DNA from: Macrostomum lignano
Taxonomy: Eukaryota
NCBI GenBank assembly: GCA_002269645.1
Contig: NIVC01000655.1
Location: 1-64,000, forward strand
Direction: 5' to 3'
Length of the DNA: 64,000 bases
In this document: one piece after another, positions 1-64,000 of the stretch
Numbering within the stretch: the stretch's first letter is position 1
Layout of the letters: each line of letters begins with the position of its first letter
Translations under genes and position numbers: made by a program
The notes under the pieces: generated by a model
Databases searched by the model: none
The model's input: only the letters and a program-made list of their open reading frames with translations
Told to the model about the DNA's origin: nothing

Positions 1-2089
1 AAAACACAATGGGACCCTCTTGTGGAATGACTCATTATTATACATTTTTGATAGTTATCTAATCTAATATATATAGCTAAGTAGTTATATGTACTAGTTT
101 TAATTCTAGGCATTAGGCCTTATCAAGATTAGAGGGTTACACTTGTCATTTCATTCTTCTTAATATCTTTGACCTTTTGCATAGGCTTTTAATTTAAACT
201 CATCTTTAGTATATTTCTATTTCTTATCACTATTCTTAGGTTATAGGATCTCGCTCAAAAGTTAATAATAGCTTTTTTAAACTATACAGGGCCTTTATTG
301 ATTATATAATGATTATTGAACCATTAAAGATTTAGCCTTAAGAAGAAATAGGTGAATAAGCAGTATTTGACACCCATTAATAAAATATTTTGAAAATCTC
401 TTTACTTTTTTAGATAGTCTCTTTTTATTATACTTAGCTTTAGTGCAAAAAGCTTTTTTATATTTTTTTCTTATTGAAAATTATATATTTTTATTTTTCC
501 TTTTTATATATTTTGATAATTATAAACAAGAGTTAATTTTTATATTACTTTTAATTAGATTTTTGTATACTTGATAAGTTAAAAATGTGTTTTTGATTTA
601 ATCTTCTTAAACCATTTTATGTTATAATACTCCAATGAGAAATCAACACTAAAATTGATTTATTATATTTATAAACTCAATTAAAACTAAATGTGACATT
701 ATTGATGCTTGTATATTTAATTTTTATTTATAATTAAGCTTTTTTGTATGCATGCTTTGTTAGCCTTATAGGTAATGGTCTAATGCAATTTAATCAAATG
801 AACAGCTTTCCAAAATTAAGAAAATATATTAATTTAACTAAATAAATAATGCTTTTTGGTAAGGTAAAATAAGAGTATTGTAGAGCATTTATTATTGGTA
901 TCATTTGTACTAATAAAATATTTCTATTTATTAGATTTAATTTTTAATTTAATCATCATGAATCAGGGCATTAAAAGACAAACTGGGATATCAAAATGTT
1001 TAGTAAATACAAACAAAAAGGTTGTTTCAGTAGTATTAGCAGGCATAATAGACAGTTATAAAATTAGGTAAGAAATCCAAGCAATACCAGATGCAAGCAA
1101 TCCCTAGATGACATTGATTTGCCTATTCTTACAAGATCTGACTTGAGCTTCCAATAAGTTCTTACTAGAGCCCACAAGATCTATACCATTCAAATGTATA
1201 AGCAGATCTTACATTATCTGCTAAGATCTTACAAGGCAAATCTGGAAAGATCTTGACCAAGATCTGCTAAAATATGCAAAGATCTATATGTAAGAAAACA
1301 TGTTCAACTTGAATTTCTAAGCAGATCTGCAATGCCAAATTAATTAGCCTATTTATAAGTGTATGCCTGCTTAACTTTAGATGCTTAAAAATATTTACTC
1401 ATATTCAGCTCAAGCAAAAATTGATTGTCAAAGATGTGCAAAGAAGAATATTAGCAAAATTTAGTAAGATGCAAAGAAAAAACGCATGCAAATATACAAT
1501 AATTTGAACATTGAAAACTATAAGTTATCAATTATTCATGGAAAAATCTAATGGCACTCTTATGAGGCAATAGAACTTTTATCCTTTATTTAATAATCAA
1601 AAAATTGCCTTAATTATATCCTAGTTTATACAATTTAAACCCAATGATTATACCTTTAAAGAGTAAAGTTGAAACTATTTTAGTTTTAGTGTTTGTCCAT
1701 TGACATACATTAAGAATTTATAGTAGCAAAAAACAAATATTATATTCAAGCATAAAAAATGTTAAATGGGGCAATTAAATGTGTGGATTTCAGTTGGCAT
1801 AAAACAGCAATATATTAACATAAAATATTACTAATTCAGTACAATGACTAATTACAGAAAGCATAAAACATAATCATGTGGGCAGCCATGCATTCAACAT
1901 AAAGTTAAGAAATACTTAAAACACAAAAAACTAAAAAACAATCAGTAACTAAAATAATAGTGTCTGCAGTGTGGACATAGCAGATTCATCTGCTGATTGA
2001 TGAGACAGTTAGAATCGATGGCAAACGTTTTTCAATACATATGGCACATGAGAGATCAATTTGGCAATTGCCGAGATTGTAGTAGCGGC

Positions 2090-2200
2090 AGCGAAACTAG
2101 ACTGAGATCAGCAAGACTAGACTGGGATTGGCAAGACTAGACTGAGATCGGCGAGACTAGACTGGGATCGGCGAGACTGGACTGGATCGGTGAGACTGTG
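2090..2200. repeat. 20-bp tandem repeat (GAGACTAGACTGGGATCGGC)
   Basis: About 5 degenerate copies. Confidence 0.8.
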
Positions 2201-2516
2201 GCAGCGGTGTGGACGCAGAGTAATGTTTTGTTGTCATGTTGCAAGGAAAGCTAGCCAAGTAAAAAGTTTATTAGTTATAAAGATAGGTCAGCAATTTTAC
2301 CCCATTAGTGTAGCAACGAAGGACGGGTAGAGCGCATCTGTTTTATCTGTTTTGACAGATAAATGTTGTATGTAAACATTGACGAATTGATTAGTTAACA
2401 TACTGAACTTTTACTTGATACTTTACTACTAGTAGTTGTATGTAACTTGATTTGTATGTAGCAAAATGAATTATTGTATTTAATTTGATTCCAGTTAACA
2501 CAAAAGCAAATCTATA

Positions 2517-4014
<1,498 letters not shown>

Positions 4015-4984
4015 GCTTGAGAAAAAATATTTTTGACCAGATTGACCGCATTGGCGTCAAAAAAACGAAGTTAGTATTTTATTAAAATGTATTTGAATTT
4101 TAAATACAAACAATGATTTACTTTATTTTATCTAATGTCATTCGTTTCTTAAACTTTTTTGCAACGACAGGTTTTATTAAAACTAAGGTAAATATCTATT
4201 TATGTACTTTTATTGCAATCAAATTTTCACACCGGTTTCGCTAGTTTTTTTGTGTATAAATCATAATTCAATTTTTCGGCATGCATTTGTTCGCAGTTGC
4301 TAAAGTAGCTTGTAAATAAATTTTTCCTCTCAAACATGTCCCAGTGCTTATTTTATTTTTATTTATCGAATTTTAAAAAAATTCAACTTTTATTATAATT
4401 TGTCTAGAAAAATACACTTGAAATGTTTATTGTTCTACTATGAGTAGACTTTTGCGAGCATGACTTGAAGCTATATATATTTTTTGTGCAACAATTTGCT
4501 ATTACGATTTATTACTGTACTGCTCAATGGTATTGCTATTGCAAGTTGCTTCCTAAACTGTGTGCCGTTTCCCACACACTGTACTTTCTGCAACTAAGCG
4601 TGTTTACCTTTACTTTTTGTGTCAATGATTATCATAGTCGGGGCGAAGTTTTTCTGCTTTTTTTTCTCTTCTCGTATACAGTTGTGCAATAAAAATATAT
4701 GTCGAATATTTTATAAGGCCACGCGATTGGCTTGTTTGTTAATTTGCTCTCCTTGTTATTTAATAATTATAAACAGTTAGAATTATTCATTAAAGAAATT
4801 TTCTAAAGTTGACGTTGCAAGAGTGCAAAAGGGTTTTTAAGATCACATAGAATCAGTTTTCATAGAATCTAGTAGAAGCAGGTTTTTTAGAATCCAAGAT
4901 AATCACGTTTATAATGATGCAGAGTAGAATCGAGTTTCTAAGAATCCAGGAGAGTCAAATTTCTTATAATAGGGCAGAATCATG

Positions 4985-5475
4985 TTTGTTAAAATCTAAG
5001 AGTAGAACCAGCTTTCTTAGAACCCAGAGTAGAATTAGCTTTCTTAGAATCCTGTAATTATCGAGTTTTGTTAGAATCCACTAGTTATCGAGTTTTCTTT
5101 GAATCCAGTAGTTATCGGGTTTTCTTAGAATCCAGTAATTATTGGGTTTTCTTAGAATCCAGTATTATAGAGTTTCTGAGAATCCAGTAATTATCGGGTT
5201 TGCTAGAATCCAGTAATACCGGGTTTCTTAGAATCCAGCATTATCAATTTTCTTAGAATCCAGCATTATCAATTTTCTTAGAATCCAGAATTATTAAGTT
5301 TCTTAGAATCCAGCATTATCAAGTTTCTTAGAATACAGCATCATCGGGTTTCTTAGAATCCAGCATTATCAAGTTTCTTAGAATCCAGCATTATCGAGTT
5401 TCTTAGAATCCAGCATTATAAAGTTTCTTTAGAATTCAGTGTTATCAGGTTTCTTAAAATGCTGAGTAGAATCAG
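4985..5475. repeat. ~25-28-bp minisatellite with TTCTTAGAATCCAG core, just upstream of ABCB7
   Basis: Read directly from the sequence. Confidence 0.9.
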
Positions 5476-5586
5476 GTTTATTGGAATCTAGTAGAATTCT
5501 TTTTCCTGGAAATCAGTAGAAAGCTGCGTAATAAAGTTCATAAACAATGCTGCAATCCAAATATACTACTTATTACACGACAACGC

Positions 5587-6677
5587 ATGTCGCTAATTGG
5601 GTGCTCTCGGGTTCTGCTGGCCAATCGCCTCCTGCTGGGCCGGTTGCCGCCGCCGCCCGCAGTCAGCCTGGTACTGCAGTATTCTCGTTGCTTAGCAACG
5701 CGTCGTCAGCTGCCGGACGCTGGCCAGCAATCGCAGCAGCAGCAACAGAAAATAATCAGAGCCGCAGGCTGTGCAGCTCACACGGCCATATCGACTCAAG
5801 TCTAGGCGGCACCAACATCGACGCTAAACAGTCCGTTCGATCCACAGAATGGGGCACCGTGAAGTACATGCTAAACTTTGTCTGGCCGAAAGATAAACCG
5901 GGAATCCGGGCCAGAGTGCTGCTAGCTTTGGGCCTGCTAGCCGGATCTAAGCTGGTTAATGTGCAGGTGAGCGTCTAAGTGTCTGAGCGTCCGGCTCTCG
6001 CGCCACAACTCCCCTCCCCTTGCCCCCTGGGTTTTGGGGCCTTTGGTGCGCGAAGCTTGGCCAAGGGGTTGACTTTCATGCCTGTACACCCTGTGTGAGC
6101 GTGTGCATGAGTGCGTGCCTGCGTACAGTACTGGCGCGCTTGCATGTACTCCGGGAGTCGGCAGAATGGGCAGAATTGCCGTCAGCGCTGGCTGTGGGAC
6201 AAAGTCGCCAAAGGCGTTGTTCCAGTGTGCCCGCAGCCTTCCCGAATATATTTATTTTTGTAAACTGAACTTCAATTCATGCTGTCTGCCTTTCTGTCAT
6301 AGTGTCTGTCTGTGCCTGTGTGTCTGTCTGTCTGTCTGTCTGCCTTTCTTGCTGTCTTAGTGTCTGTCTGTCTGTGTGTCTGTCTGTCTGTGTGTCTGTC
6401 TGTCTGTCTGTCTGTCTGCCTTTCTTTCTGTCTTTGTGTCTGTCTGTCTTTGTGTCTGTCTGTCTGTCTGTCTGTCTGCCTGTCTGTCTGCCTGTCTGTC
6501 TGTCTGTCTGCCTTTCTTTCTGTCTTTGTGTCTGTCTGTCTTTGTGTCTGTCTGTCTGTGTCTGTCTGTCTGTCTGTCTGCCTTTCTTTCTGTCTTTGTG
6601 TCTGTCTGTCTGTCTGTCTTAGTATGTCTTTCTAGATCTGTCTGCTTGCCTGTCTGTCTGTCTGTCTGTACTCTGTG

Positions 6678-6732
<55 letters not shown>

Positions 6733-6787
6733 GTGTCTTTCTAGATCTGTTTGCTTGCCTGTCTGTCTGTCTGTCTGTCTGTGTGTA

Positions 6788-6818
<31 letters not shown>

Positions 6819-6849
6819 TAGTGTGTCTTTCTAGATCTGTCTGCTTGCC

Positions 6850-6898
<49 letters not shown>

Positions 6899-9800
6899 CC
6901 ATTAGGTCTGCTGTCTAATGTCTGTGTTACAGATGTTTCTACATATATACGCGTAATGCCTCTCTGTCTGTGGAGGTCTGCCTACACACGAATCAAATAT
7001 CGAAGTCCAATTGTTTGCAAATTCTTAAACAGCGCCGCCTCCCCTCCCAACCGCAGGTTCCCTTCCTATTCAAGTACGCAGTGGACGCAGTCAATGACGC
7101 CAACACGGCCATAGGTTCCGCTGTAGGCGATGGTGCACCTGTTGTGGCCGCCGCGTTGTTCTCAGTTACTGGCCTTATCGCGTCCTACGGCGTTGCCAGG
7201 GCAACCGCTAGCGGTTTTAACGAACTCCGTAATGCGGTATTCGCCCGCGTTGCTCAGGACTCGATTCGCCGTGTAGCCAAAACTGTATTCCTGCACCTGC
7301 ACAGCCTTGATTTGCAGTTTCATCTGAATAGGCAGACTGGGGCTCTGTCCAGGGCTATTGACCGGGGCACCAGGTGAGAATCGCTCCACACCATGAGAAT
7401 CGCCCCACATCAAGAGACCCCACACCATGAGAATCGCCCCACATCAAGCGACCCCACACCATGAGAATTGCCCCACATCAAGAGACCCCACACCATGAGA
7501 ATCGCCCCACACCATGAGAATCGCCCCACACCATGAGAATCGCCCCCATTAAGAAACCCCACACCATGAGAATCGCCCCACACATCAAGAAACCCAACAC
7601 CATGAGAATCCCTCCACGCATCAAGAAACCCCACACCATGAGTATCGCCCCACACCATGAGAATCGCCCCACATCAAGAGACCCCACACCATGAGAATCG
7701 CCCCACATCAAGAGACCCCACACCATGAGAATCGCCCCACATCAAGAGACCCCACACCATGAGATTCGCCCCCCATCAAGAAACCCCACACCATGAGATT
7801 CGCCCCCCATCAAGAAACCCCACACCATGAGATTCGCCCCCATCAAGAAACCCCACACCATGAGATTCGCCCCCCATCAAGAAACCCCACACCATGAGAT
7901 TCGCCCCCCATCAAGAAACCCCACACCATGAGATTCGCCCCCCATCAAGAAACCCCACACCATGAGAGTTGTCCCCCATTAAGAAACCCTGGGGTTGTAG
8001 CCTAGTGGTTAAAGCGTCGCACCCACGACTTGAAGGTCGGGGGTTCGATTCCCGATCCAACTGTAACAATTTGTGTCCTTGAGCAAGACACTTAACTCTG
8101 CATTGCTTCAGTTCACCCAGCTGTAAAATGGGTGCCAGCATTAGCTGGGGCAATTGAGGCTGTGTGTGGTGACCCCCCAGTCCTTGGACTGAACAGCCGT
8201 ACGCAGCCTTCAGATGCGCGGTGCAATAGCTGCGGCTGAGCTGTCGGTTGCACATCTGGCCCAATTGGGGCAGGTGTAATCAATTATTAATATTATAAAT
8301 AAACCCCACACCATGAGAATCGCCAATCACACAACCCCGCAGAGGCATCAACTACATACTAAATGCAATAGTATTTAACGTGGCGCCAACCGCCCTGGAG
8401 GTGTCCCTAGTAACCGGCATTCTGTGGTACAAGTGCGGCCCAGCCTACGCCTGGGTGGCCATCGCCAGCATCGCCTCCTACGCGGCTTTCACATTCAGCT
8501 TCACCCAATGGCGCACGAAATTTCGTCAGCAGATGAACAAGGCGGATAATTTGGCTGGCAATCACGCTATTGATTCGTTAATTAATTATGAGACTGTTAA
8601 GTATTTTAATAATGAGCGCTTTGAGGCCGACGAATACGACCGATTGTTAAAGGTAAGTCTTTATTGGTTGGCAGCTAGTTCTACCTGGGGAGATAGACTT
8701 GCAGCCATATCTACTCAGGTAGACAGACTCACAGCCATATCTACTCAGGTAGACAGACTCACAGCCATATCTACTCAGGTAGATAGATAGACTCGCAGCC
8801 ATATCTACTCAGGTAGACAGACTCACAGCCATATCTACTCAGGTAGACAGACTCACAGCCATATCTACTCAGGTAGACAGACTCACAGCCATATCTACTC
8901 AGGTAGACAGACTCACAGCCATATCTACTCAGGTAGATAGACAGACTCACAGCCATATCTACTCAGGTAGATAGACAGACTCACAGCCATATCTACTCAG
9001 GTAGACAGACTCACAGCCATATCTACTCAGGTAGACAGACTCACAGCCATATCTACTCAGGTAGACAGACTCACAGCCATATCTACTCAGGTAGACAGAC
9101 TCACAGCCATATCTACTCAGGTAGACAGACTCACAGCCATATCTACTCAGGTAGACAGACTCACAGCCATATCTACTCACAGCCATATCTACTCAGGTAG
9201 ACAGACTCACAGCCATATCTACTCAGGTAGACAGACTCACAGCCATATCTACTCAGACTCACAGCCATATCTACTCATGTAGACAGACTCACAGCCATAT
9301 CTACTCATGTAGACAGACTCACAGCCATCATGGATCACCAATCCAAATGCCATATCCGCAGGACTACGAACGCGCATCGCTCCGCATTCAGACCAGCCTA
9401 GCGGCGCTGAACTGGGGCCAGAGCGCCATATTCAGCGCCGGATTAACAGCTGTAATGCTACTAGCGGCCAACGACATAGCAGCCGGCAGTCTGACAATAG
9501 GCGATCTGGTTATGGTTAACGGCCTATTGTTTCAATTAACAATACCATTGAACTTTCTTGGCTCAGTTTATCGGGATATGCGCCAAGCTTTAGTTGATAT
9601 GCACGCCATGTTCAGCCTGTTGCAATTGCGCGGCCAGTCTGATTATGATGCTGCAGATGAGGCTAAGCCGAAACTGAATGCCAGGCCAGATCGAGCCGAA
9701 GTGGAATTTCGCGATGTTAACTTTGGCTACGTTCCGGGTAGTGACATTTTATCCGGCTTGAGCTTCACTGTGCCCTCCGGCAAGAAGGTGGCTTTAGTTG

Positions 9801-10045
9801 GCGGCAGTGGTAGCGGCAAGTCAACTATAGTGCGACTATTGTACCGCTTCTTTGAGGCCCAATCGGGTTCTATTCTCATTAATGGTGTGGACATTCGGCA
9901 GGCTAGTTTGGGCGAGCTGCGCAAAGCTGTTTCTATTATACCGCAGGTAAAATATTCTAGGGGTATTCGGAATTGCAGTAGTAGTAGTTAGAAGTAGTAG
10001 TAGTTACTAGTAGTAGTAGTAGTAGTTAGTAGTAGTAGTAGTTAC

Positions 10046-10109
<64 letters not shown>

Positions 10110-10157
10110 TAGAAGTAGTAGTAGTTACTAGTAGTAGTAGTAGTTAGTAGTTACTAT

Positions 10158-10203
<46 letters not shown>

Positions 10204-10235
10204 TAGTAGTAGTAGTAGTTAGTAGTAGTAGTAGT

Positions 10236-10290
<55 letters not shown>

Positions 10291-11576
10291 TAGAAGTAGT
10301 AGTAGTTACTAGTAGTAGTAGTAGTTAGTAGTTACTAGTAGTAGTAGTAGTAGTAGTTAGTGGTAGTAGTAGTAGTAGTAGTAGTGTTAGTAGTTGTAGT
10401 ACTACTCGTAGTAGTAAGTAGTAGTAGTAAGTAGTTTAACACAATTTCCTAACACCCTTCACCTGACCTATCGACAACCCACCACAGGACTGCGTGCTCT
10501 TTAACAACACCATTCGTCACAATATACACTACGGCGACCTCTCAGCCACACCCGAACAGGTGGAGGCCGCTGCCCGCCTAGCCGATCTTCACGATTCAAT
10601 TATGCGAATGCCGAGACAGTACGATACTGTTGTTGGCGAGCGGGGACTCAAGCTTAGCGGTGGAGAGAAACAACGAGTAGCAATTGCTAGAGCCGTGCTC
10701 AAACAGGCGCCTATCCTTATCTACGATGAGGCCACTTCGAGTCTGGATTCTATTACAGAGAAGAATATTCTTAGTAAGTCTGGTTTTTCTACTAGCTAAG
10801 TCTGTACTTCTCTCCAGTGTCTAAAAAGTTTCCTGGGGTGCCGACACACCTGAAGATGCTATGAGTAGCGGCACCCACTCCTAAAAAAGTGGCACCAACC
10901 CTGAAGAATCGGAGGGTAGCGACACCCACCACCCCTGAAGAATCGGAGGGTAGCGACACCCACCACCCCTGAAGAATCGTAGGGTAGCGACACCCACCAC
11001 CCCTGAAGAATCGGAGGGTAGCGACACCCACCACCCCTGAAGAATCGGAGGGTAGCGACACCCACCCCTGTAGAATCGGGGGTAGCGACACCCACCCCTG
11101 TAGAATCGGGGGTAGCGACACCCACCACCCCTGTAGAATCGGGGGTAGCGACACCCACCACCCCTGTAGAATCGGGGGTGGCGACACCCATCCCTGAAGA
11201 ATCGGAGGGTAGCGACACCCATCCCTGAAGAATCGGAGGGTAGCGACACCCATCCCTGAAGAATCGGAGGGTAGCGACACCCATCCCTGAAGAATCGGTG
11301 ACTGCAGTACAGTGCTGGCACTCAATCGCTTCAAGTTCGCTTCCAATGCCGCTAACTACATGCTAATTTTCAGACTCCCTAAAAGCCGCCTCCAGCGGTC
11401 GAACCTCAATCGTGATTGCGCACCGCCTGGCAACAGTGGTTGACAGCGATCTAATCCTGGTACTGCAGGGCGGTCGAGTTGTTGAGCAGGGCAACCACTA
11501 CGAGCTCATAGCCCAGCCAGACAGCTTGTACAGTCATCTGTGGCGAGAGCAAAATAAAGGCGCTCAGGGATTTTGA
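5587..11576 (+). CDS. ABCB7: Mitochondrial ABC half-transporter ABCB7/ATM1; exons 5587 (or 5547)-5966, 7057-7373, 8343-8652, 9362-9946, 10488-10773, 11374-11576
   Basis: GT-AG junctions with consistent phases join VWPKD...KLVNVQ|[10 protein letters not shown]...AIDRGTR|[16 protein letters not shown]...[14 protein letters not shown]...[12 protein letters not shown]|...Walker [10 protein letters not shown]...IIPQ|DCVLFNNTI...signature [14 protein letters not shown], Walker [13 protein letters not shown]|...H-loop IAHRL...LWREQ. These are ABCB7-family motifs. Confidence 0.95.
6295..6895. repeat. (TGTC)n compound microsatellite, ABCB7 intron 1
   Basis: Read directly from the sequence. Confidence 0.95.
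7376..8325. repeat. CCCCACACCATGAGAATCGCCCCACATCAAGAGA minisatellite, ABCB7 intron 2 (split by the SINE)
   Basis: Read directly from the sequence. Confidence 0.95.
7990..8300 (+). mobile_element. tRNA-derived SINE with CORE/Meta-like central domain, inserted in the ABCB7 intron-2 minisatellite
   Basis: A box TAGCCTAGTGG at 7998-8008 and B box GGTTCGATTCC at 8042-8052. The central TGTGTCCTTGAGCAAGACACTTAACTC...CTGTAAAATGGG (8072-8132) resembles the MIR/CORE consensus. There is an AT-rich tail and a putative TSD AAACCC at 7984-7989 and 8301-8306. Confidence 0.8.
8690..9328. repeat. 30-bp minisatellite GTAGACAGACTCACAGCCATATCTACTCAG, ABCB7 intron 3
   Basis: About 20 near-identical copies. Confidence 0.97.
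9977..10435. repeat. (TAG)n microsatellite, ABCB7 intron 4
   Basis: Read directly from the sequence. Confidence 0.97.
10865..11298. repeat. 30-33-bp minisatellite CCCCTGAAGAATCGGAGGGTAGCGACACCCACCA, ABCB7 intron 5
   Basis: Read directly from the sequence. Confidence 0.95.
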
Positions 11577-11980
11577 ACTACTACTGTGTGCTAAACGCGA
11601 TCAGTGCTACTTAATAGTAGCATAAATAGGGGAGCATTTTTAATTACGAAGTTGCCTTCCTTGACTGCCTTGCTTACATACTCATTTGGCATCAAGTAGA
11701 TTGTTAGTGCGCGATATAGATATATGATAACAAATCAATTTATTGTAGCCCTGGATATTCTTAATAAGTACGTAGTAGAATGTGTTCTGCATAAGCTAAC
11801 TTGAATGCTTATTTTAGTAAATACATGTAGATGTTGTTTAAATTAACGTACGAAAAGTTATTGAATTGTTGAATTAGATTATGTAATGGCGTGTCTATTA
11901 TTCTTATTAGTAAATAGTAAATGAGCCAAAAATGTTTTTGAAGTTTTTGTTTTCCAAATTTCTTTTATAATTTAGTGCAT

Positions 11981-12392
11981 AGGGCGATTCCCCAGGGGGG
12001 TAATTAGGGCAATTAATTGGGAAGTGGAGGCGATTCCCCAGGTGGGTAATTAAGGAGGGGGCTGATTCCCCAGATGGGTAATTAAGGAGGGGGGCGATTC
12101 CCCAGGTGGGTAATTAAGGAGGGGGGCGATTCCACTGGTGGGTAATTAAGGAGAGGGCGATTCCACTGGTGGGTAATTAAGGAGAGGGCGATTCCACTGG
12201 TGGGTAATTAAGGAGAGGGCGATTCCACTGGTGGGTAATTAAGGAGAGGGCGATTCCACTGGTGGGTAATTAAGGAGAGGGCGATTCCCCAGGTGGGTAA
12301 TTAAGGAGGGGGGCGATTCCCCAGGTGGGTAATTAAGGAGGGGGGCGATTCCACTGGAGGGTAATTAAGGAGAGGGCGATTCCACTGGTGGG
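11981..12392. repeat. ~31-bp minisatellite GGGCGATTCCACTGGTGGGTAATTAAGGAGA between ABCB7 and CCDC43
   Basis: Read directly from the sequence. Confidence 0.95.
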
Positions 12393-12484
12393 TAGTTGGA
12401 GGCGACAGAGGGGCACTAAAAATCTCAAATCTTCACAAATTTGTTGCATGCGAGTTCCAACACCTTCAAGCAGCAGGAGCAGCA

Positions 12485-13808
12485 ATGTCGACAGCGGCGG
12501 TCGATGCCGACTCAGCTTCATCATCAACGGCGACATCATTCGCCGACTGGCTGGCTGACACCATCGCCCAGCTGGCTCCGACGGCCGCCGCCGCGCCGGA
12601 TATTGACGCCGCCAGTTTAGTGGACTATTTGACCGGCGTCCTTGAAGCCGACGCCGCCAGCGGCGAAGATGCCGACGCTCAGCGCGACTCGGTCCGCGAC
12701 ATCGTCCAGGAGTTCGGCCTGCTGCCGCCCGCTGCCAGCGAGGCCGACGCCGAAGCTCTGGCTGGCCGGATTGTCCAGGCCTTCAATCGGGACGCTTCGG
12801 CATCTGCCGGCGCCGCTGCTGCCGCGTCTTCAGCTTCGGCCGAGCTGACCGCGGCTGAGGCGGAAGCGCTGGCTAAGGTTCGCGAGATGACCGTCAAGCA
12901 GCAGCCGCCGCCGCCGCTGCAGCAGCAGCAGGTCAAACAGTCGGATGAGAAGCAGATTATTTTGCAGGTGAGGCTGCGGCTGTCCCAACCTCGCAGATCC
13001 TCAGTTGCTGGGTCAGTCTCCCAGATCCTCAGTTGCTGGGCCAGCCTCCCAAATCCTCAGTTCCTCAGTTGCTGGACCAGCCTCCCAGATCCTCAGTTCC
13101 TCAGTTGCTGGGCCAGCCTCCCAGATCCTCAGTTCCTCAGTTGCTGGGCCAGCCTCCTAGATCCTTAGTTGCTGGGCCAGCCTCCTAGATCCTCAGTTGC
13201 TGGGTCAGTCTCCCAGATCCTCAGTTGCTGGGCCAGCCTCCCAAATCCTCAGTTCCTCAGTTGCTGGACCAGCCTCCCAGATCCTCAGTTCCTCAGTTGC
13301 TGGGCCAGCCTCCCAGATCCTCAGTTCCTCAGTTGCTGGGCCAGCCTCCCAGATCCTCAGTTCCTCAGTTGCTGGGCCAGCCTCCTAGATCCTTAGTTGC
13401 TGGGCCAGCCTCCTAGATCCTCAGTTGCTGGGCCAGCCTCCCTGATCCTCAGCTGCTGGGCCAGCCTCCCAGATCCCCAGGTGCTGACCCAGCCTCCTGG
13501 ATATTTGACACTAGAAAATTCCCAAGTCATGCCCAACAAAGCGCCTTGAATCCGCTAATCCCCAGGCCTACGCTAACGTGTCGGACAGTGACGGCGAGGT
13601 GGAGCTAGCGGCAGGCGACAAAGGCCCGGCCATCAACAATCGGGCGTCAAAGGAGAGCGAGGAGCGACTGAAACGGGAGCGAATGAAGCTGGAGCATGCC
13701 AGCAAGGTGGAGAAAGACAAGGCCGACAGGGAGAAGCAGCGCGTCGCTAAAGAGACCAGAAAGGAGGCCGAGAAACGGCGAACGCAGAAGCAGGAGAGGC
13801 GAAAATGA
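12485..13808 (+). CDS. CCDC43: Coiled-coil domain-containing protein 43 homolog; exons 12485-12967 and 13566-13808
   Basis: N-terminal FADWL...DYLTGVL; the splice LQ|AYANVSDSD resembles LAQYADVTDEE; the charged C-terminus ...KEAEKRRTQKQERRK* matches the CCDC43 end KEKEKKRTQRGERKR. Donor CAG|GTGAGG and acceptor CCCCAG|GCC are both phase 0. Confidence 0.85.
12985..13497. repeat. 28/36-bp minisatellite CCTCAGTTGCTGGGCCAGCCTCCCAGAT, CCDC43 intron
   Basis: Read directly from the sequence. Confidence 0.95.
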
Positions 13809-13930
13809 TCATGGATCAATGCTGTACTTTCTAAGAATATATTTGGTTAAACATTTGCAGTATTTAGTCTTTCAAAGGGTTTTAAGTGGTTTATTTATTG
13901 TCGATTAAAAAAATTGAAGCTTGAGCTTTA

Positions 13931-14270
13931 AAACCGGAAGGGAATCGGTAATTAAAGTAATCGAAACCGGAAGTGAATCGATAATTAAAGTAATCGAAAC
14001 CGGAAGTGAATCGGTAATTAAAGTAATCGAAACCGGAAGTGAATCGATAATTAAAGTAATCGAAACCGGAAGTGAATCGATAATTAAAGTAATCGAAACC
14101 GGAAGTGAATCGGTAATTAAAGTAATCGAAACCGGAAGTGAATCGGTAATTAAAGTAATCGAAACCGGAAGTGAATCGGTAAATAAAGTAATCCAAACCA
14201 GAAGTGAATCGGTACTCAACTAATCTAAACCGGAAGTGAATCGGTACTCAACTAATCGAAACCGGAAGTG
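13931..14270 (+). repeat. 33-bp minisatellite containing ETS consensus ACCGGAAGTG
   Basis: Unit TAATTAAAGTAATCGAAACCGGAAGTGAATCGG; nine perfect ACCGGAAGTG plus two variants. Confidence 0.9.
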
Positions 14271-14719
14271 TATCGCCTTTGTTGTATTAATGTTACTGAA
14301 AAAGAACCAGAAAAATTAAAGTTACGATTGTAAAAGCGCTGCCAAGAATTTGCTTTTAACCAGCTTCGTGTCCCTCAATTATTTACTTGAGTTCGCGCCG
14401 CCATAGTGAGCCCTTATCTCTAAATTGGGTGACAGCTCATTATCTCAGTAACTCTAATTTGATATATTAATCAATTTAAATAATTTGGATTTTATCGATT
14501 CCTAAATTTGTGTCCGTTTATAACTTTAAGCCACTTTCAAGCATTTTTAGTGGCTCAGCTTTTTTTGTTTTCCTTTGTCTTCTGATCTATTTGTAGCTTT
14601 CTTCCAGACCTGCTTGGCTCTTCAGATACCTGATCTGCGTGCTTAATCAATTGATTCATTTTGCTATTTCTATTTCATTTATTACCTATATTCTGCTTCC
14701 AAAAGGTGTGCTTTGGTTT

Positions 14720-15235
14720 GCACATTGATAGTAATGTACACCACCTGCAGTAATGTACACCACATGTTTTGTACATTGGTAGTTATGTACATTGTACATC
14801 AACTGCAGTAATGTACATCACCTGCTTTGTACATTGATAGTAATGTACATCACATGCTTTGTACATTGATAGTAATGTACATCAAATGCTTTGTACATTG
14901 ATAGTAATGTACATCACATGCTTTGTACATTGATAGTAATGTACATCACATGCTTTGTACATTGATAGTAATGTACATCACATGCTTTGTACATTGATAG
15001 TAATGTACATCACATGCTTTGTACATTGATAGTAATGTACATCTAATGCTTTGTACATTGATAGTAATGTACACCACATGTTTTGTACATTGGTAGTTAT
15101 GTACATTGTACATCAACTGCAGTAATGTACACCATATGGTTTGTACATTGATAGTAATGTACACCACGTGCAGTAATGTACATCACATGCTTTGTACATT
15201 GATAGTTTTGTGCATCGCATGCTTAATTGTACATT
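14720..15235. repeat. 32-bp minisatellite GTACATTGATAGTAATGTACATCACATGCTTT
   Basis: Read directly from the sequence. Confidence 0.95.
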
Positions 15236-15599
15236 GATGGTTGTGTACACCAATGTGTACACTAAAAGTGCGAAACTTTCTAGCAGGCCAATCGCAAAGA
15301 ATACGCAGATTTCCTAGGCTTCTATTGAAAAAGTGAATTTCTCTATTTTCATGGCCTGTACCTTTTATCCTGCCTGCAACTAAAACTTTCTCATAAGGAG
15401 ATTCTGGTATTTTTCTGGCACTCCCGCCAATTCGCACTTTCACCGATTCTTTGACTTCATTGAAGTGCATTCAACTCGACTATGTTGGCTGCAAATATAT
15501 AACTGTGGGATTTAAGAATAACTTATTCATCCCTTCATGTGTTGCTTGACTTGAAAATTTCATAATACTTAACTATCACTTTCTCTGCCCCTCCTCACT

Positions 15600-16695
15600 A
15601 TCCACCCTATCTCTACACAATCCACCTCATTCTACCCACCCCATCTGACTCTGCCCCACCCCACATCACCCTACCCATCTCACCCCACTCTACCCCTTCA
15701 TCTCACTCTAGCTACCCCACCTCACTCTGTTCCACCTCATCTCTACCTACCTCACTCTGTCCACCCCACCTCACTCTGCCCACCCCACCTCACTCTACCC
15801 CATCTCATGCCACCCCAAAACCCTCTACCCCACCTCACGCCACCGCAAAACTCTCTACCCCACCTCACGCTACCCCAAAACCCTCTACCCCACCTCACGC
15901 CACCCCAAAACCCTCTACCCCACCTCACGCTACCCCAAAACCCTCTACCCCACCTCACGCCACCCCAAAACCCTCTACCCCACCTCACGCCACCGCAAAA
16001 CCCTCTACCCCACCTCACGCCACCCTAAAACCTTCTACCCCACCTCACGCCACCGCAAAACCCTCTACCCCACCTCACGCCACCCTAAAACCTTCTACCC
16101 CACCTCACGCCACCCTAAAACCCTCTACCCCACCTCACGCCACCCTAAAACCTTCTACCCCACCTCACGCCACCGTAAAACCCTCTACCCCACCTCACGC
16201 CACCCCAAGCCCAAAACCCTCTACCCCACCTCACGCCACCCTAAAACCCTCTACCCCACCTCACGCCACCGCAAAACCCTCTACCCCACCTCACGCCACC
16301 GCAAAACCCTCTACCCCACCTCACGCCACCGTAAAACCCTCTACCCCACCTCACGCCACCGCAAAACCCTCTACCCCACCTCACGCCACCGCAAAACCCT
16401 CTACCCCACCTCACGCCACCGCTAAACCCTCTACCCCACCTCACGCCACCCCAAAACCCTCTACCCCACCTCACGCCACCGCAAAACCCTCTACCCCACC
16501 TCACGCCACCGCAAAACCCTCTACCCCACCTCACGCCACCCAAAAAACCCTCTACCCCACCTCACGCCACCGCAAAACCCTCTACCCCACCTCACGCCAC
16601 CGCAAAACCCTCTACCCCACCTCACGCCACCGCAAAACCCTCTACCCCACCTCACGCCACCCCAAAACACTCTACCCCACCTCACGCCACCCCAC
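15600..16695. repeat. 30-bp C-rich minisatellite CCACCTCACGCCACCGCAAAACCCTCTACC, upstream of the RIC3 exon
   Basis: Read directly; degenerate 5' flank. Confidence 0.97.
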
Positions 16696-16707
16696 CCGGC
16701 TCCGCAG

Positions 16708-18260
16708 CCGGTGGCGGCAGCCTTCAATTCCGGGTTGGCCCAACTGGGCATCGCCCTGGCGGTCGCAGTGGCCTGTCTCTCGGCCATCTACCCGGGTCTG
16801 CTGCGCCCGCTTCTGTCAGCCGTCGGGACTCGTCTATTCCAATCATCGAGTGCTGATAGCAGCGGTAGCGATAGCAACGCGTTGAATCCCCAGCAACCGT
16901 TGTCAAGGCCGCCGCCGGGACCGAATCCGCACCTGCAAGGTCGGCAGCAGCATCAACAACCGCAGGCGTCTCTTCTACTAGCCATAGTGCTGCCAATCTA
17001 CAGTGTGGCAATCGTGTGCTTTCTCATCTACACCCTAGTGAGGTTTCTCAGCGTCCGTCCCACCCGACGGCAGCTGTCTATGGCCGCGGCCGCTGATGCT
17101 GCTGCAGTCGCCAACGACAAGGCTGTCGTCTACGATGCTTCGTTGAGAGAATTTCGTCGCTCCGGCGAGCGTCAGTTTACTCCGATTTCTAAGAAAATGG
17201 ATGGCGTGAGTCAGTTCCTAAATTTTTATTCAACTCGATGTAGCTTGGCTTTTGAGTAGAGATTTTATTATTGAATACTTGTTGAAGAATTGCATCATAG
17301 AAGAAAGCTCCTCGTGTTTCCTAGAAGCAATTCCGTTTCTGAGAAAAATTCTTTGTGGTTCCAAAAAACAGGCTATAGGAGTCCTAAAACAGATTATATA
17401 TAACTTCTAGAAACAGACGTTCTGATTCCTAAAAACAAACTTTTGATTCCCGGAAGCAGACTTTGAGATTCCTAGAAACATATTTTCTGGTTCCTAGAAA
17501 CGCTTTCTGATTCCTTAAAACAGGCTTTCTGATTCCTAGAAACAGACTTTCTGATTCCTAGAAACAGGCCTTCTGATTCCTAGAAACAGGCTTTCTGATT
17601 CCTAGAAACAGACTTTCTGATTCCTAGAAACAGGCTTTTTGATTCCTAGAAACAGGCCTTCTGATTCCTAGAAACAGGCTTTCTGATTCCTAGAAACAGG
17701 CCTTCTGATTTCTAGAAACAGGCTTTCTTATTCCTAGAAACAGGCCTTCTGATTTCTAGAAACAGGCTTTCTGATTCCTTAAAACAGGCTTTCTGATTCC
17801 TTAAAACAGGCTTTCTGATTCCTAGAAACAGGCTTTCTGATTCCTAGAAACAGGCCTTCTGATTTCTAGAAACAGGCTTTCTTATTCCTAAAAACAGCTT
17901 CTCTCTCATTCCTAAAGCGTCATAGCTAGAAATTCACAAACAGAAACGAACTGTTCAATTCCTAGAAACCCTTCCCTCAAACAGCATTCGCAGCCATCCA
18001 ACGAACCGCCTTTGGAATCGTTGGAGCGCGACCTTCAACGCCTGGTGGAGCGATTGGACGCCAGGGAGCCGCAGCAGCAGCGGCGACACTACGGCGACGC
18101 CGATGTCGGCTACGGAATCGACAAAAACTCGGCGGCCGAACTGGCCGACCGGGCCGCGCTGCGGCGAGAGCTGGCCGCCACCGAAGTGCGGATGATGCGG
18201 CTGCTGGAGCAGATCCGGAGAGGCGAGTTGAACGCGTCTGAGGACGACTGCGCTAGCTAG
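16708..18260 (+). CDS. RIC3: RIC-3-like nicotinic receptor chaperone; exons 16708-17205 and ~17985-18260; the start-codon exon is upstream (candidate at 14403-14405)
   Basis: The order is hydrophobic segment IALAVAVACLSAIYPGLLRPLL, Pro/Gln-rich spacer, TM2 LLLAIVLPIYSVAIVCFLIYTLVRFL (cf. RIC3 IIPIYGFGIFLYILYILFKL), then coiled coil RRELAATEVRMMRLLEQI. Acceptor TCCGCAG| ends at 16707; donor GGC|GTGAGT at 17206. Confidence 0.8.
17400..17970. repeat. 22-bp minisatellite TTCCTAGAAACAGGCTTTCTGA, RIC3 intron
   Basis: Read directly from the sequence. Confidence 0.95.
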
Positions 18261-18329
18261 GGGCGTAGGGAGGATTTTCGAGGGTTTTAATTTGTTAGAT
18301 TTGGGAGATTTTGAATCTAGAATCTGGGG

Positions 18330-18795
18330 AAAATCTTCCCTAGAAGTATTGGAAATAGGAATCTGAGGAATTTTTCCTTGGGGTACTTTTATTTAGGGAG
18401 AATCCTCCCTTTGGAGTATTTGGATCTGAGGGGAGAATCTTCCCTTTGGGATATTTGGATCTGAGGGGAGAATCTTCCCTTTGGGATATTTGGATCTGAG
18501 GGGAGAATCTTCCCTTTGGGATATTTGGATCTGAGGGGAGAATCTTCCCTTTGGGATATTTGGATCTGAGGGGAGAATCTTCCCTTTGAGATATTTGGAT
18601 CTAGGAGAGAATCTTCCCTTTGAGATATTTGGATCTAGGAGAGAATCTTCCCTTTGGGGTATTTGGATTTGGAAGAGAATCTTCCCTTTGGGGTATTTGG
18701 ATTTGGAAGAGAATCTTCCCTTGGGGGTATTTAGATTTGGGAGAGAATCTTCCCTGTGGGGTATTTAGATTTGGGAGAGAATCTTCCCTGTGGGG
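18330..18795. repeat. ~34-36-bp minisatellite GAGAATCTTCCCTTTGGGATATTTGGATCTGAGGG, 3' of RIC3
   Basis: Read directly from the sequence. Confidence 0.95.
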
Positions 18796-19509
18796 GTATT
18801 ACGTTCGACCCTATAATTAACAATGAGTACTAACTGCTTTTCTAGTGTAACGATTGCTGAGTTGCTGCCTCATGCTAGTTGCGGGTTCTTTGTAGCGCAA
18901 TTTGCACATGATTACGCGTAGTAGTAGTATTACGCGTAGTAGTTTTTGTACTACTACGCGTAATACTTACTAAAGATATTTTCCACGCGCTGCAAAACTT
19001 TTCTGTACAGATTTAGTTTGGCATTTTCTATATGCTTAGAGCTCATAGCTGTTTAGTTTTTTCCTTTGCTAATATGACTACTTAGAGTAGTGTAGAGTGA
19101 ACAAGTTTTTTATCAGTGGCAATTTTTTTTAATATTCATTTCACCGATTCTAGTCAAAAAATATAAATATTGCATAATTATTGCGATCGACCGAATCTCT
19201 GTAAAGGTTTTTTGTGTTTTCATTTTTGTGTTTCTACCACAATAATAATAAATTTCACAAAAAATAATTAACTGCTAAAATTATAATCTGAATCTATTTT
19301 AAGATCTTAGTTAAGATCTTAAAAATCAAGGGCGATATTTTCTTAATTTTTTACTATTTTTTATTAAATAAAACTCCCACAGTCTACTGTTAAGTAGTGC
19401 TATTACAGACTTCCTTGATAAAATACTTGTTTAGTGGCTAGAAATTTAGGAAGCATTCATTCTAGATTAGAAAATCATTTTGAATAGCTATTGTTTAAAA
19501 TTGGGTTCC

Positions 19510-19925
19510 TTCCTCATTCCTAGAAACAGGCCCCATCCTCATTCCTAGAAACAGCCCCATCCTCATTCCTAGAAACAGCCCATCCTCATTCCTAGAAACA
19601 GCCCCCATCCTCATTCCTAGAAACAGCCCCATCCTCATTCCTAGAAACAGCCCCCATCCTCATTCCTAGAAACAGCCCCATCCTCATTCCTAGAAACAGC
19701 CCATCCTCATTCCTAGAAACAGCCCCATCCTCATTCCTAGAAACAGCCCCATCCTCATTCCTAGAAACAGCCCATCCTCATTCCTAGAAACAGCCCCCAT
19801 CCTCATTCCTAGAAACAGCCCCATCCTCATTCCTAGAAACAGCCCCCATCCTCATTCCTAGAAACAGCCCATCCTCATTCCTAGAAACAGCCCCCCATCT
19901 ACATTCCTAGAAACAGCCTCCTTAT
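19510..19925. repeat. 22-25-bp minisatellite TCCTCATTCCTAGAAACAGCCCCA
   Basis: Read directly from the sequence. Confidence 0.95.
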
Positions 19926-20439
19926 TTGTAGAAACAAACCTCCATCGCGATTCCTAGATACGCATCGAATTATTGTTTTTTTGAAAAAATGTAATGTATA
20001 CAACATGTATTTAGCGCATTCAGTCTGCCAGCCTGCTGAGAGTAGCGGTTTGACCCACAGTTATGCATATGTAGTTAGAATAATACATTACAATATCTAA
20101 GTTCATCTGTTAGTCCTCCTGCAAAAAAACAGAATACCTTGAAACTAAGATCTTAAAAAAGTGTCACAGGATGAGCCTCAAAGCTCAAGGCACAGGAAGT
20201 CAGTCGACGACGTACATACGAGTATTTAGCGCTGTGGGCGCTCCAGACCTCGTAGTTGGGGTGCCTGCAGCAGTCGCTGCTGCACCAGCCGTGTGCAGTA
20301 CAGTAGCAACTTGGCGCGGATGAATTGGCCAACTAGCTGGAGTCGCAGACGATGCAACACGTTTGGACGGACTGAGGGAAGTGATGAAAAGGGGGCGCCA
20401 TGCAGCTAGAGGGGCGCCAGCTACAGGGGAGACAGCTGG

Positions 20440-21399
20440 AGCGATTCTGAAGTCCACTGTTACACTGACGGCTCAATGAGGCATGGTCTTTCCGGCTTCG
20501 GAGCTTGCGTCTTCTTCAATGGAGAAGTGGTGTGGAGCTACTCCCAGCACACTGGACTCAACTCAACTCCAGTGTTTTTCAGAGCGAGATGCTTCCCATC
20601 AGCTCCTGCGCGGCAGAGCTGCGCCGAAGGCAGCTCAGCGATCGAAAATTTATTTTTCACTCTGACAGCCAAGCAGGCCTTCGGGCCCTCTGCCGCTCCA
20701 GATCTGTCCTGGACTGCAACTGCAACGCCCAGCTCATCGGGCTTGCGCTAGGCAACCAGGTGGAGCTAAGATGGATCCTGGGCTGTGCTGGTTTCCTCGG
20801 CAACGAGCGGGCTGACTTGCTGGGGCCGGGCCCGGGGGCCCTCATCCCCGCCTCGGTGATCAACTCCCGCGTTAAGCGCTGGACTGATTCCGAGCATCTC
20901 CGCAGGTGGCACGAAACCCTGAATTGCAGGCAATCCCGTGCTGCCGTCCCCTGTCCCTCCACCCTCCTGTGTAGAGCCCTCCTCAGGCTCAACCGCAGAG
21001 ACCTCAGAGCAGTTAGCATGGTCGTCCTTCAGGGCCAGTACCCGAGGAGCGGTGCCCCTTCTGCCGCTCAGGCAGTGAAAACGCCGAGCACTATCTGCCA
21101 CTGCCCGGTTTTGACCAGGGCCAGGCTCACTCACCTCGGGCCAAACCCGGTTCTCTCCGACGTTTGCAGGCCCGAGAGCATCCCGCTGCTCGCCCGGTAC
21201 CTCAGGGACACGGGACGAGCTGACTTCTTCCCTACCGCTGGTGAGGAGGACCGCGCTGCAGGCGAGACCGACGGGTCCCCCTGAGCGACATCGCTTCGAT
21301 GGAAGTCATTGGTCGCCAGGGCTAGCGGCATGGGCGGTCTCCTCCGCCTCCTCGCTGCATCCGCCGGACGCCCCCTGCAGCTAAGTCAAGTAAGTCAAG
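20440..21399 (+). mobile_element. 5'-truncated non-LTR retrotransposon 3' end with RNase H domain (LOA/R1/I-group-like), degenerate
   Basis: YTDGS at 20461, FQSEM, FHSDSQA and W..G..G..GNERAD are RNase H motifs. A C-terminal ICHCPVLTRARLTHLG is followed by a stop at 21284 and a tandem tail (TAAGTCAAG)x2 at 21382-21399. There is a frameshift at an AACTC duplication near 20560. Confidence 0.75.
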
Positions 21400-22204
21400 C
21401 TACAGGGGGAGGCGCCAGCTACAGAGGAGACGCCAGCTACAGAGGGGAGACGCCAGCTTTAGTCGAGAGAACCTGCCACAAGCAAAGGCTTGGCTGTGAA
21501 ATTTTCATCCTCGTAAATCTGCCACAAAACTAGCTAGTCGCTGAACAATAGATCATGCGGGATTTTTCTGTTTGTCTGGGCAATAAAAACTTATGCATTG
21601 CGAGTAATAGGTGCGGTTGGATAAGTGCGTGCTGTAGTTTGGGTACGTCACTGGCTGGTCATGGCGAATAAAAGAGGCATGCGCCTTCGAAGCGTACAGA
21701 CACTGCTAGATCCTTCTCTGTCTGGCTGTGAATTGCCTTTTCTGTGAATTTCCTTTGTAAAGTGTCTTTTCTGCAAATTGTTTTTTTTCTGTGTATTGTA
21801 TTCTCTGTGAATTATCATTACTGTAAATTGTCTTTTCGTGAATTGTCTTTTCTATGAATCGCCTATTGTGTGAATTGTTTAGATTTTTTGTTAACGGTGA
21901 ATAATACTTCTTAACGCGATTATTATTGTTACACCAAAAATGGTCTGCACTGCTATAGGTTATTAGTCCAGTATGCCAAAAAATGCGCTTTCACTAAAAG
22001 TTTCACTGGAAGACACAGTTGATTGATGGCAGGGCTGCAGGTTCTGTGCCCCCTCAGCGTGCCTACGCCCAACTCCACTGTGGATTAAAGACATACTTTT
22101 TTCTCTTTCTTTCCGTGACCTTTTTCGGCTAGGGAAACTGTTATTCGCTTATAGAAGACAGCAAACTAGGGCTGGTTCATTCGTACTGGAACTTTTGTTC
22201 AAAG

Positions 22205-22800
22205 AATCCGGCTGAGATTTGGATAGAATCAGGGTGAGATTAGGACAGAATCAGGGTGAGATTGGGACAGAATCAGGATGAGATTTGGATAGAATCAGGA
22301 TGAGATTAGGATAGAATCAGGGTGAGATTAGGACAGAATCAGGGTGAGATTGGGACAGAATCAGGATGAGATTTGGATAGAATCAGGATGAGATTAGGAT
22401 AGAATCAGGGTGAGATTAGGATAGAATCAGGGTGAGACTACGATAGAATCAGGGTGAGATTAGGATAGAATCAGGGTGAGATTTTGCGACAAAATCAGGT
22501 GAGATTATGAGAGAGTCAGGGTGAGATTAGGATAGAATCAGGGTGAGACTAGGATAGAATCAGGGTGAGATTAAAAGAGAGACTCAGGATGAGATTAGGA
22601 GAGAGAGTTGGGATGAGATTAGGAGAGAGTTACATGTACGGCTCGTAGGATGCGATTAGGTGAGAGAGTCAAGGTGAGATTAGGATAAAATCAAGGTGAG
22701 ATTTTGAGACAAAATCAGGTGAGATTATGAGAGAGTCGGGTGAGATTAGGATAGAATCAGGGTGAGATTGCGAGACAGAATCATGTGAGATTAGGAGAGG
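22205..22800. repeat. ~21-bp minisatellite GATTAGGATAGAATCAGGGTGA
   Basis: Read directly from the sequence. Confidence 0.92.
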
Positions 22801-23841
22801 AATCTACAGTTAAACAAATGGGCTGCAGTGTATGTTTGCACTCCTCTAAAGCCTTTTTATTCCCATTCTACATATAGCTCTCATAATGCACACGCAGACT
22901 CAACACAATTGTCAAGAAATTGGCAGCCCAGCTATACTCATAAATCTTCGCGTGTGCGCGTTAAACAGCAGCAATGCAGGCTATGCAGAGTCTGATACGG
23001 AAAACGTGACTACAATGTAAAGAAGTTTCAGTCCTGGGCAACATATCGGTTTAGTTACCAATGGCAACAAGCTGAAGCTTTGGGACACTTTTTTGCACAC
23101 GAGTGGGTTTGAGAACTGTTTCGCAATGCAGTTAATTTATAGTAATCTTAGAGTAAGATTCCTGTCTAAGAATTTCTTAAATCTTAAAACGTTTTTGTTT
23201 AAATACACCCGCAAATCGTGTTATGAAATTCATTCATAACAGGGTTTCCCGCCTGTTGAAGGCGCCGACGCCATCAGGATGACGACCGAATGCTTAAGAG
23301 ACTCGTTGATGATGTCCAGCACTTGAGGTTTGCCCAGCTGTTTAAAGACTTGGTCAGCGATGTTTCACAGTCGCAACAGTGTGTCCATAGTCACTTACGT
23401 ACGGACTATGTACGGAACAGCTAGTTCTTCAGGCAGTAATTCATTATGGATATCATATCAATACCGTGACTGGTGTGCTGTGTACTTAAACTCCGAGTCA
23501 TAGTCAAATATAAGTACGCAAATACACGCTTGTAAACACTATATATTTTGGCATATAGTGGGTAGCACCTGGCATCCCTGCTATATTTAATTCGCATGCA
23601 GTGAAAGATCACCAGTGGGAGATGTTTGTGTTGCGGGTTATCTTACTTATAGGGAATTATTAACCAGACCAATCATAATTCCTAGGGAAAGGGGATTTTT
23701 CCACGTAGAAGCAGCCAGCAGTTTAGCCAATGGCTCTCAGCCTTAGACTTTCTACCTGAAGGCTAAACCCTAATCCAGGTAAAAGAGAGATCTACAAACG
23801 TACACAGGTAGTCTACTAGCGCCTGACACCGAGATCGAACA

Positions 23842-26800
23842 ATGTCAGCAAAGGTTGCCGCTCACGGCAAACGAACTCTCAGCCCCATGGCCTGCAACGC
23901 CAATCCATCAGCAGTCAAGCCGACTCCAACCAGCGAAACAGCAACCGGAAGCCGCGGTCACCTGCAGCGTCTGCTGCTGGACTGCATGCGCAAGAGCACC
24001 GTCCGAGGCCTGCCGCGCATTCTCAACTCTCGCTCCGCCTGCCTTCGAGCCCTCTGGACAATGGCCGTCTTGGTGTTCTTCGGCTTCCTGCTCTATAACA
24101 TTGTGAGCTTGAGCATCGTCTATCGGCGAGGCGACGTTGTCATGATGTGGACGCCGTGGACTCCGCGACCGCCGTTTCCCAGCGTCACCGTGTGTGACGC
24201 CAGCCCAGCAACACGACAGGCGCTTCAGCTGCTGCCGTTGACGCCGAGAGACTATGCTCGACGGATTCGGGAATTAGCGGCCAACCAGTCTGATGACAAC
24301 CTGACGGCCTATCTGGAGGAGCTGCTCACTCCCATGGCCTATCACGATCAGCTGGACGCGGATGTGCTACGCGCTGCGGCAGCCCAGGATCCTCTGATTC
24401 TAACCGAGAGCTGTCGGGTCCACTACGTCTCAGCTGATGGCATCAAGCGGTCGCGACCCTGCGGTCGGGTGCGAAAAATACAGGTTGGATGCGCGTACGA
24501 GCAGAGAAGGAGGCTCCCGATCGAGAGATCCCATCTGGGGTCGGACTTTTGCTTTGGGCTCCATAATATAACACAAGTTTAGATCCCCGTTTAGAGTGAT
24601 CACATGACCTTTACGAGCTAGATACACATACGCACTCAAGCATTCCGTCATCACCCCGACGCCGTCGGCACCTTCAGCAGGTAGGATCAGGTGACTATGG
24701 ACACGCTGTTGCGAAGTTCCTCTTTCGAGGCTTGATTATTGAAACTAGAGAAATTCGTATCAGGGTGCAGTCCATAGTCAACGAAGTCAGAACTGATGCA
24801 AGCACACTTGGTCGACGGACTGATGAAATTTGGAGGCTTGGCAAAGCTGCACTGAAATCCGACCTTCTGGAATAATCGTCGAATATCTCGACGGTCCGGA
24901 AGGCTGGCGACTTGATTATTGTCTGAGAAGGTGCGCAACAAAAAGTTAGCCTGTGTTCTTGAATTTTGTGTTCCGGAGCGGCAAAATATTGTAAAGGGGG
25001 ATGGTGAAATTCCCCCTTGGTAGTTCGACGGGCGGAAAATGGCTTGGTATTCCTAATGTTAATTAGGGTCAGGGTGCCGGCTAGCTCGTCCTCGGCGAAA
25101 TCCCTTCTGAGGTGGGTTGGCAACAACGGCTGCCAGCGGATTGGCTTCTCCATGTCCGTGCCTCCTGGAGCACATGTCCGAAAATTATTTGTCTTCGCTG
25201 TCTGAGGATGCCACTCAGCGGTGGGATGCCGGTTTTTGCCATCAGAGCGTGGCTCCACATGGGCGAGAATAGCAGTAAAGTCCTTAGGCCGCATTCAAGT
25301 CTTCATGCCGGCTTGTAGTGGTGGGCACAGCCTCTGAGGCCGTATGAGGAGGATAAGCTGGTCGTCCATCGATGTGGTGAAGACATGTACGTGGATGGAC
25401 GGCTTAATCCCTGTGCGAATGGACGGTTCCATCTGCAATCCAAAAACCGATCAACTAGAATTGTACTCATAAGTTTCCTGCATGACAATTTACAAACCCT
25501 AAGGTTCCCGGCTTCTTCTCCTGCTCAACAATCGACGTCTCAGGCGAGGGCGAAGCGTACCGCCTGGTGCTGCACATCCTGCTGGACTCGGACACTGACA
25601 GCCTGCGCTGCAACCGCTGCATCATGGACTACGCGGAGAGTCTGAAAATTGGCGCAATTGTCTACCTGCACGAGCGCGAAGTCTACCCAGTTGACATTGG
25701 CAACGGCCTGCGCCTGTCGCCTGGTACACAGAGCTTCGTTCATGTGAAGGTCAAGCAGACAGTCTACCAGCGCGACTGTCTCGCTGCGACACCGGAACTG
25801 CTCGATCTGTACATTTCTGGCCGGCAATGGCGAGTGAAGTACACAACGGATCTCTGCACCTACCTGGGCAGGCATGACACATATAAGGTACGCGGAATTG
25901 TAAAAATTTTATTCTGCGACGCAAAGTGAACGTCGCTCTTAGGAATTAGTCATGCTTTGCTATCGCTATAAAATCAAATGTTAAATTACTATCAACAGAA
26001 TAGATTTAGCGACTAGAAAACTTGAAATTACCTGGACAAACAGCTAAATGCTTCTTCACTGTATATAAAGCCTACGCGCCGACCTAGATTTATGGCTGTC
26101 GTTTACGGAGACCGACTGAATGTAAGTACAGTTTGAACTATCTAAACATTAAAACATTAATCAAGCGTGGATACAACAGACAAAACTGTGTACGAGGTAT
26201 ATTGGGTATACTCGCTCTTTTAAGGAGAGAAATTTCCTCTTGGAAACGTACTTTTATACACGAATAGACGCTGGAATGAGGTCCATGAAGTTATTTTTTG
26301 GACTGAGGTGACTATTGAGGAGTTGTTCGCTCTTCAATCAAATTTGGATCATTTTTGTTTACTTATAACGGAGTTCGCATCAATGGGTGTGATAGTCTAT
26401 GGAACTGGATTGAATAGCGGCTGTCTGAATTTGCCTCCCACAGGAGGTGTGCAACTGCTCCATGAGCTGCCTGCCCCACTCCCAGCCTGACGAGCACACG
26501 GACGATGCTGCCTACCCGCCGTGCCTCAAGCAGAACTTGACGCCCTCGTCCAAGTGATTGGACCTGACGCATCTCACCTGCCTGATGCAGCTGGACGGGA
26601 AGCTGCTACCAAAGCGCGAGTCAAGCAAGCCTCGCTGCGACCCGCTGTGCACTCAGGTCGGCTTCACGGTGGCTCGCAGCGAGGCCAAGGGAATTGACGC
26701 CAATTCTGCGTTGGACTTCTTTCAGCGTTACGTGTTTAACACGTCGGCGCATCGGCTTATGCAAGTGAGTGTGGCAGCTGTTAGCTGATATTGAACAGAA

Positions 26801-29416
26801 AAATTATACATGATTTCTCATGATTATCTATATATTTTTTATTCAGTATGGTAACGTCATCTCTAATTTATCAGTGGCATCAAGTGATTCTATTCTGTTA
26901 GTAAATTCTACAGAAAAGGCCTTTTATCTACGGCTTTAGAAAAAACATAACTAAGCTGTTATTAACAGTAGTATATAATGGGCGTTTAACCAGGACAATT
27001 TACGAGGTGTGTCCCAGAAGTAGTGTCACTTTTGCTTGCTTCCACAAGTATTAATGTGTGATGTGGGATGCTTGCTTTTTAGGGATTCTTGATATCTGCA
27101 GGGATGCTTGCTATCTGGGGGATGCTTGCTAGGGGATGCTTGCTATCTGGGGGATGCTTTGCTATCTGGGGGATGCTTTGCTATTTGGGGGATGCTTTGC
27201 TATTTGGGGGATGCTTGCTATCTGGGGGATGCTTGCTATCTGGGGGATGCTTGCTATCTGGGGGATGCTTGCTATCTGGGGGATGCTTGCTATCTTGTCC
27301 CTTGAGAGAGCAGGGACTCTAGCAAGCATCCCTGGATAGAAAGATTCCCATACATGTACTCGTATAGATACATGCAGCCAGTCCCCCTCTCCCAAATAGC
27401 AAGTACCCCCCTCTCGAGAAAAATCCTAGTAAAAATTGTCAAAATCTATTCCAAAAAATGTCTTAGTCAAAATCGATTGTTAACTGTTCAATATTGATTC
27501 GGAGTTGCCAAAAATGAAGCGGACTTTTTGGGTACACAAACCATAGAGTGTCAGTTTTGAAGCAACTCTGTCAAAATAGAATCAGACTTTGCAGCCCAAC
27601 CAGTCAGGCTATTTTAGTCTGTGTGTGTAAAGGATGGAGAAAAATAAATTTTATCAATACTTGTAGATCCAAAAGGCAAAGTCAGAATAAGCTGATTTTG
27701 CACAGCTCACTTCAGCCCCGTTCAAGCTTTCATTGGATTACTTTGTTACCGAATTCTCCCAGGAGAAGTTGACTAAACGTGCATTGTCAAAATTGAACCA
27801 GAGTTTTTCAAAAATGAAGCTTGATCTGTCAATATTGATTGTAGATTTTGAGTGCCCGATCATAGAGTGTCAATATTGAAGAGGAGTTTGTCAGTTTCGA
27901 AGTTCTCCTTGTTCAAAATCGAGGGTAAATGGTGTACTCGTCTTGTTATATCTAAGATTGTTAAATAAAATAAAAGTCGTGTGATTCTAAAACCAACTCT
28001 TTGTTATGTTTAATTTCCAATTAACGAAACAATTTTTTTGCGGCAGCTCTACTGCCGACTGCGGGAGACTAAAGGGGTGCTGGGGTAGGAAGCCTGTTTG
28101 CCATAGACGCAGAAATTCTGTAATCACGGGAGGGAGTCGGGGTGAGCTTGCGGCAGCAGAGCTGCCACTGGGAAATGAATGGTTAAGGCATTTGATTTTT
28201 TATCACACATTTATACTTGTGGAAGCAAGCAAAAGTGACACTACTTCTGGGACGACCCTCGTATTTGGAAATCGAGTCTTTAGGGAAGCGACAGCTTAAT
28301 TTAGGAGGCACAATTTCATTTGAAAAAGGTGCTTTAGCACCAGGGGCTTTAGCACCAGGGGCTTTAGCACCAGGGGCTTTAGCACCAGGGGCTTTAGCAC
28401 CAGGGGCTTTAGCACCAGGGGCTTTAGCACCAGGGGCTTTAGCACCAGGGGCTTTAGCACCAGGGGCGCCAGCACCAGGGGCTTTAGCACCAGGGGCGCC
28501 AGCACCAGGGGCTTTAGCACCAGGGGCTTTAGCACCAGGGGCTTTAGCACCAGGGGCGCCAGCACCAGGGGCTTTAGCACCAGGGGCTTTAGCACCAGGG
28601 GCGCCAGCACCAGGGGCGCCAGCACCAGGGGCGCCAGCACCAGGGGCTTTAGCACCAGGGGCGCCAGCACCAGGGGCTTTAGCACCAGGGGCTTTAGTAC
28701 CAGGGGCTTTAGCACCAGGGGCGCCAGCACCAGGGGCTTTAGCACCAGGGGCGCCAGCACCAGGGGCTTTAGCACCAGGGGCGCCAGCACCAGGGGCTTT
28801 AGCACCAGGGGCTTTAGCACCAGGGGCGCCAGCACCAGGGGCGCCAGCACCAGGGGCGCCAGCACCAGGGGCGCCAGCACCAGGGGCTTTAGCACCAGGG
28901 GCTTTAGCACCAGGGGCGCCAGCACCAGGGGCTTTAGCACCAGGGGCGCCAGCACCAGGGGCGCCAGCACCAGGAGCGCCAGCACCAGGGGCGCTATACT
29001 TTTGATGTTTTTAATACGTGTCAGTTTTTTACATCAAGAAGTACCAAAGCTACTAAAAGGGGCATCATCTCTTACGTGTTCTGTTTCCCTCGCAGGACCG
29101 TCTAGAGGTGTACGCCTCCGCGCTGCAGCTGCGTTCTGCCGGTCGCGACAACGAGGCGGTGAAACTCCTAGCCAACGCCAGCTACCTGGAAGACAATCTC
29201 ATCAGTGTAGTGTTCCAGTTCAACAGCAACCAGGCCAAGAAGGTCACGGAGAATTACATTCTTGGCCTATCGGCTTTTATCAGCCAGATTGGCGGCCTGT
29301 TGTCCCTATTCAGTGGCATCACCGTGATCTGCATCGCCGAGCTGGCCGAGCTAATCTGGCTGGTGCTACGGCACCTGGCCTGTCCAGAGCCTGCCGATGC
29401 CGCTGATGCTTCTTGA
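23842..29416 (+). CDS. DEG/ENaC (amiloride-sensitive/ASIC-like) channel subunit; exons 23842-24483, 25504-25887, 26444-26764, 29096-29416; exon 3 has a 1-nt frameshift (~26480) and an in-frame TGA (26555-26557)
   Basis: Pre-TM1 STVRGLPRI, TM1 LRALWTMAVLVFF, FPSVTVC, Cys-rich thumb CNCSMSC...PPC...TCL...RCDPLC, and TM2 ISQIGGLLSLFSGITVICIAE. All junctions are phase-0 GT-AG. Confidence 0.85.
24640..25060 (+). mobile_element. Decayed dispersed repeat (copy in DEG/ENaC intron 1); weakly resembles the REL endonuclease end of an R2/NeSL-like LINE
   Basis: Nucleotide similarity by eye to 40780-41180 (+), 40500-40720 (-) and 23240-23390 (-). Conserved text includes ISTV..AG.LI.V.EG, LEFCV and KWLGIPNV. 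Confidence 0.4.
27060..27295. repeat. 18-19-bp minisatellite GGGATGCTTGCTATCTGG, DEG/ENaC intron 3
   Basis: Read directly from the sequence. Confidence 0.92.
28331..28990. repeat. 15-bp two-variant minisatellite (GCTTTAGCACCAGGG / GCGCCAGCACCAGGG), ~44 units, DEG/ENaC intron 3
   Basis: Read directly from the sequence. Confidence 0.97.
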
Positions 29417-29875
29417 GTTTCGGATGAAGCGACACTACGCATCAAGAAATAAAAATATTTATTTTAATCGAAACTTTTTCATCAATCGGAATTAATTTTA
29501 GTCTTCATCGGAATTTCCATCTATCGAAATCATATTCTTAATTATTTTTGTTAAATCAAAATGATACATCTACGTAGATTTCTCCTCTTAATTTTAACAA
29601 CCGATGAAAATTCACGCGTCTCTACCATTTTGCAGTCTTTGTAACGGGTTGGAGTGTTCAAGTTGATGCTGTGTAGAATAACATGATTAACTATAAATCA
29701 ATACTAAACTTCTGCACCACAGAAGAACTATCTAGGATCGAGCTAACTAAGGGTGAATTAAATACTTATTTAATGTGAAAAATAGGAAAACGTTGAAATC
29801 GATATATCTATACTCTAGATAGTATATATATACTCTAGCTAGCTACAGGAGAATCAGAGAGAAAAGAACCACTAA

Positions 29876-30799
29876 AGGGGGTGTCAACTTAAGCGCTAGA
29901 ATGGAGCCCAAAGCAAGGCTCCAGACCAAACCGACTGGAATCGATAACTGGTCGGACCAGGTGACTGGACGGCATCCGTCTTGGATTTTTCTAGCTGTCA
30001 TTTTCTCGCGCCATAATTCGAAATCCTACCGCGTGATTCTTAGAGTGCGTGACAGCAGCGGACAATCGCTTTGGTTTTAGAGATCCAGGATTGCAACTTC
30101 TTCATGAAGCTGGAAGTAGGACTGCAGGCTGCGATTGTCATGTAATGGCAGTGCTCAAACTCCTGGGCTGCTACGCTTACCACCAAGATAGCTATCGAAG
30201 GTCTCGAACTAGCCTTCGCTTTGTTGGTTCCGCTCTTCCACGCAGCCTTGTTGCCAGACTTTATGCCAGAGAAAATGCTTTACCACAGCAGCGGAAGCCT
30301 ACTGAGCAACAGTCTAGCGGCCAGCAATAGGAGTTTCAGTCAGCCAGCAGCAGCTCACGATCCAAGCCTCAGTCTTCAAGAGTCTTTGGTCTTCAAAACC
30401 ATGGTCAGCAGTGCTACGCAATTGTTGTTGCACTGTTTCACTGCATCAGCAGCAAAGTCCAGCTCTTTCAGCCGGTCAGAGGTGGGGCAGTGAACACCGC
30501 AATGACCAACCTGATGACGTCTATGGCGACTGGATCAGCAAGCGTAGATCAACTTGTCGAAGCTATCCGAAGCCGATATCCGCAGCAGTTTGCGCCAAGA
30601 CAGCAACACTGCATGAACGAGCTGCTACAGTGCATTCTGCCAGAGTTGCAGCTACAGCGTCATTGCCTAAGCGAACACCTGGTCCGAACGTCTAGTCACC
30701 TGGTCCGACCAGTTATCGATTCCAGTCGGTTTGGTCTGGAGCCTTGCTTTGGGCTCCATTCTAGCGCCATTCTAGCTCCATTCTAAGTTAACACCCCCT
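29876..30799 (+). mobile_element. Non-autonomous TIR DNA transposon (~95-110 bp TIRs) carrying a USP/C19-peptidase-like coding fragment
   Basis: 29876-29971 (AGGGGGTGTCAACTT...GCTAGAATGGAGCCCAAAGCAAGGCTCCAGACCAAACCGACTGGAATCGATAACTGGTCGGACCAGGTGACT) is the reverse complement of 30689-30799. The internal frame reads GLQNHGQQCYAIVVALFHC (30388-30444) and RQQHCMNELLQCIL (30598-30639). Confidence 0.75.
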
Positions 30800-32371
30800 T
30801 TGTTAAGATACACGCTCGTTTGACGCAACGGCAAGAGTTAATATTTAAATTTATGTTTGCTCGGTCGGCTGCACTAATTTAAATACGTTTTCGTCGCTTT
30901 TGCATTTTGTAAATTCGTGGTGCGATTTCATGACGATCTGATAGAACTTAAGTCTCATTTGCACTGTAAGTGCAAGCTGGCCTACATACTGAATTAGATT
31001 TAAGAGTTTAAAACTGTTAGACCTCACGAATTGCCCAGGCATATAAAGCTCATATACGGTTCTCCACACAAACGAAGTAGTTACGAAAAAGTCTAACTTT
31101 TTTCTCTGGTCGTGTTATCCACTGGCCTATAGGATATAAAATAGGTAGACTTATATATAGAGGATAAAAAATATGGACGCCCCTAATTACGGTTGAGTTG
31201 TAACTTGTAAGACAAAAGACATTTGGTTAATTTCGTTTTTGTCAATAGCTAATCTATAATGTTGAATATATTTAGATAGCCGAAAAGCTACAGTCATAAA
31301 AATGTTTTTTGTTTGTTAATTGTGTTAAAAAAATCCTGGGATACGTGCTGGTTAACAATTAATATTACAAACACACAACTACGAGTATAAATCATGCAGT
31401 AGCTAGATTAGCAAAATGAAGCGATTAAATATAGATTCTTTGTTTGATCGTCTGATAGTGACTCACATATAAATCTAAACTACATTCAGATTGGAAATTC
31501 TACTAAGAGCTAATTAACGATAATGCTGTTAGAGAAAGTATTAAAAGCGAGATATAGTAGCTACTGTATTAATGTAGATAGGCTAAAGATTGATTATTAA
31601 TATATAAACTATAGCTATGTAAACTACGAACCAATTAAAAGGTTTACTAAAAAAATATTGAAAAAATGTTGGATTGAGACAAATGGTAAAAAGATATAAC
31701 ATTTGAGATTTTGAAAATCACTCTCGTTCACCAAGTTAACAATTAATAGAAGGGCAATATATGTATGCAATATACATGCAGTTTCCGTGTACCTAGAGAT
31801 AGTGAATGTGTAAAACTTGAGTAAAAACAATCCAATAAAGCTTTGTGGCTTGTAATCTGATCAGACAATGTCAACTAGCTTTTAAAAGAACTCATACAAC
31901 AGGTGTTAGAAATTTATGGCTCTACTCCTACGGTCATTAACGAGACGCACTACTAAAAAACATATTTTCTTTTTTGTTTTGATATAATGTTTGGAAAAGT
32001 CATGCATTCAATTCAAATTCGGCACAGAGAGCTACAAACATGCGCTTCGCTAACACTCAGAATTCGGTATACAAGCCTGGAATAAAATTTATAGTATTTA
32101 AACAAAACACAAACAAATTATACAGCAAGTTAGGATTGTTTATTGAATGCAGATATTGAATGCAGATATTGAATGCAGATATTGAATGCAGATATTTTGG
32201 ACCCGCCTGAGCACGGTTTATTTTCCCAAGATACATGTAAAAAGCTAGCTACACCTACTAATTTTCTCTAATTTAATCAGAAATTAGCCACAAAACTTTA
32301 GAAACTCCAAATGTCAGAAGGGTGGCGGAATGAAAATTGTATTTTATACTTTTCATGTTGTCAGTAATCAT

Positions 32372-35300
32372 TCATTCCAGCGCTAACTGATGCAAGTGCA
32401 TCCATATTTCTCCGGCATGCTTGCAGTAAAGGCTTTCGTGCCAGTCATCGAACACTTCATAGCCTGGGTAGCACACTGAAATCTCATTTAATGGCATTTC
32501 TCGAACTCTTGGTTGACTACGCATCTCCAACTTCACGAGGGCATGCAGTTTTTCCATTAGAATACTTCGCTGGTCTCTCAGGTCAGTAGGGAGCGCGTTC
32601 TTGAGTTCCGGACTTAAGGGCTCTGAGCCATCGAATTTACTCGGTTCAAAACCGTCATCAGCCAGGTGCTGCCAGAGGTGGTGATCAAGCGACAACCACA
32701 ATAGTCTAATGTGCTCAACAGTCACGTGCCGACGAAGAGACTCGCTTGGGAGTCCGTCTTCCATCCTAAGGCTCGAAGTCATAAATTCATGAAGCAGCAT
32801 CTGAGGATCAAGTTTAGATCGCACTGAGATCAGGAAGTTCACTACCACCTTAAGGGATTCATCCAGTAAAGCAGTGATCACGGGCGTGGCGAGCCTGCGA
32901 TTTAGTGCATTTTGTGTCTGGCTGTCTTTAACTTCTTTCGCCTGCGGAACCACCCGTTCCAACTGCTCAAAGAACTCTAGAAGGTTGAACTCCTCTTTGT
33001 AGACCATCTCCTGGAGGAAGCCAACGATTCGAACGCGACCCCTAACGAGTCTTTCCAGCAGTTGCTGCTCCAGTCCATGGAAGTTGTACGCCACCTGGCA
33101 TCCTTCACCTTTACGCAGTGAGTAGGTACAGTTGGCGAGCAGCATTGGCAGTAGATCTTCATCTGGATCAAATTCAATCACACTGGCAGCATCGACATTT
33201 GGCAGGTCAACTTCGTCCAGTTCGATTCCGCTGGCCTCCATTACGGCATTGTGAGCGTCTACAAGCAGCTGAACCAACCCAATAATACACCTGCCCCATG
33301 GTCCTTTGTGCGGCAAAAGTGCGGCAAGAGGAAAATCGGAATTCGCTTCAAGGGCATGCTTCTCGACCTTTCCGGCATCTCCACTACTAAAGCGAACTCC
33401 TCGAGTAGCCAGCAGATGTCTCAGCTCATTCCAAACACGAATGAAAACTTGATATGCGTCAGGATTTCTGCTACAACGCGTTCGCGCGGCTGAAATTCTC
33501 TGATTCTTTGACGCCTTCAGCTCCTTGTTTCTTTTCCAAGCGGATACGAGCTCGTTAACCATATTCACCAAGACAGGAAGCTCTTTGACATTCCGAAGCA
33601 CGGGTTCCCACTTGATGATCGCATCAGTCAGCCTGTACTGACCTCTCTCGTTGCCTCCGAGCTCCTGGAAGGCTTGTCTCGCGTTCTCCACTGTAATAAT
33701 GCGACGGAAACGCCACAAAAGCGCCTGTGTGTCGCTAGTGTCGCGTTCAGAAGTCTCATGAATTAGCTTCACGATTTCCGAAGCAGTTCCCGAGTCGTCA
33801 TGGCTCACAATCCTGTTTGACTCGCGGAGATGGTCGTCCAAGTTGTCGAGAATAGGTTGCAAAAGACTCGCGTACATGCGATTTTCGAATGCCCGTCGTT
33901 CTTGATCTTTTTTTAGGTCAAACCCGGTCTTTTCGGTGCTTTTCTTCAATTGCATTTCAAGTACCAGGTGCAGCGTGTGGTATGCATCCTCCTCACTGCG
34001 ACCGGTGCTGCCAGTAAAGAGCCGCAGTCCTGTCTTGAACTCTTTAACGCTATCCTCGTGGTTGTCTTTCATGAGGGCCAGGCTTTGAAGCAGCCGTAGC
34101 AGCGCCACACTGCAGCCAGACAGCTGGCGTACTGCTTCAGGTCTTGTCGAACCAGAATCCAATGCCACAAAGTCCTTTTTGGTTTGATCCATCGACTCAA
34201 ACTTTTGATTGCCTTCAGCCGAAACATGGCGCTGACCGCCGATTGTGCTGCCACAGTCAAAGCAGGTGCCCGTGTCCCATGGTCGCGTGCACTGCGAGTT
34301 GTGAATTGGTTTTTATTCGCTGTCAGTCTGTGATAGCTAAATTAAAATTTTTAGTCAATATTCCTTGTCTAGCCAGCACCCAGCAATGGCTAGAAGAACT
34401 TTAGCAAAACTTTTTTTGCAAAGCTAGAAGATTCATATTGTTTTATTTTTGCTAAGCAAAAAAATCTAAAAGTAAAAATTATAGATTTTATTAGGTACCT
34501 CAGTTCATCGCGTTTTATTCAGACGTTGTACCTCTATACCATTTTACCTCTTATTCTGAACAAAGTCTTGTTCAAAAGAAACAAGCAGAACTTCAATTCA
34601 AACACTTTAAGAAATCTCAGCGCTTGCCGAAATTCAGTTTAAACAAAGTCCCTTTCTATTGAAACAGATGAAGTTCAATTAGGACTGTCTGTGGTCAAAA
34701 TTGTCCCTGAGTGAAGCGCACGTGCAGCTTTGAAATTCAAAAGAAACAAAGTTGCATTCTATTTTGGCAAAGAGATATCGATGAGCATAAGAGTAAAATG
34801 TCTAACAGCAACGAGTCAATGTCAGTTGGTCAACTTGAGCCACCTAACCATCAATTTTCTGTCCACCAAGGCAGCGAGGGACGCATGTAAACATGCTTGA
34901 ACCACTCAGTGCACTTGTCCGCAGAGATGCAGCCAACGGTTCTGTCCACCATGCCATAAAGGAGGTCTTGCCATCCTTGGGCTTCTCTTCCGCTCTGCCT
35001 GACCTCAATCATGTACGGGTATATTGACCTCTTGACTTCAAGTTGGCGCGCCAGTTCCACAAAGTCATCCGCACTATCAGCAGCCTTGATGATACGGTCT
35101 CTGTCACTGTTGGTTAGAAAAGCGTACTGCTGAGACTGCTGTTCCACGATCTCTTCCTCAAGTTATGCTTCAAATTAATCGATTCCGTCCTCTTCCACCA
35201 ATTTATCGTCTTCTTCAATCAGATCTTCAACACTCACGTTAATTATTAGTGTGCAAAAATTGTACAGTTATGTAGTACATTGAAAGTTAAAACAAAAAAC

Positions 35301-38300
35301 AGATTAAAATTTAAGAATTGCTGTCGAAACAGAATGTAACTTTGTTTCTTCTGAATTTCCTATCTGCTCATGCGCATCACTCAGGAACAATTTTGGCCAC
35401 ATACAGTCTGAATTGAAGTTCATCTGCTTCAATAGAAAAATACTTTGTTTGAATTGACTTTGCACAAGCACTGAGATTTCTTAAAGTGTTTGAATTTAAG
35501 TTCTGCTTGTTTCTTTTGAACAAGACTTTGTTCAAAACAAGAGGTAAAATGGTGTAATATCGCTTGGCTTCAACTAAGCCCCATTCGTATTCTTCTAGAC
35601 GCACCCATGTCAAAGACTTCAATAAGTTAAAATTTTTAGCATCGCCATAAACGCTGAATAAGTATATGGAACCTATACCATGGAGCTCTAGGTTTACTTG
35701 CAATACTTCAAAATGAAATACACATTTAGAAATTTACAATTGAATAAAGCAAGTTTGAAAAAAATCGGTTCAGGCATTCAGGCTGTAGACTGGAATACTG
35801 GACAAACCTTAGAGATTTAGTATATTGTGATGAACAATCTTACCATAGATACTCGTAGTAGAAACACTAATTTTTTTCTACAATCTTAGTTATCGTATAA
35901 TACTCGTACATGCATAATTTATAAATACTCGTATACGGGTTTGTGCCGCCAGTGCAAACCGGCTTTAGTCAGCCAGCCCAGCTTGGCCTTGGGGTGTTGG
36001 TTGGGAGGGTGGTTGCTCTGGGTTATGCTTATAACCCCACGGTGTATCAGTTGGGGCGGCTGTTCGCCCGCGCTCAATTTTTTGCTCAATCATGCCTCCA
36101 AACTGCAAATCAAGCGCACGCAATGAGCTTTTACTCCAAACCATTGACTTGGATGCCCCGCGCGAGAAACTAAGCGAGCTAGGCTTGTCAGCGCGTGGCT
36201 CTAAAGAAAAACTAATTGGAACGGCTCCTAGTGCACCTGAGCGACCAGACAGACGACGAGCGGCCCAGTGGGCGACAGACGGCCGAGATTTCAAGCATTG
36301 TTGCTGGAGCAGACTGACACAGCGAAGTGCAGACACGCTCTCCTACGGTGGTGGCGCACGCAAGGCCAGGTGCAGCGGGCGATCTCGACCTGGAGATTTG
36401 CGAAGCCGAGAAGAGGATTCGTCTGCTCACACTGCGCAAACAAGAAGCTGCTCTGGAGGCCGAATTGAAGATCAGTGCTGCTGTACAGCCCGGTGAGTTG
36501 TTTAAAGCAGTTGTTGACCCTTCATGTGTAGCTAGTGAAACTAGTAGTTGCACTAAGGACGGCATGGCGTGCACCAAGTCCTACTGCGTGATTGATTTCA
36601 TCAGCCAAAGAAAATTGAGACAGTTTGGTGTACCGGAAGGACAGAACAAGCCCAGCAAGACAAGCCTAAAGCAGAAAGATCGGCGACCTCTTTGACCTCG
36701 GATTCGAGCGTTCTCAAATTATGCGTCTGGATGATGAGTGTCGGCTTGGCCAGACCAGCCCTACTCAGAGGCAATCGCATAGCTCTGATGTTACCCTCGC
36801 AGCTTCGTACCTGATGGCACCACCGCGGCAGAACCCGTCGACGAAAACAAACCGCCCAACTCGGCGCCCGGCCGTCTGCTTTGATTTCAACAAAACCTCC
36901 GGCTGTGCGAGGGCAAACTGCCGGTACGCCCATCACTGCCGTAGATGTGGCGGCCAGCATTCTGAGACGCTCGGTCACAAGGAGGAAGCAGCGCGGGATA
37001 TCTGACTCCCTGATGACTATTTTATCCCCAAAGTTTTAGCGTCTGACCTCGATTGTGCTGCGTGGACGGAAGAGATCAGCGGTGTTGATTTGCCGGTGGA
37101 AAAGAAGCAGTTCATTTTGGCTGGCATGTCTAAAGGCTTTCGGGTCGCGAGTTTCAATTCTCCGCTGACTGAGCAGGTCGAGGTCGGCAATTACAGCTCT
37201 GTTTCTCAAATGCACTCTGCTTGCCAACGTCAGATTGAGCGCGAGATCTCTCTCGGGCGCTACAAAGTCGTACCTTCGTCGCAAAAACCGCTGATAGTGT
37301 CCTCGGAGCTGTGCAGAAGTCTGACGGCATATCTGTTAGGCTCATTCGTAACTGCAGTCGGCCAATCGGAAAATCTTTGAATGATCATTTTACGCAAGAC
37401 GGGAAGTTGCGGTTTGCAAGAGCGCAGGACTTCGCTAGGCACCGGCACCCGGGCGACTTTATGTGCAAAGTTGACCTCCGGGAAGCGTACTGGTCATGCG
37501 GCCTCCATCCTAGTGAGTCCGCTTACGAGAATCAAATTTCGGCCTGACGGACAGCATTCGGATGTCTACATGGTCGACACCCGCCTTCCATTCGGTGAAG
37601 CCGCGTCGGTTAAGTGTTTTTATGAGCTCAACAACGCCATTAAACTGATGATGATCAAGCGCGGCTTTGTTACACTGTGGCATGTCTGGATGACTTCGCC
37701 TTTTGTGGCTCATTGGAGCATTGCAAGCAATTCTTCGCTCAGCTGCCCGCTCTGCTTCAGAGACTCGGCTTCACAGTCAACTGGGACAAGTGCGTCGGCC
37801 CAACCCAGCGTATGAATTTTCTAGGCATAGAATTCGACTCTGTGACCGGTGCGATGGGATTACCAGCCGAGAAGGTCGCGCAGATTTTGCTTACCATCAA
37901 CCTCGTCTCATCTAGAGCATGTGTTTCCAAGCGGTGCCTCCGGCAACTGATTGGCAAGCTGAATTGGGTAGCTCAGGTCCTTCGGCATGGGAGATCTTTC
38001 CTGCATGATCTGAACAAGCACAGCAATCGGCAAGCACACCGTTACCACCGGACTCGCGCGCATCGATGATGGACTGCGCGCTCAGCTGAACTGGAGGACG
38101 GCTGCACTGCGTACGGCTCAGTGGCGCCAGCTTTGGCCGAACCCCTTTAATTTGGTGGTAATAGAATCTGACTCCTGCAAGAAGGGTGCTGCGGCCGTGA
38201 TCCGTTCTTCCGATGGCTGGACGGACTGGCGCTACATCAGCTGGGAGCATGCAGGACATTGGCAGAGAGTTTGTCGACTTTTCCATCAACTAAAAGGAGG

Positions 38301-41300
38301 CTATCATCCCGTTGATAGCTATCCTCTTGTTCAGAGAGAAGCTGAAGAATTGCAAGTTGGCTATTTACTGCGATAAGTGGTCGGACTGCTGCATGATCAA
38401 CAATGGCGTTGCCAATGGCGTTGGGTCTAGGGGCTGCTGCAGACTGTCCTTGCTGTGTTTGCAAAATGATATTTGGTGCCAGGCCGTGCACATCCCTGGG
38501 CAGTTCTCGCTTCGCGTTTGCATGATAGTAGGCAATTAGGAGTAGTCAATTTTCTCATGCGTTTCTATGGCACAACTCAGATTGATGCCGAAGAGTTCGT
38601 TTCCCATGCTGTCAGCCCCTCTTCTCTCCTTTTCAGGTCGCCCGGCTGCACCAGGGCTTCTGAGCGCGCGCGCCATCCAGCTTCTGAGCACTTCCTTCGC
38701 CCTTTGGTCGCGCGCCGTGATCAGCTCGCAGATTCGATCGTGGCTTCTGCACTGCGAGACACTTGGCCGCGACCCGCTGCGGTGTTGCGAGGCAACATTT
38801 CTAAACTATCTGGCAGGGCTCACCGAGTCGCGTCTTAAGAGCTTCGGCAGCCTAAAATGTCACGCTAGCGCCTTGTCTCTCTGGTTCCGTCTGAATAGCA
38901 GCATCGACCTTACCAAGGGAGATGCAGTGCAGCATCTGCTACGGGGTGTCAAACGCGAGCTCGGCCTTCAGCCAAGCCAGAAGCTTCCTCTGTCTCCGGA
39001 CGATCTTCTGGCAATCCGAGATCATTAGAGTACATTGAGCGGCATCGGAGCAGCCTGTTGGGCTCTTACTCTTTGCGCCTGGTGGGATATGCTGAGGAAG
39101 TCAAGCTTGCTGCCTCGCTTCCCCGGTGGCAAACCGGCAGTGCTACTATGCGACCTGCAGCATCACCAAGCAGGGCTCGTGCTGCGCCTAGGCTACGGCA
39201 AGACGATCCAGTTTAAGGAGCGCTGGCACAGTGTGCTGCTACCTAAGCTTCACCCGGGACATCCGCTCTGTCCGGTGGCAGCGATCCGGCTGCATGTCCG
39301 CCTCAATCGCTTGTCTGGACCTGACCAGCTTCTTTGGTCCAGCAGCTAAGGTGGCAGAGTGTCGCCACTGGTTGCTAGGCAGTTTGACGTCATCCTGGCT
39401 CGCGCGCTGCGAGGCGCGGTTTGCGACTCCTCGCGCTACTTTGCTCACAGCCTACGCAGTGGAGGCGCTACTTGGGCCGCTCGCTTTGGTCTATCGGTTC
39501 AGGAAGTGCTTCCGTGATTGGTGCAGTGATGCGGTGCAGCGCTACCTACCCCGGTACACCTCGTGTCCCCTTGTTCCTTGCTGGGCGCAGCGGACTAATG
39601 TACGGGTTTGTGCCGCCAGTGCAAACCGGCTTTAGTCAGCCAGCCCAGCTTGGCCTTGGGTGGGTGTTGGTTGGGAGGGTGGTTGCTCTGGGTTATGCTT
39701 ATAACCCCACGTTGTATCAGTTGGGAGGCTGTTCGCCCGAGCTCAATTTTTTTGCATTGTTGCTCATGCTCTTATTCAAAATTAATTGGTTAAAAATTTT
39801 CCTGTATGATTTTTTATCAACATCTCAGTCCAGTTTTAATGAAATATTTGAAATATACATGTACTCGTAGTGTCGCTATTCCAGCAATTCTCTCACCGGT
39901 TGGGCCAGTTTTGACGTCTCCTTCTGCCACACCCTCGTGTCCCCTTGTTCCTTTCTGAGCGAAGCGGACTACTTGCACTTTATGTCTAGACTATGATATT
40001 ATAAAAAATATAGATATCACGATTTTCAAGACATTATTTTCCTATTGAGGAATTCAGTTACAGAGCATGATGCAACTCTCACAATGCCTGCAATTTCAAA
40101 CATCAAGTCTAGTTGTGGCTTTAATTTTTGCTCTTTTTGTCTATGCTGGCCTTAGTGCCCTAAAATTCTATAAGAGTTGCATCACGCTCTATATGAGTTA
40201 AGTACGCTATTTTCCGGACACTATTAATTTGTGCCTCGAGCCATCGGCTCTCGGGACACTACGAGTAAAAAATAGAAGATAAAGATAAAGCATGCTTTAT
40301 ATATTCTTGCATATATTCAATTTTCCCGGAAAACGTATGTTTTTTTAGCTAATTTTAGCTTTCTAAAAGTCCGTTGAATCTTGTATATACAACATATAGG
40401 TACGACGTCCAAGACATTATTTCCACTCTCCTGGAGCTTATTTGGTAATATTCCATATTATCCCGGAAATTGTTAATCCTATTATATAATCGTAAATTCT
40501 ACAGTACTATCTGAAAATGTTTTGCGGCGCCAAAACAGAGCAATGCAGGCACACGAAATGAAGGAACATAGGCTAACTGTTTGTTGCGCACCCTCCCTGA
40601 AACAAAAATCAAGTCCTATGAACCATGAATACCCTATTGCGTATTCCATAGTCACCTTGGAGCCACCCGTTGAAAGTGCCGACATCGTCTGGATGATGAA
40701 CGACGGCTTTAGAGCCTAATTGAGAATACCTATAAGCAGTTGAGGCTTGCCCACACTGTCGAAGTTAGATCAGGGACATCAGAGAAAGTCGCAATAGGGT
40801 GTTCACTGTCCATAGTGATGAACGAAGTCATAGCTGATGTAGTCTCTTGTCATCGATGTGCTGATGAATTCAGAGACTTAGCACTGTGGCGCAGTGCTGA
40901 TTAACGCACAGGGGTGTACTGAATATACTAGTGCTTATGGAAAAAATCCCACCTTCTGGTAGACGTGTTGAATATCTCGACGGTCTGGAGGGCCGGCGAA
41001 TTTATTCTTGTTTGAGAAGGTGAACAAAAAAAGTAAGCCGGTGCTCTTGAATTTTGTGTGCCTGTGTTTTGCCTCGTTCTGGCGCAGCAAAAGAAATTAT
41101 CAGGGTGGGTTCTCCTCCCTCTCGGTGGTTGGAAGGGTGAAAAAATGGCTTGGTATTCCAAACGTTGCATCAAGAGTGCATGCTACTTTAAACATGTTTT
41201 TACAGATTGTTTTACTTTAACAATATGACAGTGTGATCTATGTTCTTGTTACACAAAAGTCTATGGTTTTGCCCTTAGATCCTAATGTAAATTATAGATT

Positions 41301-44300
41301 GATCCCAAGTCTTGATCATAACTTTAGCTCTTCCCTTCTTCACTCGTATGACTGTAAAGATAATGATATTTTAATATCCAATCACATATACTAAATCGTT
41401 TCTAAATTCACACTAGAAACGACAGACGCAATTATCACAAACAAAATAAAACTGTAAGAACTTCAACAAATATAAACACAAACGAGCAAGGAAATATCAC
41501 TCACTTCACCAATGTAATATGGATGGCCATTTGGACAAACTGAAATTGAATTGGACAAATGATTAAGTTGAATAGTTCTTTTATAAAACTGGCTATCATT
41601 GTAAGATTTTATATGTATGTTAAATTAAGATAGTTTTAAAGAGTCTGAAATGACTTTGAGTAGCTAAAATTAATTAATATTCGTATTTAACTACTAAACC
41701 TTTTCTCGTCCAATTTCAACAAAAAAACATTTCTTTTTAGATGAGACGATATTCTTTTTAGACTCTCTGGTTTGGAGCACAGCTCCAAGCATTCAAATTA
41801 GACAAACTCAAATTCTTTTTAGCCAGTAAATATTCAGTTTAGACACATACTTTAATTTTGGCTTCGGTCTATGGTTATAAGTTACTGCTTGCAAACAAAT
41901 TGTCATTCAATTTAGACAAGCAACATTCTATTTCGTCACAAGGAAAGGGCCGGACTGGCTAAAAATGTGTACGAACCTAAAAACCTGTCGCTTCTTTCAA
42001 ATCACCATGTCGTCTTTTACTGTTTTTTTATTTAAAACCAAATGAAAGAGAGAGAGACAGAGATAAAGAGACAGATATGCAGAACAAGAGAGCAAGAGTG
42101 AGAGAGAATAAGACAGACAGACAGACTGCGCGTCAAACATAGCGTATGTTCTGCCCCCCTTTGATCGCTTTTCTCTTCTTCCCGATCGGACGATGGAATA
42201 TGCCGTAGTTCTTTTGATTCCCATCCTCTCCGCTAAGTAAACAAAATCCTCACCAGTCTCGTGGGCATCCAGAAGTCGTGCTCGATCTTCGTTGGATATT
42301 CTCCTATAGGGCCCTCGTCGGTCTTGTTCTTCTTCAACCCCTTCTTCTACATCACCGAGCTCTTCTTCGTCTTCTCGAATTTCTTCGATAATCCCATCTT
42401 CATCTTCTACATGTACCAAAGCGGCCATCTTTTTCTTATAAAATGTGCGAAGTAGATTTTTTAGTGTGTACTTTTAAAAGTTATCGTTGGAAAAGTTAGA
42501 AAAGGAAGAGTGAGCCTGTGCTTGGTGTCTAAAATGAATGTTGGCTGTTTAAATTGAATGTGCCAACACCCCCATATGACACTTTTAACCACAGACGTTT
42601 TATTCCCGCACAAGTATGTGTCTAAACTGAATATTCACTGGCTAAAAATAATTTGAGTTTGTATAATTTGAATGCTTGGAACTGTGCTCCAAACCATAGA
42701 GTGTCTAAATCGAATATCGTCTTGTCTAAAAAGAACTGTTGTTTTGTTGAAATTGAACGAGAAAAAAGTGTACCTATGATGATAAAATAAATTATTTTTT
42801 AGCCATGGACGCCCCAGAGGTTGGGCTGCCGTGCTTTTCAACCTCATTTGAAGGAGGTTGAAAACGTTGTACACGTATACTACATGTACAGTTTCGTCTA
42901 TTTATCCAACTCAGGCTTTGCTCCAGAACATGGAGGATGGAGTATTCGCCTGTAGAGGGTCTATGGTCAAAGCTCAGAAACGCCTTGGGATTTAGCTACC
43001 CATTAAGAATTCTATTAGCTGGAAAACTCTACAAATATCTCTCTCGCTCGTTCATGGCAGACACATCTTTTAGGATTTGCTCATGAAATTTATATGCCCG
43101 ACTGTAGATTATTCCTGGGGGGAGTATTTGGGGGAGTAACCAATGTTTAAACAGTTTTACAGTTTCAAAATGGTGAGTCGAAGCTGATCGAGATTAGAGC
43201 AACAGACCTGAACTGATATGCTAGCATAAACGGTGGAATCAGGCATGTGCTCGTAAACTTACCGTAGGCGCCAAGGCGTTCATTTAGCCTCACCGCATTA
43301 AAAGCCTCAAACAGCTCATCGTGAGGCATTGCTGGGAGGTACCAATCACAGCGGTGCTTTGCCAGTTGCGACAGAAATTCTGTGAAGTCAGACTTGCCCT
43401 TAGACGTCAGCAAACAAAAGTAGAAATGGATAAGCAGAGACTTTGTCTGATGTCCTTCGAATGAGTTCAGTTCGACCGCCCTTAGCTCCTTGGCCAGCTC
43501 CTTAAACGTTCAAGGCAGTTTCAGGGTCTAAATATGGAGTCTGCAAACTATTTTAAGTTAGAGTCAGACATAGAATCTAGTGCGACTGTGGTCCAGAGAG
43601 AGGAGAGAGCAGTGTGGAGAGGAGGGGAGAGAGGAGAGAGAGGAGAGGGGAGAGAGAAGAGAGGGAACAGGAGGGGAGAGCATGATACCAGACCGCAGAC
43701 CTAAGTTCATGGATGAGACTAAGACCTATAGCAAATGCTAATGAAACTGATCTGGCTTGCTTTTGGGCTTTTACAAAAACTCTTTTTGTTGCAGATAATT
43801 GTGCAATTTTTCATGCCGAGTTCTGGATTAGCTACAGATACATGTACTCGTACATGCATCAATGATCAACTAAAACAAAAGCCTTCCAATTTATTATACT
43901 TCGGTCGTCACTACCAAGACTGTAGTAAGAACTTGCATTGCCTGTGTCAGAAAAGTTATAACTAAGCCGATCAAGTCGAGAATCCACATTCGCTGCGGCT
44001 TGATCGGCTAAATTATCAACTTAACTGATAAAATCAATCCTCAAATGCTAAAATCTGCTGTCAGTAACCTTTGAAAAGGATGTTTCTGGGTAACTAAAAG
44101 ATACGTATCAATCCTACCTTTGTTTCTGGCTTCATCAAGGTCTCGATGCTGTCAAGGCAGTGTTGCAGCTGATTTCGGTTCACTTCCATAGGGGCGTGGT
44201 GTATTAGATTTTCCCAGTTGACGGCAGCCAATGCAATAACGCAGTTTTCTTGGTCGAAGTCTCCTGGTTTCTGTGACGAATATAAATAAAGGAATAGTTT

Positions 44301-47300
44301 TTGTTTAGAAACAATAGCACCACAATATTGCTATTGAATGATATAGGTCCTATATTGATAATGTATATAATAGCTATTATTAATTTATGGATACAAAAAT
44401 TCTAGTGTATAGCCCTCTGCACATGAAATACGTTTTCAGAAAACATTTTACCTGTGCATCCTTGTCGCCAGATAGATAAGAGCGCCATAGAAAGCGTTTT
44501 ACTTCTCTGTATTCCTCCGAGTGGCTCTGCAGTAAGTCGGGCATCGGCGGTGGGCCTTGGTTTGGGTCAAGTTCAGTAGCGAAAACATCCGACAAAAATT
44601 CGTCAGTTTGCAGGCGCTCAAGCGTAGCGCAGGTGCCTCCAGCCATGCTCAGACTGCGGAGGAAGAAAATCCTGCTCCAGTCATGGGTTTTTAAGATGTC
44701 TGATACTTGTTGGTAAAGATCTATGCCTGAAATATTTATTTCAATAGAGACAACTGGTGATTCTTTTGGAAGCCGAACAATTGATGCTGCAAAATTTGAA
44801 AGAAATATTCTGTGATCAACAACTCTGTGCAGAAACTCGGTATCTAAACATTCGACAGTCGTAGGGAGCTCTGAAAACTTCAAAAACGAGCCTCTCAGCC
44901 TGCTCTCTTCATCATTTTTAGCGGATTTAAAGTAAGCCAAATCCTCCAGACAGTTGAGAATGACAAGTTCTAACTCTTGCTGACTTTCCGTTCCCATGGC
45001 ATTCGCTGCCTCCTTAATGTGCTGCGATAGTTGGTTAACGACTTCATCGTAGTTAAATTTCAAGAGTTGCTGCAGAATAAATGATCTGAACACGGGAGAC
45101 GGGTCACGGTCATCAGAGAAGAAGCCAAACACGGTGGCCTCAGACGAGTTTCTTGTCACGTATGTCAGCAGATGCCTGCACAGTTCCTCGTCTGGAATCT
45201 CCAGATGAGGTTCTTCTGGGCTGTTTCCTGCTGGAACGTCAGTCTTGAAGCACAGCTGGGACACAAGTTCTAGCATGAAAAAATTGCATCTGGCTTTAAA
45301 TTTGTCGAGAGCTTCGGGCCTAGCAGAGTTGATTGCTGCTGGGTCAAACTCCTGCTTGCACTTTGGACACTTGCTCGTACCATCGTCATCTCCATCCGAC
45401 TTTGGTAGACAATCTCCACAGATTCGGTCATTGCAAGGAAGAAGCGTCAGTCGATCATTTCGTTTTTCACACTTTGAGCAGGTTGAAGTTCTAAAAGGTT
45501 GCCATTTCAGTTTAGACTCGATGGAAGTATCTAAATAGCTTGTTAAAATACTGTAGATGTAGATGTTATATAAGAAATTCCCTAGTCACAGAAGACATAC
45601 ATGAAGGGAACAAGCTGACCTTACATAAGATTAGAATTTAATAACTTCAAATATTCTCAATAAACTAAGGGAGAATGCATTTCTCAGTTCCGAAGCGTTC
45701 GCTAATACTGACGGGTAGCTGAGTAATTTTACCTTTTATCTACAATTGTGATGATGAAAATAACAAAGCAAAGAATACTATGAAGGTTTAAATTGATCCC
45801 AGCACAGCTTGTTGTTACTAAACTAAATCTGCGACATCGTTTGCTTACCCGGATATTTTTTCTGTCAAATTCTTGTTCGCATCCTCCAAAAAGTTTTCGA
45901 CCAATCGAATTCCACCAGACTTCTTGAAGCTCAAGTCCGGGTTTTTTAGGAGGGACTGAAAGTTAAATTCGTGGCCATGTATATATCGTTTACGTATAGC
46001 AAGTATATTGATACCAAATAAATAACATTATAATATTAATACAAGTAATTCCACCAAATATAATATAATTCAGTATAACCTACACAAAGCATTTTCAGGG
46101 GTATATTTTGCATCATAGAACTTACATTCCAGAGTCGAATCGGCTTAATTGATGATTCATTTAGTTTTTCTTTGTCAAAAGGTGCTGAAACATTCTTGAG
46201 GAACAGAACAACACAAATAACCTTGTCCCATCGCTGAGCCATATCGCCTTTTCTGTGCCTATGCAGCAGTCTGGAGATTATTGCCTGTGACTTTTCAAAC
46301 AGGTCAATCCACTCGCTACGTCCCATTGCTGTGTTTAGAGACAGTTTCTTCTGTTCAAATATCTCGATGAAGGCGCAGAATGTTGCCTAAAATGAAACTT
46401 GTCATTATAGATAGTCAAATAAGTACACTATGAAAGTAAATTCCTAAACTACTTTATCAATGCGATACTAAAGCGTTACAAGTATACGAGCTACAAGCAA
46501 ACGAACAAACAAATCTTAGAAGTTTAGCTAGTACATGTAATAGGCGGAAGAAGCCCTACCTCTGCTAGATCTCGTAGATGATTGACTGGTGGCAGCTTGC
46601 CGACCAACCCGTGTGTCTTTTTTGCGAGTTTGATAAACAAGTCAATCTGACTCTTGAATTCCACTGCTGTCCCAATGCTTGCACGAATCGCTGATAAAAG
46701 TGTGTCACCTAACCGATCACTGATGGTCGCTATTAGAATTTTCTGCAACACAATAGCTTCACTTTCCGCGATAGATTGGAACTTTATATGCAAGAGGTCA
46801 TGACAGAAGCTTTCAATAAGCTCTCTGCTGACACCCCGACTGGCGAGAACTTTTTGGAGAGCTGAGTCTTCAATTCCTTGCATGTACTGGGGACCAGCCG
46901 AACGCTTTGTGTCCTCAAAGCTTTCCAAGTGACTCAAAACGGCCCACGAAAATGGAAATTTGCTGGAAAAGTGATGGCCATCAGAAGCAGAGCTGAACAC
47001 TTCGACTCTGTTGACCTCCAGCTGCTCCTTCATCAGCTGATCAGTTGCATCGTCGAAAGCTGATGCTGGCTCGAGAAGTTGCAGCCAAAGATCTCTCGTA
47101 TCCGAACACACATAGTTCTCCAGATTGCTGTCCTTGTCAAGGAACGCCAAAAGACAGGCAAAGGCTGGCGCGACCTTCTGTTTCAGGATTCGCCATATGC
47201 TCTCTCTGAAAAATGAAACAAAACGGGATAAAAAGCTCTCTTAATAACTTGCTTTACTTAATTAAGAAAGAATGCAAGCTCAGTAACACATGAGCTACGA

Positions 47301-50300
47301 GATAGATAGCATTATTATGACTAGGTAGCATTCTAGAACACGTGGAACATATTTTATTGTAGATATTCTAGAAACAAAGCGTAATCCTAGAATTTTATGC
47401 ATCCTAAACGAAACGGCAAACCGGCTTAGTGCCCGGGCAGGGGCTTTAATTGTCTGCGGGGCCAGATGTACGTTACTGGATGATCTTGGCTTTTTCTTGA
47501 TAGGAGATGAAAGTGTGGGTTTTAGAGTTTTTGATAGTGCTGATTTCAAACTTGCAACCAACTCGGTTTTTTATCTACGAGCTAGCTTACATGTGTACCT
47601 ATGTAGCTCAAAACCAACCCTGGGACAGGGAAATGTAGTGAAATAAACAAAGGATTAATTTAATAACAATCTACCGCCGCGGCCTAACTAAGTAAATTTT
47701 TCATCAAAATGTTTCATTAGACAAGTTTCTTAACATTCAACTTGTTATTGTGAAATCAGCTTTGACAAAAACTCCAAAGCAGCATATTTTAATCCTATAC
47801 CAGAATACAAAACTAGTAAGAAGTTAATAAAAAAACTTATTAAATAGATAGTACGAAATATTTGACACGAAGTAGTTAAAACGCTTACGGAATAAAAACT
47901 GCCATACCAGGGACAAACATTTCTATAAAACGTTTTCGTATACTACATTGAAATGCATAGCGAAAAATCAAGGGGTACTGTACAGGTCGAACTAGTAATA
48001 GGAAGTATTTTACTAGCCTAATCTTCAAGAAGTCTCTTCGTGGTTTGCGTAATTGTGTAATCTATTTTTATTAATAGTATTGTAAAAGGAAACTTACATC
48101 AATGTCCCAGCCTCTAAAACATTTTTACTAGAAGCAGCAATTTTGGTGAGCCATGCTTTCGGTTCATATTTGTACGAATTTTGTTGACTTTTCTCTTTCT
48201 TCTGCAAAGCCATTTGCAAAAATGGCTCAATTTTACGCAGAAACTCAGAATCTGGAAAACATTGGAGTGTAAATAAATTTTAAGGAAATAAATTTTGTCT
48301 AAGACATCAGTCAAACCTACCATCTAATGCCGAGATTAAACAGTCTTGTCTGTGCATCGGCCGTGCTTCATCTCCACTTCTGTCGTTAAGAAGGCTAAGA
48401 GCAGTGAAAAGCGTATCCTTTAACAGGAGTTTTGTATTTGCCGGCTTGCGCAACTCCCAATGCAATATATTCTCGCCATCATTAGCCAAAGTGTCAGCCT
48501 CCTCGCTAGACGATGGGAATAGTTTGTTCAGAGACTCCAGCTCATTTAGCAGGCGCACATTTAAGCGACTTGGTTGCAGAAGCTGCTCAATGTGCACACA
48601 GTGCCAGAGACCACAGTCGTACCCAGAGAAAGAGTTGTTCAGACTTCTCACGAGTTTTATAATCAGAATGATTTTGCGTGAACCGGCGCAGTCTGTATTC
48701 TGCCTGATCTCCTCTTCAATTAGGTGCTTCACACAGTAGATCAAATCCTGATAGCCAGTACCGACACCTTCGTACTGCAAAATGAGTGTCTCATTCGACT
48801 CTCTACTGTTCTTTAGGATTTCAATGAACTGTGATTCAGTCTCGCACACGTTCAGGTTTCTGTGCGCTACTCGTCCAAGCTTTGAAATCGAGGCTGGCAG
48901 CTGATTTAACTCTTCAGTATTGAGGAGTCTGTCAAATGTGGTGATCTGCAGAAGGGGTGTTTGAAAATTATGCACTTCAAGAAACGATTGGAGGCACCCA
49001 AGACCACAGATTTTGAAGTATTGCTGAAGTAAACGCCTTCTTTCGTTATCGTCATTCACTCTCAACAAGCTGTCGGGAGTAGCAACGGCAAGAATTCGGC
49101 TTTGCAAGGAACTCTCTGAAGCATCCACCTCCAAGGACAGGGAAGGAATCATGTCTTCGTGAAATCCGACAAACACACCAGCAAGTTTTTCTCCCTGGCT
49201 AAAGCCTTCAGCCCATGCCCGCTGTTTGGCGCAAAACTCTTGCTTCTGGCGGTCCATCAATGCCTGCGAGGTCAGCTTGTGCTTCTCCAAACGATTAATT
49301 AACGGAATGGGAAACTTCTCATTCACAGTGCGATCGTCAGCAACAACGATGATTCGAAAGTTTGCATTTACCCTGCTCTTAAGCCTGTGGGTTCCTAAGC
49401 CAAGATCGACAAACCTGTTGCCACTGCACTCCTCATAGCATAGGTTAAGCACATCGTAGAGTGACTCATAAAGCGCCTCTAGGTTCATAAGAACGATTGT
49501 GCTTCCGCGCTCCATACAGATCTTTATCCGGTTTATTGTCTTGCATACCGTTGTGTACTCTTGATCTTTTGGAAAGCTGCTGCCAAAAATTATCTTCAGC
49601 TCAACGTTGCTAAGAAGCTGCTTCAGCAGCTTGACTCCAGAGTAGTTCTCTGCTATGAGAAGCAGGTACCGCTGATCAGGACCCGTGGAATGCAATGCAT
49701 CACTTAGTGGAGAGTAGTCATTGAGGTCTGCCTGAATTGATCCATTTGTTGAACAGTAAAAATTCACAGGATCGAACTTGTCCAGACCACTAAAGTTTCG
49801 TAACAATGCTTTAGCGACATGGTTGTCGCCGATGACTTTTCTCGCCTTGGATTCTTTGAGCAGATGCTTCAGTAGGCTGAAATAGTCTCGGAGCCCGAAA
49901 AACTCTCGCTCAATGTTTGGTCCGCAAAATATCTTCAGATAGAATTTTGTCAGGGGTTCCACGTACTTACCAATGGGCTCCACTCGTTCTTTGCAGATTC
50001 CTTTGGCGGTTTCAATAAGATCTTCATGAGTGGGAACATCCCGCAGCAAATACAATCCTCTGTTCATTTTTGCCGGGTCTAGAGCCCAATTAGATATGCC
50101 AACGAATCCCACTTTACGGCATAGTCTCTGTGAAGCACTGTCGCCTGCTTTGCTGGATTCAGAGCTTACAGGAATGCCGTCTTCTAGTAATGGATGCAGC
50201 ACTTTTAGTGGCATTTTTGGTGAGTCTTCCGCCAAACCAATCTCGTCTAGAACTACCACAGGAACAAACTCAGAGTCTTTGAAGTTTTTCTGTTTGTGCG

Positions 50301-53300
50301 CACACTCAGAAAATACCTTGATAATGTCTTCCGAAGTAGACCAAGGAGAGCACTGAAAAGACACTATGTCCGTGCTGGGTAACTTTCTGAATTCTTTTCC
50401 TGATGAATTTGAACCAAGCATATTGCTTCTGACAATTGCTTTAGAAATTGATTTTGAGCTTCCAGGTTTTCCCACGAGAAACAATGGAATTCGAAGCGAG
50501 ATGCTTATAGCCATCATAAAAACATTTTCTCTCAGGGCGTCGTTCACTGCCAATGTGCTTGGTAATCGAATGTCATGAATAAGCGTTCCTTGAAATTGCT
50601 TGATCATTGAAGTAAGCTCAATGGGACTTTTCACAATCTGTAGAGCTTTGAAAACGTCTTTTAAAAATGGGTCGTTCTGATCTCGAGGCAAGCGACTAAG
50701 ATAGCAAATAGAAACAGATATAATGACAGAAATGTCGAATCTTGAGAGCGAACTGTCGCCTGAGCATTTTTCTTGATAATTACGAATGAGGTTTCCGCAT
50801 AGAATCCAGTGAAACAATTGTATTTCCCGCTCCACCTCTCGTAGTGAAACGTATTTCGTTTCATCATTCATCTGTCGCATGAATTTCTGCGCAGCCGAAA
50901 TCACAGTCGTTAATTTCTGCTTCTCGACGTCATTAATCATTTCTAGACGCGAGCTAACCATGCGCTCGATGTATTTTTCCTCTGCTTCTTCAGAGAGATT
51001 TCCGAAGTCCCAGAGAACGCAAGTAAGCGACAGGGGCAGCGGCTTTACTCTGTAAACAAGGTGGCGCATAGGAATGTCTCCGAATTTGTCTTGGGTTTCT
51101 TCCTTTCTCACCCGGTAACCGAGGCCGCTGTTCTCCAGTCTGTCGATTGTCGATTTGGGATGCTTGCGGTACGGGTTGCAGGCAGCTACACAACGCAGAC
51201 CGCTCTCGAAATTGATTTTCCTGCCGTTAATCCTGCCATCGAGCATGATCTCCTTTATAAGACCGACAAAACTGGTTGTGTTAACCTCGTCGAAAAACAG
51301 AATGGTATAAGGAGATCTCTGGCCAATTGGCTTTTCATAGTTTTCCTCAGAAAGCTTTTCTGCATCACTGACTGCTTCTTCAATATCCTCCAGAGTAACT
51401 CCGCCATGAACTTTCAGCACGCGCATATTGTCAGGACGAAGGGCTTTAGACTCGAATTTGGGCAGGATAATTCGTGCAAGAAACTCGACAAGCTTCGTTT
51501 TTCCGCACCCAGTTTCCCCCATCAAAACAACGGGGATTTTGCTTCTAAAGCGCATATAAATTGCAAGTATTTTCTTGACGTTGTCCATCGTGAGCTCATA
51601 AGATTTATCGGGATCCTGAAAGTCACTTGACTCGGCGAAGCCAAATACCATTCTCATCCTTGAAATCTTCTCTGCCCTACTTAAATCATCAAACTTCTCA
51701 TTGATTGGAACTTGTTGTGCTACCAGTCCATCGCGCAACTGTCTTTTGATCATTTCTTTCTGCAGAACTTGGCCCGTATTGCTATCAACCAGATTTCCTT
51801 GCTTGTCAATTGTGAATCCAAAAAACGTGAATGACTGACCATCCTCATTAAACAAGAGATATGGATGCGGCTCTTGCTCCCAGTGGCGCCTGAGCTGAAA
51901 TGCTGACACGCTTTCTTCCTTATCAGCTCCAGAAGCGCCACTTTCGTCGGAGCAGTCAATTGATCGAGTAGAAAAGTCCTTTGACATCAGCAGCAGCAGT
52001 CTCAGAACAAAGTCTTTGAAGCCAGGCAAGTCTCGCTCTACAAGAGCACTGCAGAATATTGACTTCTTCATGTCGTTGAATTGGGTTTGATAGAAGCGAG
52101 AAAAATTAATTAATTCTAACCACGACGGGTCATTAACACCGCAGTGTGAGATCAGTGAGCGCAAAACACTCGAAGCTCCGGCAGATGACATAGAGGATGC
52201 AATTTCTTTGTACTGATCGATTCTTTTTGTATACAAAATCAGTTCTTTTGGAACAAATGTTTTTAAACTGTTTGCTTCCTCCAAGAACTGCGCTGGTGTG
52301 AGACAGTTGACTCTGGGAAGCAAATTAAGTACCTGAAAACGTGACGCCACTTGCTTGTTCTCGGAATGCTCTAGCAGATACAAGTCATTTGGCCTCCTTC
52401 TCCATACAAATCCATTAGAGTTTACAATGGCACCGAAGATTGCTAGCTGTGTGATACAGCTGTCAAATCCAGTCTGTACTTCTCTGGCGATGTCCAGGTG
52501 AAAAACAACTGGTGAATCCTCGTTACCGCTGTTCAAAAAGAACTGATACACTTCGTCAGCACTTAGATGCGCGCCACTGCAGCAGAATACCAACGGCTTG
52601 GGACAGCCTCTCCATACCGAAATGTTTTCACAGAGCAACGACTTTCCCATGCCGGAACGATCTGAGGAAATCCACAGAAATTTGCTGTTCTGCATATTCT
52701 CGGCATCTGCAAGGAAGCCTTCCACAAACTTCTGCAGCTCATCCTCTTTTAAAGACTGAGTTGAAAATTCTTGGGCGTATGAGCTAAGGCAGTTGCAGAA
52801 AGGAAACTGTTTTTTCCTTTCTAGGCCAAAAATCACAAAAAGATGAGATTGGATCCTTCCATTTACTCTGTTCATGAGTCTGTTGAACTGTTCCTCCGCC
52901 ACAACAGACAGATAGTTTGGAAGCTTGTCTGCATTGATAATGATGTACAAGGATTTAGGATTTGGGTCCAGGATTGCTCGATGCAAAAACACAATAAGGT
53001 CTTCCTCTGCAGTGTGCTCGCTGCAGCAAAGAACTTCCTCCATTTGTGGCAACCTACTGAATGCCTCTTTGAACAGATGAACTGCCGCCAACAGATGCTT
53101 TTCAGACTGCAGACTTAAGGACACTGGCTTTCCTGTTTGGAATGCTTTCCCAAATTCATCATTTAGCTTCTGTTTGCTACTTCTGTTGTTCTCTAGAGAT
53201 GCGAGAGTCGAAAGAAACAGATTTACATCATAGAAACTGAGAAAGTCGCTGTGTGAGGAATGGATATTGTGCAAGTATATTTTCCAGAGCTTCCTGAAAG

Positions 53301-56300
53301 CCTCGTGAGCCGGCAGATTGCCTATCTGCGCAGCATTCAGATCCTGGTCTGCAGTTTTCCAGTTGCTCTCTGCCTGTTCTTTTGCCTGGGAAATGAAATC
53401 TTTCTCAACCTTCCCTGCCAAGTCCGTGGCCTGTTCTATCAGTTCGTCAATGTTCTTTGCGGCTACTTCTGGGTTACGAAACAGAATCTGGACAGTCTGA
53501 TCAATCGTTTTTTCATCGTACCCGTCATTTGTCAGGGCGCTTTGAATTTTTTGTATTGAGCTTTCATCTTGTACTGAGCCCGCTGAGCCTTTGGCTCGCT
53601 CAGTGATCACACGAGCTACCGACTTATTCACTACAGACTCATCACAGTTAGGAAAGATAAAATCCAGTAGGTGCGCCGTTCGACTATCCAGACTTTCGAT
53701 TCCTTTTGCTGACGAAAAAATCGAAGCCAGAGTTGTTTGCAGAAACTTTATTTGCTGTAGAGAAAAGAAGTTTAAATACGTGTGCTCCATTCTTACTGTT
53801 GCAATTAGCTCCAACCACTCGACCAGACAGTCCTTAAAAATGTTTGACAGGGAAGTCAGCCCGTCCTTGATGTCTTCGTATTTGTACTTAATCACCTTGT
53901 GTGGATTGCAGTACCGCAGCTCAATGCTTACGTTTGTCTCACTCTCTGGCATAAGCTTGACTTTAATAGCAATGTTCTCACAAAGGACACAGCAGTGCAG
54001 TTTAAAAGCTTTATAAGCGTCTACCAACTGGAAGGCGCTCTCCATCAGATTGACGAATCTCTCTAACTGCTGCCTCTGTCCACAGCCTTCACCAGCAAGT
54101 AACATCAGCTTTGACTGCAGATTTTTTATGTCTTCCAGATCCCATTGCTTCTTGCCATCTCCTGACGGCATTGTCAGTTTAAACGGCTCGCTGAACTTTA
54201 CAAGGCATCCAATTTCAATAACTCCGTCAATAAGAATAGCTTCGATTTTCTGAAGAGTAGATTTCTCCACCGATCCTTGGTTTTCTTTCACGTCTTTAAG
54301 AAATTGAAGGCGGGCTCTTGTCTCTTTAAGATGCTGCAGGATGTTTGGTTGCTGCTTACTTTTATCCAAAATAGGCATTACAAGCTTTATTACATCTTTC
54401 AGACTCGTTGGGTGGGAGGGAGTTCTATAGATAATGCTTGCAAAATCCTTTGCGACGGAAACAAACAGCTGGACTTTTTCCTGCTCACTCTCTCCAGAAT
54501 CTGCAAGGTAAATCATGGCAAGGTTCAAGAAGCTGTTCAGTTCTTCTTCCTTAAAGTTTTCGCGTACCCAGTTGAAAAACTGGCAGCTTTCGCAAATTTC
54601 TTCGATAAAATCTGCCAACATTGGCTCTTTGTAGAGCTTCTCTAATAAGCCGTGCATGGAAGATAAATTTCTTGGACGAATCTCTTTTAGTGGCAGGTCC
54701 TCGCTCAGTTGGGTTCTCAGAGTGTTGGCTGTTGAGAATAACTCTTCATCCTGAGTGATTTCAATGCTGAAAGCGTCAGAAAACTCTTTAAGAGCAAAAG
54801 CAACTTTGCAAAGCTTTCGCATTTCTTCAGCTGCAGAAAGCTTCTCAATAACGTCAATTCGCTGGCTCTTAATATCGCTGCAGTATTGTAAAAATACAAC
54901 AATTTCTGCATTAAGATTTTCTCTTCGGTCATCTGACAGCAAGTTTCCCAGTAAACGTCTTGCATCAGCTAATGTAGCATCACCAGTAACTACAGCTGTC
55001 ACATCCCCGGCCCAAACATCTTCAGCTTTTTTCAGGCACTGTAGAATCTCTTTCAATGAAAGCTTTTTTTCAGAGTCTTTGTACCTGCTTTCAACCAGCC
55101 TGTTAAATACTTCCTTAATGGTGCGACTGCCGCGAGATCTTTCCAGAAAGTTTATGGACGAAGACATCAGATCTTCAGCGACAAGGTCTCTAATGAACGG
55201 CCTTTGTGGGTTTCTGACTGACTCTTCAGTCAATTCAGCAAGCTGCCTGTTCCTCAACGAATCAACACTCAGCCTTTCTTTAAATTTTTCCATATCAACT
55301 GCAAGTAAAGCATAAGGGTGGCTGCTTTGATTTTATTGCATTTCAGTGGCTTTACTAAATGTATTAATTTAGTGTTTTAAAGTGAAATCGAAAGCATAAG
55401 AAGCATCATGAATTGAAAAGAGTCAAAACTTGAAATTTTAAATTTTAAATTAGCTATGTCATGATTAAATTGCAGTGATTTTTGCTTCTTCGCCCTTTCC
55501 TCTCTCTCCGTCCCCGCGAGTTACATAATACGAGGGTTCATAGCCCCTTCATACTCACTACTTTGCAAGGGACAACTTTGAGCAAGCTTACACTCTAGAC
55601 AGAGATATGTATCCTATTTAGCGAAACTATTTAGCGCTCAAGGGGAAGAGAATGAGTGTCTATGGTAAATTTTTAGAGAAAGCGACTTCAAATTCGTCTG
55701 AGTAAGTGAACTTCGTCAGTGCAAATGCAGCCTGATCAGAAAAAGTGTTTGCTTTGTCCATGGTAAGAAAAGAAGGTGTCTATGGTAAATTTAAGTAAGA
55801 AAGTGAGTGAATTTCGTCTCTTGAAAAGTAGCCCAATTTCTTGAAATCTTCATTTCATGCTTTGATTGTTGTCAGAGATGCCTACATGAGAATTTCGTCT
55901 GTGGATCGCTCTAGACTCGTGCGATGTTTTCAACAAGGACGAGACTGGAGACAACTCGCAGTTGAACTGGATATCAAGAGGACAACTGCCAGTGACATCA
56001 TCAGAAGATATACTCAGCAGCAGTGAAAAGTCGCCACTCTATGCGCCAGTGAGCAATTTCCTTTGGACTATTCTGAAATAACAGATGCGAGAAAACTGAT
56101 TGGGGTAGCTTTAATCCGTCCAACTCTCGCACACCGCTCCCCCACTTCATTCCTCAACTCATGTCTGCCGCGGGGGTAGCTAAGTTGAGTCACTCGCAAA
56201 GATTGAGAGACTTTATCTGCACTCTCAAAAGTGGCGACCACAGACGGAATCTTTTGAGATGGCGACTTTTCGATGTTGCTGAGTATATGTTGATGAGGGT

Positions 56301-59300
56301 AGGATTGATCTTAATGCGCGTGGAGGTGCAGTGAGACCAAAGTTTTCTGAGATGCTCGGGGCGTTGACGAGGTATGTGGAAGAGAAGCCGACTGTGACCC
56401 TCAAATAAATTGAGCAAAAGCTTGTTGCAGATTTTCTTGCTCCTCCTGCTGTGAAAATGCAGGCAATCAGTCGTTGGCTTGACGGGACTTTGTCCATTAC
56501 ATTGAAGGATGTATATTCTGATCAGGAATTCTGATCTGATCACGAATTCGAAGTCACTTTCTCTAAAAACTTACCATAGAAACTCATTCTCTTCCCCTTT
56601 TAAGCGCTATATAGTTTTGCATACGCTGACGAATTTTAACTCACTTTTGATGAATCCGAAGTTGAAAAGGTATAGTACTGAGCTAACATGGAAAGCCATG
56701 AGCCATGCCTTCCAGTTCCAGCTAGGGCCAAAACTGTTCGCAGTTAAAACCAGATTGATTTCTGTTGTCTATGGTTTGTCTGTGTAAAATCTGTCTGTGT
56801 AATAAGTCACTTTAAAATACTCGTGATTGGGATAAGCGACTGGAGAATCTGAGGCTGACAAATTGAGAATCGTAAAAGACCGAGACAAAGGCAAAGGCTG
56901 CTTCCAAAAGAATTTTTGAATTTGTAGAAACTACGCTTTTGTTATGTATGTTACTTTTGCGGAAACTCTACTTTGACTGGATTTTTCGGTAATAAATCAC
57001 ACGTTATCAAATTTGAACTCACCAAAAGCTGTATCTGTTGATGTCTGAACAAACTCAACAAAGCCGTTTAGTAAAACAATTCTCTCATCTGCTTTTTGTT
57101 TAAGCCCATTCAGACGATCGAGCTGGGTTGGCACATCAGTTTTGCTCTTTAGTTGCTTAAACAGAACTTCGAGCTGAGTTTGTGAACTGAGAAGATAGTT
57201 AACGGCACCGAAGCGAATGGACGTTAATTCTAATAGACGCCTTGAAATCTCACTGGCTGCAGACTGACAAGAACTTAGGACAGCCATGGCATCGCCAGAC
57301 ATATTCTGCTTGAACTCCTCACGCTCTAAATTAATTTGAAAAAATTAATAAAAGTTTATTATGCTCGGGTGGGTTGGAAATAGTTTACTGGTTTCATTTA
57401 CGTCCTCTTTGCATTAAGAGTATGAAGAGATACTTAATTCAAAGCAAACGGCACTAATAGCCCGTTATATAAAATTATACTAAATTATACTAATATTACG
57501 CTAATACGAGCTACTGTGACAAGTGTCATTGTATTGAAATATTGAAATAACATTCAATTTATAAATGAAAATACCGTATCATATTAATATCGGTATGTTT
57601 TGCAGATACTAAATTTAATGTTTAGCTATAAGGTAAACAAGGCATGAAGCCAATTGTGGGATAACTTTTCGCGCTCTAAGCCAACCTTTGTGACTGTACG
57701 GAGTTTGCTTACAGCGTGGACTTCATGCACTGGAAACTTTTCTTTCGGAGGAGAGTCGCTTGAGACAGAGCATCATAATATTGTGACAGTGTGATTATTT
57801 TGCTCCGTAGGCCTATTTCTTAATACTCCTTTAGTTTGATTTTTTAAGCCCGCCAATGCTTTTTCAATTGTTTTTTAGTTTTTTGTTACGTTTTTTAAGT
57901 CTGCGATCCTTAGTTCGTTAATTTAAGAACTAAGTACTAACTTTTACTCGTACTACAAAGTTTTTTAGTACAAACTTTGGAGGTAAGACTAAAGGGTTGG
58001 AAGAATCCAGAATTCAGAAAGATACAGTACGAGCGTACGGTGTTGCTCGTCGAAGTTTGTCCGAGAAATTAACTTTATCTTTTAAACAAGCGATCGTGGA
58101 TCAAATTAATTATAAGGCAATCAACGTCTGAGTGCAAATACATACATTATTCGAGCAAAAACAACTTTGACTATGTAACGCATGAACCCTTGTAACGAAA
58201 TATTGTAGAGTGTTCTACCTCCCGTTAAAAGTAAAAAGTAGAAATCATAGAGACTACTGTAAGTAGATAAGTGCATGCATGCGCGCTTAAATCTGAAAAT
58301 GATGCAAGTCGCTATTTATAGCATATGAATCATGTTCCTATTTATAGCGAATGAGTCATGTTGCTATTCATGGCGACAGAATAATTCATGTTACTATCTA
58401 TAGTAATAAAATGAGTCATGTTACTATTTTTAAACGCAATCATTCTTATTTCCCCTTGTAGCGCAACAAGTGAGTCATGGTGAAGATGCCTATAAATACA
58501 AGCGGCCCAACGCGGCACCGGAGTCAACTCCCGACGATAGGAGGAGCTCCGAAGAGGGTGCTTTTAGAAAAACATCCTAGTTCACCAGTCAATCGAGACT
58601 TGGTTTGATTGTTGCGGTAAGCCTTTCTTATTTGCGCCAGTTGTTGTTAGAGACGTCTCGCTCTAGTCTATTGAGACTCGAGTTTATTAAAGTCTATTGA
58701 GACTTTTGAGTCTATTGAGACTCCCGTGGCTGTAGTCTCCAGAAGGACTACCCTAGTAGATCTTAGAGGAACTACTAGAGATATCCGGAGCATTACCTAG
58801 AGTGCACAGAGGCACTACTAGAAGAAGAACGCTATATTGATACCGCTATTAGGCGCAGGGTACCCATTGTTAAATCGAAGCTTCTGATTGGTCCAACGAC
58901 AGATACCGGCCGGAACCTACTTCAACGGAAGTACCAAGAGATATCGGACCAGATCAACATATTCTAGACGTCTACACTTCCTGAAAGACAGGAACGCAAC
59001 CAGCTGTAAGACTCACCGACAAGAGTCACCGAGGAGATCTCCCAGAAGAAGAAGACAAGGTAAGTGATATCTTCGAATACTAGTCGATTCGCCGAAAGTC
59101 GATTCGCCGAAAGGTTATGCCCGAGTTGATGGTCCTGTACTGATTGGAAGCTTAGTTTAATTTTATTAGAAAGATTAGTTTTATCAGTTTTATGCAGTTT
59201 TATTTGTTCAATTTTCAGTTGCTCTGACAGTTGCCCTGACAGTTGTGCTGACAGTTGTGCTGTTTCGATTTCTTACTAGCTGACTTACAGCTTACTTTTA

Positions 59301-62300
59301 TTACTTTACGAGTATTACTTTTATTAGTTTTATCAGTTTTATGCAGCTTTATTTGTTCAATTTTCGTCACAGTAAATAGTGTCTTTCGATACATATCGGC
59401 TCAACACTGTAGTGGCAAAAAATATTCTGCCCTGCCTGCAAAAAATCAGCACCAACTATAATACGCTGAAATAAGTGTCCTACAATCGCTAATGCATTTA
59501 AAAAGTTAAATTAATTCTGAGAAATATAAAAAATTCTAGAAAATTTATTTGAATTCGGCGAATCGACTTTCGGCGAAACAACCTGCTTTTGGCGAATCGT
59601 CTTTCGGCGAATCGACTTTCGGCGAATCGACTTGTTACCATATCTTCACTTGATAACTGGGTTGCCTAGCTACAGAGCTAGAAGTGATTGTTCCTTGATT
59701 ATCAAAGTCTTGGTAGTAAGGAACACATCAATATAATTATGGGGAAATATGAGTATTATATTAGGGTGAGCCAAAAGTTTCCGGAGTTTGAACAATTGAA
59801 AACTGTAACAAATAGTCTCAAGAACAAACAGATTACAGCGATGTGATGTAGTTGCCATTCAAGGCCCTGACCCTCTCCCATCTTGCTGGCAATGCCTCGA
59901 TCCCCTCCCTCCAGAGGCTCGCAGGCTTTGAATCTATCCATTTCTGCACTGCCTGCTCCACATGTTGCTTGTTGGCGAACCGCTGTCCATCACAAAAGCT
60001 CTGGAGGGACCCGAACACATGGTAGTCGCATGGCGAGAGGTCTGGCGAGTATGGTGGGTGGGGAAAAACACTGAAGCCCAGGCTTGCCAGCTTGGCCTGG
60101 GTGAGTCTTGCTTTGTGAGGCCGCACATTGTCGAAGAGGAGCACCTTGTCGCTGTGCCCCGGGCACACGGATCGCAACAAACGGGTGACCTGCTCCATTT
60201 TGCTGCAGATGACCTCCGCGTTTACAGCCATGCCATGCGGGATGACCTCCCATAAAACAGGGCCAGACGAGCAGAACCAGAAAGATAGCAGCTCCTTGCC
60301 GCAGTAGGGGTTCCGCATTGGGCAGCTGGGTGGTTCTTCAGAAGCATCGACCCAGACGGCTGATGTGCTTGTGTTCTCATAGCAGACTCACTTCTCGTCT
60401 TGAGCAACTATCGACTTGAGAAAGTTTGGCGAACGACCTGGCGAAGATTCGAAGTCGCCGCCCGCATCCACCCTGGCTCTCAGCTGCTAAGGTGTCAACT
60501 CATGGGGCACCAAAGTTGGCTTCTTCGGCACCTTGTCCGCAGCATGCAAGCTCCGCCAGACCGTGCCATAGGACACCCCAGTAGCAGCTGACAGCTTGCG
60601 CACGCTGTAGTCCGGATTGTCCTCAAGGCTTGAAGAACGGCATCGCCATCAGCAGCAGGGGGTCGGCCTGACCTCGGCTTGTCCTGCAGCTTATGGTTCT
60701 CCTCAGCAAAGCGAGAGGATCACTCGTACACCGATGACTTGGAGGGTGTATATGGGCCCATCAGCTGCAACAACCTGCGATGTGCTGCCTCAGCTGCTTT
60801 GCGTCCTGCATAGGGGTCACAGGGTCACAGGATTCACAGGGTCGGGATTCAATCCCGGAAAGTTAATGCTATGTTTTTATAATGTCTGATAAAATAGCAA
60901 TTAGCAAGACAGTTAAGTAAAATATGGAACAAACATGCATCCATGTCCACTCTCCGTTGCCCATTTTGTACAATCTTTGATGTTGAGTTCAGTCTTGTTT
61001 AAATAATTTAGCGTTGATTTTAAATTTTGAACTCATCGTGCATGTCGTGACAACCTTGACAACGTGAATGCCCACTGCCCAGACAGTAGAAGGTTGTGAT
61101 TGCGAATGTAATACATTCATATTGCTTTGCACAGTGATACATGTACATTACATAATCTAATATACATGCATGTTATAAATAATATATGCATATTGCATAT
61201 TACAATATTGATATTACGAGTAGTAATATATACTACTATACTATTTATTATACTACGAGTATAATAACATCATTGTTATAATGTTATATATTACATTATC
61301 AGCCTAGCATTACCCCTTTAGCTCCTACCAAAACTGTGAGCGTTATAAAAACGTCAGTCGCAGCATTTTTATGACATTATAACAATGTTGTGACAAGGAT
61401 GGTACTGGAAAATATCAATCCCGGGATAATCCCGGGGTCCCGGGATTTGACATTTCCTAATCCCGGGATCCCGGGATTGACAGAATACGGGATTTTGTGA
61501 CCCTTAGTCCTGCATGAAAGTGGCTGAACAGAATTGCTCGTTATTCAGTTCTTGGCAGTTCCATTGAATGCGTTTGCTGGCTTAAGTAGGAGAAATCTGG
61601 AAAACTGAGCATGTTAAGCTAGTGATGATCACAGATACTGTATAACAGATACTAGATACTATAGAACTAGATACTAGTGAATGAAGACGCTGTCGTCTTC
61701 AAAGGTGGGACTATGTTATATAGTATCTGTGGTGATGATAAGTTGGCCAGCAGCATAGTAGATGGTTTCTGATTTTAAGCTTTTCCATAGACAAAAACTA
61801 ACTGAAAGTTCCATTCGAAAAAATTCCGAAAACTTTTGGCTCATTATGGCAATTTTTATTATCTAATTTAGTCGAGATCAAGCACTCAAGAATATTTCAT
61901 TTTATCTGATTGAATAGCTCATTATACAAGTATTGCTTATCACTAATTATTTAAATGAAGGTAAAATCACATTACGTAAAAATAGACTATTTGATAACTT
62001 TACAAGCGTACTGGTCAACAAAAACTCTAACTTCTCATTTAATCGTCGCAGGTAATTGTTTTACGAGCGCATATACGAACAATAAACGTATAATAAACGA
62101 ACATATACGCTCGTATATATGAGCGTAATAAACAAACTAATAAATAAATAAACTGGTGCTGTGGGTTTTGTATCCTCATTCAAGCAAAAATATTTTTTTC
62201 ATAGCGCTAGTCTGTCTTAACTCAAATATGCAAACGGAAAATCATTTAAACAAACAAAAGTTCGTAAAACTCACCTAAGAAATCAAGTAGACACGCTGCG

Positions 62301-63930
62301 ATTGGCCACTCAATGAGAAGTTTAAGATCAGGCAAAAAATCTATGCCGTCATTATCATTTGAGTTACTGGATCGAAAGCTCGCAGCCGTGTCGCAGACGA
62401 CGTCGGACAAAACGGAGTATATTTGTGGAGTTCTTTTCGATTGCTCAAATAGCTTCTGGAATGCTTTTTTCTGAAATAAACAGCAAATAAGCAATAAAAA
62501 GGCTGTGGATAGGACAGGAGTAAAAAATAGCTGACAAAGAAATTTCCGGCGTCAAATCACATGTCAACTTAAGCCTCTAGAGGAACGGAAGCGGATTATG
62601 AAGGCATGAGTTTAGATTCTGGTTCTACTTATTTACAGGTGGCACAAATTCAATCCACAGCTACATGCAGAAGCAGAAAAAAGCTCGGCTCCGGACCAAG
62701 CTGACTCCGATAGGGATTTCCAGTAAAGTTAAAGTTCTCTATAATCTAATAACACTTATTTATATAATTCAAGGTTCATTCAGAATCTGGAAAGGTCGCA
62801 AAAATCTGACCGTCTGACATCACTATCAACGAGTGAGTAAAAGCGTCACCATAACGAGAGGCGAAACAACGCCAAAAATGATCCGGTTTGTTGATTCTAA
62901 ATTGATTCTTACCAATGATCCGGAGTTGTCGAGATGCTTTGTCGGTTTTTCCAACAAGGAATTGAGAATGCAGATGGTTGCACAAGGCTGCATTGCTCCC
63001 AATGTTGAGCTGGTATCAAAAAAATCCACGAGCATTTCCTAAAGTTTGGGAGGGACCGCTTGTTATTATGCCTTTGTGGTTAAATTTTATTCAAAATCTT
63101 ACCTTTCCAAAATACTGAAGTAATCTTGTGAAATACTTTTGGAAGCATTCTGACAATTCTGCTGTGTAGTCAGACTGTTTAATTTGACGAAACATGCTGT
63201 CGAAATTCTAAAATTTCGGTTTTATATTCAACAGATAATTCAGATTATTTTTATAGTTTTCACATTTTAAAATATCTAAGTTTTAGAATGGTCCAAATAC
63301 TTACTCTAATAAGAGTCTCAAGCGTCTCATAGCCGAATGGCTGGCGTGGGGACTTACGAGCTCTAAAAGATTCTTCTATTTTTTCTAGGCTCTTGTTGAT
63401 TTCCTTATTATCTTTTTTTTTCTTTTTATGGCCCCTGCGCATCTTCTCTAGCTTGCAGGAAAGCATGCAATCAACTAATTGAAGGTAAAGTTCCACGTTG
63501 TCAATAGAACAAACTCGATCCCTGATGCTCCTTGTTATCAGCAGACACTGCTTGAGCTCAAAGTCTGTTAGTTCGCTCAGACTTTCTTGCAGTGAGCTAA
63601 TGACGCTCTAAAATAATAACCATGATGGTAAAAATAGCCAGCTGGGATATGCTGAGTTGAGCTCAATTTTTTCGGTAAAAATTTTACTGAGAAACGCGTT
63701 TGTAAATGAGATGAAAACTCACTGGTGCAGCTTCACTGACGGCCTTAAGTTTTTTTGAATCGCTTGTCAGTGACTGCAGAGTGGCAAGCTTAACCAATGC
63801 TGGAACTTTTCTCAACTTAAAAAAGTCGTTAATATAGTCGAAATGTGCAGTTGCGGTGAAAAATCTGCACAGAAGCGGGTCAACTTTTGAGTACTCGGCC
63901 AAAAATTGGTCCACACGGCCGTAGTCGTAT
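32372..63930 (-). CDS. RNF213: RNF213/mysterin-like giant AAA+ ATPase / E3 ligase, 5'-incomplete. Exons (high to low): 63723-63930, 63305-63607, 63103-63174, 62913-63038, 62275-62470, 57023-57325, 48321-55298, 48098-48251, 46560-47205, 46084-46386, 45849-45955, 44452-45550, 44118-44270, 43263-43500, 41505-41539, 32372-34291
   Basis: The 7-kb exon carries SDRSGMGKSL, Walker A GETGCGKT with FFDEVNTT, and GKPGSSKS with VLDEIGLAE, plus NWALDPAKMNRG and LYESLYDVLN. These are followed by a RING (45358-45480), YLPAMP, the RZ finger CPNGHPYYIGE|CTRPWDTGTCFDCGSTIGGQRH and a C-terminal domain with LLPHKGPWGRC and LLANCTYSL. All 15 introns are GT-AG with matching phases and the sum of 12,841 nt stays in frame to the stop at 32372. 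The five 5'-most exons are less certain and small exons may be missing. Confidence 0.92.
34537..35554 (-). mobile_element. Tc1/IS630-like deletion derivative, ~190-bp TIRs, TA TSD
   Basis: 34537-34725 is inverted relative to 35369-35554 (TACCATTTTACC.../...GGTAAAATGGTG), with TA on both flanks. The internal minus-strand HTH-like text reads LTNSDRDRIIKAAD...LARQLEVKRS. Confidence 0.75.
35934..39971 (+). mobile_element. Ngaro/PAT-type tyrosine-recombinase (DIRS order) retrotransposon with split direct repeats, frameshifted; antisense in the last RNF213 intron
   Basis: Repeat A at 35934-36085 = 39601-39755; repeat B at 39559-39597 ~ 39933-39971. ORF1 has SAP-like REKLSELGLSARGSKEKLI and CCCH finger CFDFNKTSGCARANCRYAHHCRRCGGQH. 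RT motifs are KVDLREAYW, RLPFG, CLDDF, FLGIEFDS; RNase H is VIESDSCKKG. The recombinase has LRKSSL, KTIQ, CPV, HSLRSGGAT, DWCSDAVQRY. Confidence 0.9.
40500..41180. mobile_element. Second, internally rearranged copy of the same decayed repeat family
   Basis: 40970-41170 aligns with 24885-25055 (ATATCTCGACGGTC...TTGAATTTTGTGT...AAAATGGCTTGGTATTCC). 40540-40720 aligns with the same family in the opposite orientation. Confidence 0.5.
41697..42770 (-). mobile_element. Tc1/IS630-like deletion derivative, ~155-bp TIRs
   Basis: 41697-41852 is inverted relative to 42612-42770 (...GAAAAAAGTG|TA). Internal ORF 41997-42428 reads RGPYRRISNEDRARLLDAHETGEDFVYLAERMGIKRTTAYSIVRSGRREKRSKGGR, a transposase N-terminal HTH. 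Confidence 0.8.
55620..56620 (+). mobile_element. Tc1/IS630-like transposase remnant interrupted by a MITE
   Basis: Inverted repeats at ~55620-55700 and ~56537-56620. After removing the MITE the coding reads YMRISSVDRSRLV...LDIKRTTASDIIRRY|VDEGRIDLNARGGAVRPKFSEMLGALTRYVEEKPTVTLK*. Confidence 0.7.
56011..56285. mobile_element. 275-bp MITE, TA TSD
   Basis: TACTCAGCAGCAGTGAAAAGTCGCCA at the left end pairs with TGGCGACTTTTCGATGTTGCTGAGTA at the right end; TA at 56009-56010 and 56286-56287. Confidence 0.8.
58326..59059 (+). promoter_or_regulatory. Putative antisense promoter / LTR-like fragment in an RNF213 intron
   Basis: TGAGTCA at 58352, 58412 and 58471, TGAATCA at 58326, TATAAATA at 58492-58499, and a strong donor AAG|GTAAGT at 59059/59060. 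LTR boundaries and TSD were not found. Confidence 0.35.
59075..59639. mobile_element. 565-bp MITE with 8-bp TSD and subterminal GTCGATTCGCCGAAA repeats (Merlin/Mutator-like)
   Basis: TSD ATATCTTC at 59067-59074 and 59640-59647. The ends are imperfect (GAATACTAGTCG / reverse complement GGTAACAAGTCG), with 2 left and ~4 right inverted copies of the 15-mer. Confidence 0.7.
59761..61843 (-). mobile_element. Mariner (DD34D) transposon, inactivated, with a nested hAT element
   Basis: TA|TTAGGGTGAGCCAAAAGTTTCCGGA at the left and a partial inverted copy at 61825-61843. The transposase has DKPRSGRP, AQDEK*, FDNVRPH-x-HPPYSPDLSPCD (34 residues between the Ds) and W..GI..LP.RW. It contains in-frame stops. 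Confidence 0.9.
60811..61506. mobile_element. Non-autonomous hAT element (696 bp) inside the mariner ORF
   Basis: Ends TAGGGGTCACA / TGTGACCCTTA; 8-bp TSD GTCCTGCA at 60803-60810 and 61507-61514; subterminal ATCCCGGGAT motifs. Removing it rejoins the mariner frame (HFHAGRKAAEA). Confidence 0.85.
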
Positions 63931-64000
63931 CTGAAACATCGTAATAGAAAATCATTTATTTCTACTGCTTAAATATGGCAACAATGTCTATTCTCCTAAA

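Follow-up and report, generated by a model that had tools for sequence, protein, structure and literature searches.

The giant E3 ligase RNF213 (mysterin), encoded by the chief susceptibility gene in Moyamoya disease, has recently been recognised as a mammalian immune enzyme that ubiquitylates bacterial lipid A. A locus in the macrostomid flatworm Macrostomum lignano raises the question of whether a flatworm encodes the same enzyme and, if so, what it might do there. We analysed a 64,000-nucleotide stretch of contig NIVC01000655.1 (assembly GCA_002269645.1), referred to below as the window. With a probability that we put at roughly 0.88, it carries a protein-coding gene of the RNF213/mysterin family, of which the window holds the last 16 exons and 4,256 of about 4,760 codons.

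Gene structure and extent

The gene model was built independently of a preliminary description that had reported 16 exons splicing in frame into about 4,280 codons, using tblastn with Macrostomum lignano relatives and then a search for GT/AG junctions. The same 16 exons were recovered on the minus strand from 63930 to 32372, giving a coding sequence of 12,772 nt (4,256 codons) with zero internal stops, and all 15 introns were canonical GT–AG in a junction check over the whole model. The difference in codon number fits the sole ambiguous junction, the acceptor of exon 13, where 44270 is preferred to 44330 (which would add 20 codons). The alternative acceptor scores slightly higher in local alignment but adds a low-complexity stretch of 20 amino acids, and it was set aside, the A0A1I8JAF5 model joining at the equivalent of 44270. 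The junctions remain predicted ones, as are the fragmentary M. lignano protein models that support them. The features of the gene are as follows:

63723..63930, minus strand: exon 1 of the window part; internal exon, phase 2; 5' end of the gene beyond 64000
63305..63607, minus strand: exon 2, N-arm region; junction SEAAP/SVISSLQ as in A0A1I8J8S1; intron GTGAGT...TTTTAG
63103..63207, minus strand: exon 3; junction TLIR/NFDSMFRQ as in A0A1I8J8S1
62913..63038, minus strand: exon 4; junction YFGK/EMLVDFF as in A0A1I8J8S1
62275..62470, minus strand: exon 5; motif LIEWPIAACLLDF common to paralogues and mouse RNF213; the mouse alignment begins at model residue 296
57023..57325, minus strand: exon 6; follows a 4.9-kb intron; both junctions collinear with mouse RNF213
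48321..55298, minus strand: exon 7, linker, AAA1–AAA6 and start of the hinge; within a 2,341-codon open stretch; match to RNF213 in PDB, E = 5e-293
48098..48251, minus strand: exon 8; preceded by a 69-nt intron (GTAGGT...TTCCAG) whose excision takes out two in-frame stops
46560..47205, minus strand: exon 9; unbroken tblastn match to BOX15_Mlig016388g2 and to relative P0003
46126..46386, minus strand: exon 10; tblastn and junction search
45849..45955, minus strand: exon 11; tblastn and junction search
44452..45490, minus strand: exon 12, RING and E3 shell; tblastn and junction search, alignment to human RNF213
44118..44270, minus strand: exon 13; acceptor equivalent to the A0A1I8JAF5 join
43263..43500, minus strand: exon 14; tblastn and junction search
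41505..41539, minus strand: exon 15, a 35-nt micro-exon with the first half of the RZ finger, VCPNGHPYYIGE; equivalents of human C4505 and H4509
32372..34291, minus strand: exon 16, second half of the RZ finger, C-terminal domain and stop (TGA at 32372–32374)
32140..32225, minus strand: two AATAAA, candidate poly(A) signals about 150 and 230 nt past the stop, read from the sequence

Exon 7 is stop-free over 6,978 nt, which has a chance of about 1e-62 at the local base composition, and the paralogue BOX15_Mlig016388g2 has a corresponding 7.1-kb ORF. The human RNF213 gene has many exons across the region that the worm gene covers with this single 7-kb exon. Repeat or transposon insertions lie in introns 5, 14 and 15, among them a 3.8-kb repeat element in the 7.2-kb intron that interrupts the RZ finger (from 41505 to 34291). 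Scans for tRNAs and tandem repeats over the gene region returned nothing relevant.

The upstream limit of the model at 63930 is a splice acceptor (TTTCAG/A, phase 2), and there is no start codon there. Similarity to the relative A0A1I8J8S1 starts exactly at this AG, and that protein has 508 further residues upstream, so the gene extends past the end of the window at 64,000; the total of about 4,760 codons includes an outside part estimated from A0A1I8J8S1. We rejected the alternative that 63930 is an SL trans-splice acceptor starting the mRNA, as the site is in phase 2, no ATG is near, and A0A1I8J8S1 continues in frame upstream. Because roughly 508 codons of the N-terminal part fall outside the window, the term "full-architecture" in the preliminary description was an overstatement. 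In mammalian RNF213 this N-terminal region holds the carbohydrate-binding domain CBM20 (human residues 378–515). A search for CBM20 in the N-terminal part of A0A1I8J8S1 gave only noise in Pfam at E ≤ 1 and nothing in phmmer against 26 full-length family members, and a single-sequence AlphaFold2 model of that part was discarded at a pLDDT of 36.

Domain architecture and active sites

The predicted product comprises a dynein-like ring of six AAA units, a hinge, an E3 module, an RZ finger and a C-terminal domain, and it is collinear from the N-arm/linker to the C-terminal domain with mammalian RNF213/mysterin (human, 5,207 aa; mouse; PDB 6TAX, 7OIK, 8S24, 9JWG). Model residues 1130–4209 align in one stretch to residues 1784–5086 of mouse RNF213 (7oik_A, E = 0), carrying the alignment of the C-terminal domain to residue 5086 of a 5161-residue chain, and homology in the N-arm/linker covers model residues 296–938 (7oik_A residues 1025–1679, E = 8e-18). 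The first 295 window-encoded residues had no detectable match to mammalian RNF213. Outside the AAA3–AAA4 core, identity to the mammalian protein is only moderate, and at about 4,760 aa (the outside part estimated from A0A1I8J8S1) the worm protein is shorter than the human one. All PDB matches were RNF213 chains (E = 5e-293 to 0) except for a marginal one to ClpB (E = 2.5e-4). Pfam identified generic AAA domains only in the ATPase part, and no further domains in the N-terminal 1,138 aa, the hinge or the C-terminal domain.

Alignment to human RNF213 revealed Walker A and B motifs in AAA3 and AAA4 that equal the human motifs or differ from them only slightly, and the two catalytically competent AAA sites are intact in sequence; the roles of the AAA3 Walker residues have been described previously (PMC12075652). 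The motifs are:

51496..51519, minus strand: AAA3 Walker A, GETGCGKT, aa 1674–1681; identical in human; Lys equivalent to human K2426
51274..51303, minus strand: AAA3 Walker B, ILFFDEVNTT, aa 1746–1755; human ILFFDEANTT; Glu equivalent to human E2488
50449..50472, minus strand: AAA4 Walker A, GKPGSSKS, aa 2023–2030; identical in human; Lys equivalent to human K2775
50224..50259, minus strand: AAA4 Walker B, VVVLDEIGLAED, aa 2094–2105; human VVVLDEVGLAED; Glu equivalent to human E2845

The E3 module contains a RING-type finger, located by alignment to human RNF213:

45358..45480, minus strand: RING-type finger, CSKC...LPCNDRICGDC...CPKC, aa 3133–3173

Seven of its eight ligand positions are kept, the exception being zinc ligand 4, which is Asp3150 in the worm (45427–45429) and His4014 in human. 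The best Pfam RING score (zf-C3HC4_3, 22.1 bits) falls below the 27-bit cut-off, so the RING noted earlier is present but not canonical. Aspartate occupies ligand 4 in 7/44 family representatives, among them Limulus and the bivalves Mercenaria, Sinanodonta and Pecten, and private degeneration of the worm RING was rejected because these homologues carry the same residue. Mammalian RNF213 can ubiquitylate pathogens without its RING (PMC11549300).

The RZ finger becomes complete only when exons 14–16 are joined across the 7.2-kb intron: the spliced sequence matches Pfam ZnF_RZ-type (PF20173) at 67.2 bits (E = 9e-19), and the last exon alone at 33 bits. Aligned as YVCPNGHPYYIGECTRPWDTGTCFDCGSTIGGQRH to human YTCPNGHPCSVGECGRPMEQSICIDCHAPIGGIDH, it keeps the zinc ligands equivalent to human C4505, H4509, C4525 and C4528, the nucleophile (human C4516; model Cys3618, the first codon of exon 16 at 34289–34291) and the general-base histidine (human H4537; model His3639 at 34226–34228), with ligands and Cys/His dyad as defined in PMC11549300 and PMC12075652. 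The sole RZ cysteine absent in the worm is the equivalent of human C4511 (mouse C4457), which has been reported as neither conserved nor required (PMC12075652). The Cys/His pair of the RZ active site is thus intact in sequence. Apart from the RING, the features claimed in the preliminary description, namely tandem AAA modules with both Walker A/B pairs intact, an RZ finger, a C-terminal domain and RNF213/mysterin membership, all held up in these comparisons.

Relatives and family distribution

The best protein matches among those listed came from Macrostomum lignano itself (83–95% identity), in agreement with the flatworm origin that had been proposed from the letters alone. The relatives A0A1I8JAF5 and A0A1I8J8S1 are 83–89% identical to the window product, share its junction peptides and have no frameshifts, and A0A1I8JAF5 extends over the whole stretch between the giant exon and the stop codon, joined at the same places. 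These closest models are fragmentary, skipping parts of exons 7, 9 and 12, and no public protein identical to the window product was found among the matches listed. Look-ups by exact protein sequence for a source contig or spliced transcripts, made with A0A1I8J8S1, A0A1I8JAF5 and the 2,328-aa ORF of exon 7, gave no record. The first two protein-database searches, with a word prefilter at 8,000 candidates, returned few matches, and a third listed only proteins below 1,000 aa.

We detected at least five RNF213-like lineages in M. lignano, with 33–89% identity to this gene, and at least four of them are more divergent (33–47%); the expanded family that had been suspected is therefore real in this species. 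One member, PAA60863.1, is a 5,142-aa single model annotated as an "RZ-type domain-containing protein", and other entries of the family, including PAA73448.1 and BOX15_Mlig016388g2, are unnamed or "hypothetical". Extensive duplication is a described property of the M. lignano genome (PMC5730564). Additionally, the invertebrate genes annotated as "rnf213-alpha-like" belong to the same family, with 40–46% identity over AAA3–AAA4 among the matches listed, and occur in Ruditapes, Mytilus, Mercenaria, Pecten and Sinanodonta (bivalves), Limulus, Lineus, Exaiptasia, Amphimedon, Saccoglossus and Ptychodera. They form multi-copy families as in Macrostomum, though in other phyla.

Predicted function and alternative explanations

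If the worm protein works as the mammalian enzyme does, ATP binding at AAA3/AAA4 would switch on the E3 module, a UBE2L3-type E2 would hand ubiquitin to RZ Cys3618, and His3639 would aid its transfer to hydroxyl or amino groups of the substrate, leaving the RING unneeded. It is plausible, and speculative, that by analogy microbial surfaces, lipid A for example, would be among the worm substrates and that the protein may thereby coat invaders; the words "immune" and "pathogen-coating system" in the preliminary description were extrapolated wholly from mammals. A literature search found no paper linking RNF213 to Macrostomum or flatworms, including on expression, inducibility, E2 partner or substrates. 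We tentatively suggest a wider version of this idea, which we consider rather unlikely as a whole: each of the at least five Macrostomum paralogues would keep an intact site for ATP-gated RZ transthiolation, together with an Asp-RING shared with molluscs and chelicerates, and as a set they may represent an ancestral bilaterian ubiquitin coating of intracellular microbes in which the paralogues have specialised on different targets.

The same enzyme may instead serve the worm mainly in housekeeping or stress (lipid-droplet regulation, proteostasis, signalling) rather than in pathogen coating, a serious possibility to which we give somewhat less than an even chance. Non-immune roles of mammalian RNF213 in lipid droplets, hypoxia and NF-kB signalling are described in one preprint (bioRxiv 10.1101/2021.05.10.443411), the window holds nothing on immune regulation, and functions may be split among the at least five divergent paralogues. 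However, clam RNF213 genes respond to PAMPs (PMC7430831), RNF213 families are enlarged in bivalves with symbionts (PMC9993606), immune genes typically expand in this manner, and the worm retains the complete catalytic set that mammals need to ubiquitylate lipid A, all of which weighs against this reading.

Two further explanations concern the gene itself, and we regard both as very improbable. The first is that, in a genome with so much duplication (PMC5730564), this copy is a pseudogene, decaying or no longer functional, as the insertions in introns 5, 14 and 15 and a 5' end that falls outside the window might suggest. Such a pseudogene is difficult to reconcile with 4,256 stop-free codons, canonical splice sites at 15/15 introns, conservation of every catalytic residue checked, and a closest relative that is 83–89% identical along its length without frameshifts. 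The second, to which we give just as little weight, is that the 16-exon model falsely fuses two neighbouring genes, such as an AAA ATPase gene and a separate RING/RZ gene, or reflects a mis-assembly at the 7.2-kb intron. The public M. lignano models are fragmented (A0A1I8J8S1, A0A1I8JAF5, BOX15_Mlig016388g2), and a 3.8-kb repeat element sits in the long intron that splits the RZ finger; yet module order and spacing follow those of a single-chain mammalian protein, A0A1I8JAF5 links the giant exon and the stop codon in one model that uses the same junctions, the two RZ halves complement each other only if spliced, and M. lignano has a 5,142-aa paralogue in a single model.

Placement of the protein in a different giant AAA family (dynein, midasin, VWA8) or with ZNFX1, as generic Pfam AAA hits in the ATPase part and an RZ finger with a Cys/His dyad in common with ZNFX1 (PF20173; PMC12075652) could be taken to mean, has a negligible chance and is already refuted by the RNF213 matches in PDB, beside which only ClpB appeared (E = 2.5e-4), together with the N-arm/linker alignment to mouse, and it also conflicts with the presence of both RING and RZ and with a six-AAA ring where ZNFX1 is an SF1 helicase, Pfam having found no SF1 helicase domain upstream of the RZ finger (AAA-type domains only).

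Implications

The gene is a new member of the RNF213 family, and RNF213-like genes have already been catalogued in many invertebrates. Because annotated homologues extend from sponges to hemichordates, and also to Glomeromycota fungi and the protist Amoebophrya among the matches listed, its presence in a flatworm is unsurprising. What this flatworm keeps is the ATP-sensing sites and the RZ Cys/His active site, and not the canonical RING histidine, a combination in support of the idea that the enzyme's ancient core is its RZ-based mechanism and not the RING. M. lignano is amenable to RNAi. Given that transgenesis is also established in this species (PMC5730564), it is a tractable animal for asking what RNF213 did prior to interferon, and if the coating of microbes by multiple paralogues proves true, M. 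lignano would be the first invertebrate for the genetic dissection of ancestral RNF213 function.

Gene structure and 5' end

We found that 32372-63930 on the minus strand holds a single large gene, in which a mechanical ORF scan identified one open stretch of 2,341 codons (48310-55332) and a second of 646 codons terminated by the stop at 32372. Exons were placed by tblastn of M. lignano relatives onto the window, followed by a gap-wise search for GT/AG pairs that kept the frame and maximized similarity; the proteins backing this model are themselves predictions, as are the splice junctions. The rebuilt model agreed with the preliminary description in the number of exons and in where the first and last exons terminate.

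Predicted exons of the RNF213-like gene (all minus strand, placed by tblastn and GT/AG search)
63930-63723, exon 1
63607-63305, exon 2
63207-63103, exon 3
63038-62913, exon 4
62470-62275, exon 5
57325-57023, exon 6
55298-48321, exon 7 (giant exon)
48251-48098, exon 8
47205-46560, exon 9
46386-46126, exon 10
45955-45849, exon 11
45490-44452, exon 12
44270-44118, exon 13
43500-43263, exon 14
41539-41505, exon 15
34291-32372, exon 16

All 15 introns start with GT(A/G) and end with AG, with GC contents of 22-47% compared with 45% for the coding sequence. The spliced coding sequence of 12,772 nt (4,256 codons) contains no internal stops, and the chance probability of exon 7 remaining open is ~1e-62. 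The acceptor of exon 13 is ambiguous between 44330 and 44270, and the 20 codons separating them account for the ~4,280 codons estimated earlier. Because the exon 1 boundary at 63930 is an acceptor site in phase 2 (TTTCAG|A) and similarity to the M. lignano protein A0A1I8J8S1 (P0015) begins exactly there, with 508 further residues of that protein upstream, the predicted gene extends past the window edge and the complete protein would be ~4,760 aa. The N-terminal part thus lies outside the window, and calling the architecture full was an overstatement. Mammalian RNF213 carries a CBM20 domain in its N-terminal part (PMC11549300); none was detected in P0015 by Pfam or by phmmer against family members.

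Family identity and catalytic sites

Searched against the Protein Data Bank, the giant exon matched RNF213 at E = 5e-293, the sole other match being ClpB (E = 2.5e-4). Residues 1130-4209 of the product form one collinear alignment to mouse RNF213 residues 1784-5086 (7oik_A, 5161 residues), extending from where the AAA core begins as far as the C-terminal domain, and residues 296-938 aligned to the N-arm and linker (mouse 1025-1679, E = 8e-18); Pfam found no further domains. At AAA3 and AAA4, the pair of ATPase sites important in the mammalian enzyme (residue roles from PMC12075652, PMC11549300), the aligned Walker A motifs are identical to human (GETGCGKT and GKPGSSKS, respectively), and Walker B reads ILFFDEVNTT against human ILFFDEANTT in AAA3 and VVVLDEIGLAED against human VVVLDEVGLAED in AAA4. 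The preliminary description was right about both the RNF213/mysterin family and the intactness of the catalytic sites.

The RZ finger is likewise present (YVCPNGHPYYIGECTRPWDTGTCFDCGSTIGGQRH, aligned to human YTCPNGHPCSVGECGRPMEQSICIDCHAPIGGIDH, with the offset of the human chain set by the first RING cysteine, C3997). The worm sequence retains all four zinc ligands (equivalents of human C4505, H4509, C4525, and C4528) together with the nucleophile C4516 and the general base H4537 (roles from PMC11549300), and the sole RZ cysteine absent in the worm, human C4511 (mouse C4457), is reported to be neither conserved nor required (PMC12075652). The finger is split over three exons, with the catalytic cysteine as the first codon of exon 16 behind a 7.2-kb intron; once spliced, it scores 67 rather than 33 bits on Pfam ZnF_RZ-type, which independently supports these junctions.

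The RING noted previously is also present but non-canonical, reading LPCNDRICGDC where human RNF213 has LPCDHVHCLRC, so that the zinc ligand H4014 is replaced by Asp, and its top Pfam RING score (22.1 bits) falls below the 27-bit cut-off. Of the 44 family representatives in which a RING could be recognised, 36 have His at this position, seven Asp, and one Ser; since the Asp type occurs in M. lignano paralogues, the bivalves Mercenaria, Sinanodonta, and Pecten, and Limulus, we regard it as no private defect. Asp can bind zinc. Mammalian RNF213 does not need its RING to ubiquitylate pathogens (PMC11549300).

Paralogues and distribution

The best matches were M. lignano proteins, A0A1I8JAF5 (P0001, 89% identity over 2,536 aa) and P0015 (83%), confirming the suspected flatworm origin, though no public protein identical to the window product was found. 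The suggestion of an expanded family was borne out by divergent M. lignano paralogues at ~33-47% identity to the window gene: P0002 (47%), which shares the giant exon, P0286 (44%), P0003 (42%), P0004 (41%; P0137 has an identical RING sequence), P0104 (37%), and P0288 (~33%; 5,142 aa, grouping with P0138). On NIVC01004256.1, the contig carrying P0002, an 896-codon ORF absent from the public P0002 model (4126-6816, plus strand) lies 3 kb upstream of the P0002 gene (10001-18613) on the same strand; the P0002 annotation may lack N-terminal exons, like other fragmentary M. lignano RNF213-like models.

Annotated RNF213-like genes are known from clams, mussels, scallops, a sea anemone, corals, a sponge, hemichordates, a tunicate, a crinoid, a tubeworm, a nemertean, and Limulus, and such genes also occur in Glomeromycota fungi and Amoebophrya. 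The predicted gene adds one more member to this known family of wide distribution. In the Manila clam, PAMPs elicit a response of RNF213 transcripts (PMC7430831), and the family is reported to be expanded in symbiotic bivalves (PMC9993606); our literature search for RNF213 with Macrostomum or flatworms found no paper.

Repeats and neighbouring genes

Intron 15 contains a 3.8-kb GC-rich element (35934-39752, ~53% GC), much of the 7.2-kb intron dividing the RZ finger, flanked by 150-bp direct repeats (35934-36083, 39601-39752; 95% identical). Its plus-strand ORFs are broken, and a single weak match to reverse transcriptase (RVT_1, E = 0.007) was obtained; the element is probably a decayed retroelement antisense to the gene. 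Intron 5 holds a mariner/Tc1-type DDE transposase remnant (59836-60720, minus strand; Pfam Transposase_1 E = 5e-12, DDE_3 E = 5e-6) with frame-shifted N-terminal pieces upstream. Inverted repeats in intron 15 (34538-34764/35327-35553, 227 bp, 87% identity) and intron 14 (41701-41852/42612-42765, 154 bp, 91% identity), the latter enclosing a 158-codon ORF without a Pfam match (42000-42473, minus strand), are probably TIR-type transposon remnants.

Between 3293 and 28994, minisatellites form ~18 distinct arrays, each 230-900 bp long and one every 0.9-1.7 kb, with 3-36-bp units that differ from array to array; a tandem-repeat scan of the RNF213-like gene region found none of this sort. Where checked, arrays lie within plus-strand gene introns and follow closely on the splice donor (four cases: donors ~7372, 8652, 9946, and 12967, arrays from 7375, 8691, 9977, and 12985). 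The 5-mer GAATC/GATTC is common to 8 of the 15 units of at least 15 bp, a level reached in none of 5,000 shuffles (mean 0.7, maximum 5); as a control, the best-shared 5-mer of any kind reached at most 7 in 2,000 shuffles. In M. lignano, 15% of the genome consists of tandem and simple repeats (PMC5730564). Several arrays fall within introns of a multi-exon plus-strand orthologue of ABCB7/ATM1, the mitochondrial iron–sulfur cluster transporter (~5547-11300; Pfam ABC_membrane and ABC_tran; top PDB match human ABCB7, E = 8e-67). Two additional genes are probably represented by exonic plus-strand ORFs with Pfam matches, at 16711-17256 (RIC3, E = 2e-5, sub-threshold at 25.4 bits where 28.9 is required) and 23842-24579 (amiloride-sensitive sodium channel ASC/DEG-ENaC, E = 1e-11).

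Proposed function

By extension from mammalian work (PMC11549300, PMC12075652), ATP binding at AAA3/AAA4 would activate the E3 module, a UBE2L3-type E2 would pass ubiquitin onto Cys3618, and His3639 would aid its transfer to substrates, with the RING unneeded. That worm substrates include microbial surfaces is speculative, drawn by analogy. The main value of this gene is that it offers, in a tractable flatworm, an entry point to ancestral RNF213 function.
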